Virus record (IMG/VR): IMGVR_UViG_3300045988_172415
Origin: a virus
Length of the DNA: 64,000 bases
Strand: one strand, 5' to 3'
Part shown: positions 1 to 64,000 of the stretch, one piece after another
Numbering within the stretch: the first letter of the stretch is position 1
Layout: each line of letters opens with the position of its first letter
Made by a program: the position numbers and the translations under genes
Notes under the pieces: generated by a model
What the model was told of the DNA's origin: nothing
Database searches by the model: none
Seen by the model: the letters and a program-made list of their open reading frames with translations, nothing else

Positions 1-417
1 AGAAGTTTGACGCGGATTCTCCCCGCTTAACGCCTCATATTGGCTAACATACTTGTCTAGTTGCTTCTTGGTTTCTTCGATTTGCCACAGTAGTTCCTTC
101 TTGCTCAAGTCGAGAATGTGTTCTGCGGCACCTTCGACGGTCTTATGAGTTTTGCGCCATTCGAGATAGTCGGGATACTCGTCACAGTTGAATAGTTCGA
201 CGGTGAATGGCCCAGACCACATTTTCAGCAGCCCAATTCTTTGAGCGTCCTCCGCGATGAAGTCCGTATCCCAATCCTCCCATTCGGGAAGATTATCGAA
301 ATCGGTTGCGTCTAGGATTGTCCGGGCATCGATGATAATGGTTTCGACTTCCATGTAGTTGTCATGTATCCACTGTTCAAGACGGATGGGAATGTTAATG
401 GGAGTGTTCGCGTCCAT
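1..417 (-). CDS. hypothetical protein, 3' end runs off the window edge (starts MDANTPINIPIRLEQW...)
   Basis: Open frame on the minus strand from the ATG at 417 to position 1, with no in-frame stop. It is not in the ORF track because it is truncated by the window edge. Confidence 0.3.
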   Translation of the reverse strand, partial: MDANTPINIPIRLEQWIHDNYMEVETIIIDARTILDATDFDNLPEWEDWDTDFIAEDAQRIGLLKMWSGPFTVELFNCDEYPDYLEWRKTHKTVEGAAEHILDLSKKELLWQIEETKKQLDKYVSQYEALSGENPRQTS

Positions 418-433
418 TTGTACGACCCCTATC

Positions 434-697
434 TCAATTGAAGAATGCCAATGCCCGATGTTCGACATGCATTGACATGTCGTATCTGTCTTCCAGTTCT
501 TCGATGTTTTCCTCGTCGGAAAGTACCGGGTCGTACATGTTACAAGCGCCATCGCCGGATACAACGACCTTGGCGACTGAAATCGCGCGGAGGTCGGCCA
601 ACCAGTATTCATTGTTCGGATTGCCGTCCATGATGGGGCGTTCGCGTACTTCCTTGGGTAGGTTCTTTAATTGTTCGATGAGTTCGTTGACGGTCAT
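434..697 (-). CDS. small hypothetical protein (87 aa, acidic)
   Basis: ORF-track ORF. A conserved promoter/operator motif and an RBS lie directly upstream on the minus strand. Confidence 0.5.
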   Translation of the reverse strand: MTVNELIEQLKNLPKEVRERPIMDGNPNNEYWLADLRAISVAKVVVSGDGACNMYDPVLSDEENIEELEDRYDMSMHVEHRALAFFN

Positions 698-716
698 TTG
701 GTTTTCTCCTTTGGGT

Positions 717-740
717 CTATATGTGTGAACAGTTCCACTG
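717..740 (-). promoter_or_regulatory. copy of the conserved promoter/operator module (minus strand 'TTACAGTGGAACTGTTCACACAT')
   Basis: Reverse-complement match to the ~23-nt motif repeated ~20 times in the window. A -10-like TATAGT/TACAGT is followed by GGAAnTGTTCACA. Confidence 0.5.
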
Positions 741-761
741 TAACTCAGTTTGTTGAATATG

Positions 762-1019
762 TCAATCAGGCCGAACCATTTGGAAAGAAACCGGATACAC
801 GTTCACGCGGGCGCAGTCCTCAAAAAGCCCTTTTTCGATAGCGCGACCAATGAGAGTGGATGCAAGCGTCCTCAACAGTTCCCAACGTTCCCCTGTTCCC
901 GGCAACGCGTCGGCGTGCAGGTAGAGCCGGAGCAGGTCGGCCAGCTCGTGGCAGAGGTCGTCACGGTATACGATACGTTTCGCTCCGTTGTTGAGAGTGA
1001 TGAGGACTTTTTGGTTCAT
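762..1019 (-). CDS. small hypothetical protein (85 aa)
   Basis: ORF preceded on the minus strand by a promoter-motif copy at 1037–1062. Confidence 0.5.
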   Translation of the reverse strand: MNQKVLITLNNGAKRIVYRDDLCHELADLLRLYLHADALPGTGERWELLRTLASTLIGRAIEKGLFEDCARVNVYPVSFQMVRPD

Positions 1020-1036
1020 AGTCTTCCTTCGAATCT

Positions 1037-1062
1037 GTTTTATGTGAACAGTTCCACTATAA
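1037..1062 (-). promoter_or_regulatory. copy of the conserved promoter/operator module ('TTATAGTGGAACTGTTCACATAAAA' on the minus strand)
   Basis: Reverse-complement match to the repeated motif. Confidence 0.5.
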
Positions 1063-1091
1063 CATAGACAGACGCAAAGAAAACCAAATAC

Positions 1092-1376
1092 TCAGCGGGC
1101 CGCGCTCCAAGCCCTCTCCCGCTCATCCTCCAAACGGTCATACTTCCGATTCTCCTCATCGCACACCTTCCGATGCGTGTCGGCGGCAATAACATCTATA
1201 GAACGGTTGAAGGAGTGCAACAGCGCGCTCAAATACTCCAGATGCCGTGCGGGGCCGTACTTGTATTCGTTGCCCACATCATGTAGTTTCTTATCCACAT
1301 ATGCGAGGGAGCCGAGCATGGTGATGATGGACGCCAGCCCGGTCAAAGCCAATAGGTTCTTTAGGAAGCCTTTCAC
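1092..1376 (-). CDS. small membrane protein (N-terminal TM helix)
   Basis: ORF with a hydrophobic N-terminus (LLALTGLASIITMLGSLAYV). Confidence 0.4.
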   Translation of the reverse strand: MKGFLKNLLALTGLASIITMLGSLAYVDKKLHDVGNEYKYGPARHLEYLSALLHSFNRSIDVIAADTHRKVCDEENRKYDRLEDERERAWSAAR

Positions 1377-1491
1377 GTTTCCACCTTTCGAGTCTTTCCT
1401 TTCCTAGATTAGTCGGCTGGAACACTGTCCCATACTTGATGCGGGAAACAAAAAAGGGACGGCATCAAGCCGTCCCCGTCAAGGGAAAAAG

Positions 1492-1782
1492 TCAGATGAC
1501 CACTACCGTGAGAACCGCTACGATGGTCAGGATGACCACAGCCCATCTCATGTTCGGCCTTTCGCAGAATTCTCCCAACGGAGTATACGTGCCGACCAGT
1601 TCCTCGACGGCGGGGATGAGGAACATGAGCAGTAGGATGATGGCTCCAATAGCAATCGCCACAAGCACGTTCTGTTGAGTCAGCCAGCCCAGCATGTCAA
1701 GCCGCCTTGTCGAGCTTGGACAGGAGTTCCGTTCCCGCAGGAAGCAGGGTGAGGGTTCCGGAGGCGATGTCAAGTCGGACAA
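1492..1782 (-). CDS. small integral membrane protein (2 TM)
   Basis: ORF with two hydrophobic segments. Confidence 0.4.
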   Translation of the reverse strand: MSDLTSPPEPSPCFLRERNSCPSSTRRLDMLGWLTQQNVLVAIAIGAIILLLMFLIPAVEELVGTYTPLGEFCERPNMRWAVVILTIVAVLTVVVI

Positions 1783-2140
1783 GCCGGTCGGTCAACAGTT
1801 CGACGGCGGCGTTTTCGAAACCGGTCTTGTATGCGTTGGCCGTTCCCTGTCCGGCTTGGCGGAGCAGCGTTTCGCTGTTGCGCTCGTATAGTCGGATTGG
1901 ACGGTCTGCCTCGCCTTGGGCGAGCGTGGATACGAGGCGCATGCCATCCTTGGTGAGGGACGGGGCTGATTGCCCGTTACGTCGGATGAGTCCGGCATCC
2001 AGCAGTCGTCTGCCGATGTTGCTTTTGAGAATGTCGGCGGTCAACCTTCCATTTTCGATGTTGTAGAGGATTCTGGTCTCACCTTCGCTGATACCGGCCA
2101 TGAGGACACGGAAACGTTGGGTGGAGGATTCTTCGTCCAA
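1697..2140 (-). CDS. hypothetical protein (147 aa)
   Basis: ORF co-oriented with its neighbours. It overlaps the downstream gene by 86 nt, so the start is uncertain. Confidence 0.35.
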   Translation of the reverse strand: MDEESSTQRFRVLMAGISEGETRILYNIENGRLTADILKSNIGRRLLDAGLIRRNGQSAPSLTKDGMRLVSTLAQGEADRPIRLYERNSETLLRQAGQGTANAYKTGFENAAVELLTDRLVRLDIASGTLTLLPAGTELLSKLDKAA

Positions 2141-2177
2141 TGCTGCTCCTTTCAGAGGTTTTGGGGTTTTTCTAAGC

Positions 2178-2495
2178 TCAGAGGATGTTGACGGGAGTGT
2201 CGTTCAGACAGTCCCAGTATTCGAGTAGCGCCACCGGCGATAGTTCTTTGAAGGTTCTGACCACGCCGTCATGCATGGTTTTCGCTTGCCAGTATTCCTC
2301 GCTGGACGATTCGGGATTGTCCATCATTTTGGTGGAGTATTTTTCCATTTCCAACAGGTCGAGTCTGCGTATGAGTGCTACGCCGTTCTCTTCCAGCCCG
2401 ATGTTTTTCGCCACCCAGTCCCGGAGCATCCAGCAATTGTCGGAGAACATGTGGATTCGTCCACTACGAGCGTCCCGTAGCATCTGATAGTTCAC
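2178..2495 (-). CDS. hypothetical protein (105 aa)
   Basis: ORF that overlaps the upstream gene's stop by 4 nt, suggesting translational coupling. Confidence 0.4.
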   Translation of the reverse strand: MNYQMLRDARSGRIHMFSDNCWMLRDWVAKNIGLEENGVALIRRLDLLEMEKYSTKMMDNPESSSEEYWQAKTMHDGVVRTFKELSPVALLEYWDCLNDTPVNIL

Positions 2496-3331
2496 AGTAC
2501 ACCGCCGTCCTCATAGCCGACGGTGTACTTTCCTGCGGTACCGTGCAGTCCGCAGTTAATCTGCAATCCGTCCAAGATGACCATGCGGTGTGGGGAGAGT
2601 TGCACGTCTTCGCGTAGGTTTTCCAAACGCATGCCTGACGTCAGTTTTATTAACGTTTGACGGTAGGCTCCGTCCAGTTGGCTCCAATATTTGAGATGCG
2701 AGTCTTTCAACTGTCGGAATAGAAGGAGAGCATGAACGTATTGGCCTGTCCAATCCACTTCGTGCATGAGCCGTTCCAACCGGTTCAGTTGGATGGTCAC
2801 GTCTTCGGGATTGTTCGCTTGGAACAGTGGCCCGTACTCATCCAATGCCTCACGTAGTTCCTGCTGTCGCATATCCCGGATTGGGGTTCCTCCGAATTGC
2901 GGACTGTTGGCGAGCCATACTGCCAAATCCCATGTTTCAGCCGCGTTCGCGTCGATGTTCGGATACGCGCAGTCACGGAGCGTTGTCCAGCTGGCGCTTA
3001 CCTTGACGAGTCCTCGGATTCCGGACACGAAGTTCAGGATGGACAGGAACAGGAAGATGATTTTCCATCCTCCCGTCAGGGAGTTCGAATATGCGAGAAG
3101 CCATACCGCCACCAGTAGTCCGAGCGCGTACACCACGACCTGTGGGAGGACTCCCCTACGGAAGATGGTCTGCAAGACTGCTTCCCGGTCTCCGTTGGAG
3201 TATAGGCAGTTTTTGTTCACGGTGTTGTTCTGATATTCCAAGTATTCAGGCTTTCGACGCTTTGACGTATTTCTTTTTCTTGAATCGTTCATCGACCCGG
3301 ATGACCCAGCCGGTGTCGCTGGTTCCGGCAA
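2492..3331 (-). CDS. membrane protein (2–3 TM); start uncertain
   Basis: ORF with hydrophobic helices (VVVYALGLLVAVWLLAY, IIFLFLSILNFVSGI). Confidence 0.4.
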   Translation of the reverse strand: MPEPATPAGSSGSMNDSRKRNTSKRRKPEYLEYQNNTVNKNCLYSNGDREAVLQTIFRRGVLPQVVVYALGLLVAVWLLAYSNSLTGGWKIIFLFLSILNFVSGIRGLVKVSASWTTLRDCAYPNIDANAAETWDLAVWLANSPQFGGTPIRDMRQQELREALDEYGPLFQANNPEDVTIQLNRLERLMHEVDWTGQYVHALLLFRQLKDSHLKYWSQLDGAYRQTLIKLTSGMRLENLREDVQLSPHRMVILDGLQINCGLHGTAGKYTVGYEDGGVL

Positions 3332-3578
3332 TCTGGTAGCGGACTCTTCGTTGGATTTTCAGTGGCCGCAGATATTTGTTGAGTCGGAGTTGTCCGACGG
3401 TGGGCGGGTCTCCTAGGATGTGGGGGATTCTTTGTATTCCGTCGTTTGTGTTGAAGTAAAGCAGGATTGGCGTCTCGTCCTTGCAGGAGTCAAGGAACCC
3501 TCCTACGGTGTCAAGGTCTTTGCGCGGACGGGAACGTTCTTGGGTTTGACTGTCCGTGATGTCCGTTTCGGTGTTCAA
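3246..3578 (-). CDS. hypothetical protein (probable TTG start, LNTETDITD...)
   Basis: The promoter-motif copy at 3589–3618 and the RBS 'AAGGAAGG' lie inside the longer track ORF 3246–3635. This implies a downstream TTG start. Confidence 0.3.
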   Translation of the reverse strand: MNTETDITDSQTQERSRPRKDLDTVGGFLDSCKDETPILLYFNTNDGIQRIPHILGDPPTVGQLRLNKYLRPLKIQRRVRYQIAGTSDTGWVIRVDERFKKKKYVKASKA

Positions 3579-3588
3579 AAAGGAACCT

Positions 3589-3618
3589 TCCTTGTTTGTG
3601 ACTGGTTCCACTATAACG
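3589..3618 (-). promoter_or_regulatory. variant copy of the conserved promoter/operator module ('TATAGTGGAACCAGTCACAAACAA' on the minus strand)
   Basis: Reverse-complement match to the repeated motif. Confidence 0.4.
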
Positions 3619-3660
3619 TAGTTTTTCGCAAACAAGGAAGGTTGCAGGAAAAATTCTTTC

Positions 3661-4032
3661 TCAGGCGAGCTTCGAATCGTAATCGTCGATGGGCTGGGTG
3701 AGCGTTTTGCCTTCCCTGACCATTTTTTCTATGTCCTCGTAGTCGTCACAAGCCGCCCACAGTCCGAGGTCAGGGTTGAGATGATACATGGTTCCAGATT
3801 TCACACCTTCGTCAACATAGAGTCCGTGACTGCAAGTGTTGTTGACGTTGGTGGGCTGTGGGTCTTGCTCGTAGTCATCGATGTTCCACGGGTCGCCTTC
3901 GGGCAACAGCACGTAGTCTCCGATGCCGTCGTGAATATCCCGTAGGCGCTGTTCCTGTTCGTCTTGGAGGTCTTGTTCCCTGTCGAGCATGAGGTTGATT
4001 TGATGTTCGATGCTGTTGAAGTAGTTGCTCAT
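3661..4032 (-). CDS. acidic hypothetical protein (123 aa)
   Basis: ORF with an RBS 'AAGGAGAAAAACATG' and a promoter-motif copy immediately upstream. Confidence 0.5.
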   Translation of the reverse strand: MSNYFNSIEHQINLMLDREQDLQDEQEQRLRDIHDGIGDYVLLPEGDPWNIDDYEQDPQPTNVNNTCSHGLYVDEGVKSGTMYHLNPDLGLWAACDDYEDIEKMVREGKTLTQPIDDYDSKLA

Positions 4033-4056
4033 GTTTTTCTCCTTGGCTGGCTTTTT

Positions 4057-4089
4057 CTGTTATTGTGTGAACGCTTCTAGTATAACATC
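4057..4089 (-). promoter_or_regulatory. copy of the conserved promoter/operator module ('TATACTAGAAGCGTTCACACAATAA' on the minus strand)
   Basis: Reverse-complement match to the repeated motif. Confidence 0.5.
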
Positions 4090-4465
4090 ATTCTCTTCTC
4101 AAATCGCCACAATGTCGATTAGAAAAGAAAATGGTTCCGCCACCCAAAAAAAGAATCCACACACGGGTGGCGGAACCCGAAACACACTCCCCGTGAGGAG
4201 CGTTCCACAGAGACCGGGAAAGAAACCAGATGGTGGAAGATATACCACGAAAACCCGGTCTCAACTGTTACAGTAAACGACCTCGAACATTCATCTGGTG
4301 AAAAACCGGAAAAACAGGAAAAATTTTCCCAACAAGGGGTTTAACGGGTGTTTTTCTCTTCTAGATGAACCCTTATCTCTCGCGCAAAAAGACGACCCGC
4401 CGCCCTCATATGGAATCTCTATAACCATAGATTACAGGCGACGGGTCTCATGGAGAAACCGGCTA

Positions 4466-5491
4466 TCAGTTCCCGTCGGCCACGCATTGCGTGAGGAACG
4501 ACTTCGTTTCGGCTTTTTCCCAACTGCTCATGGACAGTTTGTACTTGTCTTTGATGTACACGCGTTTAGCCATATACGAGCATTGGTACGTCTTGTTGGA
4601 CGGGAGCCAAATGCTGGGCGTTGCGTCCTTCCACCTGGTCGAGGAACCGTTCAACGCCTCGTCCTTAACAAGGTTCACGCCCTGCTGTTTGATGTTGTTC
4701 GCTTCTCCTTCGGACGCGACGAGCACTTCCGGGTCGTTCGCATAGGTGATGCGGTCGCCCTTGCGCGAGTCCTTCCACAGTCCGCTGGCCCAAGCGTCGT
4801 TGACAGCCACCACATGGTCGATTTGGACGGCCATGCTGTCTCCGCCTGTTTTCTTCTGTTTGCCGTTGACGGTCTCGTAGGTGTCGCGCTGGAATTTGAT
4901 GGCATTGCCTGTATATGGGTCTTGGAGGGTGCCGGTGAGCACCTTGCAGTTCTTGTCCATGGTCACGTCGGTCATGTCGCGTTTGAGGATGTAGTCGCGG
5001 GTGGTGCCGTATCCGCAGAGCTGGTTGCTGTTCTGCCATGTGCCGAAGTCGGTTTTGCGATTGTACCCTTTGGTGTGCGGGGTTGCGGTTTCGATGTCAG
5101 CGAGTTTGTCAAGCGCCTGTTTCGTGCTGATAGGGCTTAAAGCACCTTCAGGAACGCTTGTGGAGGCTTTTTGTGCTTGACTTGAGGAATTGTCCCCATT
5201 TTGTGTCTGCGTCGTTTCTGAGGGCGTTTCTGCGGCTTCTGGAGTATTGGTTTGCGAATTGGAGCCGGACGACTTCAAGGAAGGCTCCTTCAACCCTAAT
5301 TTCACATCCGGCTTCACCTTGGAATCCTCACCCGGCATCAACTGGGATAGACTGTTGATTTCCGGCAATCCGAAAATCTTCGACATGGGAGTCCACAATC
5401 CAAGATTCACGATGAGCACCATGGCCGTCAACACGACCAGAATGCCGCCAAGCAGGGAACCGGCGGACATTCCGCCTTTCTTCTTAGCCAT
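4466..5491 (-). CDS. membrane-anchored extracellular nuclease-like protein (DUF1524/HNH His-Me finger type)
   Basis: An N-terminal TM anchor (LLGGILVVLTAMVLIVNLGLW) is followed by a Ser/Thr-rich linker. The C-terminal domain carries 'IDHVVAVNDAWASG', the DH..N spacing typical of DUF1524/GmrSD-C HNH nucleases. Confidence 0.4.
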   Translation of the reverse strand: MAKKKGGMSAGSLLGGILVVLTAMVLIVNLGLWTPMSKIFGLPEINSLSQLMPGEDSKVKPDVKLGLKEPSLKSSGSNSQTNTPEAAETPSETTQTQNGDNSSSQAQKASTSVPEGALSPISTKQALDKLADIETATPHTKGYNRKTDFGTWQNSNQLCGYGTTRDYILKRDMTDVTMDKNCKVLTGTLQDPYTGNAIKFQRDTYETVNGKQKKTGGDSMAVQIDHVVAVNDAWASGLWKDSRKGDRITYANDPEVLVASEGEANNIKQQGVNLVKDEALNGSSTRWKDATPSIWLPSNKTYQCSYMAKRVYIKDKYKLSMSSWEKAETKSFLTQCVADGN

Positions 5492-5666
5492 AGGAAACCT
5501 CCAAAAAATCTCATCACAGGTTCAAGATGATGCTGATGACGAGACACACGATGAACGCGATGGCGATAATCGCACCGGTCAACGGGCCATTGCTGTTGAT
5601 GAACTCAGCGAACTTGTCACCCTCACTGGGCTTGTTATGTCCTGTCAATTTAGTTTTCCTTTCGGA

Positions 5667-6947
5667 TTAGTCGTTCGGCCCCTCATTGGGGTCGCCGGTT
5701 ACGGAACCGTCATCGGAATTCTGGGATGAACTACTGCCGTTGTTGTCGGACGAATCCGAATCGGAGGAGTCGGAATCGTCATTGTCGGAACCGTCATCAC
5801 CGGAACCGCTATCGGAATCCGATGAACTGGAATCGGAAGAATCATCATCGTCATCACTGCTGGAAGAGCCAATCAGCGAACGGTCGATGGCATTGCTGAA
5901 CGCCTTCAACGTGGTCAGACTGCCTTCGGCACCCCAGTCAACGATTTTCGCGCTACCACGGGTCGGATTATGGATGAGGACGGTGACGCTCGTCTCCACG
6001 TTGCTCGTTGAACCAGTGTCCGCGTTCGGGTCGTTGGCGGTGCTTGCGTCAACCTTCTTCTCGTAGGGTTTGAACGAGATGCTGACGCTCGCCGCCGCCC
6101 ATTCGGGATTGTCGGACTTGTTCTGCTTGTCAACGGTCTTGCCGTCCTTGGTGCATTGCACAAGCCAGTCGAGGGACGAGTTCAGATACGAACCCAAGCT
6201 TGCTGGCTGGTACATGTGGTCGCTGTTCGGGTCTCCGACAAGTACCGTCAAAGCGTTGGCGTCTTTGCCGATGTACGCTTTAGACCAAGCGCTGACCACG
6301 TTCGTCAGGCTTGTGTTCTGGTCAAGCTGAATGTAACCGTCGGGACGGTACGTGTCCGTATTGCTGTTCGAAGTGACGGTCTTGGGAAGCACGGTCGGCG
6401 TTCCCACCGCAGTAGCCACACCATCGGTGACGGCGACAAGCTGGGTGATATCCCTCGTGCTTCCATCCGACTTATCGGTGAGGGACATCTGATGGCTCCA
6501 ATACTGAGTCGTGGCACCATCGGAATCATCCGACGTGGAAGTGCTGACTTCAGTGGCACCATTCCACCACAAATTCGCATACCCATATTGGAAAGCGCCC
6601 TTGTCATCATCCAGCCAACTGTACACGGCTTGCAATGCGACCTGCTTGCCGGGCTTGTCGCCGCTGATTTCCTTGTACTTCTCCGTCAGGTAGGAACCCA
6701 TTTCGTTCAACGTGTTGATTGCGCGGACGGAAATCATCGGGGCGACCAGACCGGTGCAGATGAACAGGATGATGAGAACCTTCCACTTCTGTGTGTTCTT
6801 CAACGCCTTCTTCCACGCGGTGAGTTCTATCTCGTCCTTGCGTTCTTTTTCATCAGCGAACAGGTCGGTCTCATTGTTCGGGTTCTGCTTCGCCTTCTGC
6901 TGGCCCATCGGCTGTTTGCCGTTCTTGTCTTTCTTGCTTCCGAACAC
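5667..6947 (-). CDS. bitopic membrane protein with a Ser/Asp-rich acidic tail (possible VirB8/TcpC-like conjugation component)
   Basis: Basic N-terminal cytoplasmic segment, a single TM (VLIILFICTGLVAPMI), a large extracytoplasmic domain, and a C-terminal poly-Ser/Asp low-complexity tail. Confidence 0.35.
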   Translation of the reverse strand: MFGSKKDKNGKQPMGQQKAKQNPNNETDLFADEKERKDEIELTAWKKALKNTQKWKVLIILFICTGLVAPMISVRAINTLNEMGSYLTEKYKEISGDKPGKQVALQAVYSWLDDDKGAFQYGYANLWWNGATEVSTSTSDDSDGATTQYWSHQMSLTDKSDGSTRDITQLVAVTDGVATAVGTPTVLPKTVTSNSNTDTYRPDGYIQLDQNTSLTNVVSAWSKAYIGKDANALTVLVGDPNSDHMYQPASLGSYLNSSLDWLVQCTKDGKTVDKQNKSDNPEWAAASVSISFKPYEKKVDASTANDPNADTGSTSNVETSVTVLIHNPTRGSAKIVDWGAEGSLTTLKAFSNAIDRSLIGSSSSDDDDDSSDSSSSDSDSGSGDDGSDNDDSDSSDSDSSDNNGSSSSQNSDDGSVTGDPNEGPND

Positions 6948-7204
6948 AGTTCCGCTCCGAATTCATTTCCGCTTGTCATGCACTGTCTTCAAGTCTACCT
7001 TCCGTCCGAGGTTTCCTATATCGGCTTCGGGGTTTTCTACATGCATCCACCGGCGGTGTCGGCTTCTCTGTTTTTCTTTTTCCGGAACTTTTCTTTTTCT
7101 CTCTTCCCTCGAAAACATTCAGACCTGTCTAAACGTCAACGTTGTTGAAACGAAAAACAGCATTGAGGATAATCGTTGCTCAGGGTTCACCCTGTCTGAA
7201 CGTA

Positions 7205-7325
7205 GAATCAAAAAATGGTTTTATTCTAATTTTTTGATTTTTTGCTTCTTTTTGAAAAACTTGTTTTTTGAAAAAGAAGGGAATACAAGGGATATTAATA
7301 TCTTTTGTAATCTTTTGTATACCTT
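7205..7325. promoter_or_regulatory. AT-rich tract, candidate DNA-unwinding element of the replication origin
   Basis: This is the only strongly AT-rich block in the window ('ttttattctaattttttgattttttgcttctttttgaaaaac...'). It lies directly upstream of the iterons and repA. Confidence 0.45.
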
Positions 7326-7374
7326 TTGCAGGTGTCGAAATCCCTTATGGGAGTAGGCGTTTCGGGTTGAAAGC

Positions 7375-7462
7375 GTGTCGAAAGTGCCCACTTTCCGTGT
7401 CGAAAGTGCCCACTTTCCGTGTCGAAAGTGCCCACTTTCCGTGTCGAAAGTGCCCACTTTTT
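7375..7462 (+). repeat. iterons: four tandem 22-bp direct repeats 'GTGTCGAAAGTGCCCACTTTCC'
   Basis: Four head-to-tail copies. Three are perfect and the fourth diverges at its 3' end. A partial copy 'GTGTCGAAATCCC' sits at 7332. All are upstream of repA. Confidence 0.75.
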
Positions 7463-7700
7463 TGTCTATGTGTGTCAGAAGTTCCAACTTTTGGTTCCGC
7501 TTTCTCACGTTCTGTGGCACTTCCTCATGCCCCGTTCGACCTTTTTCGCAAGCAGTTCGAAGCTACAAAAAGACGGAGGGTAGAAAAGAATCTATAAGGG
7601 GTAGGTAGTGACGTATACTGTTCTGAGAAAAGAAAATCCCCGCACTGTTGGAACCAGCCGGGGAATGGCAACCACCTAACACTGAAGGAGTCGTGGTCAC

Positions 7701-8570
7701 ATGACCAATCATAGCAAAGACCTCTACAAGTCGAATACATACAACTACACGCCGTCGGTTATGTCTAAGCTGAGTTTCCTGCCGCAGTCGAAACCGGAAT
7801 CTCAGTCCATGAGAAAAATTAACGGAAACTCGTCAATCACAGTCTCGGCCTCCACCGGAGAATGGGCATACGGAGCAGCCCCCAGAATGTTCCTCATCCA
7901 CATCCGTTCTCTCATCAAGAACAGTAGCGACTGTGTGGACGCAGAGAATCATACCGTCTACTTGGACGACACCTATCGTTCATTCTGCAAGAGCACTGGA
8001 ATCCACTATTCAGGGTCCAGCAAGGAGACGGTAATGAACATGGTCAGGAATCTAGCGACAACCTCCATCGTCCTTGAAAACTGGTCCACTGGCGGATTCA
8101 CAGCCCACTCTTTCTTCGTTGCCAACATAGTGTCACTCAACTACGACGATGACGGGGCGAAGAAGTCTTACATAAAGTTCTCCCCCGAGATGTGGGCACT
8201 GCTGACGGAGAACTGCGTTCCTCTCAACCCATCCATCGTTCGCCAGCTTCGCAACGATGCCCTCGCGTTGGACGTATACCAGTGGCTCGCGTTCCGTGCC
8301 CATGCCATGCGCCATGAGACGCGCGTGACATGGGAAGCCCTGTTGATGCAGTTCAAGTATGACGGGTATCCGATGCGTGAATTCAGACGCAAGTTCAAGA
8401 GAGCGTTGGAGAAGATTCAGCTCGCATGGCCGGAATTGAAAGTCGAAGTCACGGAAACCGGTGTCATAGTCCGTCCCAGTCTCCCTTCCATCCAGTCGGC
8501 TAACGATGATGCCGACACGGACGCGGGCGTGGCAGACGATGAAGAGCCGATGAACCCGTTCGTATCCTAA
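7701..8570 (+). CDS. repA: plasmid replication initiator protein (theta-type RepA family)
   Basis: 289-aa ORF downstream of the iterons and AT-rich region. Architecture is Rep-like with an acidic C-terminal tail. Promoter TATACT at 7614 and RBS GAAGGAG. Confidence 0.65.
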   Translation: MTNHSKDLYKSNTYNYTPSVMSKLSFLPQSKPESQSMRKINGNSSITVSASTGEWAYGAAPRMFLIHIRSLIKNSSDCVDAENHTVYLDDTYRSFCKSTGIHYSGSSKETVMNMVRNLATTSIVLENWSTGGFTAHSFFVANIVSLNYDDDGAKKSYIKFSPEMWALLTENCVPLNPSIVRQLRNDALALDVYQWLAFRAHAMRHETRVTWEALLMQFKYDGYPMREFRRKFKRALEKIQLAWPELKVEVTETGVIVRPSLPSIQSANDDADTDAGVADDEEPMNPFVS

Positions 8571-8589
8571 CTGTGTTTTAGAGAAACCA

Positions 8590-8624
8590 ATGGGGCGTCC
8601 GCTCTGTTGTGAGTGTCGCCCCAT
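8590..8624. terminator. bidirectional hairpin terminator between the convergent repA and par genes
   Basis: Inverted repeat ATGGGGCG...CGCCCCAT with a 19-nt loop. Confidence 0.45.
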
Positions 8625-8678
8625 CTGGAAGACTTCGGTGAAGTCTTTTTGTTCATCCGAATATTAGTATACCGGAAC

Positions 8679-9134
8679 CTATTCCTTCTGCTCGTACTTG
8701 TCGATGAGCGTCTGGTCGAAGTGTCCCTGCTGGAAGCAGTAGTCCATCGCGGCATTCAACAATACAGCCTGTTTCGTCCCGTATTCGATGCTTTTCAATT
8801 TCCATGCCCGCCAGTTCTCGACGGTGACGTTGCTGCCGATTCTTTTCTCTTTCGGCGGCTGATGCGTTTCGGATGGTGCCGGTGTTTCAGGATGGGTTAT
8901 GTCGGTGATGAGCCGTGCCCGACGGTCGGCTTCTTCCTCCGTGAGCGTTTGGGCGTGCATGTCGGCGGACGTTTGGACTGACTGGTCTGACGGTTCCCGC
9001 GTTTCAGGAACGGCCTGTGTCGGTTCCTGCTCCGTGTTCGGTTCGCTAATGTTTTCCGGTGATTCCAATGGGCGCATGTCACGCTTGTCCTGCATTCCTG
9101 TTGCGAAAGCGTTGCGTTTGATGTTCTTGACCAT
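8679..9134 (-). CDS. small partition/centromere-binding protein candidate (ParB/ParG-like partner of ParA)
   Basis: 151-aa ORF immediately downstream of parA in the same operon. The acidic, Pro/Thr-rich N-terminus and short helical C-terminus are typical of small ParA partners. Confidence 0.35.
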   Translation of the reverse strand: MVKNIKRNAFATGMQDKRDMRPLESPENISEPNTEQEPTQAVPETREPSDQSVQTSADMHAQTLTEEEADRRARLITDITHPETPAPSETHQPPKEKRIGSNVTVENWRAWKLKSIEYGTKQAVLLNAAMDYCFQQGHFDQTLIDKYEQKE

Positions 9135-9164
9135 GATTGCCTACTTACTCCCCTGCTCCTGTTT

Positions 9165-9827
9165 TTATTCTTCCACCAGATTGATTTCAGACAGATAGTC
9201 GATGAGTTCCTGCACGACGCTGGAATATTCCTTGTTGTCGATTTCGGTTGTGCCGTACATGTTCTTGACGGCTTCACGTTCCGTGATGACGGTTTCGAAC
9301 CGTGCGATGCCTTCCTCATCCAGTTCGCTGATGCTGTTCCGGGCGAGTTTCGTTCTCGGCTTCACGCGTGTCAACAGGACGATGCCGTTGCGTGCCGCCG
9401 CGTATGTGCGTCCCGCGTGGGTCAAATCGGATACGGATGGCTGGCATGGGATTATCACCACGTCGCCCGCGTTTATCGCCGCCTGTACCACTCCCGCGTC
9501 GGACGGTGGGGTGTCGATGATGACCCAGCCTGAATATTTTTCGCGGATGAGTTCCGGATTGTTCAATACGGCTTCGTTGGTTTGCACGACGGGGAAGCCG
9601 AGCGTGTATGGTTTCGCGTCCGGATTGTCCTGTCTGCGTCTGCGGTTTTCCTGTTCGACGTACATTTCCCACATGGTCGCGCCGCCCGTGTTGTCGGAGT
9701 CCAAGACTGTGACTTGTTCCCCGCGTTTGTGCAATAGTTCGGCCAATGCCATTGATGTGGTTGTTTTTCCTGAACCGCCTTTGATGATTGCGACGGTGAT
9801 GATGACCGTATGGTTTTTGACTCTCAT
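9165..9827 (-). CDS. parA: ParA-family partition ATPase
   Basis: Deviant Walker A 'KGGSGKTT' (IITVAIIKGGSGKTTTS). Start chosen at the internal Met (MRVKNHTV) with RBS AAAAAGGAAACC; the track ORF extends to 9950. Confidence 0.8.
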   Translation of the reverse strand: MRVKNHTVIITVAIIKGGSGKTTTSMALAELLHKRGEQVTVLDSDNTGGATMWEMYVEQENRRRRQDNPDAKPYTLGFPVVQTNEAVLNNPELIREKYSGWVIIDTPPSDAGVVQAAINAGDVVIIPCQPSVSDLTHAGRTYAAARNGIVLLTRVKPRTKLARNSISELDEEGIARFETVITEREAVKNMYGTTEIDNKEYSSVVQELIDYLSEINLVEE

Positions 9828-10046
9828 GTTCTGGTTTCCTTTTTCTGCTTCCGGTGTGGACGGAATCATGGTGGGGGTATGTTTTTTGTTTCGATGATAA
9901 CAACGGCGAAAAGTCGGCACGCCGAACTGGAAAACCGTTCGGAGAAACATTCCAGTAAAACAATGGAACGGCGTACAGGTTTACAGGCGGAACAGAAAAA
10001 CAGAAAGCCGCGTCCGCGATGAAACGGATACGGCTTTCTTTCGTTT

Positions 10047-10400
10047 TTACTCGGTAGCAGTGAACACCAGTTTGCGAAGGAACTCCATGAACAGTGAACC
10101 GATATCAGGCATCTGGGCCGCGATATCCTTCATCCATTCACGCACGGGCAAACCCATGACCTCCAAGACACCGGTGATAATCCACACGAACAACAGGAAC
10201 GCGCAGATGGTCAACGCGGTCATCAACGCGCGGGTGCTTTTCTGCAAGATGGCGAACACGACACTACCGGCGCAAATAATAATCATCAACAAAGTGAGGA
10301 TTGCGCCCGTCGGCGTGAACACCCAAGAGAAGAACACAGTGAGCACGTCACCCAACGTTCGTCCCGCAGTGTCAGCGGCTTGGTTTCCTACCTCTTCCAT
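10047..10400 (-). CDS. small polytopic membrane protein (conjugation-associated)
   Basis: 117 aa with 3 hydrophobic helices, first gene of a block of membrane proteins. Confidence 0.35.
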   Translation of the reverse strand: MEEVGNQAADTAGRTLGDVLTVFFSWVFTPTGAILTLLMIIICAGSVVFAILQKSTRALMTALTICAFLLFVWIITGVLEVMGLPVREWMKDIAAQMPDIGSLFMEFLRKLVFTATE

Positions 10401-10503
10401 TTTTCTAATCTCCTTGACGTTGGAAGGTTTTTCGAAAGGGAAACCGGCGTCGAATGCTGTGGAAGATGCTCAAAACATTCGACGCCGGATGGTCAAACCG
10501 ACG

Positions 10504-13500
10504 TCACTTCATGAACGGCGGTTTGGGTGTCGGCTGTCCTCCGGTCGGCGGTTTCTTCATACGAAGATTGCCTACGGAGGGGAAACCTGTCAGGTTTGAC
10601 GGGTTGGCGTCCACCGGCTGTTTGACGGTCGGGGAAGGTGTGGTTGGCGGTTGCATTCGAACCGACGGCTGTTGTCTTACCTGAGCTTGTGGCTGCGGTT
10701 GAGACTGCTGTCGCGGAGCTTGCGCCTGTACCGAACCCTGCTGTTGCGTCTGCCCGGAATCCACCGTGAATTTTCTACTCGGCTGAATTCCATTCGGGTT
10801 CATAGCCCGTTCGGCACCCGACGGCATCGTAGACCCCGGCAGTCCGGTCGTCGCAGTCCATTCCTCCTGAGCCATCCGCAAATGCTCCTCCGGAGACTGT
10901 TGCACCGGATTCTCGCGCATGTACGCCTGTTGCAGTGAATTGTTCACCGATTCAGGCATCGGAGTCGCATTGTCGGTTGCCTTCTGCCAAGTGGAGGCGG
11001 AGGACACGGCGGCGTCCATCGTTCCGGAGGGTAGGGTCTCACCAACAATCTCACCTGTCTCAGTGTTGTACACCGGCTGGTTGGCGTTCGTTTCGGGTTG
11101 AGCTGTCGCATTCTCATTAGGAGATTGATTGTTCTGGCTCATATACGCTTGGACGGAATTATCGACCTCGCCGGAGGAGACGGCCTCTTGGAAAGCCTGT
11201 TCCGCATCCTCTTGGGACATGTGCTGGTTATCCACGAAGTCGGCCATCATTCCCTCACGAACCTGATTGAACGCGGACTGTTCAGTCAACACCGGAGCAT
11301 GCTGTCCTTGGGCGTCCGCTGGAATCGGACCAGTCGGAGCGCCAATCGGAATCGTCTCAGTCTGCGCGTCCGTCGGAATCGGCGACGCGCCACCGACACC
11401 ACCGGTTTGGGTTGGGACATCCGGATTCGGAGCCGACGGAGAAGGCATAGGACTGTCACCATTGTCGGAACCACCGTCACCGGCGCCGGAGAACGGAGAC
11501 GACAACGGAGCGTCACCATTAGCCATGCCCAACACGTCGCGACGCCACTGGTCGCGTTCTCTCATACTGCCGGGAGCGGCGTTCCTGATGTCGCGGATTT
11601 TATCCATCGCGGCTCCCGCACCCACCGCTATACCATGATGCAGGTTACGGTCGGCGGCCAGCTTTCCAGCGGCAATCAATCCCAACGGTGCGGTAATCGG
11701 ATTGGAGAACAAAGCTCCGGTGACAGCGGCTTTCGCGGCGACCTTCGCGCCACGTGCTACGACGTTACGCAACGGTGCGCTCTTCGCGGCTCGTGCGGCG
11801 AAAGCGAGACCGGCACCGGCCATTGCGGCTCCGGCTCCGGCGACTCTTGCCGCACCTTGGAGTTTGCGTCCGGCATTGTTCAGATGGTTCATCCTTTGTG
11901 CTTTGCGTTGCACATCGTTGAGGGACATGCCCGGGTGACGTTGGGCGATACTATGGGCGAACGCCTCCGTATTGTCCTCGCCATGGAACTTGGAAACGGC
12001 TTTGTTCAACCGTCCCTTGAACTTGCCCGTGGAATCCTCAAAATGGAGTTTCGCACCGGCAAGACTTCCTCTCACTGTGCTCTTGTCCATTCGTGCCCAG
12101 TTCTTGCTTCCGCGTCCACGCGTCTGAATCGCCTCGAACTCCTTGGCGTTACGATTCATCAGATTCCTATCGCCCTGACTCAACGAATCCTGTTGTGCGC
12201 GGCTCATCTTGCTTAGGACGGTCTCGCTTTGACGTGCTCCGTTATGGGCCATGCCAGCGCCGGTACCGTTCGTGGACAAACGTCCGACACCATTGCCGCC
12301 ACGACGGAATCCGCCACGCATGGCGCGAATCATACGGTGCTGTCCAATCATGTGCATTCCCTTGCGAAGACCGGAAGCCATTGCGGTTCCACCCGCCATT
12401 CCCATGAGAGCGTTGATGCTGAACGGATTACCCCACTTCAACACTTTCGAACAGAACATGCCGATTGCGGCGATAGCCAACACCGGACTCAATCCCGCAA
12501 TCAACTGGTAGGTGAACGAACCACTGCTGGCAGAGGTGAACTTCAACGTCAGGCCACAAATGAATGTTGCGAGAGTACCGAGCGCACCGTACAACGCTCC
12601 TACCATACTCAACTGGCAGGTGTACGTCGCCCAGTTCTTCAACGCGTTCTTCGGCTTCTCGCCAATCGGGAACGCTTGGACAAGGAACGTGACCACGAGG
12701 AACAACGCCATCATTATCAGCATGAGCTTCGTCAGTATTAGAACAAGGCTCAACAATCCCCAGACCACGAGATTGACGATGCCTCCGATAAGTGTTCCGC
12801 AAGCACCCAACGTATCGACGTTGTTGTTGCCATACATGTAGTCGATGGTTTTCTTCGCACCGCCCGTGACAGTGGAATCATCCTGAGCGTCACGAAGATT
12901 CGCCTCACTCCAAGTTCCGGAAACGTTCGGCACGTCGAAACGCCATCCGACCGTAGCGGAGTCGCCCCAGTTGGTGTCGTTCTGCTGGTCTTTATATGTT
13001 CCGTCATCCTCCTTGTTGATATCGGTGGAACGGGAGAAGATTACGGAACCCTGTTTGAGAATCGTCTGGCAGACCGAAGTGGTCTGTTGGATGGTTTCGT
13101 CTTCACTGCCGTTCTGTTTCGCGTCCATCACGCCTTTGCCACCGTTGGTCGGTTTCACATTGTCCAAGTCGTCAATCTTGACACGTACTTTCGTACTGCC
13201 GTTCTTGATGTTCTTGGTTCCTGTGTCACCGAGGTTGTTGATGAGTGTCGCCCATCCGGCTCGCGCGTAGATTTCCTGATTGCGTTTCGTGCCACAGGTT
13301 TCCCAGAACACGCCCGCACGGCTGAGATATGTCGCGTTCTCCCTTTCCAACGGTTTGTCGGTGAAGTAAGGATTACGCGGGTCTACCCAACCGTCCACGG
13401 AGAACAACCATTTGGCTCGCTGGTCGCTGATGTGCAACGCCATGGCCTTGTTGGTCAAATCCTTCTGGATGGTCGTGTTCGTGTTGGCTTTCATCTCCAA

Positions 13501-14511
13501 CACGTGGCAGTAACCTTGCCGGGCGTTTTCCGCGATACGGAACGAGGATGTTCCGGTGGTCTGCGGGTTTCCGTACTGCATGGTCACGAACGAGCGAAGG
13601 GAGGTCTCCTCCCAAATACGGTTGATGGCCTTGGTGATGTTGCTTGTATCCTGATTGCCGTTGGACTTCGCCTGTTCGTCATACGCCTGATGCATGAAGT
13701 ACAGGTAATCCTGACAATTGGTTTTCGCACCGTTCGCCGCATGATGGTAGGACATCATGTTTTTATCACTGTCTGCCATGCCGTCAAGGTCGAGGTTGAC
13801 CGAAAGCTTGTTGATGGTGTTGTTGATTGTCTGCACGACCCACCATGGGCTTCCGGTCGCCGGTTCTGTGGCGTTCTTTCCGGTTTTGGCCGCTCCAGCT
13901 CCAAGCATCGTGATTGAAGCGAAGCAGAGAACCATGATGACGATTCGTTTGCTCGCCTCTTTGACGGTGCCGATTTGGAATCCAGCCGCGCCAACCCAAG
14001 CCACGATGCCGAGCACTGCGATGGTGGCGGGGATACCGCCGTCCATCAGACTCGTCACCATGGTGGACACTGCGGAGTCGATGTTCGCACCAGCCTGTTT
14101 CATCGGTTCGAACGAAGCGGCGAACTGGCTGATGGACAATGCGGAAGACCAGCAGACCTGAGTCAACTGCATCAGAATGTTGGGAAGGACGATATGGGTC
14201 TGCGAGCTGATGGTCTGCTTGACGTTCGAGAACCAACCGGCGACATCGCTGCCACTGTACGGTTCCGTACGCGAAGTGATTTCCCCAACGTAGTTTCCCC
14301 AACGTCCGGAAGGAAGACAACTAGAGATGTCTGATGTAGCACTGTCAGTCCCGCCGTTGGCGCATGTTATCGTCGTGGTCGAATCGTTGACCTGTGCGGC
14401 GAACACGCTGGACGGCAAGACGAACAATGTCATGACCACGCACAACATCAGAATGACGAGCAGGTTCCTTCTACCCGCCCGTTTCACTGGGTCTCGATAT
14501 TTTGTATTCAA
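10504..14511 (-). CDS. large polytopic membrane protein with a Gly/Ala-rich and Pro/Gln-rich C-terminal extension (VirB6/TrbL-like mating-channel candidate)
   Basis: 1,335 aa. Signal/TM at the N-terminus, a cluster of ≥5 TM helices in the middle, then A/G-rich and P/Q/T-rich low complexity. No NTPase motifs. Confidence 0.35.
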   Translation of the reverse strand: MNTKYRDPVKRAGRRNLLVILMLCVVMTLFVLPSSVFAAQVNDSTTTITCANGGTDSATSDISSCLPSGRWGNYVGEITSRTEPYSGSDVAGWFSNVKQTISSQTHIVLPNILMQLTQVCWSSALSISQFAASFEPMKQAGANIDSAVSTMVTSLMDGGIPATIAVLGIVAWVGAAGFQIGTVKEASKRIVIMVLCFASITMLGAGAAKTGKNATEPATGSPWWVVQTINNTINKLSVNLDLDGMADSDKNMMSYHHAANGAKTNCQDYLYFMHQAYDEQAKSNGNQDTSNITKAINRIWEETSLRSFVTMQYGNPQTTGTSSFRIAENARQGYCHVLEMKANTNTTIQKDLTNKAMALHISDQRAKWLFSVDGWVDPRNPYFTDKPLERENATYLSRAGVFWETCGTKRNQEIYARAGWATLINNLGDTGTKNIKNGSTKVRVKIDDLDNVKPTNGGKGVMDAKQNGSEDETIQQTTSVCQTILKQGSVIFSRSTDINKEDDGTYKDQQNDTNWGDSATVGWRFDVPNVSGTWSEANLRDAQDDSTVTGGAKKTIDYMYGNNNVDTLGACGTLIGGIVNLVVWGLLSLVLILTKLMLIMMALFLVVTFLVQAFPIGEKPKNALKNWATYTCQLSMVGALYGALGTLATFICGLTLKFTSASSGSFTYQLIAGLSPVLAIAAIGMFCSKVLKWGNPFSINALMGMAGGTAMASGLRKGMHMIGQHRMIRAMRGGFRRGGNGVGRLSTNGTGAGMAHNGARQSETVLSKMSRAQQDSLSQGDRNLMNRNAKEFEAIQTRGRGSKNWARMDKSTVRGSLAGAKLHFEDSTGKFKGRLNKAVSKFHGEDNTEAFAHSIAQRHPGMSLNDVQRKAQRMNHLNNAGRKLQGAARVAGAGAAMAGAGLAFAARAAKSAPLRNVVARGAKVAAKAAVTGALFSNPITAPLGLIAAGKLAADRNLHHGIAVGAGAAMDKIRDIRNAAPGSMRERDQWRRDVLGMANGDAPLSSPFSGAGDGGSDNGDSPMPSPSAPNPDVPTQTGGVGGASPIPTDAQTETIPIGAPTGPIPADAQGQHAPVLTEQSAFNQVREGMMADFVDNQHMSQEDAEQAFQEAVSSGEVDNSVQAYMSQNNQSPNENATAQPETNANQPVYNTETGEIVGETLPSGTMDAAVSSASTWQKATDNATPMPESVNNSLQQAYMRENPVQQSPEEHLRMAQEEWTATTGLPGSTMPSGAERAMNPNGIQPSRKFTVDSGQTQQQGSVQAQAPRQQSQPQPQAQVRQQPSVRMQPPTTPSPTVKQPVDANPSNLTGFPSVGNLRMKKPPTGGQPTPKPPFMK

Positions 14512-14930
14512 CGGATTTCCATTTCTTGAAGGTCGATAATGTTTTCCGGCTGAGTGGAATTCGGGTAGAAGACCTGCCCTTCAATCTTGCGGCTCTTCAT
14601 ATCCTGCAAGGTTCTCTTCCACCGTGTCTGTTGGGTGCGGTCTCTAATGGTGCCGACTGCGAAGAACGGAGCCAGTATTCCGCCCAACAGTACGAAGAAC
14701 GAGCTGAACATGTATCCGAGCAACGGGGCGAATATGAGGCAAAGAGCCAAGCCCGCCAATGCGCCGACGATAACGGAGAACACGGTTTTGGAACGGGCCT
14801 CAGTGTTCTTGGTTATCTGGAACGTGTTCTTCCGTTCGATTTCCTCCGGGCCGGACACTTCCGTGATGTCGTCCATTGTCAACCTCGGATGCAAGGGGCC
14901 TTTGTATCCTTCGTCTTCCTCATCGCTCAT
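14508..14930 (-). CDS. small membrane protein (2 TM)
   Basis: ORF overlapping the downstream gene by 4 nt, with two hydrophobic helices. Confidence 0.35.
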   Translation of the reverse strand: MSDEEDEGYKGPLHPRLTMDDITEVSGPEEIERKNTFQITKNTEARSKTVFSVIVGALAGLALCLIFAPLLGYMFSSFFVLLGGILAPFFAVGTIRDRTQQTRWKRTLQDMKSRKIEGQVFYPNSTQPENIIDLQEMEIR

Positions 14931-15035
14931 GATTCAACTCTTTTCGTACGTAAGGTTCTTAAAAGAAAACCGGAGTGGGAACAGAACCGGAAAGGTCCTC
15001 TTCGCATATCCACTCCGGTTTTCCTTCTGCGGATG

Positions 15036-15380
15036 TCAGATTCCCAGATAGGTCTTTCCACTGCCGCCAACCGCGTCAACGAACCAGTCAATCAACTTAA
15101 GAATTGCCGGAATGGTGAAGGTCGGGCCAGCGAGAATGAATCCGACTGCGAGGACGACGAGAATACGTCCGATGTTCGGGCAGAACATCTGCACGAGCTT
15201 GTTTTGGCGTCCCAACGCCTTGCAAATGCCACCGACGATAAGGCCGAGTGCGAGAAGCACTGCGGCGGCAAGACCGATGTTGGTCAACACGGTTCCCGCG
15301 CTACTGCTCAAAATGGTGTCGAACATCTTATGATAGGTGCTCTCAAGGCTGCTTCCAGCCAAGGTAATGGTTCCACCCAT
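15036..15380 (-). CDS. small two-TM membrane protein (VirB2/TrbC-like pilin-size protein)
   Basis: 114 aa with two long hydrophobic segments. The size and topology resemble T4SS pilin-like proteins. Confidence 0.3.
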   Translation of the reverse strand: MGGTITLAGSSLESTYHKMFDTILSSSAGTVLTNIGLAAAVLLALGLIVGGICKALGRQNKLVQMFCPNIGRILVVLAVGFILAGPTFTIPAILKLIDWFVDAVGGSGKTYLGI

Positions 15381-15487
15381 TTTTTGAGTTCCCTTTCGTT
15401 TTCCAAACGGAACTCTCCTGCATTTTTCATCCTATCAACCTACGCGGTTGTTTACAGTCATAGCGAGGTTTTTAGGTATAAAAAATC

Positions 15488-15525
15488 CGTCCGGAAGTTG
15501 AAAGTTCCGAACGGATTTTGAAAAG
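15488..15525 (-). terminator. imperfect palindrome after the coupling-protein gene
   Basis: AAAATCCGTCCGGAA...TTCCGAACGGATTTT immediately downstream, on the minus strand, of the 15547 stop. Confidence 0.3.
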
Positions 15526-15546
15526 CAATATGATGAACGCTAAAAG

Positions 15547-18207
15547 CTAGTCATCATCGTCCATGTCACCATTGCGATAACCGTTATCGAAATCGTTCAC
15601 ATGGACAAGGAATGTCGGCTGCAACTGTTCTTGGGTTCGAGTGCGAACAGCCGCCGCATAACGCGGAAGATTCATGACCGCACCTGAACGCCAACCATCC
15701 TCCCCGTCATTGTTCGTCAGACGCTTCGCCGTCATATCGGCGATACGCGGAATCGTCGTATTGTATGTGATGAACGTCGAATAGCCGATGAACGAATCCA
15801 ACATCGCGTCGGACAACTGGGTCGGATACTGGGTGGCGAACACGAGAAGAAGACCGAACGAACGGCCCTGCTCGCGCAATGCGGGCATGATGCCATCATT
15901 GCCGTTAGCCAACAGGCTCAACTCGTCGCACACGAGCATCGTCCACTTGCCCGCCTTGTCCCAATCCTTGCAATGCGCGAACACCGTATTCCAGAAACGG
16001 TACATGAGCCAGCCGCCGAGAATCTTATCCATACGTTCCGGCAACGAATAACCATTATGTGGTGCGAGCACAATGTGATAATCGCCAGCATGGTCGAGAA
16101 TGTTCGTCCAAGTCACCTTGCCGCGGCGTGCGGTGAACATGTGTTCGATGGGAAGGAACTGGTTCACCTTGTTCAACGAAGCGTTCGTCTTCGTAAGAAT
16201 GTCACGGTCGGAACGAACCGTATGACCAGCCGCATCCGGACGGCCATACAATTGTTCGGCCGCACGAGCCGCATACGTCATCTCCTCGAACATGTAGCCA
16301 CTCTTCAACTCCATGCTCAACGCGCGGCACACATGGCCCAACGCTTTCGCGGAACCGGCCTGACCGTCGGAACCGCATAATGCGACGACGGCCCATCCGA
16401 TTGGACTCAACTGCATTCGCAACTGTTCCGCACCCGGATACGATTGTTCGAGCTGGTGGCAACGTTTCACAATCTCGCTTTCCCAATCCTTGTTCGCGGA
16501 TTCGGGATTATGCTTGCGCTCCTCCTGCACGTAACGGTCAACCGCCACGCCGATGGTCAACGCTTGGGTGATGATGTTCTGCGAGTCGTTCAGAATATCA
16601 CCGTCATCGAACGAGTAGCGCATGGTTTTCGCCACGCTCGCCGCAGTCTCCATCGCATTGTTCCCGTCCTTCATGCCAAGCATGTCCAAACATACACTGT
16701 TCGGGTCTGCCAAGTAGACGACTCGCTGCGGACTGGTGAAACCGTGACGTTTGCGATAACGTTCCAACACGTTGACGCCGGTATCATCCTTCATCCAAAA
16801 ATGGATGATACGGGAGTCGCGCCCCCAGATTTTCGGACTGGTGGTTTCTCGTGCGCTGATTGCCCACTGGCTGATGCCATGAGTGAGAACTGTCTTACCG
16901 GAACCGGCTTCACCGTTGATGGCGATACCGCCGAACAATTGCGACGGGTCGAGATAACAGTTACGTCCCGTATCGTCTTTCCCGAGGAAGATGCCATCAT
17001 GAGACAATACTTCCGGAACCGGATGCAACTCCTGCTTCATCGCCACTCCCTGAGTGACCGGAGTGAACACGGAACTCACGATAATCGGGGAAAGAATCAA
17101 CGTGGTACGTTGCGCACCATAAGCCGACACACGCTCCTTATGAGTTCGCACGCCAAGACGGGTCTGATTATCGGACTCGTTCGCGCCACGGTCGTTCGCA
17201 ATCGCATAATATCTGCGTGGCGTTTGGAAAATGTCATCCCACAACGTCCAATTCTTCCAACGGATGAACGCGAATACAAGAAGAGGAACGAAAAGAATCG
17301 GAATGAATGTCGGGAGCGGAAGCAACCCCAACAGCAGGTAAAGCATGAGAGCCACCGCGCCACCGGCAATCTGAGGTCGCGGAATGTAAACGAACGGAAT
17401 GCACGACAACAGCATGAGGAACAGGAACACGACCAACGTCACCGCAAGCAGTGGAAGCGCGATTCCGAAACCCCAAGCGGAATGGAACAATGGGAACACG
17501 CCATCCATCACGTATCCTCTTGCAAGACCGCACACACTCCAAATCACGGACAACACTTCCAACAGCATGCTGACGAACAGCAAACCGAATTTCGGACGGC
17601 TCGCATGACTGGACATGTTGGATATGAGCGGACAGATGATTTGACCAATCTTCTGCGCAAGCTGTCGGTTACGCGAAGCCTGACGGCAACCGAAACTCAC
17701 ACGGGCGCACATCGTGTTGGTCGAAGCGAGTTCGCTTGAATCCTCCACCGCATTGTATTCGTCGCTAATCCAATTACGAATGCGAATCTGCTCGAAGTAT
17801 CCCTGATTGCGAAGCGTGACGCTCACATAACTGTCCGGCGGCATGACCTTCTCGATGCTTGTACGAACGCCGGAATAGTTCGTCCGCATCTTCTCCATGT
17901 TGCTTTTCGAGTTCAACCGGGCGCGAAATGGTACAAGAGGATGCGCCGCACTGTTCACGCCATCCGGCAACACCGGCCCGTCGTCGTCTTCGACCAGTCT
18001 CGCGTCAAAACCAGCCAACTGTCCGGCGTTGACGATTCCCTCGCCGTCACCGTAAATATATTCCTTGACCGGCTCCTCGCCCTTCTTGATGAGGAGAAGG
18101 GTGCAACCATCCAGTTCGGCTGGAATGCTCTCCACTTTAGAACGTTGCTCGTCCGGGTCTAACTGTTGCAACGTTCTGGTTATCTGATACCAGTTCGGAT
18201 TACCCAT
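15547..18207 (-). CDS. type IV secretion coupling ATPase (VirD4/TraG/TraD-like)
   Basis: 886 aa with an N-terminal polytopic TM domain. Walker A 'INGEAGSGKTVL' and Walker B-like 'MLVCDELSLLA' (the DEL..L form typical of coupling proteins rather than the VirB4 DEAW). Confidence 0.5.
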   Translation of the reverse strand: MGNPNWYQITRTLQQLDPDEQRSKVESIPAELDGCTLLLIKKGEEPVKEYIYGDGEGIVNAGQLAGFDARLVEDDDGPVLPDGVNSAAHPLVPFRARLNSKSNMEKMRTNYSGVRTSIEKVMPPDSYVSVTLRNQGYFEQIRIRNWISDEYNAVEDSSELASTNTMCARVSFGCRQASRNRQLAQKIGQIICPLISNMSSHASRPKFGLLFVSMLLEVLSVIWSVCGLARGYVMDGVFPLFHSAWGFGIALPLLAVTLVVFLFLMLLSCIPFVYIPRPQIAGGAVALMLYLLLGLLPLPTFIPILFVPLLVFAFIRWKNWTLWDDIFQTPRRYYAIANDRGANESDNQTRLGVRTHKERVSAYGAQRTTLILSPIIVSSVFTPVTQGVAMKQELHPVPEVLSHDGIFLGKDDTGRNCYLDPSQLFGGIAINGEAGSGKTVLTHGISQWAISARETTSPKIWGRDSRIIHFWMKDDTGVNVLERYRKRHGFTSPQRVVYLADPNSVCLDMLGMKDGNNAMETAASVAKTMRYSFDDGDILNDSQNIITQALTIGVAVDRYVQEERKHNPESANKDWESEIVKRCHQLEQSYPGAEQLRMQLSPIGWAVVALCGSDGQAGSAKALGHVCRALSMELKSGYMFEEMTYAARAAEQLYGRPDAAGHTVRSDRDILTKTNASLNKVNQFLPIEHMFTARRGKVTWTNILDHAGDYHIVLAPHNGYSLPERMDKILGGWLMYRFWNTVFAHCKDWDKAGKWTMLVCDELSLLANGNDGIMPALREQGRSFGLLLVFATQYPTQLSDAMLDSFIGYSTFITYNTTIPRIADMTAKRLTNNDGEDGWRSGAVMNLPRYAAAVRTRTQEQLQPTFLVHVNDFDNGYRNGDMDDDD

Positions 18208-18233
18208 GTTTTACCTTCCTTTCCTTTTTTTGT

Positions 18234-18743
18234 TTAATCATTCGTGCTCTGCTGATACAACTGCGCGTATGGGAAACCTTCCGGCTTCTGGAAAGTGGAA
18301 AGCTTCTCACGTAACGACAATTGGAGAAGCCATGTAGTCATACGGACGGTTTTCTCCTTCGACTCCAAAGCCCAACCCAATGTCACGTAACCGTCGTTCA
18401 CGCTCGAATCATCGTTGATGGTTTCACGCATGACGCGGATTGTTTTGTTCGCAATCCGCCGGGAAGTGTTGAACATTATCGAATCCAATTGCCAGAGTCG
18501 TATCTTCCGTAATGCGGGAACACGTTGCATGTTCGCCATCAGAAACGGAATGACCAAATGTCTACGTCCCGTCTCACATAATGTCTGAACCTGTTGCAAA
18601 GCCCGCGCACGTTCCAATCTTGCTACATCCAACGCGTCCTGCGTCTGTTGGAATGATTCCTCAGTGGAGACCATCGCAATCCTTTCCAATGAAACCGTAG
18701 AAACCGCCACGGTACGCTTCCGGCATTGTCCAACCGGAAACAT
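18234..18743 (-). CDS. hypothetical protein (169 aa)
   Basis: ORF whose start overlaps the upstream gene. Confidence 0.3.
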   Translation of the reverse strand: MFPVGQCRKRTVAVSTVSLERIAMVSTEESFQQTQDALDVARLERARALQQVQTLCETGRRHLVIPFLMANMQRVPALRKIRLWQLDSIMFNTSRRIANKTIRVMRETINDDSSVNDGYVTLGWALESKEKTVRMTTWLLQLSLREKLSTFQKPEGFPYAQLYQQSTND

Positions 18744-19857
18744 CCCAACCCCAATCCTTCTTTATGATGTCTCGCGTCACGTCCCAACCCCATTCGCTGA
18801 CTTTGCGAACGTCACGAACCTGCGGAGTATATTGCGCCCACTCGTCGGAGAAAATGTTGCGTCGTGTTCCACTCATATCCGTATAGTCACCGAACCTGTC
18901 GGTCGGCATCCCATGCTCGAACCATTCGTCCCAGACCGCGATTCCCATTCGTTGCGACACGGTAGGATTGCCCACGACCATTTCCGTCATGCCTTGCGTG
19001 CGTTGTACCACCGCGTTGAACGATTCGTAACCTTCGTTTGCCTTCGGTATCTGCAACCATACGCAGATGAGTCCGCGACGCTTCATCGGAGAATAGGCGA
19101 GCATCTTAGCCCAGTTCTGCATCTTCTTATCCAATTCGCTGTTGGACGTTTGGATTTCGATACCCGCCAACACATTGTTCCGGCACAACGTCACCACGTC
19201 GGTCGCGCAAGCCTTGCCGACCTTCGACTCGGCAACAGCCTGTGGGTCAACGCTACGGAATTTTCCCCAACCATCACCGGATGAGAATTTCACGCGTGAA
19301 TCGCGTGCCAACATCAATCCCGCGTGCGCCGCATAAGTGTTATGCCGAACATGGAAACGATTCCCCGCGTAATAGGAAACCGCCATCGTCTCACGCATCC
19401 ACTTTTCCATCCCGTACAATTTCATCGCACGGTTGATAAGACGTGGACTGTTCGACGGTGAAAGCCAAACATGATTCACGGTCTGACCGTACAATCGTTC
19501 CGCCTGACTGAAACCGACGTTGATGATTCCCAAACGGTTCATCGCACCATACAGGTTCGGTTCGTCACGTTCGAAAGCGGGAGCGCCTTTGATGGAAAGT
19601 CCCGCACGTAGTTGGTCAACCGTGCATGTCTTCCAAGTGAACAATGCGCCGAGGATACTCGAAACGAGTTCGCTGTTCGCTTTCACCATTGTCTCCGCGA
19701 ACAGTTTGTTCGCAACGAACCACGGGTGGGTCTGCGCGAACAATCCGGGATGCTCCATCTCGAACATGTCGTTGCCTTTATACCAGTCGGCAATGCTTCC
19801 GGTCTTCCAAAGATTCTCGTCGTTCGGGTCGAAAAGAAAACGGTCATCGAATGTCAC
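18661..19857 (-). CDS. hypothetical protein (398 aa, Trp-rich C-terminus), conjugation-operon member
   Basis: ORF. I could not recognise a relaxase or primase motif with confidence. Confidence 0.4.
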   Translation of the reverse strand: MTFDDRFLFDPNDENLWKTGSIADWYKGNDMFEMEHPGLFAQTHPWFVANKLFAETMVKANSELVSSILGALFTWKTCTVDQLRAGLSIKGAPAFERDEPNLYGAMNRLGIINVGFSQAERLYGQTVNHVWLSPSNSPRLINRAMKLYGMEKWMRETMAVSYYAGNRFHVRHNTYAAHAGLMLARDSRVKFSSGDGWGKFRSVDPQAVAESKVGKACATDVVTLCRNNVLAGIEIQTSNSELDKKMQNWAKMLAYSPMKRRGLICVWLQIPKANEGYESFNAVVQRTQGMTEMVVGNPTVSQRMGIAVWDEWFEHGMPTDRFGDYTDMSGTRRNIFSDEWAQYTPQVRDVRKVSEWGWDVTRDIIKKDWGWDVSGWTMPEAYRGGFYGFIGKDCDGLH

Positions 19858-21068
19858 TTACGCCCACGACCTTTCTTTCCTTCACTGTTCTTAGCGTTCG
19901 GATTGAATCTTTCCGGATTGAAACCACGGTCGGGCAAAGCCCAGTTAAGAATGTTCTCCCTAGCAAAAGCAAGACCGGGGTCATCCCATCTGACATCACC
20001 GTTGGCGATATGGTTGCTTGCCTCGACCGTCTGATATTCGGTTCCGAGAAACGTTCCGTATCTCGTATAGTCGAGTCGTCTGTAACCTTGCAGTCCGACC
20101 GGAACGGTGTCCTTGATTCCGATGAGTTCCTTCGGAAGATGATGCTCAGCCAAGGCCGTCAGCAGATTCAACGCGTCTATCTGCGTCTGCCTTCCAGCCT
20201 TGATGATAACCAGACAAGGGTCTCCCGATTGAATGTATGGAAGCAGTAAACCGTTGGCGATATTCTCCCTATCATCCAAATCGTCCGCGCTGATTCGGTC
20301 AAGGTCGAGCACGACGAAATCCCACAGTCGGCGTGCCGCTTGGATGTACTGACGGTATATCTGCCAGTCCACTCCGACGCCTGCTGGAGGTGCGAAACAG
20401 ATGTCGTATGGAACCCCAAGGTCACGTCCTCGATTGGCTCCGACCTGCACCTGCATGCCCGGTCGCCAGTCGGCTATCGTATGCAATGGCTTGTCCTGTC
20501 TCGGGTCGAAAAAACTACGTTGACTGGACTGTCTGATGTTGCCGTCGATGAGCAGAACACGCAATCCGGCTTGCGACGCACGGTCTGCCAACTGTCGGCT
20601 GGACGTGGTCTTCCCCACTCCTCCGGTGTTGGATGTGATGGGTAGGAGAACCGCAGTTTCCTTCACTTTGTTTTGGAGGATATCGACTACGAGACGCTTG
20701 TCCGCAAGCTGGATTCCCCAATAAGTCCGTGCGAAATCAGCCACGCTCATGCGTAACATCTGTTCGCTCATGCCTATGGCTCCGACCGGTATCTGACCGG
20801 TGTTGCACCAGTAGACCATGTATCCGGCGTTGGCTATCGGAAGCCAGTTTCCAGCCCTGTCAGTGAAGATGATTCCCTTGAACCCGGAGGGCACCGGATG
20901 TCTTACCAGATAGTCGGCCTGTGCTTGAATATTGTCTGCGGCGGGCACCTGCCAACGCATGTTTCCAGCTCTCGTAAGGGCCTTTTTGATGGTTGTGAGA
21001 AGCCCTCCGGAGCCGATTATCAGGGAAATCGTTCGTTTTTCCAATAAGACCGCCTCCTGATGGGTCAT
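19854..21068 (-). CDS. ParA/MinD-superfamily P-loop ATPase with a ~140-aa N-terminal extension
   Basis: Walker A 'TSNTGGVGKTTSS' in the middle of a 404-aa protein. First large gene after the T+G-rich leader tract. Confidence 0.5.
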   Translation of the reverse strand: MTHQEAVLLEKRTISLIIGSGGLLTTIKKALTRAGNMRWQVPAADNIQAQADYLVRHPVPSGFKGIIFTDRAGNWLPIANAGYMVYWCNTGQIPVGAIGMSEQMLRMSVADFARTYWGIQLADKRLVVDILQNKVKETAVLLPITSNTGGVGKTTSSRQLADRASQAGLRVLLIDGNIRQSSQRSFFDPRQDKPLHTIADWRPGMQVQVGANRGRDLGVPYDICFAPPAGVGVDWQIYRQYIQAARRLWDFVVLDLDRISADDLDDRENIANGLLLPYIQSGDPCLVIIKAGRQTQIDALNLLTALAEHHLPKELIGIKDTVPVGLQGYRRLDYTRYGTFLGTEYQTVEASNHIANGDVRWDDPGLAFARENILNWALPDRGFNPERFNPNAKNSEGKKGRGRK

Positions 21069-21109
21069 GTTCCGTTGTTTTCATCGGAACGTTTACGGTT
21101 TTGTCCGAG

Positions 21110-21700
21110 TTCTGGCATTTATAGTTTTTTGATATTTAGTTTTTTGTTGGTTTTGCTGTTGCTTTTTTCATTGCATTGGCTGTTCCTGTATTGATGTTAC
21201 CTTGTTTTGATTGTCGTTGACCTTGTTAGTGAGACTATTGACCTTTTTGTTGTTTTTGTTGTTGTAGTGGCTGTTGGTTGTTGTTTGTGCTGGTGCTGGT
21301 GCTTGACCTGTTGCCTTGTGGTGCTGTTGCTTGGCTTTTCTTGTTTCTTGGGGTGTTTGGTGCTGTTGTTCTTCTGTTTTGTATGCCATATGGGTTGATG
21401 TGCTGTTCCTTTGTGGATGGTTGCGTTGCTTCTGTTGTTTTCATACGTTGTATTCCCGATTTAGGGGTAGGTGTTTCTTCTTTTATTGTCCTGTTCTTCT
21501 GTTGCTTCTATTTGATTAAGATTGCTGCTCTTATATTCTCCTTTTCTTCCTTTTGGTTTTTCTTTTCTTTCTGATTTTCTTGGTTATTCTTTTTTGATGT
21601 GATGGTGTTTGGTTTCTTTTTCTGATTTTTTGGTGGGTAGTGCTTCCTTTCTTTTAGTCTTTTTGATTTTTGGTTTTTCTCTTTTTTTTGAGTCTGCTAT
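21110..21700 (+). other. ~600-bp extreme T+G-rich, strand-asymmetric tract (A/C-rich on the minus strand), probably non-coding
   Basis: In 60-nt blocks I tallied, T+G is roughly 72–88% and A roughly 2–15%. Both strands give only low-complexity 'ORFs' (Cys/Leu/Phe-rich on the plus strand, Gln/Asn/Lys/Thr-rich on the minus strand). Confidence 0.5.
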
Positions 21701-21977
21701 TCATGTTGACCTACCGGCGTGGACTGGATGGTTTTCATGTTTTTTCTGATAATGGTCGGGTGTTGTTCCTTTTTTCATATTTGTTGGGGACTCTTTTTGG
21801 TTCCGCTTTTCTGTTGGAACTACCGGCGCGGGCGGCGCGGGGAATTGTTTTTCCCGTTTTCCCCGTTTAGGGATGCTGTCGGGCGTTACACTCGTGAATT
21901 GAAAATACAGAACACCTCGTTCCGACTGTTAACAGCCTGTACGACCGGAGTGTTCGCTGGATATGACGAAAGAAGGT

Positions 21978-22685
21978 ATGATGCCAGACTTCACCAATTG
22001 GGGATTCAACAACAACCAGCAGTCGGAGCAGGACAATGGTTACGGTTCCGACAATTATGCTGAACCGGAGCAGTCTTCTGTCGAGGAGTCGCAGACGGAA
22101 TCCGATTCTCTTAATCAGGAGAGTTCGGAGCCTGTCTCTGACGTGTCCGCACCGGCTGATGGTGAGGATGTGAACGTGGACGCTGAGTCCACTGAAACCG
22201 AAGACAAGCCGAGGGGGAAGGGTAAGGGCCGTTCCAATCGCAAACCGCGTGAGAAGACCATGCCGCACATCGAGGAACAGTTCGGCAAGAAGCTGATTCC
22301 TCTTGTCAAATCGTTGGATGACGAGCGTGTGGTTTCTCTCGCCAAGGCGTTGACTGATACGAAGAAGAGCACTCCGGAAGCAGTGCTGGACGCATTGACT
22401 GAGCCGAAGAACCAACGTCGAATCTCTGAGTTCGCGTCCGCGTTGGAAGGGTTGGCTACAGCCGAGCCGGGCATGATTGCCGCAGAGGTGACGTTGGTGT
22501 TCGCGCAGGGCAAGGATATGACCAACCTGCTGTTCTCCGTGCTGAACGCGGTCGCGCCGGAGAAGAATTTCGGACGTCCGGTTGACGACCAGTCTCCTGC
22601 CGGAATGCGTAAGAACCTGAGCAAGATTGTCGATAATTGGGGTGACGGTGTTGACCTTTCCGTTATCGATGAGCTGAAAATCTGA
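21978..22685 (+). CDS. hypothetical protein with an acidic low-complexity N-terminus
   Basis: Start chosen at 21978 with RBS GAAAGAAGG; the track ORF starts at 21963. Confidence 0.4.
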   Translation: MMPDFTNWGFNNNQQSEQDNGYGSDNYAEPEQSSVEESQTESDSLNQESSEPVSDVSAPADGEDVNVDAESTETEDKPRGKGKGRSNRKPREKTMPHIEEQFGKKLIPLVKSLDDERVVSLAKALTDTKKSTPEAVLDALTEPKNQRRISEFASALEGLATAEPGMIAAEVTLVFAQGKDMTNLLFSVLNAVAPEKNFGRPVDDQSPAGMRKNLSKIVDNWGDGVDLSVIDELKI

Positions 22686-22751
22686 GTTTCCAACCCGACA
22701 TCATTGAGGGGAGTCGGCCTTACGGTCGGCTCCCCTCTTTTCATGCTTGGA

Positions 22752-23516
22752 CTATTGTCTGCGACGTAATCTCAAAGCGTCTTCGGATGAGTACACTCCG
22801 AACGGGCTGATGGTCACACTGTATTTCGTTATACGATACGTCCACTCGTTCTGACTGTCGTTTAACTCCTTGAATCTATTTAGAAGATTCTGCTTGGAGA
22901 GGCTTTGCCTGCTTGCTGGAAGCAGTGATGGAAGGTCTGCCCGTTCGATGATGAGCCTATGGTCGTTCGGACAATACAATGCCGCCAATGCGAGCAGGTC
23001 TATCGCTATGGCGCTACCCGCGTTGGGGTACAGACACTTCAACGGCATCTGCCGGACGTTCCTTGTCATCATTTTTACGAACGGTTCCGTGAACGTGATT
23101 TTCCGATGCTCGATAGTGAGACTGTCGGCGGTGATTTCGGTGTGTTCGACCGGCGTGACTTTGACTCCGTCCGCTCCGGTGAACTGGATTGACGAGAGCA
23201 TGAGAAGCTGGTTCCGGACGGTAGTGCGTCCGTCTCCTCCACTGTTCAAACCGCATTTGTTGGCGAGGAAGAAGAAGTCGTCGCCGATGGTGAGCGTGCG
23301 GGTTTCCGCATCCCATTCGCGGCTTGGCGTGTTAATGAGAGTGGTGATGATTATGCTTAACAGTCTCGGTACTCTACCGGAGAAACTGTTCTTGGTTTTC
23401 GCACGATAGGGTGCGAACAGTGGATAGGATTCCGCGGTGAGATAGCCGATATCGTAGCCGAGTATCGTATGATAGTCGGCTTTCAGGGTCTCCAGCCCAT
23501 AGGTTCCTTCGTTCAT
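22752..23516 (-). CDS. hypothetical protein, possible second Rep-like/DNA-binding protein
   Basis: 254 aa. Weak architectural resemblance to plasmid Rep proteins only. Confidence 0.25.
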   Translation of the reverse strand: MNEGTYGLETLKADYHTILGYDIGYLTAESYPLFAPYRAKTKNSFSGRVPRLLSIIITTLINTPSREWDAETRTLTIGDDFFFLANKCGLNSGGDGRTTVRNQLLMLSSIQFTGADGVKVTPVEHTEITADSLTIEHRKITFTEPFVKMMTRNVRQMPLKCLYPNAGSAIAIDLLALAALYCPNDHRLIIERADLPSLLPASRQSLSKQNLLNRFKELNDSQNEWTYRITKYSVTISPFGVYSSEDALRLRRRQ

Positions 23517-23640
23517 TGTGTCTCCTTATAAAAATGACGGGCGTGTGGTTCCGTCGATAACACAATGATACCCCCAGTATTGTGAGGTCGGATACCAAAA
23601 GGTGCCGGTTGACAGCACCGTCCACCGGCACCCTAATGGG

Positions 23641-23949
23641 TTACAAGTCTTTCCTATCCGGCTTTGAACCGTTCCCATCCGTATCGGGTTTTTTATCCCT
23701 ACCCACAGGTCTACGAAGTCCAGAACCGGATTGTCCGGCCACACGACGTTCCAATCGAAGCTGATACCGAATCTTCTCCAAGGTCTTCGACGTGTCAGTG
23801 ATGTTCCCTTTACGGGCTTCACGAATCCACAGTTGACAACCCCGGTCGAGCATGACGACGTCGGATAGTTTCGGTTGCCTTCCGGAACGTTTCAGTGACT
23901 TCGCCGGTGTCTGGTTTTGGTGTTGCTCATCGTCGTACATTCCGCCCAC
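23641..23949 (-). CDS. hypothetical basic protein (102 aa)
   Basis: ORF in an operon with the AAA ATPase. Confidence 0.3.
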   Translation of the reverse strand: MGGMYDDEQHQNQTPAKSLKRSGRQPKLSDVVMLDRGCQLWIREARKGNITDTSKTLEKIRYQLRLERRVAGQSGSGLRRPVGRDKKPDTDGNGSKPDRKDL

Positions 23950-24158
23950 CTTTCCTTTTCACTGGGGTGGGCGAGCTGGTGTTGCGCCCACTTTCTCGCT
24001 TGTTTCATAGCGGCTTTCTTGCCGCCGTTGAGAGTGTGGGCAGTACCGTTCGCAATGGGAGTGAAGAATCCTTCATCTTCCACTTCAGCACTCCACAGAT
24101 ATGACATGAAACCGTTTCTGCGGACATTGATATCGAACTTGTATCCGTCACGGTTCAC
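23892..24158 (-). CDS. hypothetical protein (88 aa)
   Basis: ORF overlapping its neighbours by 4 nt (coupled). Confidence 0.3.
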   Translation of the reverse strand: MNRDGYKFDINVRRNGFMSYLWSAEVEDEGFFTPIANGTAHTLNGGKKAAMKQARKWAQHQLAHPSEKERWAECTTMSNTKTRHRRSH

Positions 24159-25147
24159 TGGTTGGAAACCTCCATCTTCAGAGAGTTGAAAGCATTGACG
24201 AACAGGTCGGCCGGAATGGTTTCCGAACCGGAAATCAAAGTCTTACGGGCAAGATTGTCCACTGTTTGGACGATAAGGGCTGGACTTATGTTCTCTACAT
24301 TGATGTCGCATGGTCGAACGTCGGCTTGGATATTCAACTCCTTAAGCCGGTGCATGATAATAAGCCTTGTCGTAGTCTTGTCGGGAAGTGTCATGCGAAC
24401 TCGAACGTCGAACCGACGCCATGCGGCACGGTCGATGAGACCGTCCATGTTGGTCGCGCAGATGAGAATGCAATCCTCCGGAAGCAGGTCTATTTTCTGT
24501 AACATGAGATTGGTTGCCCGACGCATTTCGGCAACGTCATGGGAGTTGTCGCGTCGTGCCAGAAGCATGTCGCATTCGTCTATGAACAGGAGCTTGCGTT
24601 CCATGTGGAGCCGGTCGAACACCAAGGCGATATTGGTTAACGTCTTACCGAGCTGACTGCTGATAACACGGTCTGCACGAAGGATGACCCCGTCCAGTCC
24701 AAGCCTCTCCGACAGGATGGAAGCGAAGGTGGTCTTGCCTGTGCCGGGCGCTCCCGTGAGCATGATTCGATTACGGGGAGCGAGATTATGCGCGGTCAGG
24801 ACATCCAGTTTCCCATATTCGGCAACCAGTCCGTCCAACAATCCCCGCATGGTCTTATCCCACACAGGCTTATGAGTACCGTCCGGTGGGAGCAACGGTT
24901 CGGTCAACCCGTCAACCGGTGCCAGATTCGTGTTGACGGACAGTCCCTTCTCTCGTTCCGACTCTGCCAGCCGACGCAGATTCGTAGTGTAGGCGGTCGG
25001 CTTGGCTTTCTCCACCGAGTCGGCCAGCAAGTCGATTTGCTGGGACAGTTTCAAATGGTCTCCGTTGCATGCGGCTCTGACCAGTCGAAGCATTTCCGTG
25101 CTGTTTAACAACTGACCTTCCTGCTTTCTGAAAATGATTTTTGTCAA
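24155..25147 (-). CDS. AAA+ family ATPase
   Basis: Walker A 'LTGAPGTGKTT' and Walker B 'LLFIDECD', with an arginine-finger-like region downstream. Confidence 0.6.
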   Translation of the reverse strand: MTKIIFRKQEGQLLNSTEMLRLVRAACNGDHLKLSQQIDLLADSVEKAKPTAYTTNLRRLAESEREKGLSVNTNLAPVDGLTEPLLPPDGTHKPVWDKTMRGLLDGLVAEYGKLDVLTAHNLAPRNRIMLTGAPGTGKTTFASILSERLGLDGVILRADRVISSQLGKTLTNIALVFDRLHMERKLLFIDECDMLLARRDNSHDVAEMRRATNLMLQKIDLLPEDCILICATNMDGLIDRAAWRRFDVRVRMTLPDKTTTRLIIMHRLKELNIQADVRPCDINVENISPALIVQTVDNLARKTLISGSETIPADLFVNAFNSLKMEVSNQ

Positions 25148-25207
25148 TAAACGTTATGGTCAATGTTTGAGAAGTAGAAGGAATTAGTAATATGGCAGTC
25201 TTCCAAT

Positions 25208-25438
25208 CTATTTGAGAGAGGAACCGTAGACGATGATGGAACCCACCGAAACCGACAACACCAGCAGTGACACGACGGTCATCAGCCGATAGTTGAACAG
25301 GTCTGAACGGGATTTCTCGTCAGGCATCCGACTCATTCTCCCTATCGACAGTCGAGCGTAATGCACCAGCGCGGCCAAGCTCAACGCCGACAATATTATG
25401 AGAGAAACCATGCAACATATCTGCTCTTTGGAATACAT
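25208..25438 (-). CDS. small membrane protein (2 TM)
   Basis: ORF with two hydrophobic segments. Confidence 0.3.
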   Translation of the reverse strand: MYSKEQICCMVSLIILSALSLAALVHYARLSIGRMSRMPDEKSRSDLFNYRLMTVVSLLVLSVSVGSIIVYGSSLK

Positions 25439-25779
25439 CAGACGCCTTTACGAAGCCACAAATCTGGATGGTCGAGATACGGGTACAGTTCGGGAATCTT
25501 TCGCACAGCTTCCCGAATCCAACCGTTCTCGCAGATACGTTCTAAATAATCTAATGGCTTGCGTTGCAGGGACTTCGACTTGGTGTTCCGTGCCTTGTGG
25601 ATTGCTTCCACAGCCTTCTTGTTCGCCTGTTGGAATGTGATTTTCCCTTTGGCCTTATCGTCCGAAATGGTTTGCAACCTTGCTATCAGACGGTTGATGG
25701 TAGCCATATCCTTGGCGTATGGGCGTGCCGGAATGGCTGTTCTGCTTATGTCTTCCTTGCCGAATCCGTTGCCGCTCAA
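25438..25779 (-). CDS. hypothetical protein, tandem paralog A (NGWIREA motif)
   Basis: 113 aa sharing 'NGWIREA...YP.LD.P..W' with the adjacent 25776–26117 gene. Confidence 0.4.
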   Translation of the reverse strand: MSGNGFGKEDISRTAIPARPYAKDMATINRLIARLQTISDDKAKGKITFQQANKKAVEAIHKARNTKSKSLQRKPLDYLERICENGWIREAVRKIPELYPYLDHPDLWLRKGV

Positions 25780-26117
25780 ACCGTTGCCTTCCTTTCCTTT
25801 TTACGGCTATGGTCTCGATGTTTGCCCCACCGTTCCGGGCAGTCCAAGTCCGGGTAAACCAAGCCCATCTCGTTTGCCGCTTCACGAATCCAACCGTTGG
25901 TGCAAAGCTTGCAGAGTCGTACCATGGGGCCGCTCGTGGCGCGTGGCATTCCTCCGTTGGCGGTCGCCACCGCGTCCACGGCGAGATGGTTCGCCTCCTC
26001 ATATGAGATTGTTCCGTCGCTTTTACCGTCGGCTATCTCCCACAATCTTTTACGCAGGTTGAAGAGCTTCTTGGCCTTCTCGAACGTTGGATGGTATGTC
26101 TGTATGGTTTCCGGCAT
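25776..26117 (-). CDS. hypothetical protein, tandem paralog B (NGWIREA motif)
   Basis: 113 aa sharing the motif and nucleotide identity ('CGAATCCAACCGTT') with 25438–25779. Confidence 0.4.
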   Translation of the reverse strand: MPETIQTYHPTFEKAKKLFNLRKRLWEIADGKSDGTISYEEANHLAVDAVATANGGMPRATSGPMVRLCKLCTNGWIREAANEMGLVYPDLDCPERWGKHRDHSRKKERKATV

Positions 26118-26176
26118 TGTCCTGTCCGAATACTCCTTTCAGTGTTGTCCACTGTGCTCGGATTGCGTTTTTCAGG

Positions 26177-26557
26177 TCAGAGTCCGGCCTGTTGGAAACG
26201 GCCAATCCAATATTTGTAGTCGGCGTCCGCATACGCTTTGTTGCATGTGGTGAGAATTTCCTGATATCGGACTTGAAGGTCGGGTTGGTATCGTTCAGTG
26301 GACTTCGGGAGCACTGTGGTCATGGCCCCATGGTTGAACAGCAACACCTCACGGTCAGCGGCCTCGTGTTCGAGTTTGCGGTCGATTCCCTCAAACCATT
26401 GGTGTACCTCGTCGTCGTTTGGCAGTCGGCCTTCGCCAATCATTCTGCTCATGGTGTCCTTGAGGCTGAGTAACGCGTCCTGCATGCGTTCGTTTTTGAA
26501 CAGGAGTCGTTCCACTTCGGTTCTCGGCTCTCGTTCGGTGTTGTTTTTATCGTCCAT
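26177..26557 (-). CDS. hypothetical protein (126 aa)
   Basis: ORF. Confidence 0.4.
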   Translation of the reverse strand: MDDKNNTEREPRTEVERLLFKNERMQDALLSLKDTMSRMIGEGRLPNDDEVHQWFEGIDRKLEHEAADREVLLFNHGAMTTVLPKSTERYQPDLQVRYQEILTTCNKAYADADYKYWIGRFQQAGL

Positions 26558-26627
26558 TGGTTTCCTTCGTTCTTGCGAACATGCCTATGCCCCAGTCCGT
26601 TCGGGCTGGGGCATTCCTTTTTGTTTT

Positions 26628-26804
26628 TTAGGCGTCGAGTTTCTTGATGAAGTGAGCGAACAGTGCGGTGGAGCTGAGTAGAAATGTGATGCTGGTGATT
26701 GCCATTACCACGTGGCCGTAATCCTGTCTCCACATGAGGAGTGCGCTGACGATTGTGATGAGTGTCAATGTCAGGTTGATGTTGTTTTCCGTCTGTTTGC
26801 TCAT
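26628..26804 (-). CDS. small membrane protein (59 aa, MSKQTENNINLTLTLITIVSALLMW...)
   Basis: The promoter-motif copy at 26853–26876 lies inside the longer track ORF, so the start is placed at the internal Met with an RBS. Confidence 0.4.
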   Translation of the reverse strand: MSKQTENNINLTLTLITIVSALLMWRQDYGHVVMAITSITFLLSSTALFAHFIKKLDA

Positions 26805-26852
26805 GGTTTCTTCTTTTTTTTCTGGCGTGGTTGGGAGTGTGTGGCTCCCTTT

Positions 26853-26876
26853 TTTTGTGGACGATTCCAGTATAAC
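26853..26876 (-). promoter_or_regulatory. copy of the conserved promoter/operator module ('GTTATACTGGAATCGTCCACAA' on the minus strand)
   Basis: Reverse-complement match. It probably drives the minus-strand operon 26804→22752. Confidence 0.45.
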
Positions 26877-27004
26877 AAAGGGTATGGTCGAACGCAAATC
26901 ATCCGACCGCGAATCCCCGAACGGTTGCACACCCCCACCTAATGTGTTAAGCTGACCTCGCCCACACAAAACATTCCACAAGAACGGGAAAGACCACAGA
27001 AACA

Positions 27005-27229
27005 ATGAGCGCAACCAAATACGACAACGGCAACACATCCACACTCCAAGTCATCGACAACGAGGGAACAAACAAGCTCACCATCCTCCAATCCCCCAGC
27101 TTCGGCAAGGAACTCATGTTCACCATCACCAACAGCGACACCGCGACCAGCGTCGTCGTCAACGACATAGAAACCCTCCGCAAAATCAGAGACTTCCTCA
27201 ACGAAAGCATCCACTGGATGGAAGCGTGA
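27005..27229 (+). CDS. small hypothetical protein (74 aa)
   Basis: ORF, first gene of the plus-strand block. Confidence 0.4.
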   Translation: MSATKYDNGNTSTLQVIDNEGTNKLTILQSPSFGKELMFTITNSDTATSVVVNDIETLRKIRDFLNESIHWMEA

Positions 27230-27232
27230 ACC

Positions 27233-27784
27233 ATGGTCGAAGACACCGTTTGCACCATCGGCGTATATGGTGGCCGACAACCGTCCATACTCGTCAATAA
27301 CCATCTCGTCTACGGTCGGATGCCCGACTCCGAAACCCAGCCGGACATCATCGCGGACGTTCCGAAGAACAGGCTCGTTGCCAACCTCAACCCAGCCTCC
27401 GACGGCATGACGGACAGTCCCAGACTTCCGTTGGAACTGTTCGCCGCATGGCTCGCCAACGGTGACGTGGGCCTCAGCTCGCTCGCCATCGTCCAACGGC
27501 TCACCGGAATCACAATGACCGTGAACGGCACGCGCGAACATGGTTGCGAGGACACTCCGAAAGACCCCGGAGACCTACGTCGGATACTCGGAATGTTCGA
27601 CATGGTGCCAGTCGCACGTGCCTATCTGAGTCTCATGCGCGACGTGTCGGACGATTGGAAAACCATCATCGACCATTGGAGCGAACTCGAAAAACAGTAT
27701 CGGAAAGAGGAACACAATCCATCCGGTTGCGCTCCCAAAACCTACCGGATGCTGAAACGATTGAAGGAAGGAAACCATGCCTAA
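27233..27784 (+). CDS. hypothetical protein (183 aa)
   Basis: ORF whose end overlaps the next gene by 8 nt. Confidence 0.4.
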   Translation: MVEDTVCTIGVYGGRQPSILVNNHLVYGRMPDSETQPDIIADVPKNRLVANLNPASDGMTDSPRLPLELFAAWLANGDVGLSSLAIVQRLTGITMTVNGTREHGCEDTPKDPGDLRRILGMFDMVPVARAYLSLMRDVSDDWKTIIDHWSELEKQYRKEEHNPSGCAPKTYRMLKRLKEGNHA

Positions 27785-29540
27785 TAAAGACATTAAAACC
27801 GAACCACGGTTCATGACCATGATTCAGAAAGACCTCCTCCCGACATGCAAGGCGTTGAATCTCGACGTTGACCCGTTCGCCAACGCGCGAACCGTGTTCA
27901 TCGACCGTGACAGCGTAGGACGGATTCTCTCCTACATGAGCGACCATGAAATCAACCCCGAATGGTACGGCCTACTGCCTGATAATCTGTTCGTCGGAAC
28001 CGGACTGCCGGTACTCACCGGCGTCGAAGGCGAATACTTCGCCCGTATGACCGGACGAAACCTCGACAAGAAAGTCGCGGCGAAAACATTCATCGCGGAC
28101 ATGGAAGCCTACTGGCTGAGCAAGAACAATCTGAAACGGACTGACGGTACGAAAAGCAGCGGAACCACACTCGGTTTCGGACGTTGCCCCGGACTACGCG
28201 AAGCCAGTCGATACAACGAACGCATCTTCAAAAGCAACGAATACGAGTACACGAATCCCGTGGACGAGTACGGCATCGACACTGTTTCACGTTACCGTCA
28301 GGTTGGTGAAATCTACAATGAGGTCGGCCAATGCTTCAGGGGAATGGCACAGGCGCGTACTCCCCTCGCACCATTCGTCTTCCTCACCCATAAGGAATAC
28401 GAGGACGGACTGGACACGGTTGTGAACCACTGCCCATACATCACCCATTCGGACGCCACCCGCATCATCGACGGGATGAGACAGTTCCCTCCGAAACGTA
28501 GCGTGGACAGGTTCATGCTCGCTTTCACCATGACAGCGTTCGCGTTCGCCATGAATCAGGTCGAGGAATCCGAACAGTACGAGACGGTCGAAGTGAAACC
28601 ACCGAAAACCGAAATCAGACGTCATTCCGGCGCTCCGAAAACCACGTTGCTCATCCATTTGAAACCGGAAGAGCCAGCACCCAAGGCCACGCCATCCTAT
28701 GCCGGTGAAACCGACGAATACGATTGGGATAGCATCACCGGACGGGTCGAAACCATCACTCCGGACGTTGCCAAGGAAATGCTCGGCGTGAACACCAACA
28801 ACCGCAACGTGAGCCGCACACAGGTCGAACTGTTCGCCCGAACCATGGCGCAGAAGGCTTGGAAAATGAACGGCGAAGCCATCAAATTCAGCAACACGGG
28901 ACGCTTGTTGGACGGCCAGCACAGGCTCCTCGCATGCGTCGAATCCGGTGTTCCGTTCCGCACTCTGGTCATTCGCGGACTGCCCGAAGACACGCAGGAG
29001 ACCATGGATGCGGGCAAGAGCCGCACCATGGCTAACGTGCTCGAACTGAAAGGCCGTAACAACGCCAAACAGCTTTCCACCGTGGCCCGTTCCATCTATC
29101 TGAGCGAACAGTTGGGTGTGGAAGCCGCATGCGTCAACAACATGTCACCGACCCGAAATGAACTGTTGGCATTCATCGAAAGCACTCCGCAATTGGAGGA
29201 TACGCTACGACAGGCCAGCACGTTCTACACGAAAAGCAACCATCTCATGTCCATCAGCATGGCCGCGCTCCTCTACTGGACGTTCAACGAAATCGACGGT
29301 GAGGCGTGCGAACGGTTCTTCGACATGCTCGCCACCGGCGCCAACCTTGACGAGGGAAGCCCCATTCTCGTACTCCGCAACACGCTGTTCGACATCAACA
29401 AGCGTGGAGCGCACAGCGACCGTCCAACCCGCCGACGCATCGTCGGAATCACCATCAAAGCGTGGAACAAATGGCGTGAGGGAGCGACTGTGAAACTCCT
29501 CAAATTCTCTCCGAACGAACAGTTCCCGGACGCAATCTGA
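27777..29540 (+). CDS. DGQHR-domain (DndB/ParB-like superfamily) protein with a ~300-aa N-terminal extension
   Basis: The C-terminal half contains 'NTGRLLDGQHRLLACVESG', the exact DGQHR motif of the DndB-type ParB-like fold. The N-terminal 300 aa is not recognisable. Confidence 0.5.
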   Translation: MPNKDIKTEPRFMTMIQKDLLPTCKALNLDVDPFANARTVFIDRDSVGRILSYMSDHEINPEWYGLLPDNLFVGTGLPVLTGVEGEYFARMTGRNLDKKVAAKTFIADMEAYWLSKNNLKRTDGTKSSGTTLGFGRCPGLREASRYNERIFKSNEYEYTNPVDEYGIDTVSRYRQVGEIYNEVGQCFRGMAQARTPLAPFVFLTHKEYEDGLDTVVNHCPYITHSDATRIIDGMRQFPPKRSVDRFMLAFTMTAFAFAMNQVEESEQYETVEVKPPKTEIRRHSGAPKTTLLIHLKPEEPAPKATPSYAGETDEYDWDSITGRVETITPDVAKEMLGVNTNNRNVSRTQVELFARTMAQKAWKMNGEAIKFSNTGRLLDGQHRLLACVESGVPFRTLVIRGLPEDTQETMDAGKSRTMANVLELKGRNNAKQLSTVARSIYLSEQLGVEAACVNNMSPTRNELLAFIESTPQLEDTLRQASTFYTKSNHLMSISMAALLYWTFNEIDGEACERFFDMLATGANLDEGSPILVLRNTLFDINKRGAHSDRPTRRRIVGITIKAWNKWREGATVKLLKFSPNEQFPDAI

Positions 29541-29562
29541 CCTTGGAAAGGACAAACAAAGC

Positions 29563-29940
29563 ATGGTCGAAAAACCGAAAAAACCGAACACATCCCCGGC
29601 GAAGCTTCTGACCGCAGACGAGGCTTTGGCCTTGGGAAGACGACCGGAAGTCGTCAACGTCTTGAAAAACAAGCACGGATGGTGGGTAATCTTCACCACC
29701 CAATTCCAAGACGAAGTGACCCTCCGATATCTGCAAGGGGAACGTCCCTCGGAGATATTCCGCAGTCACAATCTCGGGCCGGAAGTCCTCGGATACAAGC
29801 GCATAGAACGTTGCGTATACCGGTGGGTCAACCATCCCAGCAAATCCCGTGTCAAACGTTGGCAAGCGGAACACCGCCTGTATGAGACGTTGAACAAGAA
29901 TCAGACCAACACCGGCAAGAAGGAGAACGGCGACAAGTGA
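29563..29940 (+). CDS. small basic protein, possible HTH DNA-binding (transposase-OrfA/excisionase-like)
   Basis: 125 aa; the segment 'VTLRYLQGERPSEIFRSHNLGPEVLGYKRIERCVYRW' resembles an HTH. Confidence 0.25.
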   Translation: MVEKPKKPNTSPAKLLTADEALALGRRPEVVNVLKNKHGWWVIFTTQFQDEVTLRYLQGERPSEIFRSHNLGPEVLGYKRIERCVYRWVNHPSKSRVKRWQAEHRLYETLNKNQTNTGKKENGDK

Positions 29941-31277
29941 GCGTCCCCACACCAATCCACAAGGATATGGCCGAACAAGTATTGTTGGGGGCCATGCTTC
30001 AAGACTCGGAAACGTTGGACAAGGTCATCAGCCAACTTTCCGAAGAGGACTTCTACCAGCCGACCAACCAGACCATCTTTCATAATATAAAGGAACTGGC
30101 CGCAGACAATAACCGTGTGGACGCGCAAATGCTGTCCTCGCACATGATGGACAACGGACAGTTGGAACAGGTCGGCGGTATCGACTATATCGCCCAGCTT
30201 GTCGGCTCCGCGCCCACGTCGAACAACAGTGACTATTTCATCAAGCAGATTCGTGACGCGGCCATCCTCCGCCACATCAACGTGGTCGGACAACAGTTGC
30301 AGCAGATGAGCAACGTGTCCAACGCGTCAGCCGAAGATGTGCTCAGCAAGTCGTTGGAGACCGCGTTCTCGTTGGAGGATTCGAGTCGTTCCGAAGACGA
30401 CGAGTTGAAGACCGCATACCGTCTGTCCGACGAAATGCTCCAACAGTTGGATGAAATGTCACAGAATCCGAACGAGTTCGGAACACCCACCGGCTTCCGT
30501 GACATCGACGCGTTGACACACGGATTGCAAGCCGGACAAATGGTCATAGTCGCGGGACGTCCGGGCATGGGCAAGAGTACTCTCGGCATGGATTTCGCGC
30601 GTAACGCCGCACTGCACAAGGGTCTGCCGACTGTGATTTTCAGTCTGGAAATGGGCGGTCACGAACTCATGCAACGCATGTTCGCAGCCGAAACAGGCAT
30701 CCGTCTCGCATCGTTCCAACATCCCGAGAATCTGAACTCGAATGATTGGAACAAACTCAACGCGCTCTGCCATCAGGTCGAGAAGGCACCATTGTGGGTT
30801 GATGATTCCGCCATCATCAACATGAGCACCATCCGTGCGAAATGCCGTGCTCTCAGCCGCAAGGTCAACGGGTTGAAGCTTATCGTCATCGACTACCTGC
30901 AACTCATGTCCTCCGGTAAAACCGTCGAGAACCGTCAGCAGGAAGTGTCGAACTTCTCCCGCCAATGCAAAATGCTCGCCAAGGAACTGCAATGTCCCGT
31001 GGTCGTGCTGTCCCAGTTGAACCGTAATGCGGAACAGCGTGCCGACAAGAAGCCGGAACTGTCCGACCTGCGAGAGTCCGGTTCCATCGAACAGGACGCC
31101 GACATGGTGTTTCTCGTGCATCGTCCCGAATACTACGACCGTGAGGAACGTCCGGGCGAAGCCGACGTGATTCTCGCCAAACATCGCAACGGGCCTACCG
31201 AAACGTTCAACCTTGCGTTCATGGGCGAATGCTCCAAATTCGCGGACATGGCCGCAGGTTTCGAAAACGAGTTCTGA
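29937..31277 (+). CDS. dnaB: replicative DNA helicase DnaB
   Basis: N-terminal DnaB domain (MAEQVLLGAMLQD...). Walker A 'GRPGMGKST', Walker B 'LIVIDYLQLM', the 'VVVLSQLNR' motif, and 'SGSIEQDADMV' near the C-terminus. Confidence 0.85.
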   Translation: MSVPTPIHKDMAEQVLLGAMLQDSETLDKVISQLSEEDFYQPTNQTIFHNIKELAADNNRVDAQMLSSHMMDNGQLEQVGGIDYIAQLVGSAPTSNNSDYFIKQIRDAAILRHINVVGQQLQQMSNVSNASAEDVLSKSLETAFSLEDSSRSEDDELKTAYRLSDEMLQQLDEMSQNPNEFGTPTGFRDIDALTHGLQAGQMVIVAGRPGMGKSTLGMDFARNAALHKGLPTVIFSLEMGGHELMQRMFAAETGIRLASFQHPENLNSNDWNKLNALCHQVEKAPLWVDDSAIINMSTIRAKCRALSRKVNGLKLIVIDYLQLMSSGKTVENRQQEVSNFSRQCKMLAKELQCPVVVLSQLNRNAEQRADKKPELSDLRESGSIEQDADMVFLVHRPEYYDREERPGEADVILAKHRNGPTETFNLAFMGECSKFADMAAGFENEF

Positions 31278-31328
31278 AACAAGTTCTGTCATAGTGGGTA
31301 CTCCCACAAAAAAGAAAGGAAAAAGTCA

Positions 31329-32726
31329 ATGCCAACAACATTGATAATCGTCGCGGCAGTGGCGATACTCATCATCCTGCTCGCAACCGCAAGCTACAAG
31401 GTCTGCCCCGCCGACCGAGTCATGGTCATCACCGGGCCGGGTGGACGACGCTTCGTTTCCGGCGGAAGCGCGTTCATCATACCCTTCATCATGCGCGTGG
31501 ACTGGCTCTCCCTCGGAGCGGTGCAGTCGCTCCTGAGAACCGACACGCCGATTCCGACGAAGGACGCAATCCTCATCGACGTGAACGCCGTCGCGAACTT
31601 CCAGATAGCATCCGAGACCATGACCGTGGACGAGAACGGTAAACAGGTGAAGGCGTTGGAGAACGCCGCCAAGAACTATCTGAACCAGTCCAAGGAGCGC
31701 ATGGAGAAGGACGTGACGCAGGTGCTTTTGGGCAAGCTGCGCGAGGTCATCGGCAAGACCGAGTTGAAGGAGCTCATGGAGAACAGGGACACGTTCGCTG
31801 CGACCGTGGCCGAATCCGCCCGCGTGGACATGGAACGGCTTGGCCTTCAATTGACCACGTTCAACATTCAAGACTTCACCGACCGTCAGAACGTCATCGC
31901 CAACATGGGCGCTGAAATGGCCGCCGAAATCAGCCGGAATGCGAAGCTCGCGTCCATCAACGCGGAACAGGATGTGGCCGTCCGTCAGAACCAGCTCGAC
32001 CTGAAACGAGCCGAACTCCAATCCATCTCCGACAAGGCGCAGGCCGAGGCTGACGCGGTGAAGGGCATCACCGCCGCCGAACAGTCCAAGACCCTCAAGG
32101 TCAAGGAGCAGGAGGCGGAAATCGCCGCCGCCGAAAAGAAGGCAGTCCTCGAACAGAAGAACGCCGAAATCGAAGAGCAAAAACTGAACGCGACCATCCG
32201 CAAGAAGGCCGACGCCGACAGATACGCCGCCGAACAGCAGGCCGACGCGCAAGTGTACACGACCCGCAAGCATGCGGATGCGGAACTGTATCTACGCCAG
32301 CAGGAGGCTCAGGCCACCCAATCCACCGCCGACGCGGACGCGCACGCGACCGAGGTCAAAGGCAAGGCTGAAGGTTCCGCCGCACAGGCCAAGGGCGTGG
32401 GCGAGGCGGAGGCAATCCGCGCTCAGGGCGAGGCGTACAACTCGATGAACAACACGTACATCCTCGCCCAACAGTACATTCAGATTCTCCCCGACATGGT
32501 TCGAGCCGCCGCCGAACCGCTCACCAAGGTTGACCACATCACCATGTATGGCGACGGAAACAGCACGAAGCTCGTGGGCGACACGGTGAACAGTGTGAGC
32601 CAGTTGAGTGAGGGATTGTCTCAATCCTTGGGCATCGATTTGAAAGCCTTGCTGAACAGTATGGTGGCCGGTCATGCCGCCGGTTCCGCACTAGGTGGGA
32701 AAGGTTCCGAACAGTCCGGAAACTAA
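31329..32726 (+). CDS. flotillin-like SPFH/band-7 protein
   Basis: N-terminal TM followed by an SPFH domain. A long coiled-coil region has Ala/Glu/Gln/Lys repeats (KAQAEADAVK..., AEIEEQKLNA...). Confidence 0.7.
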   Translation: MPTTLIIVAAVAILIILLATASYKVCPADRVMVITGPGGRRFVSGGSAFIIPFIMRVDWLSLGAVQSLLRTDTPIPTKDAILIDVNAVANFQIASETMTVDENGKQVKALENAAKNYLNQSKERMEKDVTQVLLGKLREVIGKTELKELMENRDTFAATVAESARVDMERLGLQLTTFNIQDFTDRQNVIANMGAEMAAEISRNAKLASINAEQDVAVRQNQLDLKRAELQSISDKAQAEADAVKGITAAEQSKTLKVKEQEAEIAAAEKKAVLEQKNAEIEEQKLNATIRKKADADRYAAEQQADAQVYTTRKHADAELYLRQQEAQATQSTADADAHATEVKGKAEGSAAQAKGVGEAEAIRAQGEAYNSMNNTYILAQQYIQILPDMVRAAAEPLTKVDHITMYGDGNSTKLVGDTVNSVSQLSEGLSQSLGIDLKALLNSMVAGHAAGSALGGKGSEQSGN

Positions 32727-32744
32727 CCCGTTCAGGGATATGTT

Positions 32745-32779
32745 GGAGGGTATGGGAAGCCATGCCCTCCTTATTTTTA
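32745..32779 (+). terminator. rho-independent terminator after the flotillin gene
   Basis: An 11-bp stem GGAGGGTATGG/CCATGCCCTCC with a GAAG loop, followed by TTATTTTTA. Confidence 0.5.
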
Positions 32780-32905
32780 AGGGCTGAAAGCATTCTTTCA
32801 AGGTTTTTAATGAGGGTGCGTGCGGTATATTAGGAATGTAATCCGATATTGACCCCGTTCGAGGAATGAACGCGCGCCGGGTCTAGTAAGGAAAGGAAAA
32901 CAAAG

Positions 32906-34636
32906 GTGAAAACCAAAAACCTGTTGAAGGCAACGGTCGCCACGCTTGTGGCCGGTGCCATGGGTTTGGCTGGAGTTGGCTCCGCCATGGCGGCTGATAC
33001 TCGTGTTGACGCATCCAAGCTTGGTGAGGCTGCTCGTCAGACGTTGACCGTCGCTGCTAATGGTGATATTAGCAATCGCACGTTGAAGGCTGTGCCGCTC
33101 GCCTACTATTCGTATGCGCAGACTGATGGTACTAATATTACCGGCTTTGACCTGATTGACGCGGGCAAGGCTTCTGCCATTGCTGACGCACTGACTAAAG
33201 CCCATATTGACACCCAGTCCAAGAAAGACCAGACTGCCGGATACGACTATAATGCGTCCAATCCGATGGTGTGGGTCGTGCAGAATCTCCTTGATTCCGA
33301 GAACAGCCCGTGGGCTGGCAAGCTTCGTGACTTCATCGACCAGTTGAAGAACGAGGCCGCCGTCACCGGCGACAAGGGCACCGCGTTCGCCAAGGGCGCC
33401 GACGCCAAGCATATGACCGCATCAGTCCGTCCGGGCGTGTATGCGGTCGTGGACACCACCACGGCCGGTCAGGCGTCCATCGTCATGTTCAACGGCACCG
33501 GCATCGACGGCAAGACCACGTTGAAGAACGGCGACAAGACCTACACGCTGGGCACCGTGGACTATAAGGTGCATGACGCCGCAGTCAGGAAGGCTATCAC
33601 CTCTGTTGAGAATGGTGATGTGGATGAGAAAATCGGTGAGGACCATGAGGATGAGGGGGCTCGCCAAGCAGGGAAGAAATATTATGCGGTAGCCAAGACC
33701 TCCATCGGCAAGAAGGTCTCTTTCACGATGGGCGGCGCGGTGCCTGTTTGGACTGGCTACGACCATTATTATTATGCGCTCAACGATACGTATTCGGATG
33801 GTCTGACTTTCAACCCGGATAGTGTGAATGTCACTGTCGGTGGTAAGGCTTTGACTGCTGGCAAGGATTACAAGGTGACGACCGAGGCGGGCAAGTTCCA
33901 TATCCTGTTCGCCCCGACCGCTGATGGTTCTTCCGACATCATCGCCGCCAAGACCACGTTCCCGGTCGATGCGGAAGTGCTTGTCACTTATGACATGACC
34001 GTGAACAAGAACGCCCACGTGGACGGTGTTGACACCAACACGAGCGAGGTCGAATACTCCCATAATCCGAACACCGTCACCGACCATGAGAAGACTCCGG
34101 GCGACACCAACTACGTGTACGTCGGCAAGTTCACTCTGACCAAGACCGATACGAACAATGCTCCGCTCGCGGGTGCCGTGTTCAACATCAAGGATGCCAA
34201 GAGCAATATCGTCAAGTTCGTCAAGGTGGGTGATAACGAGTATCGTGTTGCCGACTCGACTGAGGCCGCTACCGCAAGCGCCGACATCACCACCACCGAT
34301 AAGAACAATGGCGTCATCACCTTGAAGGGCTTGTACGGTGCCTACACGGTGACTGAAACCAAGAGTCCGTTCGGCGGCAGCATTCTGCCGGAGTTCACTC
34401 TGACCGTTGGCGTGGCCCAGTCCAAAGACCATAACACCAGCACTTCGTCCCTCACCAAGTTCAAGGATGATGCCAACCATCTGGCCTCCAAGACCAGTGA
34501 CGATGGAGTGACCGTCATCAACGCCCGCAACATCGCTGACATGCCGAAGACCGGTGCGGTCTGGCTGTCCATCTTCGGCGTGATGACCGTCCTGTTGGCT
34601 GGCGCTTCCGCCCTGCTGCTTCGTCGCAAGGCGTGA
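32906..34636 (+). CDS. sortase-dependent pilus major subunit (LPXTG-like cell-wall anchor, MPKTG variant)
   Basis: GTG start with an RBS. Signal peptide, CnaB-type pilin E-box 'YGAYTVTETKSPFGG', and a C-terminal 'MPKTG' followed by a hydrophobic helix and 'RRKA'. Confidence 0.65.
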   Translation: MKTKNLLKATVATLVAGAMGLAGVGSAMAADTRVDASKLGEAARQTLTVAANGDISNRTLKAVPLAYYSYAQTDGTNITGFDLIDAGKASAIADALTKAHIDTQSKKDQTAGYDYNASNPMVWVVQNLLDSENSPWAGKLRDFIDQLKNEAAVTGDKGTAFAKGADAKHMTASVRPGVYAVVDTTTAGQASIVMFNGTGIDGKTTLKNGDKTYTLGTVDYKVHDAAVRKAITSVENGDVDEKIGEDHEDEGARQAGKKYYAVAKTSIGKKVSFTMGGAVPVWTGYDHYYYALNDTYSDGLTFNPDSVNVTVGGKALTAGKDYKVTTEAGKFHILFAPTADGSSDIIAAKTTFPVDAEVLVTYDMTVNKNAHVDGVDTNTSEVEYSHNPNTVTDHEKTPGDTNYVYVGKFTLTKTDTNNAPLAGAVFNIKDAKSNIVKFVKVGDNEYRVADSTEAATASADITTTDKNNGVITLKGLYGAYTVTETKSPFGGSILPEFTLTVGVAQSKDHNTSTSSLTKFKDDANHLASKTSDDGVTVINARNIADMPKTGAVWLSIFGVMTVLLAGASALLLRRKA

Positions 34637-34715
34637 GATTGGAGATTGGAATACTGCCGTATGAGAAAACTTTTCTGACCGTTTGACGGTTGGAAAAGCA
34701 TGAAATGTTCCGCTT

Positions 34716-34753
34716 GGCGTGTCGGGAACCCAAATATCGACACGCCACTTTTT
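34716..34753 (+). terminator. rho-independent terminator between the pilin and sortase genes
   Basis: Stem GGCGTGTCG...CGACACGCC followed by ACTTTTT. Confidence 0.5.
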
Positions 34754-34770
34754 AGATTCTTTATAACCGC

Positions 34771-35676
34771 ATGGGAGGGGTTTTGGGAAAACATACGGCG
34801 AAACCGAAAGGCTTGGGAAATCGAGCCATAGCGGGACTTCTCTGCCTAATCCTATCCGCCCTGTCCGGAACCATCCCATTCATTCTCATGATTTCGAACA
34901 GCAGCCAATCCAACCGGTTGACCGACTCCCACGCGCAAGCCGTGGAAAACACTGACGTGAAACGAATCGCCCAAGAGTATGCGGACGCGCAAGCCTACAA
35001 TCAACGCCTATACGAGGAAGGCCAGCCCATTCTTGGTGAGGCGGAAGACCCTTGGACGGGCGTCAACAAGTCCGAAACGGACAACACGTATCGGAAGCAA
35101 CTATCCACCCCCAAGGATGGGGTCATGGCTACCATCAAATATCCACGCTTGGGCATCAACCTGCCCATCCGGCATGGCACGTCGCAAAATGTGTTGGCCG
35201 CTGGAGCTGGACACTTATACGGTTCCAGTCTCCCCGTCGGTGGCAAGAACACGCATACTGTCATATCCGCTCACACGGGTTTGGCCGACCAGCTCATGTT
35301 CGACAAGCTGCGAGGCTTCGGCAGTGAAGCCAAAAAGGGAGACGTCTTCTATTTGATAACCGCCGGACATATGCTCGCTTACAAGGTCACGGATATTAGT
35401 GTGGTAGACCCATCCGACTTTTCTAAACTGAAAATCGTCGCCGGAAAAGACCTCTCCACACTATTGACCTGCACGCCATACGGCATCAACAACAAGCGAC
35501 TCTTGGTGACCGGCACGCGCGCCAGCATGCCACACCCCGCGCCCAAACCCGAAAACGCGCCGAAAGACCACACGAACCAATGGCTCATGCTGTACGTCGG
35601 CGGCTTCTGGCTTGCGGTAATCATCATCACCATTCTCATCATCCGTAGAAAAAACCACGCAAAGAAGGAACACTAA
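34771..35676 (+). CDS. class C (pilus-specific) sortase
   Basis: N-terminal TM, catalytic 'HTGL' His, 'TLLTCTPYG' Cys motif, and the C-terminal TM anchor typical of class C sortases. Confidence 0.8.
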   Translation: MGGVLGKHTAKPKGLGNRAIAGLLCLILSALSGTIPFILMISNSSQSNRLTDSHAQAVENTDVKRIAQEYADAQAYNQRLYEEGQPILGEAEDPWTGVNKSETDNTYRKQLSTPKDGVMATIKYPRLGINLPIRHGTSQNVLAAGAGHLYGSSLPVGGKNTHTVISAHTGLADQLMFDKLRGFGSEAKKGDVFYLITAGHMLAYKVTDISVVDPSDFSKLKIVAGKDLSTLLTCTPYGINNKRLLVTGTRASMPHPAPKPENAPKDHTNQWLMLYVGGFWLAVIIITILIIRRKNHAKKEH

Positions 35677-38600
35677 TGGGTATTCTCAAAAAGCATGTGG
35701 CACATCCGGTAGCATTATTGGCCGCAATCGCCACACTGGCATCCGGCCTGACATGCATGACCAATCCGGTAGCCTCTCCAAAAGCGCATGCGGACGAGTT
35801 GAAACCTGCGTATGCTACTGCGAAAATCGTTAAGAAAGCCGACGGTACGGGGCATGGCACGAGTTCGCAAACGTTCGTGAATTCGAAGAACGGGTTCGCC
35901 ACGGGCGATGATTCCCCTACCGATGGCGTGGTCGCATCCGGTGATACGGTCGAATATTCATTGACGTTGAACTTCAACGCGGCGGGCAAGCGTACCATCA
36001 ACGTGAAGTTCGACTTGGACGACGCGCCGTATTTGCAGACTGCTGACGGTGGTGGCTTCTGCCAGCCGGGACAACTCGTCACCGCGAAGAAAAACAGTGA
36101 CGGCTCCTGCTCCTACACGGTTCCAGCCGGTGGCGTGGAAACCATGACCCAAACCTTCTATCTGAAAGCAAAAGACACGGGAGGCTTGGTCAAGCCGGGT
36201 CAGATTCCGAAAATCGTCGTCGCCCGCGAAGGTGGAACGTCAACCACGTATCGTACGGATGAGCTGACTGTAGTATCCGCTCCGGCGGCTGACTTGGTCA
36301 TTGACAATGGCGGCAATCCGGTGAAAGGCCAATACTCGTATGAGCATCGTACTTATTGGAGTCAGAACACCGACGCGACCGGCGATTTCACTATTCGTGC
36401 CGACGCGTTGACCTATCCGGGTTATTCGTCCACGAAGGGCGCGTCCACCAGCATCGATTGGACTACCAAAGTGGATATTTCCGACTTCCCGCAGAACACC
36501 GTGTGGACTGTAGGCGGTCAGCGGATTACCCGTAACAGTGATAAAGAACAGTATCTGACCGTATCCAGTGGCAAGAACGGTGCGGCGGCGACAATCAGCT
36601 ACAGGATTCCCGCCGGAACCGACGCGCTCAAAAACATGAAAGAAGGAGACGTCAAATATTACGATGTCCACCTTGTTCCCGACGAAACCGTGTTCAGCGT
36701 CAAAGACGATAACGGCGACGCACTGTTGAACATGGGCAAAGGTGGAGAACCCGGCTGGAACATTGGACGGGACAAGAGCACCTACAACAAGGATACGGGT
36801 GCCCGCGTCGGCTACCCGTACGCGAATAATGACTGGTCACGAGCCATCATCCAACGGCTCAAGCCGACTCCAGCTGGCAAGATTCCACTGTTCGGCAAAG
36901 GACTGCAACGTCCTAACACTGCGTCCAAGACCATGTTCGACAAGGAGAATCTGACGTTCGACGCCGCCGAAGGCAAAGCCGACATCTACCATTACTATTC
37001 CGACGGTTCCGGCGACACCGTGTCCCGTGGAACGCAAGTCAAAACCATTTTGGAAATGTATGCGGCGAACGTTACGGCGGACAAGCTTAAAAACACTACG
37101 CCGACCATGCAGGACGAGTGGGATAATACGCGCATGCGGTGGGATGGAAGCTTGGAAGTCACCCAGAACGGCGCTCCGGTTTCCGACTACAAAGTTCAAT
37201 GGGATGATAGCAAAGACAATTGGCATGACGGGGAACCATCCGACACAGACGCTCCGAACGTCAAGAAGATTCGGGTGACGTTCAACCCCGACACTTTGAC
37301 TTTGGGAAAGGGTGCGCCGAACGTTCAGGTCACGTTCAACACGCTCGCCATAGCCGACGTGTCCAAAGGCAATGTGGAAGCTTTGGATACGCTGACCGCA
37401 TGGCTTACCGAAGACGATAAGGCGAGCGTCACCAATTGGGTGTGGATTGCCAAGCCGGTAGACCCGACCACCAGTATCGACATCAGTCTAAAAGCCTACG
37501 ATGGTGAAGGCAATCAAGTGTATGCGAACAACAGTTCCAATCACCCGTCCGGAAGCGCAGTCGATTTGACTCCCGGCATGCGAGTGGATTATACGGTCAC
37601 GGAACAATTGCGCACCATTCTCCTGTCCAATACGAGCATGACGCCGACCATCACGGTGCCGAAACCGAAAGGCTTGTACAATCCGACCTGTGATGATTCG
37701 TTCTGGCAGATGAAAGTGGACGGGAATAATCTCGTGTTCACGCCACGTTCCGGCAAAGTCACGCCGGAAGTAGACCGTATGGGGTCGGCCACTTTGCCTG
37801 ACCTGCATTTCAGTGGCATCGTATCCAATCTCGCCACCGGGACTGTGACCGCCAGTGCGAATATGAGCGTGGACGTTGACGAGAACGGCGCATTGCAAGC
37901 CCAAACCATCAAAAGCAATACGCCCAGCGTCCCATTCCCTGTCTCCAATGCGGAAACCAACAGTGGCATCATGCGTGTGAAGACCACGAAGGCTGAAATC
38001 AGTGACCCGCTTACTTGGGAGTTCAACGTGTACGGCAAGGGCGGCGGACATACCGGCACCATGGATAGCATGCTACTGCTTCCTGCGAATGGTGATGAGA
38101 AGTACGTGCAGGACAAGCTGGTCGAATATGAGCGTGGATACAGCAACTATCATGGCTCCTACGAACTGACCCAGCCCGTCACGGTCAATATGGACAATTC
38201 GACCAGTACGACCGTCTACTATTCAACCACCACCGGAAAGAAGTCGGATAATCCGGCTGACTACGAGTGGAAGACATGGGATGAATTGTCCTCCATCGAG
38301 AAGAAGAACATCATCGCCATCCGACTGACCAGCACAGTCGTCGCGTCCGACGATAAACTGTCCTATTCGGCGGTGAACGGCGCCATCACGCTCACCCCAT
38401 CCGACAATGTGAAAGACGACAAGTACACGCTGTGGCTTGGCCGTAACTATTATTCCGACGCTTCCGACAAACCGGCGGGCAACCAGCCGTGGCCTGACGT
38501 GGCGAAGGTAGTGGCCGGTAGCATCAGCGGCACCGTCTGGTGGGATAAGGATGAGAACACGCTCATCGGTGACAGTGAAGAACGTATCGAAGGAGTGGAA

Positions 38601-41054
38601 GTCACCCTCGGCAAGCAGGATTCAAGCGGCGGCTGGCAGGCCGTCAAAACGGTGAAGACCGACAAGGACGGCTACTACGAGTTCAACCTGCTCCACTCCG
38701 GCACCTACCGTACTTCGGTGAAACGCAACACTGGCACCAGTACGGGTGATGGCGTGCAGACGCAGGTCAAAACCTACTATGGCAAGCTCGAAAACGTGAC
38801 GAACACGCGAAGCTGGTCGAACAAAATCAAGTCCAACGCGAAAGACACGTCCGACGACATCCACCTAGGCATCGGCGCAGACCAGAAGAACGTGGACTAC
38901 GGGTATGCGAAACCAGACCCGAAAGCCACCGTGGACAAAACCGTCACCGGCACCAGTTGCACCGATACGAAATGCGTCATCAACTGGGATGTCAAAGTAC
39001 AGAATTCTGGCACTAGTCGTTTTGATACTTCCAGTGTCGTTTCTGACCGTATGAGCGCCGACGTGCATGATGTTTCCGCTACCGCCGGTACGGTTTCTAT
39101 CGAGTCTGGTGGTGCGAAGCAGGTTGCGACGAGTGGCGACCATAAGTTTGTGTTGACGAACGAGGGCTTGTTGTATGCGTGGGGTAACAACCAGTATGGT
39201 CAATTAGGTTTCAAGCCTGACACGACGAATACCGCTACCCCAACGAACGTGAACAAGCCGACCATCGTCAACGGTAGTTGGCTGAAAGTCGCCGCCGGTG
39301 GCAAGCATTCCGCCGCCATCAGCACGGACGGCCACTTGTACACGACTGGTTGGAACGGTAAAGGCCAATTGGGTACGGGTGATACGGATAATCGTGACCA
39401 GTGGACTCTAGTCGCAGAAGATAAGACGTTTGTTGACGTGGCGTGCGGCAACCAGTTCACTGTGGCGATAGCAAGTGACGGCACCTTGTGGGTGGTCGGA
39501 AAAGTCAGTTCCACCTCGTATTCAACGTGGACGCAAATCCAGTCGGGTAAAACGTTCACGCAGGTCAGCGCCAGCACGTACAGGTGGGTCGCGTTGACGT
39601 CCTACGGCGGTTGTGTGGTGGACGGCGACGAGTTTTTCTCTATTGGTTTCACGCAAGTTGTCGCCTCATTCGGCAACGCCTACGGGTTGACTGACGCGGG
39701 TACAGTGATAGTGCTCGTCGACGGAGGTGATAGCGGTATCGGCCAGTCCAATGTGTCTAATCTGAGGTACATCACCCGTATCGGTGGCGGATACAACACT
39801 TTCTACGCCATCGACAAGAACCAACACTTGTGGGCGGCTGGCTGGAATGGTGACGGCCAATTAGCGAACGGTAAGACCGGTACAGGCAGGTATTGGACCA
39901 ACGGCAGTACGAGCGGCAACGCGGATATTGTTTCCACGCCAATCGATACGGGCATTACCGCATCCGACGTTGCGGGCGGCGACCGTGACGTGCTCATTGT
40001 CGGCAAGCAGGTCATGATTGCGGGCTTCGACCCGTATGGTGACGGCAAGACGGGTGGCGCACGTTCCACCGGTTTGAAGGGAATGGTCGTATCGTCCGAC
40101 CCGACCGCCGTACCGGTCGAACCGTTGAGCGAGTCCACGGAGAAGGGGTTGACGACCCGCACGTACAATCTGCCGTATGCGATTGAGTCGGGCGGCTATG
40201 TCATCTACCATTTCACTGGCACCGTTGACCGTGAAACTGCGGATACTACCAAGTGGTCTCCAACTGAGAAAGACGAGTGGGTCAAGAAGAATACGAAGAC
40301 CATTCTCAACCAAGCATGGTTCACCTCCGAACACACGCCATACTCAGGCACGCCACATGCAAGCGGCAAAACCAAGCCGGACCCTCCGAACGCATCCAAA
40401 CTGGATACGAACACGAATGACGTGACCGGCAATCCGACATGCCGCACCGACACCGACTATACGGAGGAAGGACGCCAACACTGGTTCAGCACGTCCGATG
40501 AGGACTCCTGCGACCAAGTCGGCACCATCATCACACCAACCACCACCGCGAAGAAACTCGGTTCCATCAGCGGCCTGTATTGGGAGGATACCAACAAGAA
40601 CGGCATTCAAGATGAAGGTGAGAACACGCATTTCGCCGGTCAGACGGTCATTCTGACTGACGAGAACGGCAAACAGTTGGCAACCACCAAGACCGACAAG
40701 GATGGCAAGTACATTTTCGAACGTCTGGACGCGAACGGCAACAAATACCGTATCCAATTCACCAAAGTGAACCACCGGGACTTCACCACGCCGGATGTGG
40801 GAGACAAGACTCCTGCGACGGATGGAAGCTCCACTGATTCGGATGCTTACACGGATGAAGCCAACAAGCTGACCATCACCCTCACCCAAGATGCTCCAAC
40901 CAAGGAGCATGTGGATGCGGGTGTCCTGCCTGAAACATGGTTGGCGACCATGCCGCACACGGGCATGGGATTGCTGTTGCCGCTCCTCATGCTCGTCAGC
41001 ATCAGCGGACTCGTCGCGGCAATCATCCTCCTACGAAAGAAGGAAGAACAGTGA
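35676..41054 (+). CDS. giant cell-wall-anchored adhesin (putative pilus tip/ancillary adhesin) with RCC1-repeat β-propeller and SdrD-B/CnaB-like domains
   Basis: 1,792 aa. Signal peptide. RCC1 repeats ('LYAWGNNQYGQLG', 'LYTTGWNGKGQLGTGD', 'LWAAGWNGDGQLANG'). Two SdrD-B-like modules ('SGTVWWDKDENTLIGD...DKDGYYEF', 'SGLYWEDTNKNGIQDEGE...DKDGKYIF'). C-terminal 'MPHTG' followed by TM and 'RKKEEQ'. Confidence 0.7.
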   Translation: MGILKKHVAHPVALLAAIATLASGLTCMTNPVASPKAHADELKPAYATAKIVKKADGTGHGTSSQTFVNSKNGFATGDDSPTDGVVASGDTVEYSLTLNFNAAGKRTINVKFDLDDAPYLQTADGGGFCQPGQLVTAKKNSDGSCSYTVPAGGVETMTQTFYLKAKDTGGLVKPGQIPKIVVAREGGTSTTYRTDELTVVSAPAADLVIDNGGNPVKGQYSYEHRTYWSQNTDATGDFTIRADALTYPGYSSTKGASTSIDWTTKVDISDFPQNTVWTVGGQRITRNSDKEQYLTVSSGKNGAAATISYRIPAGTDALKNMKEGDVKYYDVHLVPDETVFSVKDDNGDALLNMGKGGEPGWNIGRDKSTYNKDTGARVGYPYANNDWSRAIIQRLKPTPAGKIPLFGKGLQRPNTASKTMFDKENLTFDAAEGKADIYHYYSDGSGDTVSRGTQVKTILEMYAANVTADKLKNTTPTMQDEWDNTRMRWDGSLEVTQNGAPVSDYKVQWDDSKDNWHDGEPSDTDAPNVKKIRVTFNPDTLTLGKGAPNVQVTFNTLAIADVSKGNVEALDTLTAWLTEDDKASVTNWVWIAKPVDPTTSIDISLKAYDGEGNQVYANNSSNHPSGSAVDLTPGMRVDYTVTEQLRTILLSNTSMTPTITVPKPKGLYNPTCDDSFWQMKVDGNNLVFTPRSGKVTPEVDRMGSATLPDLHFSGIVSNLATGTVTASANMSVDVDENGALQAQTIKSNTPSVPFPVSNAETNSGIMRVKTTKAEISDPLTWEFNVYGKGGGHTGTMDSMLLLPANGDEKYVQDKLVEYERGYSNYHGSYELTQPVTVNMDNSTSTTVYYSTTTGKKSDNPADYEWKTWDELSSIEKKNIIAIRLTSTVVASDDKLSYSAVNGAITLTPSDNVKDDKYTLWLGRNYYSDASDKPAGNQPWPDVAKVVAGSISGTVWWDKDENTLIGDSEERIEGVEVTLGKQDSSGGWQAVKTVKTDKDGYYEFNLLHSGTYRTSVKRNTGTSTGDGVQTQVKTYYGKLENVTNTRSWSNKIKSNAKDTSDDIHLGIGADQKNVDYGYAKPDPKATVDKTVTGTSCTDTKCVINWDVKVQNSGTSRFDTSSVVSDRMSADVHDVSATAGTVSIESGGAKQVATSGDHKFVLTNEGLLYAWGNNQYGQLGFKPDTTNTATPTNVNKPTIVNGSWLKVAAGGKHSAAISTDGHLYTTGWNGKGQLGTGDTDNRDQWTLVAEDKTFVDVACGNQFTVAIASDGTLWVVGKVSSTSYSTWTQIQSGKTFTQVSASTYRWVALTSYGGCVVDGDEFFSIGFTQVVASFGNAYGLTDAGTVIVLVDGGDSGIGQSNVSNLRYITRIGGGYNTFYAIDKNQHLWAAGWNGDGQLANGKTGTGRYWTNGSTSGNADIVSTPIDTGITASDVAGGDRDVLIVGKQVMIAGFDPYGDGKTGGARSTGLKGMVVSSDPTAVPVEPLSESTEKGLTTRTYNLPYAIESGGYVIYHFTGTVDRETADTTKWSPTEKDEWVKKNTKTILNQAWFTSEHTPYSGTPHASGKTKPDPPNASKLDTNTNDVTGNPTCRTDTDYTEEGRQHWFSTSDEDSCDQVGTIITPTTTAKKLGSISGLYWEDTNKNGIQDEGENTHFAGQTVILTDENGKQLATTKTDKDGKYIFERLDANGNKYRIQFTKVNHRDFTTPDVGDKTPATDGSSTDSDAYTDEANKLTITLTQDAPTKEHVDAGVLPETWLATMPHTGMGLLLPLLMLVSISGLVAAIILLRKKEEQ

Positions 41055-41065
41055 AAGGAACAAGA

Positions 41066-41998
41066 ATGGGCGAACACGCCACACAATCACACGGGAGCCG
41101 TCACATGGTTCGGCGGCTCCTCGCCACCCTCGCCATCATGAGCGCGGTCTGCGGCGGCTTCCTCACCGGTAGTGCAATAGCCGCCGAACCAGCCAAATGC
41201 AATACTGGCGTGGACAAGGTTTGCTACGCGGGCTATAACGCGGCGGGATTGAAACAGATTGCCGACGATTTAAGCGAGAAAGGCAAAGGAAGCACATACT
41301 ATGCCGCAATGGAAAAGAACCTGACCGACGGGGTCAAAGGCACGCTCACCCTATCAGACGGCTCGAACCTCCCATTCCGACTCATCGGCATCCTCCACGA
41401 CGACAAAGCCGACGGAAGTGGACGAAAAGCAGGATTGACGTTCATGGCTTGGAACGCGTTACCGAAAGCGTATGCCATGAACAATAGTCACACCAATAAT
41501 GGCGGCTGGCGTGACAGTCTTCTCCGCAATCAGATGAACAATGGTGAAATCTGGAACCAATTCCCAACCGACTTCCAAAACAACGTCACAACCGTGCTGA
41601 AACAAACCAACAACATGGCCTACGGAAGCACAGTCGGTTCAAGCGCGTCAGCCACGGCAGACAAAGTATGGCTCGTCTCCTACCGTGAACTCGTACCAAC
41701 CTTATACGATGGTTGGAAGACCTCTGGTGGTTTCCAAGCGTTGAATCAGGAGGGAAGCCAATACGAGTATTTCCACGGTAAGGTGACAAATAACTGGTCG
41801 GGTAATAGCATTCTCTCCGGCATCTACAAGACCGTTTCCGGTTCCGCTCCTCTTGGTGCTTACGGCAGCTTTTGGTGGGAGCGTTCGCCCGACCCGGACC
41901 TCTACGGCCATTTCCTCCTAGTGAGCTCGTACGGCGACCCCAGCTACAGCGACCGTGCCGACTATCGCTACTCCGTTGTCCCCGCTTTCTCCTTCTAA
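41066..41998 (+). CDS. DGR target protein: secreted protein with a C-terminal variable region
   Basis: Start at 41066 with RBS GAAAGGA; the track ORF begins at 40937 inside the adhesin gene. Sec signal peptide (MVRRLLATLAIMSAVCGGFLTGSAIAAEP). The last ~50 codons are a VR homologous to the downstream TR. Confidence 0.7.
   Translation: MGEHATQSHGSRHMVRRLLATLAIMSAVCGGFLTGSAIAAEPAKCNTGVDKVCYAGYNAAGLKQIADDLSEKGKGSTYYAAMEKNLTDGVKGTLTLSDGSNLPFRLIGILHDDKADGSGRKAGLTFMAWNALPKAYAMNNSHTNNGGWRDSLLRNQMNNGEIWNQFPTDFQNNVTTVLKQTNNMAYGSTVGSSASATADKVWLVSYRELVPTLYDGWKTSGGFQALNQEGSQYEYFHGKVTNNWSGNSILSGIYKTVSGSAPLGAYGSFWWERSPDPDLYGHFLLVSSYGDPSYSDRADYRYSVVPAFSF
41831..41984 (+). repeat. DGR variable repeat (VR) at the 3' end of the target gene
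   Basis: A 154-bp match to TR 42629–42782. All 24 mismatches fall at positions where TR has adenine. The 3' ~19 bp are identical to TR (IMH-like GC-rich end 'CGCTACTCCGTTGTCCCCG'). Confidence 0.85.
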
Positions 41999-42011
41999 TC
42001 CCCAATCCTTG

Positions 42012-42036
42012 GGTGGTGGGGTTCATCCCCACCACC
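42012..42036 (+). other. GC-rich hairpin just downstream of the VR/target stop
   Basis: Perfect 10-bp inverted repeat GGTGGTGGGG-TTCAT-CCCCACCACC, 14 nt after the stop. Confidence 0.6.
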
Positions 42037-42070
42037 CCTCCAAACTCAAATCTCACACAAAAGGAGTCCT

Positions 42071-42586
42071 ATGACGGTTCCCGCAAGCAAACGTACAAAA
42101 GCCAAAAGCGAATATGCGAATCAGGCCAGAATCGTGCTCTTGGCTACCAGAAATCTGTTCCGCAAATGGCCTAAAAGCCGTAACTGCATTGAAACCGTGC
42201 ATGTCATGCATATCGCCTACGAAATGTACTCCTCCGCCTACAGTGCCGACATCATTTATGCAAGCACTGTAGAAGAGCATGAGATGAAACTGCAACTGTT
42301 GTGCAAGGCCCAAGGCATGCTGAACTCACTCTCCGGTCTTGTGGACGATTGGATGGAGTTTCCTCCACGGGAAAAAGACTTGGAAGCCTACAGGAAATAT
42401 CCGGAAGGCGACCCCAGATACAATCCCGTCGTCAAGGAGAAGAAATTCGTGAACTATGCGGGAACCCTCTACAAGGCGATGGGCGTGTTCACCGGAGCCG
42501 TCAAGTATGAGCGAGACCAGTTGAAGAAAGCTAAAAACGCCGAGTCGAAAACGAACACTATAATGGATACTCGGGCGCAAGCCTAA
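42071..42586 (+). CDS. avd: accessory variability determinant (Avd)-like protein
   Basis: 171-aa basic helical protein with RBS AAGGAG, sitting between the VR gene and TR, which is the canonical DGR Avd position. It is larger than typical ~120–130-aa Avd proteins. Confidence 0.45.
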   Translation: MTVPASKRTKAKSEYANQARIVLLATRNLFRKWPKSRNCIETVHVMHIAYEMYSSAYSADIIYASTVEEHEMKLQLLCKAQGMLNSLSGLVDDWMEFPPREKDLEAYRKYPEGDPRYNPVVKEKKFVNYAGTLYKAMGVFTGAVKYERDQLKKAKNAESKTNTIMDTRAQA

Positions 42587-42628
42587 AATATAATTGAACA
42601 AAATCGGCCATATCCAAACTATGGTGAC

Positions 42629-42782
42629 ACCGTTTCCGGTTCCACTCCTCTTGGTGCTAACAACAACAATTGGTGGGAGCGTTCGCCCAACCCGAACAAC
42701 AACAACAATTTCCTCCAAGTGAACTCGAACGGCGACCCCAGCTACAACAACAATGCCAACAATCGCTACTCCGTTGTCCCCG
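42629..42782 (+). repeat. DGR template repeat (TR)
   Basis: A non-coding copy of the VR, rich in AAC/AAT triplets. Every difference from VR is at a TR adenine. A spacer of ~190 bp separates it from the RT start. Confidence 0.85.
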
Positions 42783-42976
42783 ATTCCTCTTACCAAAAAC
42801 TAACATCAGATAGGCCAGTAGCCCAATGGGTGAAAGCCTCCCGAAGGGGAAGGGGATATGGTCGAATGCGCGGCCCCTCGAAAAATGGGTTGCGTGTGAA
42901 ATAGGTTGAGGGAGATATTAAGACTGTCGGGAACGACGGATACTCGCCCCTTAAGCTGGGCGTCCAACATCATTGC

Positions 42977-44206
42977 ATGTCTTGGGTTGTTGCCGACGAC
43001 CTGCCCTCAACCATTCTTTTCTCTTTCCCTAGTGAAGGAAGCATTAAAATCGTGAATGCGAGTCAAAGACGTAGAAGACGCCAACGCAGACTGCAACAAC
43101 GCTCGGATGATAAGTACAGGAAGCTCCACCGTTACATCGACTTCCAACAAACATTCGGATTCGACGCGCTCTACCAAGCCGCAAGAAAATGCAAACGCGG
43201 CGTCACATGGAAAAACACAGTGTTGAACTTCGACAATAGGCGTGCCGTCAACTGTTGGAAACTCGCCCAAGAATTAGAGGACGGCACATACAAGAAGAGA
43301 GCGCCAATCCGATTCGACATTCCCGAACGAGGCAAACTCCGCCACATCAGCGCGGTATCCTTCCGAGACCGGGTGGTGCAACGCGCCTTATGCGACAACA
43401 GTCTCGTCCCCATCGTGGAAAGCCAACTGATATACGATAATGCGGCAAGCCTACCGAAACGTGGAACATCGTTCGCCCGAAAACGGTTCGAACTACACTA
43501 TAAGCGGGCTTTGGGCAAATGGGAGCATCCGTATGCTGTCATCTTCGACTGTTCCAACTATTTCGGAAGTATCAGCTCCCAACGAGCGTTCGATATGATT
43601 TCCACCCTGTACCGGAGCATCGCCCGCACCGGACGGGAGAAGCAGGATGTGGAACGGATTCTAACCGTATTGAGAATCTTCGTATTGGACGAACCTCACT
43701 TGGGTTTAGGCAATCAGACAAGCCAAACCATGGCTATCTGGTATTTGAACAAGGTTGACCACTGGTGCATGTCACAAGGATTCTACGGACGGTATATGGA
43801 TGATGCCTACTGTTTCTGCAAGAATCGTGAACAGGCCGAACGTGTGCTGGCCGGTTACGAGCGGCATGTCAATCAATTGGGATTGCGGTTGAACAAGCGC
43901 AAGACCCGCATAGTGGACTGTCGCACCGGTCAACTCACATTCCTGAAACGCGTATACAGCGTACAGGATGACGGCAGTATTCTTATCCGCATGCACCATA
44001 AGGCGTTGCGTGCAAGCCGACGGCATGCGCGTAACCTTATCCGCTCATATGATGGCGTGCATGTGGGATTGCGGACAGTTCAGGATTCTTGGACGAGCCA
44101 TGAGAGCACACTGTCGGGTCTAACTCACCGTCGTGGACTGTGCGCTCGGGAGAAAGCGTGGTATCGGAGGCATTGTGAAATGCGGAAGCTGGCTTTTCAC
44201 CCGTGA
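42977..44206 (+). CDS. DGR reverse transcriptase
   Basis: RT motifs 'ISAVSFRDRVVQRAL', 'LGLGNQTSQTMAIWYL' (the DGR-specific GNxTSQ in place of the group-II QGxxSP) and 'YGRYMDDAYCF' (YMDD). The start codon is uncertain. Confidence 0.85.
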   Translation: MSWVVADDLPSTILFSFPSEGSIKIVNASQRRRRRQRRLQQRSDDKYRKLHRYIDFQQTFGFDALYQAARKCKRGVTWKNTVLNFDNRRAVNCWKLAQELEDGTYKKRAPIRFDIPERGKLRHISAVSFRDRVVQRALCDNSLVPIVESQLIYDNAASLPKRGTSFARKRFELHYKRALGKWEHPYAVIFDCSNYFGSISSQRAFDMISTLYRSIARTGREKQDVERILTVLRIFVLDEPHLGLGNQTSQTMAIWYLNKVDHWCMSQGFYGRYMDDAYCFCKNREQAERVLAGYERHVNQLGLRLNKRKTRIVDCRTGQLTFLKRVYSVQDDGSILIRMHHKALRASRRHARNLIRSYDGVHVGLRTVQDSWTSHESTLSGLTHRRGLCAREKAWYRRHCEMRKLAFHP

Positions 44207-44475
44207 TTTCCGGACTTTCCAGATTGGTGGAGGGGTGTAATCTGCTGGAAGCGGTGGCGCAGAATCTTCCGCTTCCTCAATCGTTTGGATGAGATTTCGT
44301 GAGGCTTGGATTGTATCGTATTTTACTCGGCATGCTTGTCGGCTAGTTTTTCTTCCCAGCTTGGTGTTACACTGGGTTTACTTGCATTTCCTTCCTCGGG
44401 ACTTCGCCCATGTGGGGCTTTAGAGGTTATCAGCGCATTGGTCAGAGTATGCCGTTTGAGTGAAAGGAAACTGTC

Positions 44476-45087
44476 ATGGCAGGTTTTGATGATATTACGG
44501 TCACTCGCAGTGATGGCCGTTTGAAGGTTAAGGCTCCATATAATCCGTTGTTCGCCCGTCGCTCCCGCGCGTTGGGTGGAACGTTTGATGACAAGTTGAA
44601 GACTTGGACGTTCGATATGCGTGTGGAAAGGCTGGTGTTCGAAGCTTTAGACAAATACTTCTGGTGGCATAAGGGCGTGGACGCTGAAAAGCGTGTCACA
44701 GTCACCATCGACCCCTACGACTACTTGTACGCGTACTCCAAGCAGGATAGCGACATTATCTGGTTCGCTGGTCGAATCCTAGTCGAAAAATATCAGCCCG
44801 ACCGTCCACCGCGCATGATGCCGAATGTGGCTCTCGTGGATGGCATGTGGCCTAAAACCGGCTTGTACACGGGGTTGAATCTCAGTCCCGACAAACTCCG
44901 ATTATTGGTATGGGATGTTCCAACCAGTTTTCTGGAACGACTGTCGTCCGGCAAGTATGAGTTGTCTGAGCCGGATGGTGACACGTTGACTGCGGTTGAC
45001 GTTCGTATTCAGGCTATGGAGGAACGGTTAGGCCGGTTGAGGGAACTCCGAACCCGACTCGCCTCTAATAGTGAGGATGGTGAATGA
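44476..45087 (+). CDS. hypothetical protein (203 aa)
   Basis: ORF with RBS GAAAGGAAA; its end overlaps the next gene (ATGA). Confidence 0.4.
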   Translation: MAGFDDITVTRSDGRLKVKAPYNPLFARRSRALGGTFDDKLKTWTFDMRVERLVFEALDKYFWWHKGVDAEKRVTVTIDPYDYLYAYSKQDSDIIWFAGRILVEKYQPDRPPRMMPNVALVDGMWPKTGLYTGLNLSPDKLRLLVWDVPTSFLERLSSGKYELSEPDGDTLTAVDVRIQAMEERLGRLRELRTRLASNSEDGE

Positions 45088-46091
45088 TGCTCTCCGTGCC
45101 GATTAATGGTCAAGTCCAGTCGCGTCTCATTCCGCCCACGTTCGTGGAAGACAACATCAGCGACATGTTCAAGGCTGTGGACGCCGGACACAATATCGTC
45201 GTGACGGCAGTGGACGAGTACGGTAATCGAACCAGTATTACCACGCCGGATAATGTGAATCATGACATGCTGGGGCGTCCTCTCGAATTCGCGTCCCATC
45301 CCGTACTGATGCGGAATGTGCGCCGTTGGATGGTTTGGCTGTTGCAAGCGCAATACTGCAAGGATTACAAGTGGGATACGAACAGGCTTGGAGGTTGGAT
45401 GGAAGTGTTGGGTTTACCAGCCGACCTTGATATTCCCGTAACGGAGGAACATTTACGCGTGTTGAAGCCTGTGTTTAACAAGGATGATGCCGACCCGTAT
45501 CGGCTTGTCGCACGATACGACAAGCAACATTATGCTTCATGCACCCTCAGCACTCTCATACGGTTAGCCGAACAAACCACGCCAAACTATGCCCTGAACA
45601 ATCCCACCCGCTGGTGCCAAACCGACCGATACCGCAAACTCAGCATCCAACCCAATCCGAAAGAAAACTGGGACGGAATGGACAGGGTACGCGACTGTTG
45701 GAGCGGATGCGAATGGGCATACCCCGCATTGGAACGCTACTATAATCCGATTCGACTATTACGCGACGAATACCGGCGGGGAGGACTACCTGAAACCTTC
45801 CACTATCCAATACACACGACAAAAGGCGAATACCGGTTGGCGAAAGGACAAATCAGCCCCCACGCAACAATCCTCCTCAACGGCAAGCCCGTAGGACTCA
45901 TGTTCAGCGACGATTGCGAGGAACCATTCACCGACCGGATACCACCCGAATGGTGCGCCACACCCTTACCGGAAAACTATAAGACCACGCCACTCAACAG
46001 AAACATTCCCGTAAACGGCGAATTCAAACCATCATTCCAGCAAGCCATGCTGGGATTCGTGGAATGGTATGAGAAAACGCACAAGGGATAG
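45084..46091 (+). CDS. hypothetical protein (335 aa, Trp/Cys-rich)
   Basis: ORF translationally coupled to the upstream gene. Confidence 0.4.
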   Translation: MMLSVPINGQVQSRLIPPTFVEDNISDMFKAVDAGHNIVVTAVDEYGNRTSITTPDNVNHDMLGRPLEFASHPVLMRNVRRWMVWLLQAQYCKDYKWDTNRLGGWMEVLGLPADLDIPVTEEHLRVLKPVFNKDDADPYRLVARYDKQHYASCTLSTLIRLAEQTTPNYALNNPTRWCQTDRYRKLSIQPNPKENWDGMDRVRDCWSGCEWAYPALERYYNPIRLLRDEYRRGGLPETFHYPIHTTKGEYRLAKGQISPHATILLNGKPVGLMFSDDCEEPFTDRIPPEWCATPLPENYKTTPLNRNIPVNGEFKPSFQQAMLGFVEWYEKTHKG

Positions 46092-46199
46092 CAAAAGAGG
46101 AAAGCCCCCTTAGTTGAGGGGCTTTCTGGTAAATGTCAAATGGTGGCAAGCTTGAATTCTTCCAGCTTGTCCATGCTAAACCGCCCAGAACAACAAAAC

Positions 46200-47357
46200 C
46201 TAGTTCTCCGAGCGTTCGCTGATATTCTCCCGCATCTGCAAATAAGCCCCATGCTCACGCAAGTAATCCCGCAAATACGGCATTTTGAAAGCGACTTCAC
46301 CGTAACCGACCGGCTCAATCAAATCGTTCTCAATCAGCTTGGTTCTATACACGTTGGCGAACTGTGGCGAACGGTTCAACCGACGGGCGATTTCACCTGT
46401 ATTCGACACCGTATCATCCACCGACATGGCAAGCAGATAGTTCACCGCATGGGATGGCAAGCCATGCAATGCTGGGGCGTGAACCATATCCCCTAGTTTG
46501 GCTTGGGCTTTTTCGATACCCTTGACCGCGTCCTCCTCGGTCACTTGATTCACATGGCCGTTGGTTTCGGAAACCCTCCAAGCCCAATAACCCACCAGCT
46601 GAATCATGAACGGATAACCATGAGTGGCATTGGTCAACCGTATCAAGGTTTCCATTCCGGCTTTCTTTTCCCCGCTGAACGATTCCTCGAATGCTTTCAG
46701 AACCTTCTCCGTGGGCACGGAACCTAAATGGTATCGTTCTGCCCGTTGGAGGAATGTGATGGCGTTGTCTGACAGCACGTCGTTTACGGCTGAGGGTAGT
46801 CCTGCGAAAATAAAAGCTATATTCCGTCCCTCTCGTATGAGATGTTGCACGGCGGTAGACATTGCTCTGATTTCATCCATGGAACCGGATTGCACTTCGT
46901 CCAAGGTGATGAGGATTCCTTGCCTGTTTTCGTTCATTTTGTCTAGACGCTTGCCGACTGCTTGGCGCAATGTCAAGGAACGTTCCTCTTTGCGTTCGAG
47001 TTCGATTCTTCCCAGACTCAGTTCGAGGTTTCCGGTGTTTCCCGTCAGTCCGACACTGGGCATGTCGTATGCAGATATGCGGGTGGTATCTTTGCCGGTA
47101 AGTGAGTCCACGAGTCTTTGTGTAAAACCGCTGTCAGCGCTTTCGTTGTAGACTTGCCATCCTTGTTTTTGAGCGTGTGTTCCCAATGTGTCCAGCATTA
47201 CGGTTTTGCCGACTCCTCTGGCTCCGGTGAGAAACATCAGTCGTCCGGGGCTTCCTACTCCGTCTTTTAGGGCGTAGTCGAAGTCTTCGATGATTTCTTC
47301 TCGTCCAACAAGAATTGGGGGTATGCGTCCGGCGGTTGGTTTGAATGGGTTGGTCAT
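46200..47357 (-). CDS. AAA-type ATP-binding protein (archaeal-ATPase/DUF234-like)
   Basis: N-terminal 'LVGREEIIEDFDYAL' followed by Walker A 'LTGARGVGKTVML' and Walker B 'LITLDEVQ'. A winged-helix-like C-terminus. RBS AAGGAG. Confidence 0.55.
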   Translation of the reverse strand: MTNPFKPTAGRIPPILVGREEIIEDFDYALKDGVGSPGRLMFLTGARGVGKTVMLDTLGTHAQKQGWQVYNESADSGFTQRLVDSLTGKDTTRISAYDMPSVGLTGNTGNLELSLGRIELERKEERSLTLRQAVGKRLDKMNENRQGILITLDEVQSGSMDEIRAMSTAVQHLIREGRNIAFIFAGLPSAVNDVLSDNAITFLQRAERYHLGSVPTEKVLKAFEESFSGEKKAGMETLIRLTNATHGYPFMIQLVGYWAWRVSETNGHVNQVTEEDAVKGIEKAQAKLGDMVHAPALHGLPSHAVNYLLAMSVDDTVSNTGEIARRLNRSPQFANVYRTKLIENDLIEPVGYGEVAFKMPYLRDYLREHGAYLQMRENISERSEN

Positions 47358-47472
47358 TGCTGTCTCCTTGATTTTATAATAATTATAATAAGTATAATGC
47401 TTTAAAAGTTAATGAGGAACAGTTTTCGTTTTGGTTCCCGTCTCTCTTTTTGTGTTTTATCCTCTCTTGAGG

Positions 47473-47496
47473 TATACTGGAATCGTTCACACAAAA
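47473..47496 (+). promoter_or_regulatory. conserved promoter/operator module copy ('TATACTGGAATCGTTCACACAAAA')
   Basis: First plus-strand copy of the ~23-nt motif. Each copy lies ~25–45 nt upstream of an RBS and ATG. Confidence 0.55.
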
Positions 47497-47523
47497 GTAA
47501 GTTGAAGGACATAAGGAGAAAAA

Positions 47524-47865
47524 ATGAACAAGTCCACATATTTCACCCAATATGGTGCCGAGGATTACAACATCTTCGCCAACGCTAACAAGTCCAAGTC
47601 CTATGTTCTGAGCCGTTTCATGGACGACCCCGAGGGTGCCTACTTCATGCTTTTCGAGCATGTCGAAGGATGTGAGGGTGTCAACTATTACATGTTTGAG
47701 CGTCTTCCGGAGTCCCTTCCAGACATTCCGGAGAACGTTCTGAATGGTATTCCGGATGGTGAGTATTCCGATGGGGAGTTCGCCAAGAGGATTAATGGTC
47801 ATAGTCGGTTCGTTCACAATATCCATATCCGTAGGCTTCTGCACCATTCCAAGCTTGGTGCCTGA
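47524..47865 (+). CDS. small hypothetical protein (113 aa), paralog of 53247–53555
   Basis: Shares 'GAEDYNIF', 'FEH(V/I)EG', and 'NI(H/N)IRR(L/I)L' with the 53247 gene. Confidence 0.5.
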   Translation: MNKSTYFTQYGAEDYNIFANANKSKSYVLSRFMDDPEGAYFMLFEHVEGCEGVNYYMFERLPESLPDIPENVLNGIPDGEYSDGEFAKRINGHSRFVHNIHIRRLLHHSKLGA

Positions 47866-47969
47866 GGTTTTTGTCGGATAGCGTTCTTCTTGCCTTTTGG
47901 ACTGGGGAGCGTTTTTGTTTTTCTGAGGGTTGTTTGCGTGTTTTTGGGCGTGTTGTGTTCATACTCAGG

Positions 47970-47993
47970 TATACTGGAATTGTTCACACAAAA
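47970..47993 (+). promoter_or_regulatory. conserved promoter/operator module copy
   Basis: 'TATACTGGAATTGTTCACACAAAA'. Confidence 0.55.
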
Positions 47994-48020
47994 AGAAGTC
48001 TGAAACACAAGGAGTAAAAA

Positions 48021-48845
48021 ATGAGCGACATCAACACCATCATCGAACGTATCAACAACCTTATGGCAATAGCCGAAAACGAAGCTTCCAGTGACAATGA
48101 GGCGCAAATGGCGTTCGAGCGGGCACAGAAACTCATCAACGAATATCGTATCGAAGACTGGAAACGCGACCGCACCCGCACGAACAAGCCAATCATCGAA
48201 CGTGGCGTGAACGTAAGCAAAACCACCATCTACCATCAGCAAGGCTACCTTGCGACCATCATCGCCCAAGCTAACGAATGCCGCGCCTACCTTCACGAAA
48301 GCCGGTGTGGCGGAAGGATTGAGGAACGTGCCGTCATGTTCGTAGGCGAGGAGGACGATGTGAACGCCGCAGTCATTCTCTTCCAAAGCATCGACCTGTA
48401 CTGCTCAGTCCACGCCCGCACTAGCTACGCGGACATGATTGACCAGCACGCCAAAGCGTACTATGAGGACAACAAGGAATACGTCGAAACGCATTACGGA
48501 CATGAATCCTATCCGACGCTGACGGAATGCAAACAGTACATGCGTCGTGATTATCCACGCGCCAAGTTCTACTATGGTTATCGCGGTGGATTCAACGAAC
48601 GTTTAAGCGAACGTTTCGAGGAGCTTCGCAAGCAGAGCTTGGACATTCCCTCCGGTCGTGAGCTTGTGGCCCGCAAGAGCCAGCGTGTCAACGACTATTT
48701 CGACAATCTCGAACTGGAAGCAGCTCGCGTCGCCACCGCCCGTGGTAGCAAGGCTGGGTTCGTTTGTGGTGTGAGCGACGCGAACAATGTGGGTTTGGGC
48801 TTGTCTGAAATGGGTGTTTCGTCCCATGCTTTGCTGAATGCCTGA
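48021..48845 (+). CDS. DUF2786-like protein (plasmid leading-region family)
   Basis: N-terminus 'INTIIERINNLMAIAENEASSDNEAQMAFERAQKLINEY' matches the DUF2786 helical N-domain pattern. Confidence 0.4.
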   Translation: MSDINTIIERINNLMAIAENEASSDNEAQMAFERAQKLINEYRIEDWKRDRTRTNKPIIERGVNVSKTTIYHQQGYLATIIAQANECRAYLHESRCGGRIEERAVMFVGEEDDVNAAVILFQSIDLYCSVHARTSYADMIDQHAKAYYEDNKEYVETHYGHESYPTLTECKQYMRRDYPRAKFYYGYRGGFNERLSERFEELRKQSLDIPSGRELVARKSQRVNDYFDNLELEAARVATARGSKAGFVCGVSDANNVGLGLSEMGVSSHALLNA

Positions 48846-48850
48846 CTTTT

Positions 48851-48896
48851 CAGCCCGTCTTCCTGATTTGGGAGGTGGGCTGTTTTTGTTTTTCTA
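48851..48896 (+). terminator. rho-independent terminator
   Basis: Stem CAGCCC...GGGCTG followed by TTTTTGTTTTT. Confidence 0.4.
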
Positions 48897-48906
48897 CCAA
48901 ACATGG

Positions 48907-48930
48907 TATACTGGGATTGTTCACACAAAA
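48907..48930 (+). promoter_or_regulatory. conserved promoter/operator module copy
   Basis: 'TATACTGGGATTGTTCACACAAAA'. Confidence 0.55.
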
Positions 48931-48957
48931 GATAGATTCCAACAAGGAGGAACAAAA

Positions 48958-49452
48958 ATGATTAAGACAATCACCAACCTCAAAATCACCAAACTACGCG
49001 AACTCTCCACCTTGTCAGTGGATAGTGAATATCTCACAATAGACTACTTGGACGAGGATGGCGAAGAACAGCGAATCGAAAAACTCACCCACGAGGAAGA
49101 CCTTGGCGAATACAATGTCAAGACCGACCCTTGGGCGGACATTCTCGAAGATTGGCGGCTCACCAAGCCGATTCCAGTACCCTCTGCCGAAAAAGAAGAC
49201 TGGAAACTACTGGAAGACTATCTCTGGAACCTCACCGACTCGAAGTATCAGGAACTTTTGGACAATCGCAACAAATTATACGAAGCCGACGACGTGGCGA
49301 GCATCCTCCGCAGCATCAGCCGTCTCAGCGACGTAGGACGAGCCACGTTGAACAAACTGCTGGACAATGGTTCCAAGGACGCGGAGGACGAGTATGAGGA
49401 ACAGTGGAACCGTATCGTCCCGCTCCGTCAGACGGACGGCGAGGAAGAATAG
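48958..49452 (+). CDS. acidic hypothetical protein (164 aa)
   Basis: Start after RBS AAGGAGG; the track ORF starts upstream at 48838. Confidence 0.45.
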   Translation: MIKTITNLKITKLRELSTLSVDSEYLTIDYLDEDGEEQRIEKLTHEEDLGEYNVKTDPWADILEDWRLTKPIPVPSAEKEDWKLLEDYLWNLTDSKYQELLDNRNKLYEADDVASILRSISRLSDVGRATLNKLLDNGSKDAEDEYEEQWNRIVPLRQTDGEEE

Positions 49453-49465
49453 GAGGAACGGGAAA

Positions 49466-49843
49466 ATGAAGGCAAGAGACGTTAGTTTCTTCAAAAGGAA
49501 CGCGTGGAAAGGCACGTATTCCAGCATCCTCACCATCCCAGTCGAAGCCTTGGCCGACAAGTGTTTCAACGCTTGGCTGGACATAGAGGATACGAATTTT
49601 GCGGAAGTCACCCTACCGGACAAAAAGCTTGCCGAACGGTTCCATGAGCTTGTCGATTCCGACGCCGAACAGGCGGAATGGGATAGATTCTACGGTTCCG
49701 TGGATAAGGCTTTTTCCGCCATGCCGGTGGATGAATTGGCGTCCAAGTTCGTGGAGCTGAACGACCCTGCGACCATCCGTCGTGTTCTTTGGGGTTACGG
49801 CGACAAATGGTATCTCGATTCCGATTGCGAGTATGAGTTCTGA
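49466..49843 (+). CDS. hypothetical protein (125 aa)
   Basis: Start after RBS AGGAGG; same cassette as the 48958 gene. Confidence 0.45.
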   Translation: MKARDVSFFKRNAWKGTYSSILTIPVEALADKCFNAWLDIEDTNFAEVTLPDKKLAERFHELVDSDAEQAEWDRFYGSVDKAFSAMPVDELASKFVELNDPATIRRVLWGYGDKWYLDSDCEYEF

Positions 49844-49855
49844 CCGTCGGGTTTT

Positions 49856-49895
49856 AGCGCCTCTCCCTTGGATGGGTGGGGCGCTTTTTGTTTGG
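49856..49895 (+). terminator. rho-independent terminator
   Basis: GC-rich imperfect stem GCGCCTCTCCC...GGGTGGGGCGC followed by TTTTTGTTTGG. Confidence 0.4.
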
Positions 49896-49917
49896 CGTGT
49901 CGTATCCCACCATGATG

Positions 49918-49940
49918 TATACTGGAATTGTTCACACAAA
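49918..49940 (+). promoter_or_regulatory. conserved promoter/operator module copy
   Basis: 'TATACTGGAATTGTTCACACAAA'. Confidence 0.55.
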
Positions 49941-49976
49941 CAAGGGTTCGCAAAACCCGTCACCAAAAGGAGAAAA

Positions 49977-50177
49977 ATGCATATCAAGGATGTTCTGCTC
50001 ATGACGCTCGTCACCATCGCGTTCTGTGGAGTGACCACCGCAGTCGCGTTCGGCATCTACTCGTTCGGCACTTGGCTGTTCACGTTTGGCCGCACGTTCG
50101 GCGTCGTGTCGGTCTGCGCCCTCATAGTCGCGTTGCTGGTCGTCGCGGTCAAGATTCGATTGAGCATGAATCGATAG
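49977..50177 (+). CDS. small two-TM membrane protein (66 aa)
   Basis: Start after RBS AAAAGGAGAAAA. The C-terminal stretch is hydrophobic. Confidence 0.4.
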   Translation: MHIKDVLLMTLVTIAFCGVTTAVAFGIYSFGTWLFTFGRTFGVVSVCALIVALLVVAVKIRLSMNR

Positions 50178-50179
50178 TT

Positions 50180-50215
50180 TTGGTTTGTGGCCCCGTCGTT
50201 TTGGCGGGGCTTTTT
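50180..50215 (+). terminator. rho-independent terminator
   Basis: Stem GCCCCG...CGGGGC followed by TTTTTGTGTGG. Confidence 0.45.
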
Positions 50216-50255
50216 GTGTGGACGTGTCTTGTTTTGTATATTTATCCAAACGTGC

Positions 50256-50279
50256 TATACTGGAAATGTCCACATAAAA
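50256..50279 (+). promoter_or_regulatory. conserved promoter/operator module copy (variant)
   Basis: 'TATACTGGAAATGTCCACATAAAA'. Confidence 0.5.
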
Positions 50280-50305
50280 CAGGCGGAGCCAACCAAGGAG
50301 AACAA

Positions 50306-50614
50306 ATGAACGACACCAAAACCTACTACCAGCCAATCTTCCACGACAACGGCACCATCAGCGTAGTCGCCGGAGACAACACCTACGACCACACCTACGC
50401 GGACAAGCCCATGAACGAAGCTATCGTGGAAACCTCCCACCACAAGCCCAATCCAATCAACTGGAAGCACGTCGTATCCAACTGCGACGAACGTTGGAAC
50501 CTCATCAAAGGCAACGTGTGCTTGGCTGTCCTGAGTGGCAATTGGGACGTTTTCGAGAACCGTCACGAAAACAGAATCATGCTCGTCACCCGCAAGGGAA
50601 CCCGAATCCTCTGA
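50306..50614 (+). CDS. hypothetical protein (102 aa)
   Basis: Start after RBS AAGGAGAACAA. Confidence 0.45.
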   Translation: MNDTKTYYQPIFHDNGTISVVAGDNTYDHTYADKPMNEAIVETSHHKPNPINWKHVVSNCDERWNLIKGNVCLAVLSGNWDVFENRHENRIMLVTRKGTRIL

Positions 50615-50702
50615 CCCACACCAAGATTGGAATTGGAAGACTGCCGTATTACTCCTTCCTTCTACTTCTCTCATATTTGGCAAAAAAGAAAGGAAGAATT
50701 AC

Positions 50703-51422
50703 ATGAAAGAACGGAACATCTCACTGGAAAACGACCTCATGATGTTAGGTCAGGAACCGATGGATGAACCCGACTCGTCCACCACCATCGAACTGCAAGA
50801 AATCGTGAAGAAGACGGAACGAAAGATGTTGAACCCACCGGCACCACCATTGAAATTCGAACCGAAAACAGCGGACAAGTCCACCGAAAACACCGACGAA
50901 ACCGCCAGCAAGACGAGCGAGAAAACCACTTCAACAGTAAACAAAACCGCTCCGAAAGCCTACAAGCCCGCCACACGCAAAACCAACAAAACCGCACCTC
51001 CAACACCAACCCCCACCAACCCGTACGCGCCCGTCGAATACGACTGCAACGGCAAATGGCGTCAACTGTTGACGGGAATCGCCGTCATTGGAATTCTCGT
51101 GGCGGCAATCGCATTGTTGGTAGGAGCGAAAACATGTTGGCGGTTCATCGCCGTAGGCGCATTGACCGCATTCGCCATGCTCCCGCTCTACGGCTGGTTC
51201 GACGAACTCGAACGGGACATGGCGGTCAAGGCAGTCGAAAAGGATTACGGGATTCGTATTCTGCAAACAAACGGAGGCAATGGACTCGCGGAAGTGCATT
51301 ACATGTTCCAGCAGAATCCAACCGTCGAAGCCGGTATGGTCTCCTATGGTCATGGCTTGGCATGGTTGCGGAGCGTGGGCGGCAAGAAGATTGTCGGACG
51401 AAGGCAGCAGGTGAAAAAATGA
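50703..51422 (+). CDS. membrane protein with an acidic/Thr-Pro-rich N-terminal region and 2 TM
   Basis: Start after RBS AAAGGAAG. A copy of the 'GATTGGnATTGGAAnACTGCCGTAT' motif lies upstream. Confidence 0.4.
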   Translation: MKERNISLENDLMMLGQEPMDEPDSSTTIELQEIVKKTERKMLNPPAPPLKFEPKTADKSTENTDETASKTSEKTTSTVNKTAPKAYKPATRKTNKTAPPTPTPTNPYAPVEYDCNGKWRQLLTGIAVIGILVAAIALLVGAKTCWRFIAVGALTAFAMLPLYGWFDELERDMAVKAVEKDYGIRILQTNGGNGLAEVHYMFQQNPTVEAGMVSYGHGLAWLRSVGGKKIVGRRQQVKK

Positions 51423-51814
51423 TACCCAGCACGGTAAGGCCGCACGTTTTCCCGCGTTCTTTTTCAACGGCGTTTGGCAAGGGCTTAAAACCGCGCTTGT
51501 ACCGCACGCTTGCATATCCGACCCGCTGCCTCCCATGCCGACCGTACGCGATTGGCTTCAAGCCCATGGAGGCACCGGCATGGATGCTGACGCATTCGAC
51601 CGGTGCGAAAGCGAATGGTATGAGCTGCTGGAGCAACGCAAACGGCAGATGAACGTGTTTTTGGCTGGCTTGTTCGTAGGTACGCTGGTGTATGCGATTG
51701 CGGCGCTTGCATTGCTGGCGCTTGTTGGCTGGTTGGTGTATTCGTTGGTTCCGTTTGATGGTTTCGGGCGTTTGGTTGATTGGGTTCGGGGTTGAGCATT
51801 TCTCTATTCTGTAC

Positions 51815-51837
51815 TATACTGGAACTGTTCACACAAA
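51815..51837 (+). promoter_or_regulatory. conserved promoter/operator module copy
   Basis: 'TATACTGGAACTGTTCACACAAA'. Confidence 0.55.
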
Positions 51838-51859
51838 CAGGAAACCAAAAGGAGCAGAA

Positions 51860-52801
51860 ATGAGCGACAACATCAACTGGAACGAAACCGCAATCTACGA
51901 ATTCATGCGATTCGAGCGCGAACCCGAACGCCGAGTATTCCCCGACCGCGACATCACCAAACTCGCCAAAGCCGGACTCATTCAGGAAAACGAGACGGGC
52001 GACTGGACTCTCACCCAAACAGGCGAAGACGAACTCGCCAACATTAGACAGCATTTCAACTCCGGCAAACTCTCCGAACTACCCCTGAAAGTCCGTAACT
52101 ACTACTTCGACTGGCGCGTATACGACGAAAAGAAACTACCCGTCAAGGAACTATCCAAAGTGGCCCTACATGACAGGAGCGCCGAGATTCGCAAGAAAGC
52201 GGCCACAATGCTCAACAAGTTCAGCAAGCTCGACAAGTTCAGCAAGCTCGACAAGGAAACGTCGAACGGTTTGGCCCACGACGAGGATTATCAGATTCGA
52301 CTCATGGCGGCAAAGAACGCAGACCCTCACCTCTTCTTCGAGGAGTCGGACGAGCGTGTGGTCAAAACCCTTATCTATAACCATAACTTCGATAAGGAAT
52401 GCGTCGAACATTGGCTGGACAATCCCAACAGTCAGATTCGCGTTCAGGCGGCTCTCCTGACCGAAGACGGCAAGGTGGATGAAGTGTTGGCCCGTCTTAA
52501 CCCGCAGGATGTGGCGCATGTGCTGGCCGACGAGCCGCAGTGGGCCACTTGTGAGCGTGTCATGAACGCTTGGGAGAACGCGGACGAGGTGGGACGTTAC
52601 AGACTGGTCAAGGTCATGCGCGACATGCCGGACTCGTTCATCAATCAGGCGTTCAAGAGCGACGCGTACATGGCCTTGCATGACCGTTTGGAGGAATACC
52701 GAGAAGCCGTCCGTCAAGTGTTGGAGCTTGGCTTCATGTTTTCCGAGGACAGTGAGATTCGCCGGAAGATTTGGGAGCGTGCCGAGCACGAGATTGGCTG
52801 A
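51860..52801 (+). CDS. HEAT-repeat protein (PBS-lyase-type HEAT-like repeats) with an internal 'KFSKLDKFSKLDK' tandem repeat
   Basis: Start after RBS AAAGGAGCAG. Repeats such as 'LHDRSAEIRKKAATML', 'HDEDYQIRLMAA' and 'NPNSQIRVQAALL'. Confidence 0.45.
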   Translation: MSDNINWNETAIYEFMRFEREPERRVFPDRDITKLAKAGLIQENETGDWTLTQTGEDELANIRQHFNSGKLSELPLKVRNYYFDWRVYDEKKLPVKELSKVALHDRSAEIRKKAATMLNKFSKLDKFSKLDKETSNGLAHDEDYQIRLMAAKNADPHLFFEESDERVVKTLIYNHNFDKECVEHWLDNPNSQIRVQAALLTEDGKVDEVLARLNPQDVAHVLADEPQWATCERVMNAWENADEVGRYRLVKVMRDMPDSFINQAFKSDAYMALHDRLEEYREAVRQVLELGFMFSEDSEIRRKIWERAEHEIG

Positions 52802-52812
52802 AAGGGGCAGCA

Positions 52813-53109
52813 ATGCGAAAAGCGACATTCATTAGGAAATACTACGGGCACGGATATGACGCACATATGGTCTATCTTGTCTACAGCTATCGTGGGCACG
52901 AATACACGGTGTATGAGAACCTAGCCCAAGGCAACGAGCCTCTCGCGTGGCAACACCGCAATGAGCAAAGCCAAATAGACCAGTTAATAGAGCAGAAAGA
53001 GCGGGAAAAGAACGCACAGCCGAAGCCATGCCGTTATGAGGATACCGCGCAATATGCCTTCGACCAGTTTTTGAACTACGTCAATGGTGAACCGTCGGAC
53101 TTTGACTAA
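52813..53109 (+). CDS. hypothetical protein (98 aa)
   Basis: Internal Met with an RBS; it overlaps the upstream gene's end. Confidence 0.35.
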   Translation: MRKATFIRKYYGHGYDAHMVYLVYSYRGHEYTVYENLAQGNEPLAWQHRNEQSQIDQLIEQKEREKNAQPKPCRYEDTAQYAFDQFLNYVNGEPSDFD

Positions 53110-53204
53110 CTAATAGTGGTAAAAATTTCCGAGTCGTGTGAATGCTTTTTGTATTTGCACGGCTTTTTGTTTTTTTGCGCTTTTGCGCTTTCTCTTAAAT
53201 ATGA

Positions 53205-53227
53205 TATACTGGAATTGTTCACACAAA
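53205..53227 (+). promoter_or_regulatory. conserved promoter/operator module copy
   Basis: 'TATACTGGAATTGTTCACACAAA', preceded by terminator-like T-tracts. Confidence 0.55.
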
Positions 53228-53246
53228 TATGAGAGAAAGAGCCACA

Positions 53247-53555
53247 ATGAACGAGTATTTCGCACGATTCGGAGCAGAGGACTACAACATCTTCCACAAC
53301 GGCAATGCCTCCTATGTCATGTTGCGCGTTGCGGACGAGAACATGACCTACTTCGCCTTGTTTGAGCACATCGAGGGTCATGCTGGCGTCGGCTGTAGGA
53401 TGTTCGACTCTCCGACTGAGGTGTTTTTGGATGCCGCCGTTGACGAGACGTGCTCCGACGAGCAGCTTGCCGACTTCGTTGGACAGCCTGACACCGCTTT
53501 CGTCCACAGTATCAATATCCGCAGGATTCTGTATCGCTCCGGACTTCTGAACTAA
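53247..53555 (+). CDS. small hypothetical protein (102 aa), paralog of 47524–47865
   Basis: Start chosen by alignment with the paralog (MNEYFARFGAEDYNIF...). Confidence 0.5.
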   Translation: MNEYFARFGAEDYNIFHNGNASYVMLRVADENMTYFALFEHIEGHAGVGCRMFDSPTEVFLDAAVDETCSDEQLADFVGQPDTAFVHSINIRRILYRSGLLN

Positions 53556-53610
53556 AACATGGGAATACGCCCGCAGGAAAATCATGTGGGCGTATTCCTT
53601 TTTTTTCGTA
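53556..53610 (+). terminator. rho-independent terminator
   Basis: Stem GGAATACGCCC...GGGCGTATTCC followed by TTTTTTTTCG. Confidence 0.55.
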
Positions 53611-53672
53611 TGGGCGGGGATTGCGTCTTCGTTTTGGCTTGGTTGCGTGTTGTGTTTTATCTCAACTTAGGC

Positions 53673-53694
53673 TATACTGGAATTGTTCACACAA
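53673..53694 (+). promoter_or_regulatory. conserved promoter/operator module copy
   Basis: 'TATACTGGAATTGTTCACACAA'. Confidence 0.55.
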
Positions 53695-53716
53695 GATATG
53701 CCGAGAAGGAGAAACC

Positions 53717-54682
53717 ATGGACAACGACGCAATCAACAGTCTTACCAAAAAGTGGACTGCCAACCTCGTTTACTGCTTCGAAGACTTCGACAATGAAACC
53801 CATTCACAACGACTGAGCGCATACATCGACCAGAAGCCCTTAGATAAATTCAAGGAAGCCAACCTAATCGAACTAAACAAGGAACGCGACCGTTGGAAGC
53901 TTACCAACAAGGGAATCGACCTGCTGGAAAGCATTAAGAACATCTACCAGAGTGGAAGAATATTCCCTCTCCCCCTACCGTTCCGCCACTACTACGTCAA
54001 CTGCAAACTGGAATACAACATGGAAGTCAAGGACGGAAACGTATACGACGGATTACGCGAAACCGTGTTGAAAGACCGGAGTCGGGACGTTCGCCGCAAA
54101 GTGGCCGAATATTTGGAATACAAGGGGAAAACTCAACTACAAGACCGCGACCAGCCTCGCTAAGGACAAAGACCCCGAACTACGCAAGCTCGCCGCAAAG
54201 CATACCGTTGCAAGCCTGTACTGGGAGGAAACGGATTACGACGTTATCCGCTACATGGTGGAAAACAAGCTGGCCGATAGGCTCTGCTTCGAGCATTGGG
54301 TGAAAAGCGATGATGAAACCATCCGCATCCTATCAGCACCGTTGGCGGAAGAAACGGACATAGACCCATTGCTGGACTCCCTCTCCGACGAATCCGCCAT
54401 CCAAGTCTTGTTTAATAATCCGGAATGGGTCAAAGGTAAGCGTGCCGTGCGCTTGTGGCGTCGCATGGGCGGGAAAACCGCCGTTGGATTATGTCCTTTA
54501 TGTGGGATGTTCCCGATTCTCTGATTGAGGAGTCGTTGGCGGAACCTCGTAATTGGCAAATCTCTTCTCGATTGGAGGAGTATAAGAAGGCGTTGCAGAC
54601 CGTGGCCCGTATGGAGCGCCTGTTCGCCAAGGGTAGCGAGATTAAACGCAAGATGCGTGCCCGTGCCGGTTTGTCTGATTAA
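53717..54682 (+). pseudogene. frameshifted paralog of the HEAT-repeat gene 51860–52801
   Basis: Three consecutive track ORFs (53621–54163, 54255–54524, 54455–54682) lie in frames 2, 0 and 2. Together they align colinearly with the intact paralog, for example '...MRDMPDSFINQAF...LEEYREAV' versus '...MWDVPDSLIEESL...LEEYKKAL'. This implies two frameshifts. Confidence 0.5.
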
Positions 54683-54689
54683 GGTTTGA

Positions 54690-54740
54690 CGGAGGGAAGG
54701 CGGGATGCTGTTTTGGTGTCCCGCTTTTGTTTTTTTGGGG
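54690..54740 (+). terminator. rho-independent terminator
   Basis: Stem GCGGGA...TCCCGC followed by TTTTGTTTTTTT. Confidence 0.4.
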
Positions 54741-54764
54741 TTTTGAGGTTTCACTCAAGTGTGC

Positions 54765-54787
54765 TATAGTGGAATTGTTCACATAAA
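54765..54787 (+). promoter_or_regulatory. conserved promoter/operator module copy (variant)
   Basis: 'TATAGTGGAATTGTTCACATAAA'. Confidence 0.5.
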
Positions 54788-54815
54788 GAGCGATAGGCAA
54801 AAAGGAGCACATAAC

Positions 54816-55076
54816 ATGTACGCAATCCACTACATCGGCGGCGCAATCAACGTCAAGAAAATGCCCAAAAAACAAGCAGCCGAATACGCCAAACAAATCA
54901 ACGACAACGCCCTCTCAAGCACCTTCCCCGAAAGCGTGAAACTCGTTCAAAGTCCCGAAGCCCGCACTATCATGCAAAACAGACTCTTCGCAAAAGACAT
55001 CTACCCCCGCCACAGCGACGTGTACGGCATGAGCATGGCTGAACTCGTCAACGCAGTCAACGAATACTGCTGCTGA
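54816..55076 (+). CDS. small hypothetical protein (86 aa)
   Basis: Start after RBS AAAAGGAGCACA. Confidence 0.4.
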   Translation: MYAIHYIGGAINVKKMPKKQAAEYAKQINDNALSSTFPESVKLVQSPEARTIMQNRLFAKDIYPRHSDVYGMSMAELVNAVNEYCC

Positions 55077-55119
55077 CCGCGCTGACACCTCCCGTACGTG
55101 ACCGAAAAGGAACAACGAA

Positions 55120-55506
55120 ATGGCAAGCAAACAACACGGGGAACGAATCGAAGAACTGCGCAAGGACATCGAAACCGGCGTGAAGGAGCTGCGAAACTCC
55201 GGCACTTGGCAGCGCTACCTCGATTTCATGGGACGTTTCCACCAATATAGCTGGAACAACATCCTGCTAATGCTCATGCAATCGAACGGCAACTCATCGC
55301 TGGTCGCCGGATTCCGCCAATGGCAGACACGCGGGCGCGTCGTGCGCAAAGGCGAACACGGCATGAAAATCTTCGGCTTCAGCACCAGAACCGTCAAGGA
55401 CGAAGACGGCAACCCACAGTTAGACGAGAACGGCGACCCTATCCAAAAAGTCTGGTATCCCATCTTGACGGTGTTCGACGTATCCCAGACCGACCCCATT
55501 GTATGA
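55120..55506 (+). CDS. ardC: ArdC N-terminal-domain-only protein (antirestriction ArdC/DUF1738-like ssDNA-binding domain)
   Basis: 'YLDFMGRFHQYSWNNILLMLMQ', 'GFRQWQTRGRVVRKGEHGMKIF' and 'VWYPILTVFDVSQTD' match the ArdC N-domain pattern. The ORF ends at 128 aa, overlapping the next promoter module. No metalloprotease C-domain follows. Confidence 0.55.
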   Translation: MASKQHGERIEELRKDIETGVKELRNSGTWQRYLDFMGRFHQYSWNNILLMLMQSNGNSSLVAGFRQWQTRGRVVRKGEHGMKIFGFSTRTVKDEDGNPQLDENGDPIQKVWYPILTVFDVSQTDPIV

Positions 55507-55529
55507 TATACTGGAACCGTCCACACAAA
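55507..55529 (+). promoter_or_regulatory. conserved promoter/operator module copy (variant)
   Basis: 'TATACTGGAACCGTCCACACAAA'. Its -10 overlaps the TGA stop of the ardC-N gene. Confidence 0.5.
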
Positions 55530-55563
55530 CAAGGGTTTGACCCATACAGAAAAAGGAAAAAGA

Positions 55564-55926
55564 ATGTACTCGAAAATCAGCGAAGACACCTACCGGAAAC
55601 TCATTGACAAGCTCGTCAAAATCCCATACGTGACCGGCGCACACGCCACCCACGCCATCTTCGGAGACGGAATCGAAGTCGCATTCCAATGCCCATACAT
55701 GGGCAAGATGTTCGAATACTATCTTGTGGCAGACTCGCAACATAACGGCAGACGTTCCTACCGTTGGAGTGGAGGAGTATACACGGTTTCGGTCGAGCAT
55801 TGGACTTTCGACGACGGGGAATACGCTCCCGTGGATTTGCCGTCGCACAAGCTGGAATCGTTGAACGTTGACGGACTGTATGACGCGATTGTGTCCGATT
55901 TAGACAAGGCCATGAGGGAATTGTAG
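55564..55926 (+). CDS. hypothetical protein (120 aa)
   Basis: Start after RBS AAAAAGGAAAAAG. Confidence 0.4.
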   Translation: MYSKISEDTYRKLIDKLVKIPYVTGAHATHAIFGDGIEVAFQCPYMGKMFEYYLVADSQHNGRRSYRWSGGVYTVSVEHWTFDDGEYAPVDLPSHKLESLNVDGLYDAIVSDLDKAMREL

Positions 55927-55936
55927 GAAAACGAAA

Positions 55937-56311
55937 ATGCGATTCACCGACGGTAGGGAAAAGCTGGAAATTGAAATCCACGAAGGTCAGCATTCTTGGG
56001 ATACGACGGTAGGATTCTTCGACCATTTGACGGCTCCCATTGTGAATGGGACTCGTCAGGCGGGAAACGTTCGCACTCTACTGACGAACGTGTACAACAG
56101 GATTCTAGGCATGTCCGGCTATCCCGCACCGGAAGCCGATACTCGGGCAATCTACACCATCACCGACTTGGCTGGTAACATTGTCGGGGAAGGTTTTTTC
56201 GCTTCGTCCGACAATCCGGACAACATGTATTGCATCGGTTGCGGTTGTCTGCTAACCGACGAAAACGAGAATCCGTGCGGGGACACCGGTTGGTGCGATG
56301 ACTGCTACTGA
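55937..56311 (+). CDS. hypothetical Cys-rich protein (124 aa, C-terminal CxxC...CxxC)
   Basis: ORF with 'CIGCGC...CGDTGWCDDC', suggestive of a zinc ribbon. Confidence 0.4.
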   Translation: MRFTDGREKLEIEIHEGQHSWDTTVGFFDHLTAPIVNGTRQAGNVRTLLTNVYNRILGMSGYPAPEADTRAIYTITDLAGNIVGEGFFASSDNPDNMYCIGCGCLLTDENENPCGDTGWCDDCY

Positions 56312-56323
56312 AAGTAGAAAAAA

Positions 56324-56488
56324 ATGAGCAACCACGACTGGATTAACACCGGCAATGCCAACAAGAACAACACTCACAGGGAAAACCGTTCCACTCACAT
56401 CGAATGGGATGCAGGTAGCGCTTGGAATCCGCAAGCCAAGAAACGAAACAAATATGGCAGACGCAACACCGACTTGTGCGACGAATAA
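56324..56488 (+). CDS. small basic protein (54 aa, below the track cutoff)
   Basis: ATG after an A-rich RBS (GAAAAAAATG). Basic and Asn-rich. Confidence 0.25.
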   Translation: MSNHDWINTGNANKNNTHRENRSTHIEWDAGSAWNPQAKKRNKYGRRNTDLCDE

Positions 56489-56580
56489 AAGTCGGTAAAA
56501 AAGTCTATTATTGAGCGCGATTGCGCTGGTGTTTCAGACAAAGTTCTGAAGCCTCGCGAAATCGAATAATAAGCCAAGAA

Positions 56581-56620
56581 TGCCTGTGGAAAATCGTTAC
56601 CCACAGGCTTTTTCTTTTCA
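56581..56620 (+). terminator. hairpin plus T-tract immediately upstream of the 56640 gene (terminator/attenuator-like)
   Basis: Stem GCCTGTGG...CCACAGGC followed by TTTTTCTTTTCAATTTTT, then the RBS GGAAGGAG. Confidence 0.4.
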
Positions 56621-56639
56621 ATTTTTGGAAGGAGCACGA

Positions 56640-56855
56640 ATGCCCCACTATTTTTTGGATGCAGCCAATAATGCGACAGAACTTCCCTTCGCAGACTTAG
56701 ACTCCGTCCAGTCGATTCTGAACACCATGCCTACTCTGGCTCCGGAAGCACCCGTATTGGCTTGCGAAATTTTGGACGCGTGGGCAGAGGATTGCAGGAT
56801 TCTGCGCCGCCGTCCGAAACTGGTGTTGCTGAATGTCGAGGAGCCGGAATTCTGA
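56640..56855 (+). CDS. small hypothetical protein (71 aa)
   Basis: Start after RBS GGAAGGAG. Confidence 0.4.
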   Translation: MPHYFLDAANNATELPFADLDSVQSILNTMPTLAPEAPVLACEILDAWAEDCRILRRRPKLVLLNVEEPEF

Positions 56856-56900
56856 ATGTGGGGAGGGGGATTTTTCTTCTTCACGCCACTCCGGTTGTGT

Positions 56901-56923
56901 TAGAGTGAGATAGTCCACACCAA
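56901..56923 (+). promoter_or_regulatory. divergent copy of the promoter/operator module
   Basis: 'TAGAGTGAGATAGTCCACACCAAA'. Confidence 0.35.
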
Positions 56924-56936
56924 AGAAGGAAAACCA

Positions 56937-57182
56937 ATGACCTTAAAAGAACTCCCCTACCAAGACGGAATTAACTGGAAGGAACTCGAAGGCAAGCCCG
57001 CAATTTTCAACTGGAACGGCAAACCCATGGCCGGAACCCTCTACTTGGACGGTTTTAGCAATCTCGCCGTTCGAGAACTGTCCGGCTATATGCCGGTTTT
57101 ATATGTTTGGCCGGATGATACGACTCATGTCAATGTCGAGTGTGTGACGGATTTTCATGTGTTCAGTTTCGTTGAGGATTGA
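56937..57182 (+). CDS. small hypothetical protein (81 aa)
   Basis: Start after RBS AAGGAAAACCA. Confidence 0.4.
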   Translation: MTLKELPYQDGINWKELEGKPAIFNWNGKPMAGTLYLDGFSNLAVRELSGYMPVLYVWPDDTTHVNVECVTDFHVFSFVED

Positions 57183-57612
57183 CGTAGTTCGGGATGCTGA
57201 AACTGCGGCTTCTATTCCTATTCCGGAGATAATCCGAACGTATTATCCCGGCTTTGATACGTGGTTCGACCGCACGGTTCTCCCCTCCTTGGGGAAAGAC
57301 CGTGCGATTCTTTTAGCCCGCACGGATGATGGGTTGGCGGGGTTTTGCGTTCTCAAGAGAACTTCATCGGAACGGAAGATTTGCACTTTATGCGTTTACG
57401 AGGGCTTTCGGAATCGAGGAGTCGGTTCCGCTCTGGTCGAATATGCGTTGGGTTTGCTGTGCGAGCAGTTTCCTCTGGTGACGGTGCCGGAGGAACTGTT
57501 GCCGGTGTATGAGGGTTTCTTCCGTCGTTTTGGTTTTCGTTTGTCTGGCTCGCGTGTGGGTTTGTATCGAGGTGGGAAGAAGGAGTTCTTTTTTAATCGA
57601 ACGCTGGCTTAG
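57157..57612 (+). CDS. GNAT-family N-acetyltransferase
   Basis: Acetyl-CoA binding motif A 'VYEGFRNRGVGSALV'. The start is uncertain because it overlaps the upstream gene. Confidence 0.55.
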   Translation: MCSVSLRIDVVRDAETAASIPIPEIIRTYYPGFDTWFDRTVLPSLGKDRAILLARTDDGLAGFCVLKRTSSERKICTLCVYEGFRNRGVGSALVEYALGLLCEQFPLVTVPEELLPVYEGFFRRFGFRLSGSRVGLYRGGKKEFFFNRTLA

Positions 57613-57646
57613 GTTTTCGTGTTGCGTTTTTCTACCCCCCTTGTGT

Positions 57647-57670
57647 TATAGTGGGATTGTTCACAACAAA
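57647..57670 (+). promoter_or_regulatory. promoter/operator module copy (variant)
   Basis: 'TATAGTGGGATTGTTCACAACAAA'. Confidence 0.45.
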
Positions 57671-57701
57671 AACAAAGACAAAAACCAAAAAGGAGGACGC
57701 A

Positions 57702-58073
57702 TTGAATCAAGCAACTAAATTCGGCAAACGAATCCTCTTCGATGACCACCCAACTCGCGCGGTGTTCGACACTGAGGAACTGCCAACAGATGATTCCTAT
57801 GCGCTTTATCGCGTGTATCTGCGTTCTTGGCAACGGCATTCCTGCCGACCGGGAACCGAGGATACTCCCATGTTCGACGTGATATGCCCTGCAAGATGGT
57901 GCCGTTGGATTGTCCACGTCAGCATTCTGAACTATTTGGACGGCATAGGCTGGCTGGCTTGGCCGGTGGAAGGTGGCGTCAGCTGGCGGCATAGGACAAT
58001 CGACCCTTATTCCGTCCACTATTCCACCGATACACATATTCCGGTAATCGACCTGCGCGAAAGCGAAGAATAG
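57702..58073 (+). CDS. hypothetical protein (TTG start, 123 aa, Trp-rich)
   Basis: TTG 14 nt after RBS AAAGGAGGAC. The track ORF starts at 57651 (a GTG inside the promoter module). Confidence 0.35.
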   Translation: MNQATKFGKRILFDDHPTRAVFDTEELPTDDSYALYRVYLRSWQRHSCRPGTEDTPMFDVICPARWCRWIVHVSILNYLDGIGWLAWPVEGGVSWRHRTIDPYSVHYSTDTHIPVIDLRESEE

Positions 58074-58081
58074 GAGAGAAC

Positions 58082-58477
58082 ATGTTCGACACTCAGAACA
58101 CGCCCCGATTCTTGACCATAGGCGTCACCTACACGAAGCATCAGAACAATGCGGCGCTTAGCATGAGTCCCGCCGAAGATTCGACCATGCGCCGACTGGG
58201 GTTCACTGACCACCGTGAGGGGTATTGGTACCTCTGCTGTTCAGTCTCCCCCGACCATGACATGACATTGAATGTCGAGATTGCCAAGGACGGTAGCGAC
58301 TGGCAGATAGACGTGTTGGACGAGAACTTCTGCCAACCCTACGACTACCAGTATTTACTCAACGTGAACCCGACGTTGGATTATCCCAACAAGGTGGCTG
58401 ACGAATGCGAGAAATGGTTCCGGAAACTATCCGAATGGGGTTTGCTACACGGCTGGCATGAGGGAATGTACGTCTGA
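58082..58477 (+). CDS. hypothetical protein (131 aa)
   Basis: Start after RBS AGGAGAGAACATG. Confidence 0.4.
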   Translation: MFDTQNTPRFLTIGVTYTKHQNNAALSMSPAEDSTMRRLGFTDHREGYWYLCCSVSPDHDMTLNVEIAKDGSDWQIDVLDENFCQPYDYQYLLNVNPTLDYPNKVADECEKWFRKLSEWGLLHGWHEGMYV

Positions 58478-58502
58478 AAAAACAGAAAGGAAAAACAAAA
58501 AA

Positions 58503-58772
58503 ATGAGCATTCTCAACGAGGAATTGGAAGAACGGTATCCCATCGAGGAAGGCGATTGCATCACGCTCACACGGGAACAGTTGGCGTTACAGTTGCGTCG
58601 CGCATACAAGGCGGGTGCGACCCGCGACTATAAGCGCACTCCGCACGGGCATACGGAACTGGTGGAGATTATCGGAAACCTCCAAGACTCCCACTTATTG
58701 CCTGATGGCACGGACTTCGAGGATGTCGTAAGAACAGTTCTGGACGGGCGTGTCAAGGCCATCACCAAATAG
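58503..58772 (+). CDS. hypothetical protein (89 aa)
   Basis: Start at the internal Met after an A-rich RBS. Confidence 0.35.
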   Translation: MSILNEELEERYPIEEGDCITLTREQLALQLRRAYKAGATRDYKRTPHGHTELVEIIGNLQDSHLLPDGTDFEDVVRTVLDGRVKAITK

Positions 58773-58776
58773 GCGT

Positions 58777-58798
58777 TATACTAGAAACGTCCACACAT
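58777..58798 (+). promoter_or_regulatory. promoter/operator module copy (variant)
   Basis: 'TATACTAGAAACGTCCACACAT'. Confidence 0.45.
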
Positions 58799-58822
58799 TC
58801 ACTTATCCAAGGAGACCACACC

Positions 58823-59407
58823 ATGAGCTGGGACAAATACCAAAGTCGAGACCCCAGAAGAATCGACCCAATGAAAACACCACTCTACGATTACGTGGTC
58901 TTGGATACCGAAACCACCGGCTTCAAACCCGAAAACGGGGCTAAACTCATCGAAATCGGAGCCGTGAAAATCCATGACGGAAAACTCGTAGACCGATACG
59001 AGCAACTGATTGACCCACACCAGCCAATCCCCGAATACATCACCTCGCTCACCGGAATCAACGACAGCATGGTCATCGGACAACCCGACGTAAGCCAAGC
59101 CATCATCCGATTCGACAAGTGGCTTGGCCCGCGAACCATCATCATGGCGCATAACGCGTCATTCGATTTAAGTTTCTTGGACGCGGCCATGAAAACCGTG
59201 AACGGTGGAATGTTCTTCTTTCCACACCGGTTCGTGGACACGTTGGAAATGAGCCGGAAAATCCATCCCGAAAAGCCAAGCCATAAGGTTGCCGTGCTTA
59301 TCCGCGACTATGGTATCGGTGACGTGGAAGAGCATCGCGCCTTGTCCGACGCGACTCAGGAAAACATGCTGTATGAAGCCATGCGCAGAGAGGAATTTGG
59401 CCGCTAA
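58823..59407 (+). CDS. DnaQ-like 3'-5' exonuclease (DEDDh family, DNA pol III epsilon-like)
   Basis: Exo I 'VVLDTETTGF', Exo II 'IMAHNASFDLSFL', and Exo III with 'HRALSDA'. Confidence 0.7.
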   Translation: MSWDKYQSRDPRRIDPMKTPLYDYVVLDTETTGFKPENGAKLIEIGAVKIHDGKLVDRYEQLIDPHQPIPEYITSLTGINDSMVIGQPDVSQAIIRFDKWLGPRTIIMAHNASFDLSFLDAAMKTVNGGMFFFPHRFVDTLEMSRKIHPEKPSHKVAVLIRDYGIGDVEEHRALSDATQENMLYEAMRREEFGR

Positions 59408-59665
59408 ATGGGATACGAGGACATGTTCAGTCCCGAATGCAGGGACTATCTGAAATCACGCAAGCCGTCGCAACGGGAGCGGGAGATAGCGAAGCTTGAG
59501 AAACAGGCCGACAAGAAGCATGACATGTATGGCAACAAAACCCTCTACGAAGTCTCAGGAGAGGTTGCGGCCATCTACGAAAGCCAGAAGGCGTTGCGCT
59601 TGAGGTTGGAAAGCATCGAGGAAAAACTGGACGAACTCTTAAGGACTCAGAAAGGACTGGGGTGA
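59408..59665 (+). CDS. small coiled-coil protein (85 aa)
   Basis: TAAATG overlap with the upstream stop. Confidence 0.4.
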   Translation: MGYEDMFSPECRDYLKSRKPSQREREIAKLEKQADKKHDMYGNKTLYEVSGEVAAIYESQKALRLRLESIEEKLDELLRTQKGLG

Positions 59666-60231
59666 GAAACCTTCTTACATGCCCATGCTGTAACAGCATT
59701 CCCGAATTTAAGTATCGGGCTAAATCTGAACTCCACTGCACTTGGGACGACGAGCAATATTTTCTGCCGAAAGGTTGGGGATACTCCCACTTTTGTCCAG
59801 TGGATAATGGTTTGCAAACATCTGGCGGAGTCGGCTTCCAAACCTTGCACGACGCACAGCGCGACTGGAACTGTAAGGTTGGAAGTTTTCTCCGTAACCC
59901 GCTGAACAGTTTCCACTCGTCCATCGAGACCGGTGCGGAACTGCTGACCGAATTAGATGATTGTTTCGTTGGGCAGCGAATTCAGCTTGGCGACCGGATA
60001 TTATTGAGTCGGCGTTCTCTAACCGTTCGAGGTATCGTGCAGTTCATCCAACGGGACAGTGTTGGCGAAATCAGCGTCATCCTGCGGGATACGGACACCA
60101 TCAAGTATGTGATTTATTCGCCGGTCTGGGAGCGTCGGAAGTACATGTTCTCGTATTATATCGAAAGGCGAATGCATTGGATAAAAAAGCCGAAAGGCTC
60201 CTCTGCGACGCATACCATCGTGGACGCTTAG
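59662..60231 (+). CDS. hypothetical Cys-rich protein (189 aa, GTG start)
   Basis: ORF whose 3' end overlaps a protein-like alternative frame, so a frameshift or overlapping gene is possible. Confidence 0.35.
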   Translation: MRNLLTCPCCNSIPEFKYRAKSELHCTWDDEQYFLPKGWGYSHFCPVDNGLQTSGGVGFQTLHDAQRDWNCKVGSFLRNPLNSFHSSIETGAELLTELDDCFVGQRIQLGDRILLSRRSLTVRGIVQFIQRDSVGEISVILRDTDTIKYVIYSPVWERRKYMFSYYIERRMHWIKKPKGSSATHTIVDA

Positions 60232-60380
60232 CGGAGGTTAACGAACATAATCAGGACGCGGCTATGTCCCTTATAGATAACGGGTATGCCGACTATTGGC
60301 GTACTCTGTTGGGACACGAGGACATCAGGCTGACCGACCATGGGCTTGGTGCCGCACGGAGGTTGGAGTCGGATTACTGA
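60177..60380 (+). CDS. possible small protein (TTG start) or the frameshifted continuation of the 59662 gene
   Basis: The track's 59961–60380 ORF looks protein-like only in its last ~70 codons. TTG at 60177 has an AAAGG 7 nt upstream. Confidence 0.25.
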   Translation: MDKKAERLLCDAYHRGRLAEVNEHNQDAAMSLIDNGYADYWRTLLGHEDIRLTDHGLGAARRLESDY

Positions 60381-60408
60381 GTTCTTAGCGTTTTCCAAAT
60401 CTCTATTG

Positions 60409-60431
60409 TTACACTGGAACAGTGGGCACAA
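60409..60431 (+). promoter_or_regulatory. divergent copy of the promoter/operator module
   Basis: 'TACACTGGAACAGTGGGCACAAT'. Confidence 0.3.
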
Positions 60432-60470
60432 TATTGTGCTCGCTGTTTTTCTTTTTTAGGAGGAGCCGGA

Positions 60471-60731
60471 ATGTCCCAGCATAGCGACAAAAGCCACAAG
60501 AACAAGAAGGTCGTGGTCATTGAGAAGGTGCGGGACAAGTATGGTTCCGTCATCGCTTTGAAGGTTGTATTGTATCGTCGGCATGATAGTGAGAATGGGA
60601 AGGTTTGGGATATGAAGCGTTCTCATACGTTCAGTGCGGCTTTCAGTCGTCGTGCTTGTAGGGAACAGGCGAAGACGTTGGCTCGTCAGTGGGCTGATAA
60701 GTATGGTGCGAAGGTTGTGAAGAGGGGGTAG
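60471..60731 (+). CDS. small basic protein (86 aa)
   Basis: Start after RBS TAGGAGGAGCC. Confidence 0.45.
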   Translation: MSQHSDKSHKNKKVVVIEKVRDKYGSVIALKVVLYRRHDSENGKVWDMKRSHTFSAAFSRRACREQAKTLARQWADKYGAKVVKRG

Positions 60732-60754
60732 TTGCCCTCTTTAATGGTTTATGT

Positions 60755-60778
60755 TATACTGGGGGTGTTCACATAAAA
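60755..60778 (+). promoter_or_regulatory. promoter/operator module copy (variant)
   Basis: 'TATACTGGGGGTGTTCACATAAAA'. Confidence 0.5.
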
Positions 60779-60803
60779 AACCATTCCAAAAAAGGAGAAC
60801 ACC

Positions 60804-60884
60804 ATGAAAAAACATCGACCCATACGAACTCATGCACGATTGGGATTGGAATACTGCCGTATTACTACTTCCTTTTGCTGAACA
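60804..60884 (+). CDS. 26-codon upstream ORF/leader peptide containing the 'GATTGGGATTGGAATACTGCCGTAT' motif
   Basis: Strong RBS AAAAGGAGAACACC then ATG. It encodes MKKHRPIRTHARLGLEYCRITTSFC and ends 19 nt before the RBS of the 60904 gene. Confidence 0.3.
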
Positions 60885-60903
60885 GTAAGAGGAGACGGAC
60901 ATC

Positions 60904-61530
60904 ATGCACAGCTTATACAAGACCGCAGGTAAATGCACTCTCAACCGAAACAAAGTGCGTTACCCCAACCAAAAGGAAGCCCAACTCGCCTTGGCCGTCA
61001 TCAAAGGACGAGGAAATCCGAAACACACTGAGAAACGCGCATACCATTGCCCCGTCTGCCACGGATGGCATCTGACCAGCGCCGAAACCGTGAACGACAC
61101 CATCCTGTCCGGGAGCGTGCTCCAACACACCAATCCAGACGCGTTCGACACAGGAATGAAAGCGTTCCTCTCTGGTTCCAAACGCGGCAAATATTCCGCA
61201 AGCAAAGCCAGCCTGACCCGACGTGTCCGACATTTGCTCCACTTGTTCGCGGCTAACGATATTCCGAAGGACTCTTGGGACAATCCATGGTTGTGGGCAA
61301 CTCTTAGATTCCAAGTCATGTGGAGGGGCGGAGACCAGAAGGCCGAACAGCTTCTATCCACTTCGAAAAAAACGGTCAAAATGGCGGGCGACATGCTCAC
61401 CGAAGACAAGGAGCCGTTCCTTCGCGTGGCTGAAACCCGGAAGGAAGCACAGAAATTACAGAATACACCACTACCGGCATGGTTGGCCGTCGCACTGATG
61501 GCCGACAAGGGAAAGGAGCAGAAAGTTTGA
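60904..61530 (+). CDS. hypothetical protein with an N-terminal Cys4 cluster (208 aa)
   Basis: Start after RBS AAGAGGAGACGG. Contains 'CPVCHGWH'. Confidence 0.45.
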   Translation: MHSLYKTAGKCTLNRNKVRYPNQKEAQLALAVIKGRGNPKHTEKRAYHCPVCHGWHLTSAETVNDTILSGSVLQHTNPDAFDTGMKAFLSGSKRGKYSASKASLTRRVRHLLHLFAANDIPKDSWDNPWLWATLRFQVMWRGGDQKAEQLLSTSKKTVKMAGDMLTEDKEPFLRVAETRKEAQKLQNTPLPAWLAVALMADKGKEQKV

Positions 61531-61706
61531 ACGAAAACGAACTGAAAGAAAGGGCCGTACACTCATTGCTCCAATCGAAGCTTGGTAAAGTCGCCCCGGC
61601 GGAAGCGTTTGTCATCGGATGGCGGAAAGGCTGGGACGAGGCTATCGACATGGCTTTGGAAATCCTTCGCAATGAACTCGATAAAGATGGCGAGAACGAA
61701 TCGTGA
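61527..61706 (+). CDS. small protein (59 aa, TTG start overlapping the upstream stop)
   Basis: RBS GGGAAAGGAGCAG then TTG; in frame with the track ORF 61479–61706. Confidence 0.3.
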   Translation: MNENELKERAVHSLLQSKLGKVAPAEAFVIGWRKGWDEAIDMALEILRNELDKDGENES

Positions 61707-61975
61707 TTTGTTCCAAATACACATGCATGTTGTGCGGAAGAGTCACCGACTTGGACACCGGCTACAAGTACATCATCTCCGTCGTCCAAACAGGCGGTCA
61801 CGGTCGATGCTCATACGCTCGAACATTGGTCATCTGCCAGCATTGCATGCGCACGCATAAAACCGTCATGACCTTGCAACGCAAATCCTTGAATGAGGAA
61901 AACGTTCTTGAATTCCACAGACCACCGAAAACCCGAAAAACGTCCACCAAGAAAACCAGCGAGAAGAAAGGCTGA
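61703..61975 (+). CDS. small zinc-ribbon-like protein (90 aa; CxxC...CxxC)
   Basis: GTG start overlapping the upstream TGA. Contains 'CMLCGR...CQHCMRTH'. Confidence 0.4.
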   Translation: MICSKYTCMLCGRVTDLDTGYKYIISVVQTGGHGRCSYARTLVICQHCMRTHKTVMTLQRKSLNEENVLEFHRPPKTRKTSTKKTSEKKG

Positions 61976-61983
61976 ACCGTTTT

Positions 61984-62871
61984 ATGGACACCAGTGAAAA
62001 GCAGATTATCGGAGAGAACGCCAAATACGTTTCCGACACCATCCCGCAGGAAACCAAGGATGGGCTTCGCACTCATTTGAAGCCCGGATACGCCATGCCG
62101 GACGGCACCCATTATGCGACAGGCAAGGATTATACGGAGTTGATGCGCAATCTGCGCAATATCCGATACTGCGGTTGTCCGCTATGCCATGACACGCAGT
62201 CCGGATTGGAAACCATTCTCGCAACCAGCGGCATGACCGTCCGTGAGATTGCCGAGGAAATCGCATGCGACGAATACGATTCGTATTCCGTTGACGAAAT
62301 CCGCGACCTCGACCCGGAACAGTTGAAGCCAGTGGACGAGATTATCGAGGATATCAACCGTTGGAGCCACGACCAGCATGCGCTCGAACACGCTTCCTTC
62401 GGCACCGTCAGGCTTCTATCCGTCTACTTGAACGTCAGCCTCGACCAAATGTACGACGAATTGGATTATCAGACGCTCATCTACACGCCATGGGAGGAGG
62501 ACTCCCACATTCACGGCTATGTGACGGTCATCCGTTACAAGGACGGAAAGTATGAGGTGGATGTTCCGGAATGCCGATACCAGTGCGACGAAACGTATTG
62601 GAACGCGCGTCGCAAGATGGAAGAATCCAACACTCCCCTCACGTTGGATGTTCTGCGTAGCGAGCCGTGGAGCAAGGAGCATCGCACTCCCGTGGCATTG
62701 CCGGAACAGTATCGTGGCAAACAGTATCATCTGGGAGACCCTTACAGCCTGTCAACTTTGCTGGACAAGCTGGCCTCACATGATGTTCCGGTGGACGAGA
62801 GGGTTCTTATCGCCCTCGAACTGGAGGAACAATTCCCGTTGCGGTTGACTCCACTGTCCGAAAAGGACTGA
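61984..62871 (+). CDS. hypothetical protein (295 aa)
   Basis: ORF. Confidence 0.45.
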   Translation: MDTSEKQIIGENAKYVSDTIPQETKDGLRTHLKPGYAMPDGTHYATGKDYTELMRNLRNIRYCGCPLCHDTQSGLETILATSGMTVREIAEEIACDEYDSYSVDEIRDLDPEQLKPVDEIIEDINRWSHDQHALEHASFGTVRLLSVYLNVSLDQMYDELDYQTLIYTPWEEDSHIHGYVTVIRYKDGKYEVDVPECRYQCDETYWNARRKMEESNTPLTLDVLRSEPWSKEHRTPVALPEQYRGKQYHLGDPYSLSTLLDKLASHDVPVDERVLIALELEEQFPLRLTPLSEKD

Positions 62872-62932
62872 CATTTTTCGGGGAGGAGCCGATATCATCT
62901 TCTCCCCTCTTACTGTTAGAAAGGAAAACCTG

Positions 62933-63988
62933 ATGGTTAGAAAAATGGTAAGCGTTCAAAAGATTGAGGGAGTGTACCCTATCGAGAACGCAGACCGTAT
63001 CGAGAAGGCTCGCATTGGCGGATGGATTGTCGTAGTAGGCAAGGACATGGGATTAAAGCCCGGCGACCATGTGGCATATTTCGAAATCGACTCCATGCTG
63101 CCCGCCGACGACCCACGGTATGCGGAATTGCAGAAACGTGGGCAGCGTACCGTGCCAGTGTCCAACACGATTACCGGCGAAGGACGCGAAATCACCGGAC
63201 ATGTGTTGAAGACCGCAAGACTGCGAGGCGTATACAGTCAGGGTTTGGTCATGCCGCTCTCGGCTATTGGCGTGCCGGAGGATACTCCAGTCGGCACCGA
63301 CGTCACCTTGCAGGCGAACGTGTGGAAATTCGAGGAACTACCGCCTTTGAAAGGCGGGGATATGGTTGGCGCTTTCAACGCGCCATGCTCCAAGTCCGAC
63401 GCTACGCGAGTGCAGAATCTCACCGCGTATTGGGATGAAATCAGGCGGATTGCGTGGACTCCGACCGTGAAGGTGGATGGTACCAGCACCACAATCTACC
63501 GTGATATGGATGATATGGTTCACGTCTACTCTCGCAATTGGGAGTTGAAGCCGGAATGCACGAACATGCAGGTGGCGGTGAAAACCGGATTGGTTGACGC
63601 GTTGGAGAAAGGCATGGTCTGCCAGTTCGAGCTGTGCGGTCCAAGTGTCAACGGCAACAGGTTGAAGCTGGCGTCCTATCGTCCATTCGTGTTCGCCGTA
63701 TGGCGTGACAATATGAAACTCGACCGTAGGGATTGGCCGAAAGCCATGCTTGACAACGCCGTCCCACTGTTGGATGAGACCGAGTGGAAGCCGACCGGCG
63801 ATGTGATGGACATGATTGCGAAAGTGGACGGTTTGCGCGGCAATGTGACTCCGAACCTGTTGGACGAGGGTATCGTCTGGCATGCGAAAGAGGATGAACA
63901 GTTGAGCGATGAACTATTCAACGAGTTGGGCCGTAATCGTTGCTTTAAAATCATCAACAATAAGTATCTAACCAAGCATGGTCTTTGA
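62933..63988 (+). CDS. RNA ligase/nucleotidyltransferase-family protein (KxDG motif I)
   Basis: Motif I 'TVKVDGTSTTIY' (KxDGxS). The N-terminus 'VQKIEGVYPIENADRIEKARIGGWIVVV' fits an RNA-ligase-like fold. Confidence 0.45.
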   Translation: MVRKMVSVQKIEGVYPIENADRIEKARIGGWIVVVGKDMGLKPGDHVAYFEIDSMLPADDPRYAELQKRGQRTVPVSNTITGEGREITGHVLKTARLRGVYSQGLVMPLSAIGVPEDTPVGTDVTLQANVWKFEELPPLKGGDMVGAFNAPCSKSDATRVQNLTAYWDEIRRIAWTPTVKVDGTSTTIYRDMDDMVHVYSRNWELKPECTNMQVAVKTGLVDALEKGMVCQFELCGPSVNGNRLKLASYRPFVFAVWRDNMKLDRRDWPKAMLDNAVPLLDETEWKPTGDVMDMIAKVDGLRGNVTPNLLDEGIVWHAKEDEQLSDELFNELGRNRCFKIINNKYLTKHGL

Positions 63989-64000
63989 TGGTGAATAGGG

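Follow-up and report, generated by a model that had tools for sequence, protein, structure and literature searches.

A GC-rich hairpin downstream of the variable repeat in a phage DGR: a candidate target-site element with a pyrimidine-rich loop

Organization of the DGR and its phage

The viral DNA analysed here (IMG/VR record IMGVR_UViG_3300045988_172415; the whole stretch of 64,000 nucleotides is referred to as the window) contains a complete phage DGR, with the target gene and its variable repeat (VR), a helical accessory protein, the template repeat (TR) and the reverse transcriptase (RT) in this order. Within it sits a perfect hairpin. The features of the locus, all on the plus strand, are the following.

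40937-41998 (+): DGR target gene, ORF as listed, with a C-terminal DUF6273 domain
41831-41998 (+): VR, at the 3′ end of the target gene, with 24 A-to-N mismatches at 41846-41963
41964-41998 (+): IMH-like 3′ end of the VR, delimited by TR/VR comparison
41999-42010 (+): spacer of 12 nt (TCCCCAATCCTT) from the target stop and the end of VR-TR homology to the hairpin
42011-42037 (+): perfect inverted repeat able to form a hairpin or cruciform, from folding, a hairpin scan and family comparison
42071-42586 (+): accessory gene in the Avd position, 171 aa, assigned by position and a predicted helical bundle
42629-42796 (+): TR, with an IMH*-like end at 42762-42796 and no hairpin after it
42977-44206 (+): DGR reverse transcriptase, 409 aa (RVT_1, phrog_1423), with LGNQTSQ and YMDD motifs

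The VR and TR are direct repeats of 168 nt. Between positions 41846 and 41963 they differ at 24 sites, and the TR base is an A at all 24. The 3′ end of the VR is IMH-like: 41964-41984 is identical to the TR over 21 nt (65% GC, ending in GTCCCCG), and the segment that follows, 41985-41998, departs from the TR copy at five of its 14 nt (CTTTCTCCTTCTAA in the VR, ATTCCTCTTACCAA in the TR). The arrangement is like that of IMH and IMH* in BPP-1 (PMC3240598). These five differences between IMH and IMH* are fixed in the phage family, in 15/15 VRs that can be aligned without gaps and in 8/8 TR variants. The VR at 41831-41998 is single, no further VR being found in the window.

The match to DUF6273, a domain described as resembling the C-type lectin fold (PMC10743442), covers the C-terminal half of the target protein. 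The listed ORF overlaps by 118 nt the end of a 1792-aa ORF (35676-41054), and the true start of the target is probably the in-frame ATG at 41066, which lies past the stop of this giant upstream ORF and is preceded by AAAGGAA. The 1792-aa product carries RCC1 repeats together with SdrD B-like and CarboxypepD_reg domains; the synteny of a giant protein and a DUF6273 target is also present in a relative with 66% RT identity (L111).

Encoded in the Avd position is a protein with no Pfam or NCBIfam match and no similarity to Bbp7/Avd by BLASTP; sequence searches, the PDB included, gave only close homologues. Its homologues among 5.8 billion proteins number only six, all of them close. The AF2 model (pLDDT of 75) comprises four long helices, with the best Foldseek matches observed for 2gsc and 2rld (weak E-values of 0.03-0.6, TM(target) of 0.75-0.79), which are four-helix-bundle proteins labelled as S23 / 23S rRNA IVS family, to which Avd belongs. 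Avd-like proteins of this RT clade may escape HMM-based DGR annotation.

The RT is 30% identical to Brt of phage BPP-1, its LGNQTSQ and YMDD motifs aligning to IGSLTSQ and YMDD of Brt. In an alignment of 17 relatives, the motifs LGLGNQTSQ and YMDD are invariant. Phages with RTs 98-100% identical to this one carry 17 distinct VRs and eight slightly different TRs; among the 15 VRs aligning without gaps, 39/47 TR-adenine positions are variable, as are 25/121 other positions. Such variation at TR adenines among nearly identical phages shows that the DGR is active and diversifying in nature. The locus combines adenine-specific TR/VR differences, an RT with [LIV]GxxxSQ and YxDD motifs, an IMH/IMH* pair and ongoing diversification, the features by which a DGR is recognized.

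RTs 98-100% identical are found on IMG/VR contigs of 90-217 kb, and the DGR is carried by a large phage. A DnaB-like helicase gene lies near the DGR. Searches for tRNA genes and for Rfam families at the gathering threshold gave no hits in the 64 kb, and the Rfam matches around the DGR were at chance level only; blastn of 40900-44300 against 50,697 GenBank phages gave no match, and GC skew gave no usable signal for the direction of the target relative to replication. A minus-strand hairpin at 46100-46126, GAAAGCCCC-TCAACTAAG-GGGGCTTTC with the T-tract CTCTTTTGCT behind it, has the look of a canonical terminator and is the only clear case of this kind in the window; it separates two convergent genes, 45084-46091 (+) and 46200-47357 (-).

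A perfect hairpin between the target and accessory genes

The hairpin, GGGTGGTGGGG / TTCAT / CCCCACCACCC, starts 12 nt past the target stop codon TAA (41996-41998), at which VR-TR homology also ends, and is composed of a left arm (42011-42021), a loop (42022-42026) and a right arm (42027-42037). All 11 pairs of the stem (11/11) are Watson-Crick pairs, and nine of them are G-C. An initial annotation of this DNA had placed a 10-bp perfect stem at 42012-42036, 14 nt downstream of the VR. The perfect repeat, the GC-rich stem and the TTCAT loop described there are retained here; the extent is revised to 11 bp, the outermost G-C pair having been missed, and the spacer to a measured 12 nt. This distance is within the range of 4-34 bp downstream of the VR given for phage DGRs. 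The gap between the target stop and the start of the avd-like gene is 72 nt and contains the hairpin, which ends 34 nt before the avd-like gene starts; no promoter-like site was found between the hairpin and the avd-like gene.

The stable structure expected from the initial annotation is recovered on folding. Folded as DNA, the 91-nt context reaches -15.4 kcal/mol (z = -4.65, with 0/200 shuffles as stable), and folded as RNA it reaches -28.1 kcal/mol (z = -4.98). On the two DNA strands the hairpin gives -14.7 and -15.0 kcal/mol, with z about -4.7 for both. The experimentally validated hairpin of BPP-1, folded in the same way, gives -12.2 kcal/mol and is less stable than that at 42011-42037. 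An RNA hairpin formed by the same sequence in the target mRNA is predicted to be very stable, at -25 to -28 kcal/mol. Nothing similar forms 3′ of the TR (-6.5 kcal/mol, z = +1.43; 189/200 shuffles fold equally well), in agreement with the earlier statement that the TR copy lacks the hairpin.

Among perfect hairpins of at least 11 bp (loop of 3-8 nt), that at 42011-42037 is the only one in the 64 kb window, for which dinucleotide shuffles predict 0.27. The sequence of its arm has no second copy in the window at 0 mismatches. No T-tract follows the hairpin on either strand, the adjoining sequences being CTCCAAACTC on the plus strand and AAGGATTGGG on the minus strand. It therefore lacks the arrangement of an intrinsic terminator, a GC-rich hairpin and then a T/U tract, and is not listed by a terminator scan of the window. 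The possibility that the inverted repeat is a generic terminator recurring at unrelated gene ends, raised in the initial annotation as an objection, is not borne out.

Hairpins in close relatives and across the RT clade

The stop-to-avd intergenic region is available in nine distinct versions, from relatives with RT identities of 98-100%, 80% (L108-110) and 66% (L111). A 17-nt core, GTGGGG-TTCAT-CCCCAC, is unchanged in eight of the nine, despite divergence of the spacer and of the sequence after the hairpin. The outer part of the 5′ arm differs by lineage (GGGTGGTGGGG, (T)GGTGGGTGGGG, GGGGGTGGGG and GGGGGGTGGGG), and the 3′ arm is altered to match in each. In the family alignment 96.6% of cells are paired, compared with 63-74% in slid controls. 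At two stem pairs, G-C is replaced by T-A through matching substitutions in the two arms, and the covariation score was reached by 0/500 shuffles; as the compensatory changes amount to about 2-3 independent events in the family sample, the covariation is supportive rather than conclusive for a hairpin. The distance from the stop codon to the loop is 23-25 nt across the relatives, with a spacer of varying sequence.

Stems in the family are mostly 10-12 bp long; in one version (L013) the stem is 8 bp and the loop 6 nt long. This variant, GGGGTGGG-GTTCAT-CCCACCCC at about 4040-4070 of its contig, has one G fewer in the 5′ arm and one C fewer in the 3′ arm than the nearest variant, reflecting either paired deletions or homopolymer assembly errors. 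Some 2.4 kb past the DGR RT of a relative with 80% RT identity (L108, 4650-6083) is a gene for an OrfB_IS605 / Cas12f1-like TNB (TnpB-type) protein.

At greater distance, a relative with 47-48% RT identity (L343) retains the IMH motif CCCCGCTTTC, its TR having CCCCGATCTC. Its hairpin is bulged, with 7+7 bp (GCCTGCG-CT-GGCCCAC [CTGCGC] GTGGGCC-CGCAGGC); it is likewise GC-rich, but longer than and different from that at 42011-42037, and lies about 44 nt after the stop, outside the 4-34 bp range. This case fits conservation of structure rather than of sequence. Three assemblies of the contig have three different VRs. RT relatives at 39-51% identity (L112-L116, L347 and L349) have no detectable TR/VR on contigs that are mostly short or end near the RT, so that L343 alone represents this range of identity.

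An exact scan of viral contigs with the core GTGGGGTTCATCCCCAC gave 25 matches, 16 in the same phage family and nine unrelated. The same scan of 596 Gb of genome contigs gave at least 120 matches in unrelated taxa; by our own estimate this is about as frequent as chance, and these matches are therefore uninformative. In four Phycisphaerae / Tepidisphaeraceae MAGs (L155, L191, L214 and L215) the core occurs two or three times within 40-660 nt, on both strands, which suggests that these planctomycete copies are a local repeat family unrelated to DGRs.

The wider clade was surveyed in IMG/VR through loci with RTs 29-38% identical to that of the window, comprising 51 independent loci, with a TR/VR detector and a perfect-hairpin finder written for this analysis. 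Defined as strong were hairpins with a score of at least 18 (3 per G-C and 2 per A-T pair) within -10 to +70 of the detected VR end. A strong perfect hairpin follows the VR in 71% of the 51 loci and the TR in 0/51, and random windows taken within these loci contain one in 3.4% of cases, an enrichment of about 20-fold for VR-linked hairpins over random windows in this clade. The recurrence of hairpins after the VRs of homologous DGRs, which the initial annotation had named as a check, is thus observed, alongside the compensatory changes in close relatives.

Between the loci of the clade the stem sequences are unrelated, and what persists is GC-richness, perfect pairing and loop type. At least five T within the 10 nt after the hairpin are found for 4/34 distinct clade hairpins. 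The stems are pure Watson-Crick; a G-T pair is present at the first break in 7/34, as expected by chance, and pairing resumes beyond it in one case only, although this wobble test has little power to tell RNA-level from DNA-level structure. Two DGRs with two targets each (L083 and L103) have the hairpin CCGCCCCGC-TAGAY-GCGGGGCGG after both VRs, at the same distance and with different sequence beyond it. The VR ends are at 3147 and 8054 in L083 and at 3146 and 7809 in L103, with the hairpin about 32-33 nt past the detected VR-TR homology; one VR is upstream of avd and the other several kb past the RT. Since the hairpin is present on both VRs and only one of them is upstream of avd, the hairpin travels or is duplicated with the VR, not with the 5′ region of avd.

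The 29 distinct hairpins of this clade (loci L032-L107) have loops of 5 nt (16), 6 nt (10) and 4 nt (3), with a base composition on the sense strand of 79 T, 30 C, 27 G and 16 A. The pattern YTYRT fits about half of these loops (CTTGT, TTTAT, CTCGT and 6-mers ending in these), and also TTCAT of the window; GRNA loops are found in 0/29. The pipeline was also applied, as a positive control, to 80 loci found with Brt (L263-L342; RTs 42-100% identical to Brt). BPP-1's own GCGGGGCC-GAAA-GGCCCCGC was recovered, and 17/19 distinct hairpins have GRNA loops, on stems of 6-9 bp. In a rough NJ tree of the RTs the two loop classes separate cleanly, except for two purine loops (GCAA and GACAAA) in the pyrimidine clade; as the two samples come from different queries, the split of the RT tree is by construction, and the informative comparison is 17/19 against 0/29 GRNA loops. 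A description of a pyrimidine-rich loop class of 5-6 nt was not found in the literature searched, the coverage of which is incomplete.

A candidate target-site hairpin and its alternatives

In phage BPP-1, efficient homing requires the 8-bp inverted repeat that follows the VR and that adopts a hairpin or cruciform structure when the DNA is supercoiled (PMC3240598). The stem acts through its structure and not its sequence, and the 4-nt GAAA loop is dependent on both sequence and size: replacing GAAA with CTTT, or adding 2 nt, abolishes function (PMC3240598). According to Guo et al. (2011, PMC3240598), the hairpins shared by phage DGRs combine a GC stem of 7-10 bp with a GRNA loop and are placed at a distance of 4-34 bp from the VR. 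Extrusion and a requirement in retrohoming are documented for BPP-1 and, according to Wu et al., for Legionella (PMC5758913), and in a 2026 reconstitution in E. coli deletion of the stem-loop impaired retrohoming (PMC12875486). The proposal made there is that the cDNA pairs with single-stranded target on the lagging-strand template and that the stem-loop prolongs the open state (PMC12875486).

The window resembles BPP-1 in gene order (target, avd, TR and RT) and in the location of the hairpin just 3′ of the VR/IMH and target stop, between the target gene and avd. In both, the stem is GC-rich and perfect, no such hairpin follows the TR, and the stem varies with pairing kept around a conserved loop. 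Unlike BPP-1, in which an 8-bp stem lies at the stop codon and carries a 4-nt GAAA loop that is purine-rich in sense, the window has an 11-bp stem, a 12-nt spacer and a 5-nt loop, TTCAT, that is pyrimidine-rich on the sense strand. The RTs of the two phages are only 30% identical, and their accessory proteins have no detectable sequence similarity. Given the inactivity of CTTT and of loops enlarged by 2 nt in BPP-1, a TTCAT loop implies that recognition here cannot be identical.

Other systems delimit the class to which the hairpin belongs. Among 372 DGRs, only 34% have GC-rich repeats (Wu et al. 2018, PMC5758913), which means that DGR function does not demand a hairpin; the window hairpin fits the broad definition of that set, a GC-rich repeat after the IMH, mostly without terminator features. 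The predictor of MyDGR accepts only stems of 7-10 bp with a 4-nt GRNA loop at 4-34 bp from the VR (PMC6602519), and would miss the window hairpin and all 29 distinct clade hairpins. The hairpin at 42011-42037 is outside this narrow BPP-1-type rule, with a 5-nt TTCAT loop (ATGAA in antisense) in place of 4-nt GRNA and with 11 rather than 7-10 bp; inside the broad definition and outside the narrow one, it is a lineage variant of a known cis-element. Hairpins of Nanoarchaeota DGRs have GRA trinucleotide loops (Paul et al. 2015, PMC4372165) and are an earlier example of DGR target hairpins with loops that are highly constrained and specific to a lineage, although these purine-rich 3-nt loops are inside the target gene, whereas the pyrimidine-rich 5-nt loop of the window is intergenic. 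An analogy has also been drawn by Guo et al. with the stem-loops and intrinsic terminators targeted by group IIC introns (PMC3240598). As there, a retroelement would recognize a GC-rich stem-loop beside its insertion or homing site; unlike there, the window hairpin has no U-tract, and DGR homing replaces a homologous repeat with no insertion of an intron.

The inverted repeat is likely to be the target-site hairpin or cruciform of this DGR, enhancing the homing of mutagenized cDNA into the VR, to which we assign a probability of roughly 0.78. The reading draws on the structure itself, the lack of a comparable hairpin elsewhere in the window, its placement after the VR and not the TR, the compensatory changes with which it is conserved, the activity of the DGR and the clade-wide occurrence of VR hairpins. 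The homing-cruciform function suggested in the initial annotation gains support by comparison, the position, GC stem and VR-specificity being as in BPP-1 (PMC3240598), and by this analogy we infer that the hairpin would form in vivo and boost retrohoming. The avd-like/TR/RT operon would give rise to adenine-mutagenized cDNA of the TR, and this cDNA would take the place of the VR with which the tail-fibre-like target gene ends. The recipient would be marked by the IMH-like end of the VR, with its five fixed differences from the TR copy. The hairpin, 12 nt further on, would extrude in supercoiled or single-stranded DNA, for example on the lagging-strand template, and would make cDNA homing more efficient, whether by holding the target open or through recognition of the conserved loop.

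An element acting at the RNA level in the target transcript is improbable, and would in any case not be mutually exclusive with a role in homing. The hairpin would serve as a terminator or attenuator lacking a U-tract, or as a 3′ stabilizer, either separating expression of the target from that of the avd-TR-RT operon or protecting the mRNA 3′ end, with only a secondary link to homing. Such functions were considered by Wu et al. for DGR inverted repeats generally, yet terminator evidence was obtained for only a minority of DGRs (PMC5758913). The location in the 72-nt gap from target stop to avd-like start and the very stable RNA fold (-28.1 kcal/mol, z = -4.98) would suit a transcript element; however, the T-tract seen at the terminator 46100-46126 is absent here from both strands, and only 4/34 clade hairpins have a T-rich tail. 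Also counting against it are stems that are pure Watson-Crick, with G-T pairs at chance level (7/34, a weak test), a loop that is constant in the family on a stem that is variable, and hairpins that never follow TRs and that, in two-target DGRs, follow both VRs.

Less probable still is a palindromic operator, bound by a dimeric protein that regulates avd-TR-RT, in which the paired changes would keep dyad symmetry. The arms are contiguous 11-bp G/C runs only 5 nt apart, and from the hairpin to avd there is no promoter-like site, although the symmetry is perfect, the avd-like start is only 34 nt downstream, and compensatory changes alone cannot separate a palindrome from a hairpin. In two-target DGRs an identical hairpin is also found after the remote VR, which has no avd downstream, and stem sequences are unrelated across loci while GC-richness, pairing and loop type persist. 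Finally, an inverted repeat could arise by chance in an intergenic region rich in G/C runs, shuffled windows having on average 0.27 perfect hairpins of at least 11 bp and the 17-nt core being about as frequent in 596 Gb of genomes as chance would predict. The position is, however, exactly that expected for a DGR target hairpin, the repeat is conserved down to 66% RT identity with compensatory changes despite diverging flanks, and in related DGRs hairpins follow 71% of VRs against 3.4% of random windows; conservation and clade enrichment effectively refute a chance origin.

For the target-site hairpin, the loop classes raise the tentative idea that DGR target hairpins have a lineage-specific loop code co-evolving with the RT, accessory-protein and RNA machinery. 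The code might read as 4-nt GRNA, purine-rich in sense, in Brt-like systems and as 5-6 nt, pyrimidine-rich in sense, in the clade of the window, a proposal that we consider rather less likely than its opposite. A hairpin at the target site is expected, and mild surprise comes only from the pentaloop, which is pyrimidine-rich and specific to the clade; the window otherwise holds a complete and active phage DGR diversifying a C-type-lectin-like tail protein, reassuringly ordinary.

Only two cis-elements of a DGR target are known, and the hairpin, as one of them, bears on how the cDNA finds and replaces the VR (PMC12875486). RT lineages that are very distant from one another retain a hairpin linked to the VR but with a different, equally constrained loop, which argues that the loop is read by something lineage-specific, and TTCAT against GAAA is a natural contrast that gives a handle on what reads it. 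Annotation rules built on 4-nt GRNA loops and 7-10 bp stems miss a whole class, and such misses may partly explain why inverted repeats are reported for only about a third of DGRs. If there is a loop code, the loop would be more than a passive device for opening DNA: it would be a specificity determinant read by each system's own machinery, possibly on the opposite strand from that in BPP-1, and orthogonal DGRs would be addressable to different targets by the identity of the loop.

Follow-up and report, generated by a model that had tools for sequence, protein, structure and literature searches.

A reiterated promoter module with a predicted operator on a distant relative of the Bifidobacterium megaplasmid pMP7017

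The stretch of DNA analysed here (the window, 64,000 nt, IMG/VR record IMGVR_UViG_3300045988_172415) carries, between 47 and 64 kb, an array of small genes preceded by copies of a 23-base motif with the consensus TATACTGGAAnnGTyCACAyAAA. All array copies lie on the plus strand. The first (47473..47495, 42.1 bits on the matrix described below) drives a 113-aa ORF with no Pfam match (47524-47865), and a perfect consensus at 47970..47992 drives the DUF2786/DUF7168 gene 48021-48845. The copy at 48907..48929, with a terminator upstream (48851-48882), drives 48958-49452; another perfect one at 49918..49940 drives a 66-aa hydrophobic, apparently membrane, ORF (49977-50177). At 50256..50278, downstream of a terminator (50189-50211), a copy with the pMP7017-like variant GTCCACAT drives 50306-50614. 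The copies at 51815..51837, 53205..53227 (perfect, terminator 53131-53165 upstream) and 53673..53695 drive, respectively, the candidate regulator gene 51860-52801, the ORF 53229/53247-53555 and the gene 53717-54163. That at 54765..54787 (terminator 54696-54728 upstream) drives 54816-55076 and the ArdC-N gene 55120-55506, followed by 55507..55529, which drives 55564-55926 and the ORFs after it. A weaker copy at 56901..56923 (TAGAGT...GTCCACAC, 26.9 bits) drives 56937-57182 and the GNAT gene 57157-57612, the copy at 57647..57669 (37.8 bits) drives 57702-58073 and the ORFs after it, and a further weaker copy at 58777..58799 drives the RNase_T/DnaQ-like exonuclease 58823-59407. A decayed copy at 60410..60432 (+), with ORF 60471-60731 downstream, keeps the first half, TACACTGGAAC, but carries a hairpin (60416-60449) in place of the second and scores below the 12.6-bit cutoff. 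The copy at 60755..60777 is followed by a 25-codon ORF (60805-60882), by 60904-61530 and by further ORFs up to the RNA ligase 62933-63988. The DUF2786/DUF7168, ArdC-N, RNase_T/DnaQ-like exonuclease, RNA ligase, GNAT and weak HEAT domains read from the sequence in the initial annotation were confirmed, but the zinc ribbons were not; most other cargo ORFs had no match in a Pfam search, and for about three quarters of the cargo no function can be assigned.

A position-weight matrix built from 184 distinct motif copies gives 19 sites in the window scores of 20-47 bits, where none are expected by chance and the best score in 30 shuffled windows was 14.6 bits (sites were listed down to 12.6 bits). 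Fourteen of them lie on the plus strand at 47473-60777, within 13.3 kb, one at 26948 and four on the minus strand. Allowing up to three mismatches, 12 matches were found against 0.00 expected (100 shuffles); allowing up to seven recovered all 20 sites listed initially, those on the minus strand at 720, 1039, 3593, 4062 and 26852, 2-5 nt from the positions first given. The window has 19 matches to the downstream core GTYCACAYA; 16 of them have TAtAcT exactly 6 nt upstream, and the other three are isolated, chance-like sites. This fixed coupling marks the motif as a single unit rather than a frequent k-mer. All copies are intergenic and co-oriented with an RBS and ORF downstream. The matrix scan proposed as a check in the initial annotation therefore upholds its reiterated module of about 23 nt, and the objection that the motif might be a common k-mer falls away. 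Its details needed amendment: all 20 copies exist, but those at 3593 and 60410 are decayed and the one at 26948 is to be added; an RBS and ORF do follow each copy, but the start codon lies 13-38 nt from the motif end and not 25-45 nt; and the terminators said to end most units are only partly borne out, with about five clear and three or four weak hairpin/T-tract sites upstream of the 14 array promoters.

Outside the array, copies at 720..742 (-) and 1039..1061 (-) drive 434-697 and 762-1019. A decayed copy with a 1-nt indel at 3593..3615 (-), below 12.6 bits, drives 3246-3578, and one at 4062..4084 (-) drives 3661-4032; the pMP7017 orthologs of these two genes (35792-36070 and 34788-35150) lie behind motifs at 36118(-) and 35196(-). 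The copy at 26852..26874 (-) drives a hydrophobic ORF of about 58 aa (about 26630-26803) and forms the left half of a divergent pair. Its partner, a degenerate copy at 26948..26970 (+; TAAGCT-N6-GCCCACACAAA, 20.3 bits) absent from the initial list, heads a plus-strand operon that runs from 27006 onward via a ParB-like 587-aa protein to DnaB. The pair mirrors one at 56070(-)/56120(+) in pMP7017.

Gene content places the window on a large plasmid of conjugative type, from a divergent lineage of the pMP7017 family of Bifidobacterium megaplasmids. RepA finds its best matches in the plasmid collection among B. longum and B. breve megaplasmids, and about 25 genes of the backbone follow the same order as in pMP7017 (amino-acid identity 30-69%, for most 50-59%), a 190-kb Bifidobacterium breve megaplasmid that is conjugative by experiment (PMC10832533). 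The backbone that marks the replicon family, 2492..31277, is syntenic with pMP7017 34.8-60.3 kb and includes a GmrSD_C-like nuclease, RepA_C, ParA, a 1063-aa protein, a ParA-like protein, DnaB and an 886-aa ortholog of a pMP7017 protein annotated 'AAA family ATPase'. Named homologs of one cargo protein were found only in B. pseudocatenulatum and B. catenulatum, and judged by sequence the B. catenulatum/pseudocatenulatum group holds the lineage's only named relatives.

Upstream of TATACT, the sequence logo displays a weak -35 TTG at 17-nt spacing (T 70%, T 67%, G 46%) and TRTGn directly before the hexamer (T 75%, G 66%). Neither element played a part in site selection, and together they indicate that the host main sigma factor probably reads these promoters. 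TATACT, initially taken for an extended -10, is the -10 hexamer itself, and the upstream TRTG is the extended -10. Transcription probably starts at the invariant G located 7 nt downstream of the hexamer, a position we infer from the motif and which places the invariant block at about -6 to +11 instead of the +1 to +17 first suggested. An RNA polymerase or alternative sigma factor encoded by the element, as in phages, is extremely improbable: a conserved promoter of about 23 nt does recall T7-type promoters, and more than 60 related contigs in IMG/VR are filed as viral, but the unselected TTG and TRTGn are canonical primary-sigma features, neither the window nor the pMP7017 annotation yielded a gene for an RNA polymerase or sigma factor, and pMP7017 is a plasmid that conjugates. 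At its fifth position the hexamer has C or G and never the consensus A, which suggests that what is recognised is a larger unit including the hexamer. No indel separates TATACT from GTYCACA among the 184-197 distinct copies recovered from both lineages, which were collected with fixed-spacing patterns.

The motif itself is already published for pMP7017 and is here found on a distant relative. Using RNA-seq, Dineen et al. 2024 described a 34-bp motif overlapping the -10, 5'-AWAYATGY TATACT GAATATGTCCACATAAAAWA-3', with 19 copies and 56 genes; they graded it a likely transcription factor binding site, spoke of a 'pMP7017-specific regulon' and noted that the motif is not present in bifidobacterial chromosomes (PMC10832533). 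The start sites, taken from RNA-seq coverage, are 'presumed' in the authors' word; in an established host during exponential growth, six motif promoters head genes with high expression, and the regulon (Table S1) includes SSB, a DNA methyltransferase and a DnaQ-like exonuclease, with a moderately transcribed Lar homolog outside that list (PMC10832533). The pMP7017 promoters are shown by RNA-seq to be transcribed; those of the window element are predicted from sequence. Our own scan of pMP7017 gave 23 copies with the identical 6-nt spacing, several before orthologous genes, lying all around the plasmid from 28 to 186 kb and more dispersed than the 14 array copies of the window. Both plasmids share the order TATACT, 6 nt, GTYCACAYAAA and RBS, about 20 copies all 5' of start codons, the plasmid backbone, the divergent motif pair adjoining the DnaB operon, and orthologous motif-driven genes, namely DUF2786 (in pMP7017 behind a copy at 28290(-)), the DnaQ-like exonuclease (56% identity; 81979(+)), the RNA ligase operon (ligase 62% identity; 125864(+)) and a winged-helix/HEAT protein. 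Their backbone proteins are nevertheless only about 50% identical, G+C is 52.7% in the window lineage versus 57.4% in pMP7017, and the consensus differs at five positions (GGAATTGTTCACAC versus GAATATGTCCACAT). At six orthologous promoter pairs, 13-19 of 24 motif positions are identical, against 7-16 of 36-40 in the flanks, which is chance level; we read this pattern of sequence conservation as selection on the motif. The variant GTTCACAC accounts for 254 of 322 copies in the window lineage and GTCCACAT for 127 of 132 in the pMP7017 lineage, a lineage-specific divergence that suggests co-evolution with a trans factor. The motif-driven units probably form one co-regulated set; that one module drives many small transcription units, as initially claimed, matches the RNA-seq conclusion of Dineen et al. 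2024 (PMC10832533).

Based on the above data, we consider it probable that this pMP7017-family promoter module is read by host primary-sigma polymerase and that its invariant block is the operator of a plasmid-encoded regulator. The polymerase would recognise the weak -35 TTG, the 17-nt spacer, the TRTGn extended -10 and TATACT, and the rigidly attached G-G-A-A-n-n-GTyCACAyAAA would be bound by a DNA-binding regulator which, placed on the start site, would control the output of some 20 promoters on each plasmid together. Such a trans factor probably exists and, since extended -10 promoters are expected to be strong alone, would more probably repress or modulate transcription than activate it. 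Just after transfer, the plasmid would then have the whole set fully expressed until enough of the factor had built up; any repression would be partial, given the high activity of several motif promoters in an established pMP7017 host. Each unit comprises the promoter, a short unstructured A-rich leader, 1-4 small genes and often a terminator; units come, go and change order among related plasmids, with the module kept at each junction.

A promoter/initial-transcribed-region module that acts purely in cis, or one inherited as a unit, would likewise be compatible with the rigid spacing to the -10. We judge it unlikely that the 23-24 bp (-10, discriminator and first 11 transcribed bases) act solely as a portable strong promoter, without a dedicated regulator, retained since any cassette carrying it is expressed. 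The conserved non-consensus base inside the -10 and the presence of the module at cassette junctions that vary between related plasmids agree with this proposal, but 17 nearly invariant bases follow the -10, and known discriminator and core-recognition contacts need far fewer. A coordinated two-position switch in dozens of copies per lineage is likewise hard to fit with a conserved host polymerase. The six motif promoters among the most active in pMP7017 speak for portable strength, yet host chromosomes lack the motif though their genes would profit equally (PMC10832533). We also give little credence to the block as an RNA tag, with transcripts starting GUYCACAYAAA bound by a plasmid RNA-binding protein, small RNA or nuclease that controls stability or translation. 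Transcripts are predicted to include about 11 conserved bases, the leaders downstream are A-rich, T-poor and unstructured (mean z-score 0.02), and in pMP7017 conservation extends to the RBS; however, the untranscribed GGAA discriminator and the -10 are equally strongly conserved, the leaders revealed neither conserved RNA structure nor an Rfam family, and no complementary small-RNA locus was found, all core matches being promoter copies or the three chance-like sites.

For the operator reading, the symmetry of the block is a point against: in the window lineage it is only weakly palindromic, a partial TGT-N2-ACA with 3-bp arms, shorter than the perfect TATGT-CC-ACATA of pMP7017. A dyad of this layout is nevertheless typical of winged-helix dimer operators, which counts in favour. 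The 313-aa protein encoded at 51860..52801 (+), which combines a MarR-like winged helix at the N terminus with HEAT repeats at the C terminus, is a candidate autoregulated motif-binding factor; it is a remote homolog of pMP7017 B7017_p0103 (23% identity between lineages), and in both lineages the gene is the first behind a motif copy. A second candidate regulator (148 aa, 53717..54163 (+)) is a paralog of its winged-helix domain (31% identity, E 9e-14), with a Pfam match to HTH_45 (E 0.004) below Pfam's cut-off. These winged-helix/HEAT proteins, p0103 included, are proposed as the factor from their sequences; the 313-aa candidate could equally be cargo with another role. Trans-acting repression of its own promoters is on record for pMP7017: without the plasmid, a repA reporter rose 3.7-fold and a repB reporter 1.6-fold (PMC8313286). 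Other DNA-binding proteins of the plasmid lie beyond the 64-kb window.

The array had initially been labelled a leading-region or anti-defence island, in which the motif would be an early promoter for genes that enter the recipient first and are transiently expressed. This is unproven, and we regard it as quite improbable. All 14 array promoters point in one direction, the cargo includes ArdC-N, DUF2786, the exonuclease and the RNA ligase, the pMP7017 regulon contains SSB, methyltransferase and exonuclease genes, with the Lar homolog transcribed outside it (PMC10832533), and repressor-controlled establishment genes exist in Gram-positive plasmids, as with p576 Reg576. However, copies also occur at 0.7-4 kb and 26.9 kb, so that they span 0.7-61 kb of the window, and in pMP7017 they lie all over the plasmid, with orthologs of array cassettes scattered at 28, 32, 82, 127 and 133 kb; the regulon therefore does not form a single contiguous region of entry. 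The activity of the six pMP7017 promoters in an established host (PMC10832533) argues against a regulon that falls silent after establishment. Motif targets include CRISPR-Cas, a sortase and the DnaB operon, only ArdC-N is recognisably anti-restriction in a cargo largely without assignable function, and no oriT or relaxase is visible in the window, nor did MOB typing of pMP7017 find any.

Several known systems resemble this arrangement in part. Arbiol, Comeau and Krisch reportedly described in 2010 promoter-early stem-loop (PeSL) cassettes in a hyperplastic region of T4-type phages, shuffled between relatives, whose flanking stem-loops are said to have been proposed to mediate recombination. 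Both sets consist of small genes without assigned function, each with a near-identical promoter, but PeSL belongs to phages and the window to a plasmid; here, cassette breakpoints are no commoner at the motif than in intergenic space generally. IncP KorA/KorB likewise give many plasmid promoters one operator in common, a short sequence that overlaps or adjoins the -10 and brings about plasmid-wide coordinate repression; those operators are clear palindromes at variable positions, whereas the window block is asymmetric and locked to the -10. In IncN pKM101/R46, CUP (conserved upstream) elements reiterated at several promoters, including those of anti-restriction and replication genes, are, by the account available through PMC6289460 (Delver & Belogurov 1997, as cited there), bound by one autoregulated plasmid repressor, ArdK, and thought to aid establishment; ArdK also occurs in R388 (PMC9723621). 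These are Gram-negative plasmids with an unrelated sequence in fewer copies, and ArdK binding is demonstrated, whereas the window operator is predicted. Among Gram-positive plasmids, the Reg576/pLS20 family of Bacillus conjugative plasmids places putative establishment promoters, including that of ardC, under a common operator and one autoregulated repressor, as proposed for the window motif, and the genes are de-repressed after transfer (PMC6294495, PMC8708921). No ribbon-helix-helix or Reg homolog was found here; the Reg576 operator is a dual TTATCCC heptamer bound by a ribbon-helix-helix tetramer, and it governs four promoters, compared with about 20 for the module described here.

A search for the 23-mer at ≤3 mismatches returned 12 matches in the window, with 0.00 expected from shuffles. 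The position-weight scan proposed in the initial annotation, for which the matrix was built from 184 distinct copies found in the window, its relatives and pMP7017 (a 190-kb conjugative megaplasmid of Bifidobacterium breve), revealed 19 sites scoring 20-47 bits, far above the maximum of 14.6 bits in 30 shuffled windows. Fourteen of these sites form the plus-strand array at 47473-60777, four lie outside it on the minus strand (720, 1039, 4062 and 26852), and one is a degenerate plus-strand copy at 26948 that is new to the list. The annotation had listed 20 copies, each of which is found again at looser mismatch settings; the recurrence it described is real, but two of its members are decayed, one (3593, minus strand) by a 1-nt indel and the other (60410, plus strand) through replacement of its second half by a hairpin at 60416-60449. 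The possibility that the sequence is just a common k-mer is ruled out by the core GTYCACAYA, which taken alone occurs 19 times in the window and is preceded by TAtAcT at exactly 6 nt in 16 of these cases, so that the two halves constitute one unit. All 19 copies are intergenic and co-oriented with an RBS and an ORF whose start codon lies 13-38 nt past the motif, and terminator-like hairpins precede some of the 14 array promoters (about 5 clear, 3-4 weak). Between the motif at 60755 and the gene at 60904-61530, a 25-codon ORF with a good RBS (60805-60882, plus strand) could encode a leader peptide or a micro-protein.

The anatomy of the module was examined in a logo of 197 distinct copies from the window and 85 related loci. 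This logo shows TTG at -23 to -21 relative to TATACT and T-R-T-G-n directly before the hexamer, two features that were not used in site selection. By its sequence and position, the former is recognizable as a -35 element with a 17-nt spacer and the latter as an extended -10 typical of Gram-positive primary-sigma promoters. The logo agrees with the bifidobacterial promoter consensus TTGACA-N17-TATAAT (PMC10832533), and the fit of both elements identifies TATACT as the -10 proper. Assuming the usual 7-nt distance, transcription is predicted to begin at the invariant G of GTYCACA, which would place the conserved block at about -6 to +11. The spacing between the -10 and the downstream half shows no indel in any recovered copy, and at its fifth position the hexamer always has C or G in place of the consensus A. 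A phage-type polymerase promoter was rejected on account of these canonical sigma features, and sigma-54, sigma-H and CRP-type readings of the block were discarded upon inspection by eye, as their spacings do not fit. Single-stranded-DNA promoters of the Frpo hairpin type do not describe the module either: these are ordinary double-strand promoters with a -35 and an extended -10, and the hairpins in the array are terminators located upstream of the promoters. The leaders, rich in A and poor in T, are unstructured (mean folding z-score 0.02), and an Rfam search matched them to no family; lacking both an Rfam match and excess folding energy, they are not read as a structured 5' leader or riboswitch.

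A phage origin of the replicon was considered and rejected. The array gave no megablast hit in phage or plasmid collections, and PHROG and Pfam scans detected no virion genes among the window proteins searched, finding instead RepA_C (7701-8570, profile scan), ParA (9165-9827, a second ParA-like protein also being present in the window), DnaB (29937-31277) and a sortase-dependent pilus-type operon (32906-41998, plus strand). The best matches of RepA in the plasmid collection are 170-198-kb B. longum megaplasmids and B. breve pMP7017 (35-38% identity), and pMP7017 34.8-60.3 kb is collinear with window 2.5-31 kb at amino-acid identities mostly of 50-59%. The G+C content is 52.7% in the window versus 57.4% in pMP7017, and a cargo protein has named homologs, at 63% identity, only in B. 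pseudocatenulatum and B. catenulatum. Taken together, the backbone collinearity, RepA matches, G+C and named homologs identify the window, by sequence, as a divergent lineage of the pMP7017 family, probably hosted by a Bifidobacterium. Among our related loci L002-L086 and L092-L159, on contigs of 8-217 kb, the two motif variants are found in more than 60 IMG/VR contigs filed as viral, some of them cut from isolate genomes, and it seems that conjugative megaplasmids of this family have been catalogued there as viruses.

Several other features of the replicon were recorded. The pilus-type operon encodes a SpaA/Cna-B pilin, a sortase, a DUF6273 protein and a 1792-aa surface protein with RCC1 repeats and SdrD B-like domains; an analogous operon lies at pMP7017 10-19 kb, whose large surface protein carries an InlB B-repeat annotation and gave no tblastn match to the 1792-aa protein. 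A reverse transcriptase at 43052-44206 (plus strand) matches generic RT and UG/DRT defence-type models (best E 3e-26), its neighbouring ORFs having no family match, and an IetA-like AAA ATPase of the IetAS anti-phage system lies at 24155-25111 on the minus strand (PADLOC E 3e-62). The window has no match to group II intron RNA or any other Rfam family, and it contains no tRNA or tmRNA genes, which pMP7017 has. A GmrSD_C/DUF1524-like nuclease at 4466-5491 (minus strand) is 51% identical to that of pMP7017 36335-37315, which sits behind a minus-strand motif at 37500; no motif was found upstream of the window ortholog. The divergent pair at 26852-26970, composed of a good minus-strand copy and, 74 bp apart, the degenerate plus-strand copy TAAGCT-N6-GCCCACACAAA, marks the switch point of gene orientation and AT skew, and the same divergent arrangement is seen at pMP7017 56070/56120. 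The operon behind the degenerate copy includes a 587-aa protein (27777-29540, plus strand) that shares 47% identity with a pMP7017 protein and matches, over its C-terminal half, phrog_5931 and actinobacteriophage 'ParB-like nuclease domain' proteins; a KorB-like global regulatory role is conceivable for it.

The motif itself has been described in the RNA-seq profile of pMP7017 by Dineen et al. 2024 (PMC10832533), who reported 13 further copies besides the six at highly expressed genes, predicted that the motif promoters drive 56 genes, or ~24% of coding capacity, and found the motif in related plasmids and absent from bifidobacterial chromosomes. The reading of the repeat as a shared promoter/operator module defining one regulon, central to the initial annotation, is supported here and was already published for the sister lineage; new are the divergent lineage with its variant consensus, the conservation of the module at orthologous promoters across ~50% protein divergence, the coordinated two-base switch described below, the extra copy at 26948 and a concrete candidate regulator. 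In the window, as in the published motif, TATACT is followed at a fixed distance by a GTCCACATAAA-like block, the motif as a whole overlapping the -10. Our scan of pMP7017 yielded 23 copies of TAnAnT-N6-GTCCACAT in a register identical to that of the window copies, and 19 of 24 consensus positions are common to the two motifs. The exact pattern had a single match among 185,579 species-representative genomes (a Flavipsychrobacter MAG), where we estimate ~0.3 to be expected by chance.

Several genes behind the motif are shared as well. Orthologs headed by it in both lineages include a DUF2786 gene, a DnaQ-like exonuclease, the RNA-ligase operon and two small backbone genes. The motif is likewise kept in both at the divergent promoter pair adjoining the DnaB operon. 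Across six orthologous promoter pairs the motif is identical at 13-19 of 24 positions, and the flanks are by now no more alike than expected by chance, a mark of purifying selection on the module itself. Two positions switch in coordination between the lineages: GTTCACAC is found in 254 of 322 copies of the window lineage and GTCCACAT in 127 of 132 copies of the pMP7017 lineage. That each plasmid has changed in step at dozens of sites suggests that the motif co-evolved with a factor reading it in trans; gene conversion between copies is an alternative source of the same pattern. With register and genes kept at ~50% identity, the two lineages provide a natural mutagenesis series that marks the essential bases (TAtAcT, G, GT, CACA and AAA), speaks for a trans factor evolving together with the motif and leaves fewer candidates.

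Comparison of the cassettes of the window with those of 85 loci from ~35 related contigs shows that plasmids differ in which units they have and in what order, and a motif copy is often the exact point at which an alignment begins or ends. The 73 distinct breakpoints include 21 within 15 nt of a motif, versus 6% expected at random (p 7e-10), the remainder lying at other gene boundaries. This could be taken to mean that the motif is a recombination site for shuffling; however, by our estimate the motif ±15 nt makes up ~40% of intergenic space, a share similar to that of the breakpoints, and there is therefore no enrichment beyond their being intergenic. What the data show is modular turnover with the module retained, and not recombination at the motif. 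An integron-type cassette array was likewise rejected, as no integrase was detected in the window and every unit comes with a promoter of its own. In pMP7017 there are two type I-E CRISPR arrays of 11 and 16 repeats (17697-18339 and 22573-23516 of our locus L088, corresponding to pMP7017 67.7-68.3 and 72.6-73.5 kb) and cas genes behind motif copies, with no cas3 annotated; the window has neither cas genes nor CRISPR arrays. Self-targeting of the motif by this Cascade, with the upstream ATG as PAM, was dismissed on the best match of its 25 spacers (≤16/33), and the motif does not behave as a self-protospacer, its conservation lacking 6-nt periodicity and stopping after ~24 nt.

A single operator-type motif is thus found at several promoters, in 19 copies over 64 kb, and the block contains a partial dyad, TGT-N2-ACA, in the window lineage that is perfect, TATGT-CC-ACATA, in pMP7017. 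Arms of 5 bp with a 2-bp spacer are a common layout for winged-helix dimers. Promoters with an extended -10 have high intrinsic strength, so that a factor occupying +1 would more likely act as a repressor or modulator. Six motif promoters of pMP7017 are highly expressed in the established host (PMC10832533), so that any repression would be partial; the same plasmid encodes trans-acting repressors of its own repA and repB promoters (PMC8313286). No factor binding the pMP7017 motif is named in PMC10832533, and we found none in later literature.

The candidate that we put forward is the 313-aa MarR-like winged-helix/HEAT protein encoded at 51860-52801 (plus strand). A 148-aa paralog of its winged-helix part (53717-54163) is the first gene behind the motif at 53673, and the remote homolog B7017_p0103 (23% identity, E 4e-6) is the first gene behind the pMP7017 motif at 79185; Dineen et al. 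placed it in a DtxR-type regulator orthology group (PMC10832533). A family-restricted, motif-driven protein of DNA-binding type fits an autoregulated regulon master, as a candidate only. A Pfam scan detected no other helix-turn-helix domain in the window, and the XRE protein p0129 and the ImmA-associated, WhiB and HigA-type proteins of pMP7017 were set aside, having no tblastn match in the window or in the 85 related loci, which partially cover their plasmids. The complete scheme, in which this family (51860-52801, 53717-54163 and p0103) binds the start-site block, has co-evolved with ~20 operators per plasmid, unites ~1/4 of the megaplasmid in one zygotically induced regulon and sees cassettes recruited by gaining the 23-bp module, is in our judgment rather unlikely to hold in full. 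If true, ~1/4 of each bifidobacterial megaplasmid, the share of genes said to be motif-controlled, would answer as one such regulon. Plasmids of pMP7017 type are reported in ~11.5% of B. longum strains and in ~10% of the gut metagenomes sampled, for the most part those of infants and/or mothers; the motif offers a sequence tag for this family in metagenomes, including the contigs filed as viruses, and the module a compact, portable expression signal for Bifidobacterium genetics.

The initial annotation had further described the array as a leading region or anti-defence island, a label that cannot be established. The pMP7017 family has no known oriT or relaxase, and MOB typing of pMP7017 gave no relaxase. 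Copies of the motif lie on the two arms of the window and are distributed around the whole of pMP7017, where orthologs of the array cassettes are scattered and the regulon includes CRISPR-Cas, a sortase, SSB, a methyltransferase and the DnaB-side operon. As for the cargo, ArdC-N, DUF2786/DUF7168, the exonuclease, the RNA ligase and the GNAT were confirmed; most of the ~35 ORFs match no family, and ArdC-N is the only recognised anti-restriction domain in the array. By analogy, an establishment-type logic is plausible for the motif regulon: its promoters would be fully expressed in a naive recipient until the regulator accumulates, a logic analogous to that of Reg576 in p576 and of the CUP/ArdK system of IncN plasmids.

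Follow-up and report, generated by a model that had tools for sequence, protein, structure and literature searches.

Why does an ArdC-like gene stop directly after its N-terminal domain, with its stop codon placed inside the promoter of the next gene cassette? Such a gene is found at positions 55120-55506 of the window, by which we mean the whole stretch of 64,000 nucleotides that was analysed. The initial annotation had offered two explanations, namely that the insertion of a promoter module had truncated an ancestral ardC gene, or that the locus encodes a deliberately minimal ssDNA-coating anti-restriction protein. The comparison with related loci showed that a deletion has removed the 3' part of a two-domain ardC gene, up to a promoter that already stood behind it. 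Very probably, this loss of about 600 bp represents the decay of an accessory gene, in which the N-domain may have kept a residual role.

The truncated ardC gene and its two-domain relatives

The region around the gene is organized as follows (window coordinates):

54696..54738, plus strand: terminator-like hairpin with T-run (15-pair stem, then GTTTTTTTGG), which closes the preceding cassette
54757..54790, plus strand: promoter/operator module (TGCTATAGTGGAATTGTTCACATAAA; extended -10), predicted to drive the unit of the 86-aa ORF and ardC
54816..55076, plus strand: 86-aa ORF with no assigned function, first gene of the ardC unit
55120..55506, plus strand: truncated ardC, in which residues 1-127 of the 284-aa protein are followed by Val and TGA
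55497..55500, no strand: deletion junction (cat|t), with ardC codon 127 on the left and the 5' edge of the downstream motif on the right
55499..55532, plus strand: pre-existing 34-bp promoter/operator motif (TTGTATGA TATACT GGAACCGTCCACACAAACAA) with the -10 hexamer at 55507-55512
55564..55926, plus strand: 120-aa ORF with no assigned function, predicted to be served by the 55504 module
55937..56311, plus strand: 124-aa ORF with a Cys-rich C-terminus and HEGQH at residues 15-19

The module at 54757..54790 was also scored as TTGAGG-16-TATAGT with an upstream TG. The truncated ardC ORF extends from the ATG at 55120 to the TGA at 55504-55506, encodes 128 aa and is preceded by an AAGGA ribosome-binding site. 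Its product matches the Pfam family ArdcN (PF08401; E=2.5e-13, 50.7 bits, cut-off 22.6), whereby the alignment covers profile positions 8-116 of 123, and PHROG 7245 "anti-restriction protein" agrees with this (E=4.7e-9). Both the YSWNN and the GFRQWQTRGRVVRKGEHG motifs are found in the protein, and the ArdC-N assignment that had been made from the sequence pattern was recovered by the HMM check. A direct phmmer search against the solved ArdC gave no match and a family profile was needed, which matches the R388 ArdC chains 6i89 and 6sna across both domains (E=5.8e-8). For the 128-aa protein, AlphaFold gave a model with low confidence (pLDDT 69, pTM 0.34), to which the ArdC assignment gives no weight; Foldseek ranked 6i89 and 6sna first for this model, with weak matches of E ~0.1. 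From the profile matches, the ORF is predicted to represent a complete ArdC-N ssDNA-binding domain, from which the peptidase half is gone. Its end aligns with approximately residue 131 of R388 ArdC, which is the border between N-domain and linker; in R388 ArdC the N-domain comprises residues 1-134 and the linker residues 135-150 (PMC7213743). The JGI annotation of the truncated gene already reads ArdC.

Past the junction the frame continues as att-gta-TGA. This TGA presents the first three bases of TGATATACTGGAA (55504-55516) and serves as the "TGn" of the extended -10 (TGATATACT), directly in front of the TATACT hexamer at 55507-55512. The length of 128 aa and the stop within the -10 of the next cassette were thus found as described in the initial annotation. 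The ardC stop came to lie inside the promoter by chance of frame, with odds of one in three once the deletion had occurred.

The reported absence of the metalloprotease domain was borne out as well. Neither the Pfam nor the PHROG scans found a peptidase match, be it to PF06114 or PF18818, in the downstream ORFs, and a tblastn search of all 64 kb with the C-terminal half of an intact relative yielded a best match of only E=0.28. A blastn search for the deleted 594 bp across the window also gave no match. A split gene or a relocated protease gene, which had been named as the finding that would overturn the reading of a free-standing domain, is ruled out by these Pfam, PHROG, tblastn and blastn searches, which were all empty, and the ORFs at 55564-56311 hold no protease remnant. 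The 120-aa and 124-aa ORFs gave no family match in the Pfam and PHROG scans. We considered whether the HEGQH of the 124-aa ORF might be left over from the peptidase, and rejected this: it is a chance HExxH match, since the same ORF is also located 3' of intact ardC in four relatives (L019, L020, L022, L025). The 120-aa ORF is present in 23 relatives with 81-99% identity.

A search with the 128-aa protein led to near-identical proteins that run past "...SQTDPI" into the linker. Ten related loci, comprising L017-L024 (IMG/VR contigs of 114-205 kb) as well as L025 and L027 (metagenome contigs), encode an intact, uninterrupted protein of 284 aa (277 aa in L024). In the window, residues 1-127 are 100% identical to those of four intact relatives (L017, L018, L019, and L025), which supports the suggested origin from a two-domain ancestor. 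The 284-aa protein consists of ArdcN and an IrrE-like Peptidase_M78 domain with an HETAH motif (Pfam). All undisrupted orthologues are two-domain proteins of 277-292 aa. The 90% cluster of the intact protein comprises 372 member sequences on contigs of up to 227 kb, and 2,506 PLSDB plasmids match the 284-aa protein, whereby in 1,867 cases the match spans 80% or more of the 284 aa. Among the best 150 representatives, most have 270-330 aa and about 9% are shorter than 180 aa. The single-domain state is not conserved among the orthologues, whereby the 128-aa allele comes from one source only. For the intact relatives dN/dS amounts to 0.13 in the N-domain and 0.11 in linker and C-domain, and by these ratios the peptidase half appears to be under purifying selection where it is present. 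Compared to L017, L019, and L025, the window N-domain shows 8-9 synonymous changes and none that are non-synonymous, whereby the absence of non-synonymous change is not datable relative to the deletion.

A known relative is R388 ArdC (IncW; PDB 6I89/6SNA; PMC7213743), with which the window protein has the N-terminal PF08401 and the carriage on a conjugative plasmid in common, and which the full-length relatives match over both domains, including the HExxH and the region of the downstream Glu ligand. However, the window protein has neither linker nor metalloprotease domain, its identity to R388 ArdC is low and the match is one of profiles only, and its host would be a Gram-positive actinobacterium. 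Related as well are the PLSDB/RefSeq proteins named "ArdC-like ssDNA-binding domain-containing protein" from actinobacterial and Firmicute plasmids, to which the intact relatives are 42-46% identical over 94-99%. These consist of ArdcN and an M78/IrrE-like peptidase as well, whereas the window allele corresponds to the first 127 residues only.

The deletion and its proposed history

Alignments of the window with the relatives (blastn, MAFFT) revealed one clean gap, which lies between window positions 55499 and 55500. The missing stretch amounts to 594 bp compared to L017 (L017 6381-6974), to 601-602 bp compared to L025 and L019, and to 908 bp compared to L001-L004, in which about 340 bp are additionally inserted. 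The flanks of the gap are about 95% identical to L017, and the junction ends have at most 1-4 nt in common (CAT/T). The lost DNA comprises codons 128-284, the stop codon, a hairpin and T-run terminator, and the T-rich stretch before the next -10. The junction coincides with the first base of the 34-bp motif at 55499-55532, so that the whole motif is retained. Module and 120-aa gene are arranged in the same way in all ardC-positive relatives, and in all eight ardC-positive IMG/VR loci the module is located about 110 bp 3' of the intact ardC stop. Since the module already precedes the 120-aa gene in the ardC-positive relatives, the event was a deletion and not the insertion of a module. Thus, the alternative posed in the initial annotation holds in so far as a two-domain ancestor was truncated, whereas the insertion of a promoter does not hold and a minimal design is unsupported.

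The history that we propose starts from an ancestral unit of module, 86-aa ORF, ardC (284 aa) and terminator, followed by the next unit of module and 120-aa ORF. In the ancestral ArdC, a linker connected the ArdC-N ssDNA-binding domain to a metallopeptidase domain of the IrrE/M78 type with HExxH. About 600 bp were then lost by an illegitimate deletion with a microhomology of at most 1-4 nt, which joined codon 127 to the beginning of the 34-bp module of the next unit, whereby the TG of the extended -10 provides the new stop codon. Up to this point the history is shown by the comparison with the relatives, which covers the deletion, its endpoints, the intact ancestral arrangement and the earlier presence of the module; what follows is less firm. 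The 128-aa product would still be made from the unaltered promoter, ribosome-binding site and start codon, may fold as a self-contained ssDNA-binding N-domain, and might allow a partial evasion of restriction by coating incoming ssDNA. Because the ardC terminator is lost, transcription from the 54762 promoter would now run on into the genes for the 120-aa and 124-aa proteins; the 55504 promoter is without its native upstream region in the window. In evolutionary terms, the deletion would present one step in the decay and turnover of a dispensable accessory gene.

Turnover of ardC and the possible role of the remaining N-domain

A sample that is blind to ardC was obtained by searching IMG/VR with the downstream 120-aa protein, which yielded 23 loci:

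8/23 loci: intact ardC 5' of the 120-aa gene
13/23 loci: no ardC; the 86-aa and 120-aa ORFs are direct neighbours, and no module separates them
2/23 loci: no ardC; terminator and module are present

In 13 relatives the 86-aa ORF thus adjoins the 120-aa gene without ardC in between, and ardC, its terminator and the following module together constitute an accessory cassette. Beside the window allele, at least 12 other independent ardC lesions were identified; the catalogue, which was largely built with N-domain queries and is hence biased, includes the following:

L001-L004: +1 G frameshift at about codon 171
P0002/L026: internal deletion of about 370 bp
P0004, P0031, P0038: +1 frameshifts at codons 110, 126, and 127/128
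P0039: frameshift at about codon 213
P0067: double frameshift
P0066: C-terminal rearrangement
P0029, the RefSeq B. adolescentis protein: truncation after codon 170
L006/L007: IS605-family TnpB element after codon 41
L043/L044: second TnpB element at codon 125-126
P0073: 5' end of a flotillin gene fused to ardC residue 115 onward
L005, L034, P0074 (more distant homologues): nonsense codons in L005 and L034, in-frame deletion in P0074

A further ORF, P0072, comprises the C-domain only. The window allele is one rare member of this population of decaying alleles.

What the remaining domain may still do can be approached by analogy. The promoter, the ribosome-binding site, the start codon and all conserved N-domain blocks are unaltered in the window allele. 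In R388 ArdC ssDNA is bound by the N-domain (residues 1-134), and the protease-dead E229A variant retains full activity when conjugation into P. putida is assayed (PMC7213743). Furthermore, complete natural ArdcN-only ORFs of 123-145 aa exist, e.g., P0027, whose contig also encodes RecT. Since R388 ArdC can do without its protease activity and some natural homologues consist of the N-domain only, the truncated product may still be able to bind ssDNA. By this analogy, we consider it moderately probable that the 128-aa protein is made and binds ssDNA; that it would also give a measurable evasion of restriction is possible but rather doubtful. The natural ArdC-N proteins (P0027, P0022-P0026, P0208, P0252; 123-145 aa) resemble the window protein in domain content and length, and like the latter they end 6-10 residues past the VFDVSQTD block. 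However, they show only 29-39% identity to it, occur in phage-like contexts, and are encoded by complete genes that have ends of their own and did not arise recently from two-domain genes by deletion.

It could also be that the ORF is an inert pseudogene remnant without consequence, at a locus that is heading to full ardC loss. This reading denies nothing but the residual role, and we give it a chance somewhat below even. It fits with the dispensability of ardC in the plasmid family (missing at 15/23 loci), and with the fact that disrupted alleles are numerous and of all kinds, the window allele being a singleton. In R388 ArdC, a positively charged groove that is proposed for DNA lies between the two domains (PMC7213743), so that the loss of the C-domain could impair DNA binding. 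However, no part of the domain is missing and its expression signals are unbroken; the lack of non-synonymous changes, the known stand-alone homologues and the dispensable catalysis of R388 ArdC also speak for a residual role, although none of these points is decisive.

A different view would be that the truncation was selected, i.e., that peptidase loss was adaptive and that the N-domain alone coats incoming ssDNA as a minimal anti-restriction protein. The truncation lies precisely at the domain border and leaves promoter, ribosome-binding site and N-domain motifs untouched, and both the dispensable protease activity in R388 and the natural ArdcN-only proteins would be in line with such a role. 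At codons 126-128, four independent disruptive lesions occurred in the close family (the window deletion, the TnpB insertion of L043/L044, and the +1 frameshifts of P0031 and P0038), and L005, from a family with 68% identity, has its nonsense codon at the equivalent site. Together with L024 and P0064, which lost one repeat unit in frame by a 21-bp slip, this makes six events of different mechanism in a stretch of about 25 bp (codons 122-128), as counted in the query-biased catalogue. Other lesions that spare the N-domain are those of L001-L004 and P0002.

However, the linker start carries a 15-nt direct repeat (GACCGACCCCATCGA) in two copies with a 21-nt period, as well as a C4 run. A mutational hot spot on this repeat and C4 run, which also gave the slip in L024 and P0064, is plausible and the simplest reading of the cluster. 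Moreover, lesions that destroy the N-domain or leave only the C-domain occur as well (the TnpB element at codon 41 in L006, the P0004 frameshift, the P0073 fusion, and the P0072 ORF), the majority of the relatives are without any ardC, and the lesion sample came mostly from an N-domain query. The idea of a deliberately minimal protein found no support either: the allele is a singleton from one source, those relatives whose N-domain is identical have the full-length protein, and the intact form dominates (372 member sequences), with a dN/dS of 0.11 in the peptidase half. A selected minimal protein is thus improbable. We regard it as similarly unlikely that the ardC linker acts as a recurrent breakpoint, at which the peptidase is shed and a free-standing ssDNA-binding domain is kept. 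If the cluster did reflect selection, the peptidase half of ArdC would be disadvantageous in certain hosts, for example because it is costly or because it is recognised by a defence system, and the N-domain alone would suffice for anti-restriction.

The closest relatives of the window are L043/L044 (99.4-99.8% nucleotide identity), and their TnpB insertion is located 4-6 bp from the deletion endpoint of the window. We considered whether the deletion could have been left by the repair of a TnpB cut after the L043 element had excised, and rejected this since the geometry does not support it. If the orientation is right, the guide-matching side would be the retained N-domain side, whereas the window lost the other side, and the window keeps four more ardC bases past the L043 TnpB insertion point.

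The junction, the promoter module and the carrying element

The decay of ardC by deletion presupposes that the junction is real. The exact 128-aa sequence is on record in one or two contigs, namely the 129-kb JGI contig, presumably that of the window itself, and a 62.9-kb SPAdes contig from ENA (L042), which is 100% identical; a search for the junction sequence in IMG/VR gave no match. A chimeric join in the metagenome assembly might be suspected, since L042 ends 54 nt past the junction, which indicates a branch of the assembly graph at this point. However, such a branch is equally expected from a real polymorphism, the two sides of the junction have at most 1-4 nt in common, far less than any k-mer length, and the identical junction occurs in both assemblies. 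We thus consider an assembly artefact very unlikely. The end of L042 at 54 nt past the junction fits a k=55 assembly graph with a second, undeleted allele in the sample.

Least probable of all, with practically negligible weight, is the landing of a mobile promoter cassette that cut ardC: the modules, with about 20 copies, do coincide with the borders of cassettes that are present or absent among the relatives and would therefore be recombinogenic, but the module stands in the same arrangement with the 120-aa gene in all eight ardC-positive IMG/VR loci and so pre-existed, and the 594-602 bp with C-domain and terminator are gone from the window and not displaced.

The module itself is a regular component of the element, and in this plasmid family a module of the kind stands before each of many small accessory or "establishment-type" genes. 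Its 13-nt core occurs in 16 copies in the window compared to 0.44 expected, and a 22-nt version also in 16 copies compared to 0.01 expected. Up to 27 kb the copies lie on the minus strand, and from 47 kb onward they lie on the plus strand, co-oriented with the genes. Each is located 25-50 nt 5' of a ribosome-binding site and start codon, often just past the T-rich tail of a terminator. A comparable 34-bp motif, AWAYATGY-TATACT-GAATATGTCCACATAAAAWA, has been described for the plasmid pMP7017, where it overlaps mapped -10 elements, is present in 19 copies, is predicted to drive about 24% of the plasmid genes and has been interpreted as a transcription-factor site (PMC10832533). The window sequence TGnTATAcTGGAAnnGTyCACAcAAA corresponds to this motif, and overlap with the -10, position 5' of ribosome-binding site and start codon, multiple copies and syntenic backbones are common to both. 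The window differs by the spacer GGAA instead of GAAT and by small differences in the consensus, and transcription starts have been mapped for pMP7017 alone. The 22-nt window pattern has six matches in 41 kb of pMP7017. By sequence, the window module and the 34-bp regulon motif of pMP7017 are members of one motif family.

A similar arrangement is known from the establishment regulons of the p576/pLS20 family, in which ardC and other early genes have common conserved upstream regulatory sequences (PMC8708921). The window ardC likewise stands among small genes with the same upstream promoter/operator, whereas the regulatory sequences and the hosts are unrelated. This analogy suggests a co-regulated, possibly transient expression of the module genes after transfer.

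The backbone of the window points to the same plasmid type. The 587-aa protein encoded beside dnaB shows 47-54% identity to its positional counterparts in pMP7017 and in B. longum megaplasmids, the gene order around dnaB is similar to that of pMP7017, and the window harbors DnaB, ParA and a large block of minus-strand genes. By these similarities, the element is a distant relative of the Bifidobacterium conjugative megaplasmid pMP7017. The host is probably B. adolescentis. Among the members of the 90% cluster to which the window protein belongs is a truncated one, the RefSeq "ArdC family protein [Bifidobacterium adolescentis]" from a 221-kb contig. Contigs of 217-227 kb recur among the cluster members. 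The gene content of the window includes DnaB, ParA-like ATPases, a SpaA-type pilin, a 1,792-aa RCC1/SdrD surface protein, flotillin, a reverse transcriptase, GNAT, and an RNase T-like exonuclease. A phage origin was considered and rejected, although the relatives are listed as viral in IMG/VR: no phage structural families were found among the ORFs tested, including ten large ORFs, a megablast search against 50,697 phage records gave no match, and the backbone is pMP7017-like. The tblastn matches in phages show only 31-38% identity. Scans of the window for tRNA/tmRNA and with Rfam gave no match; thus, this part of the element has no tmRNA like that of pMP7017.

Overall, the window allele arose by deletion, is rare, and belongs to a known gene family; the type of plasmid that carries it and the regulon motif beside it are known as well. 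The allele illustrates the heavy turnover of ardC in a plasmid population of gut commensals, in which presence and absence of the gene, TnpB insertions, frameshifts and deletions occur side by side. The window also shows that the 34-bp regulon motif is conserved across the megaplasmid family, where it marks the borders of accessory cassettes that are shuffled. The work on R388 ArdC inactivated the catalytic residue only and left open whether the N-domain is sufficient. In this context, the window allele presents a natural domain-deletion construct with isogenic full-length alleles, which bears on the question of whether the N-domain may be sufficient for the evasion of restriction.

Lesions in the ardC linker and beyond

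The ardC linker contains a 15-nt direct repeat, GACCGACCCCATCGA, which is present in two copies with a 21-nt period (6364-6420 in L017, an IMG/VR locus with intact ardC, and 55484-55499 in the window) and encodes the peptide TDPIDKE-TDPIE. One repeat unit has been lost in frame in L024, likewise an IMG/VR locus with intact ardC, and in the related proteins P0064 and P0073. The repeat is also the site of several frameshifts and breakpoints. In-frame nonsense codons were found in ardC of two more distant homologues, L005 (68% identity; 2603-2605) and L034 (46% identity; about 3160), whereby that of L005 occupies the same linker position as the junction of the window. The peptidase portion of L005 persists as a separate ORF, and the sister contigs L028-L031 carry an intact codon (GAG) at this position. 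P0073 (215 aa) is a chimeric ORF, in which the first 53 residues of a flotillin/SPFH-like protein are followed by ardC from residue 115 onward. The fusion point is the peptide IPIL, which is common to both partners; here, the N-domain has been lost and the peptidase half retained.

Furthermore, ardC has been hit twice independently by IS605-family TnpB elements, once after codon 41 and once at codon 125-126. The carrier of the codon 125-126 insertion is the closest relative of the window (99.4-99.8% nucleotide identity), and this insertion is only 4-6 bp away from the deletion endpoint of the window.

Loci listed for the TnpB elements
L043, 3377-3399, together with L044 (equivalent to the window from 55496 onward)
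L059, 1685-3068
L006, 8219-9667

An ENA contig with the same junction

The SPAdes contig L042 (ENA ERZ1742823 NODE_201) is identical to window positions 53120-55553 and stops exactly 54 nt beyond the junction, whereby its final 55-mer begins at 55499. Such an end would be expected of a k=55 graph if the sample also contained a second allele with another base before 55499, for instance the undeleted '...gtcatTTGTATGA' form. The contig end hints at a mixed population in the sample.

Promoter/operator module and cassette turnover

The module TGnTATAnTGGAAnnGTyCACAnAAA, which is the 34-bp regulon motif of the pMP7017 family, occurs at about 20 sites in the window.

Examples of module copies in the window
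1064, 4087, 26877: (-) strand
47470, 47967, 48904, 49915, 50253, 51812, 53202, 53670: (+) strand
54762, 55504, 57644, 58774, 60752: (+) strand

Breaks in synteny between the window and its relatives coincide with module sites; for example, window positions 53225/53694 are joined to 54723/54760 in L020-L024 and in the metagenome locus L027. The modules thus look like recombination points at which cassettes are gained or lost.

In the related loci L001-L004, the ardC terminator is separated from the promoter module by an extra segment of ~340 bp (10693-11033 in L001), which the other relatives lack. It contains inverted repeats (ctctggttgaaac...gtttcaaccagag) as well as recurring 'caaccaga' words and could be a small non-autonomous insertion.

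Further cargo and the megaplasmid-like backbone

Other cargo genes of the window
32906-34636, (+) strand: SpaA-type Gram-positive pilin backbone protein
35676-41054, (+) strand: surface protein, 1,792 aa (RCC1 repeats, SdrD-B/Cna-B-like domains)
42977-44206, (+) strand: reverse transcriptase, 409 aa (RVT_1, PHROG 1423)

The top PADLOC matches of the reverse transcriptase are generic RT and DRT/UG classes. An Rfam search found no group II intron RNA, and the adjoining ORFs are without defence-family matches; the enzyme may be a defence RT, a DGR RT or of another type. The pilin and the 1,792-aa protein are plasmid-borne cargo for adhesion or pilus formation, similar to the surface proteins reported for pMP7017.

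The related loci L017-L024 and L063-L085 (104-217 kb) are listed in IMG/VR as viral genomes. None of the ten large ORFs tested matched a phage structural family. The backbone, with DnaB, ParA, a large ATPase block, a pilin, and synteny with pMP7017, looks like that of a megaplasmid of about 220 kb, and the viral listing of the relatives may be a misclassification.
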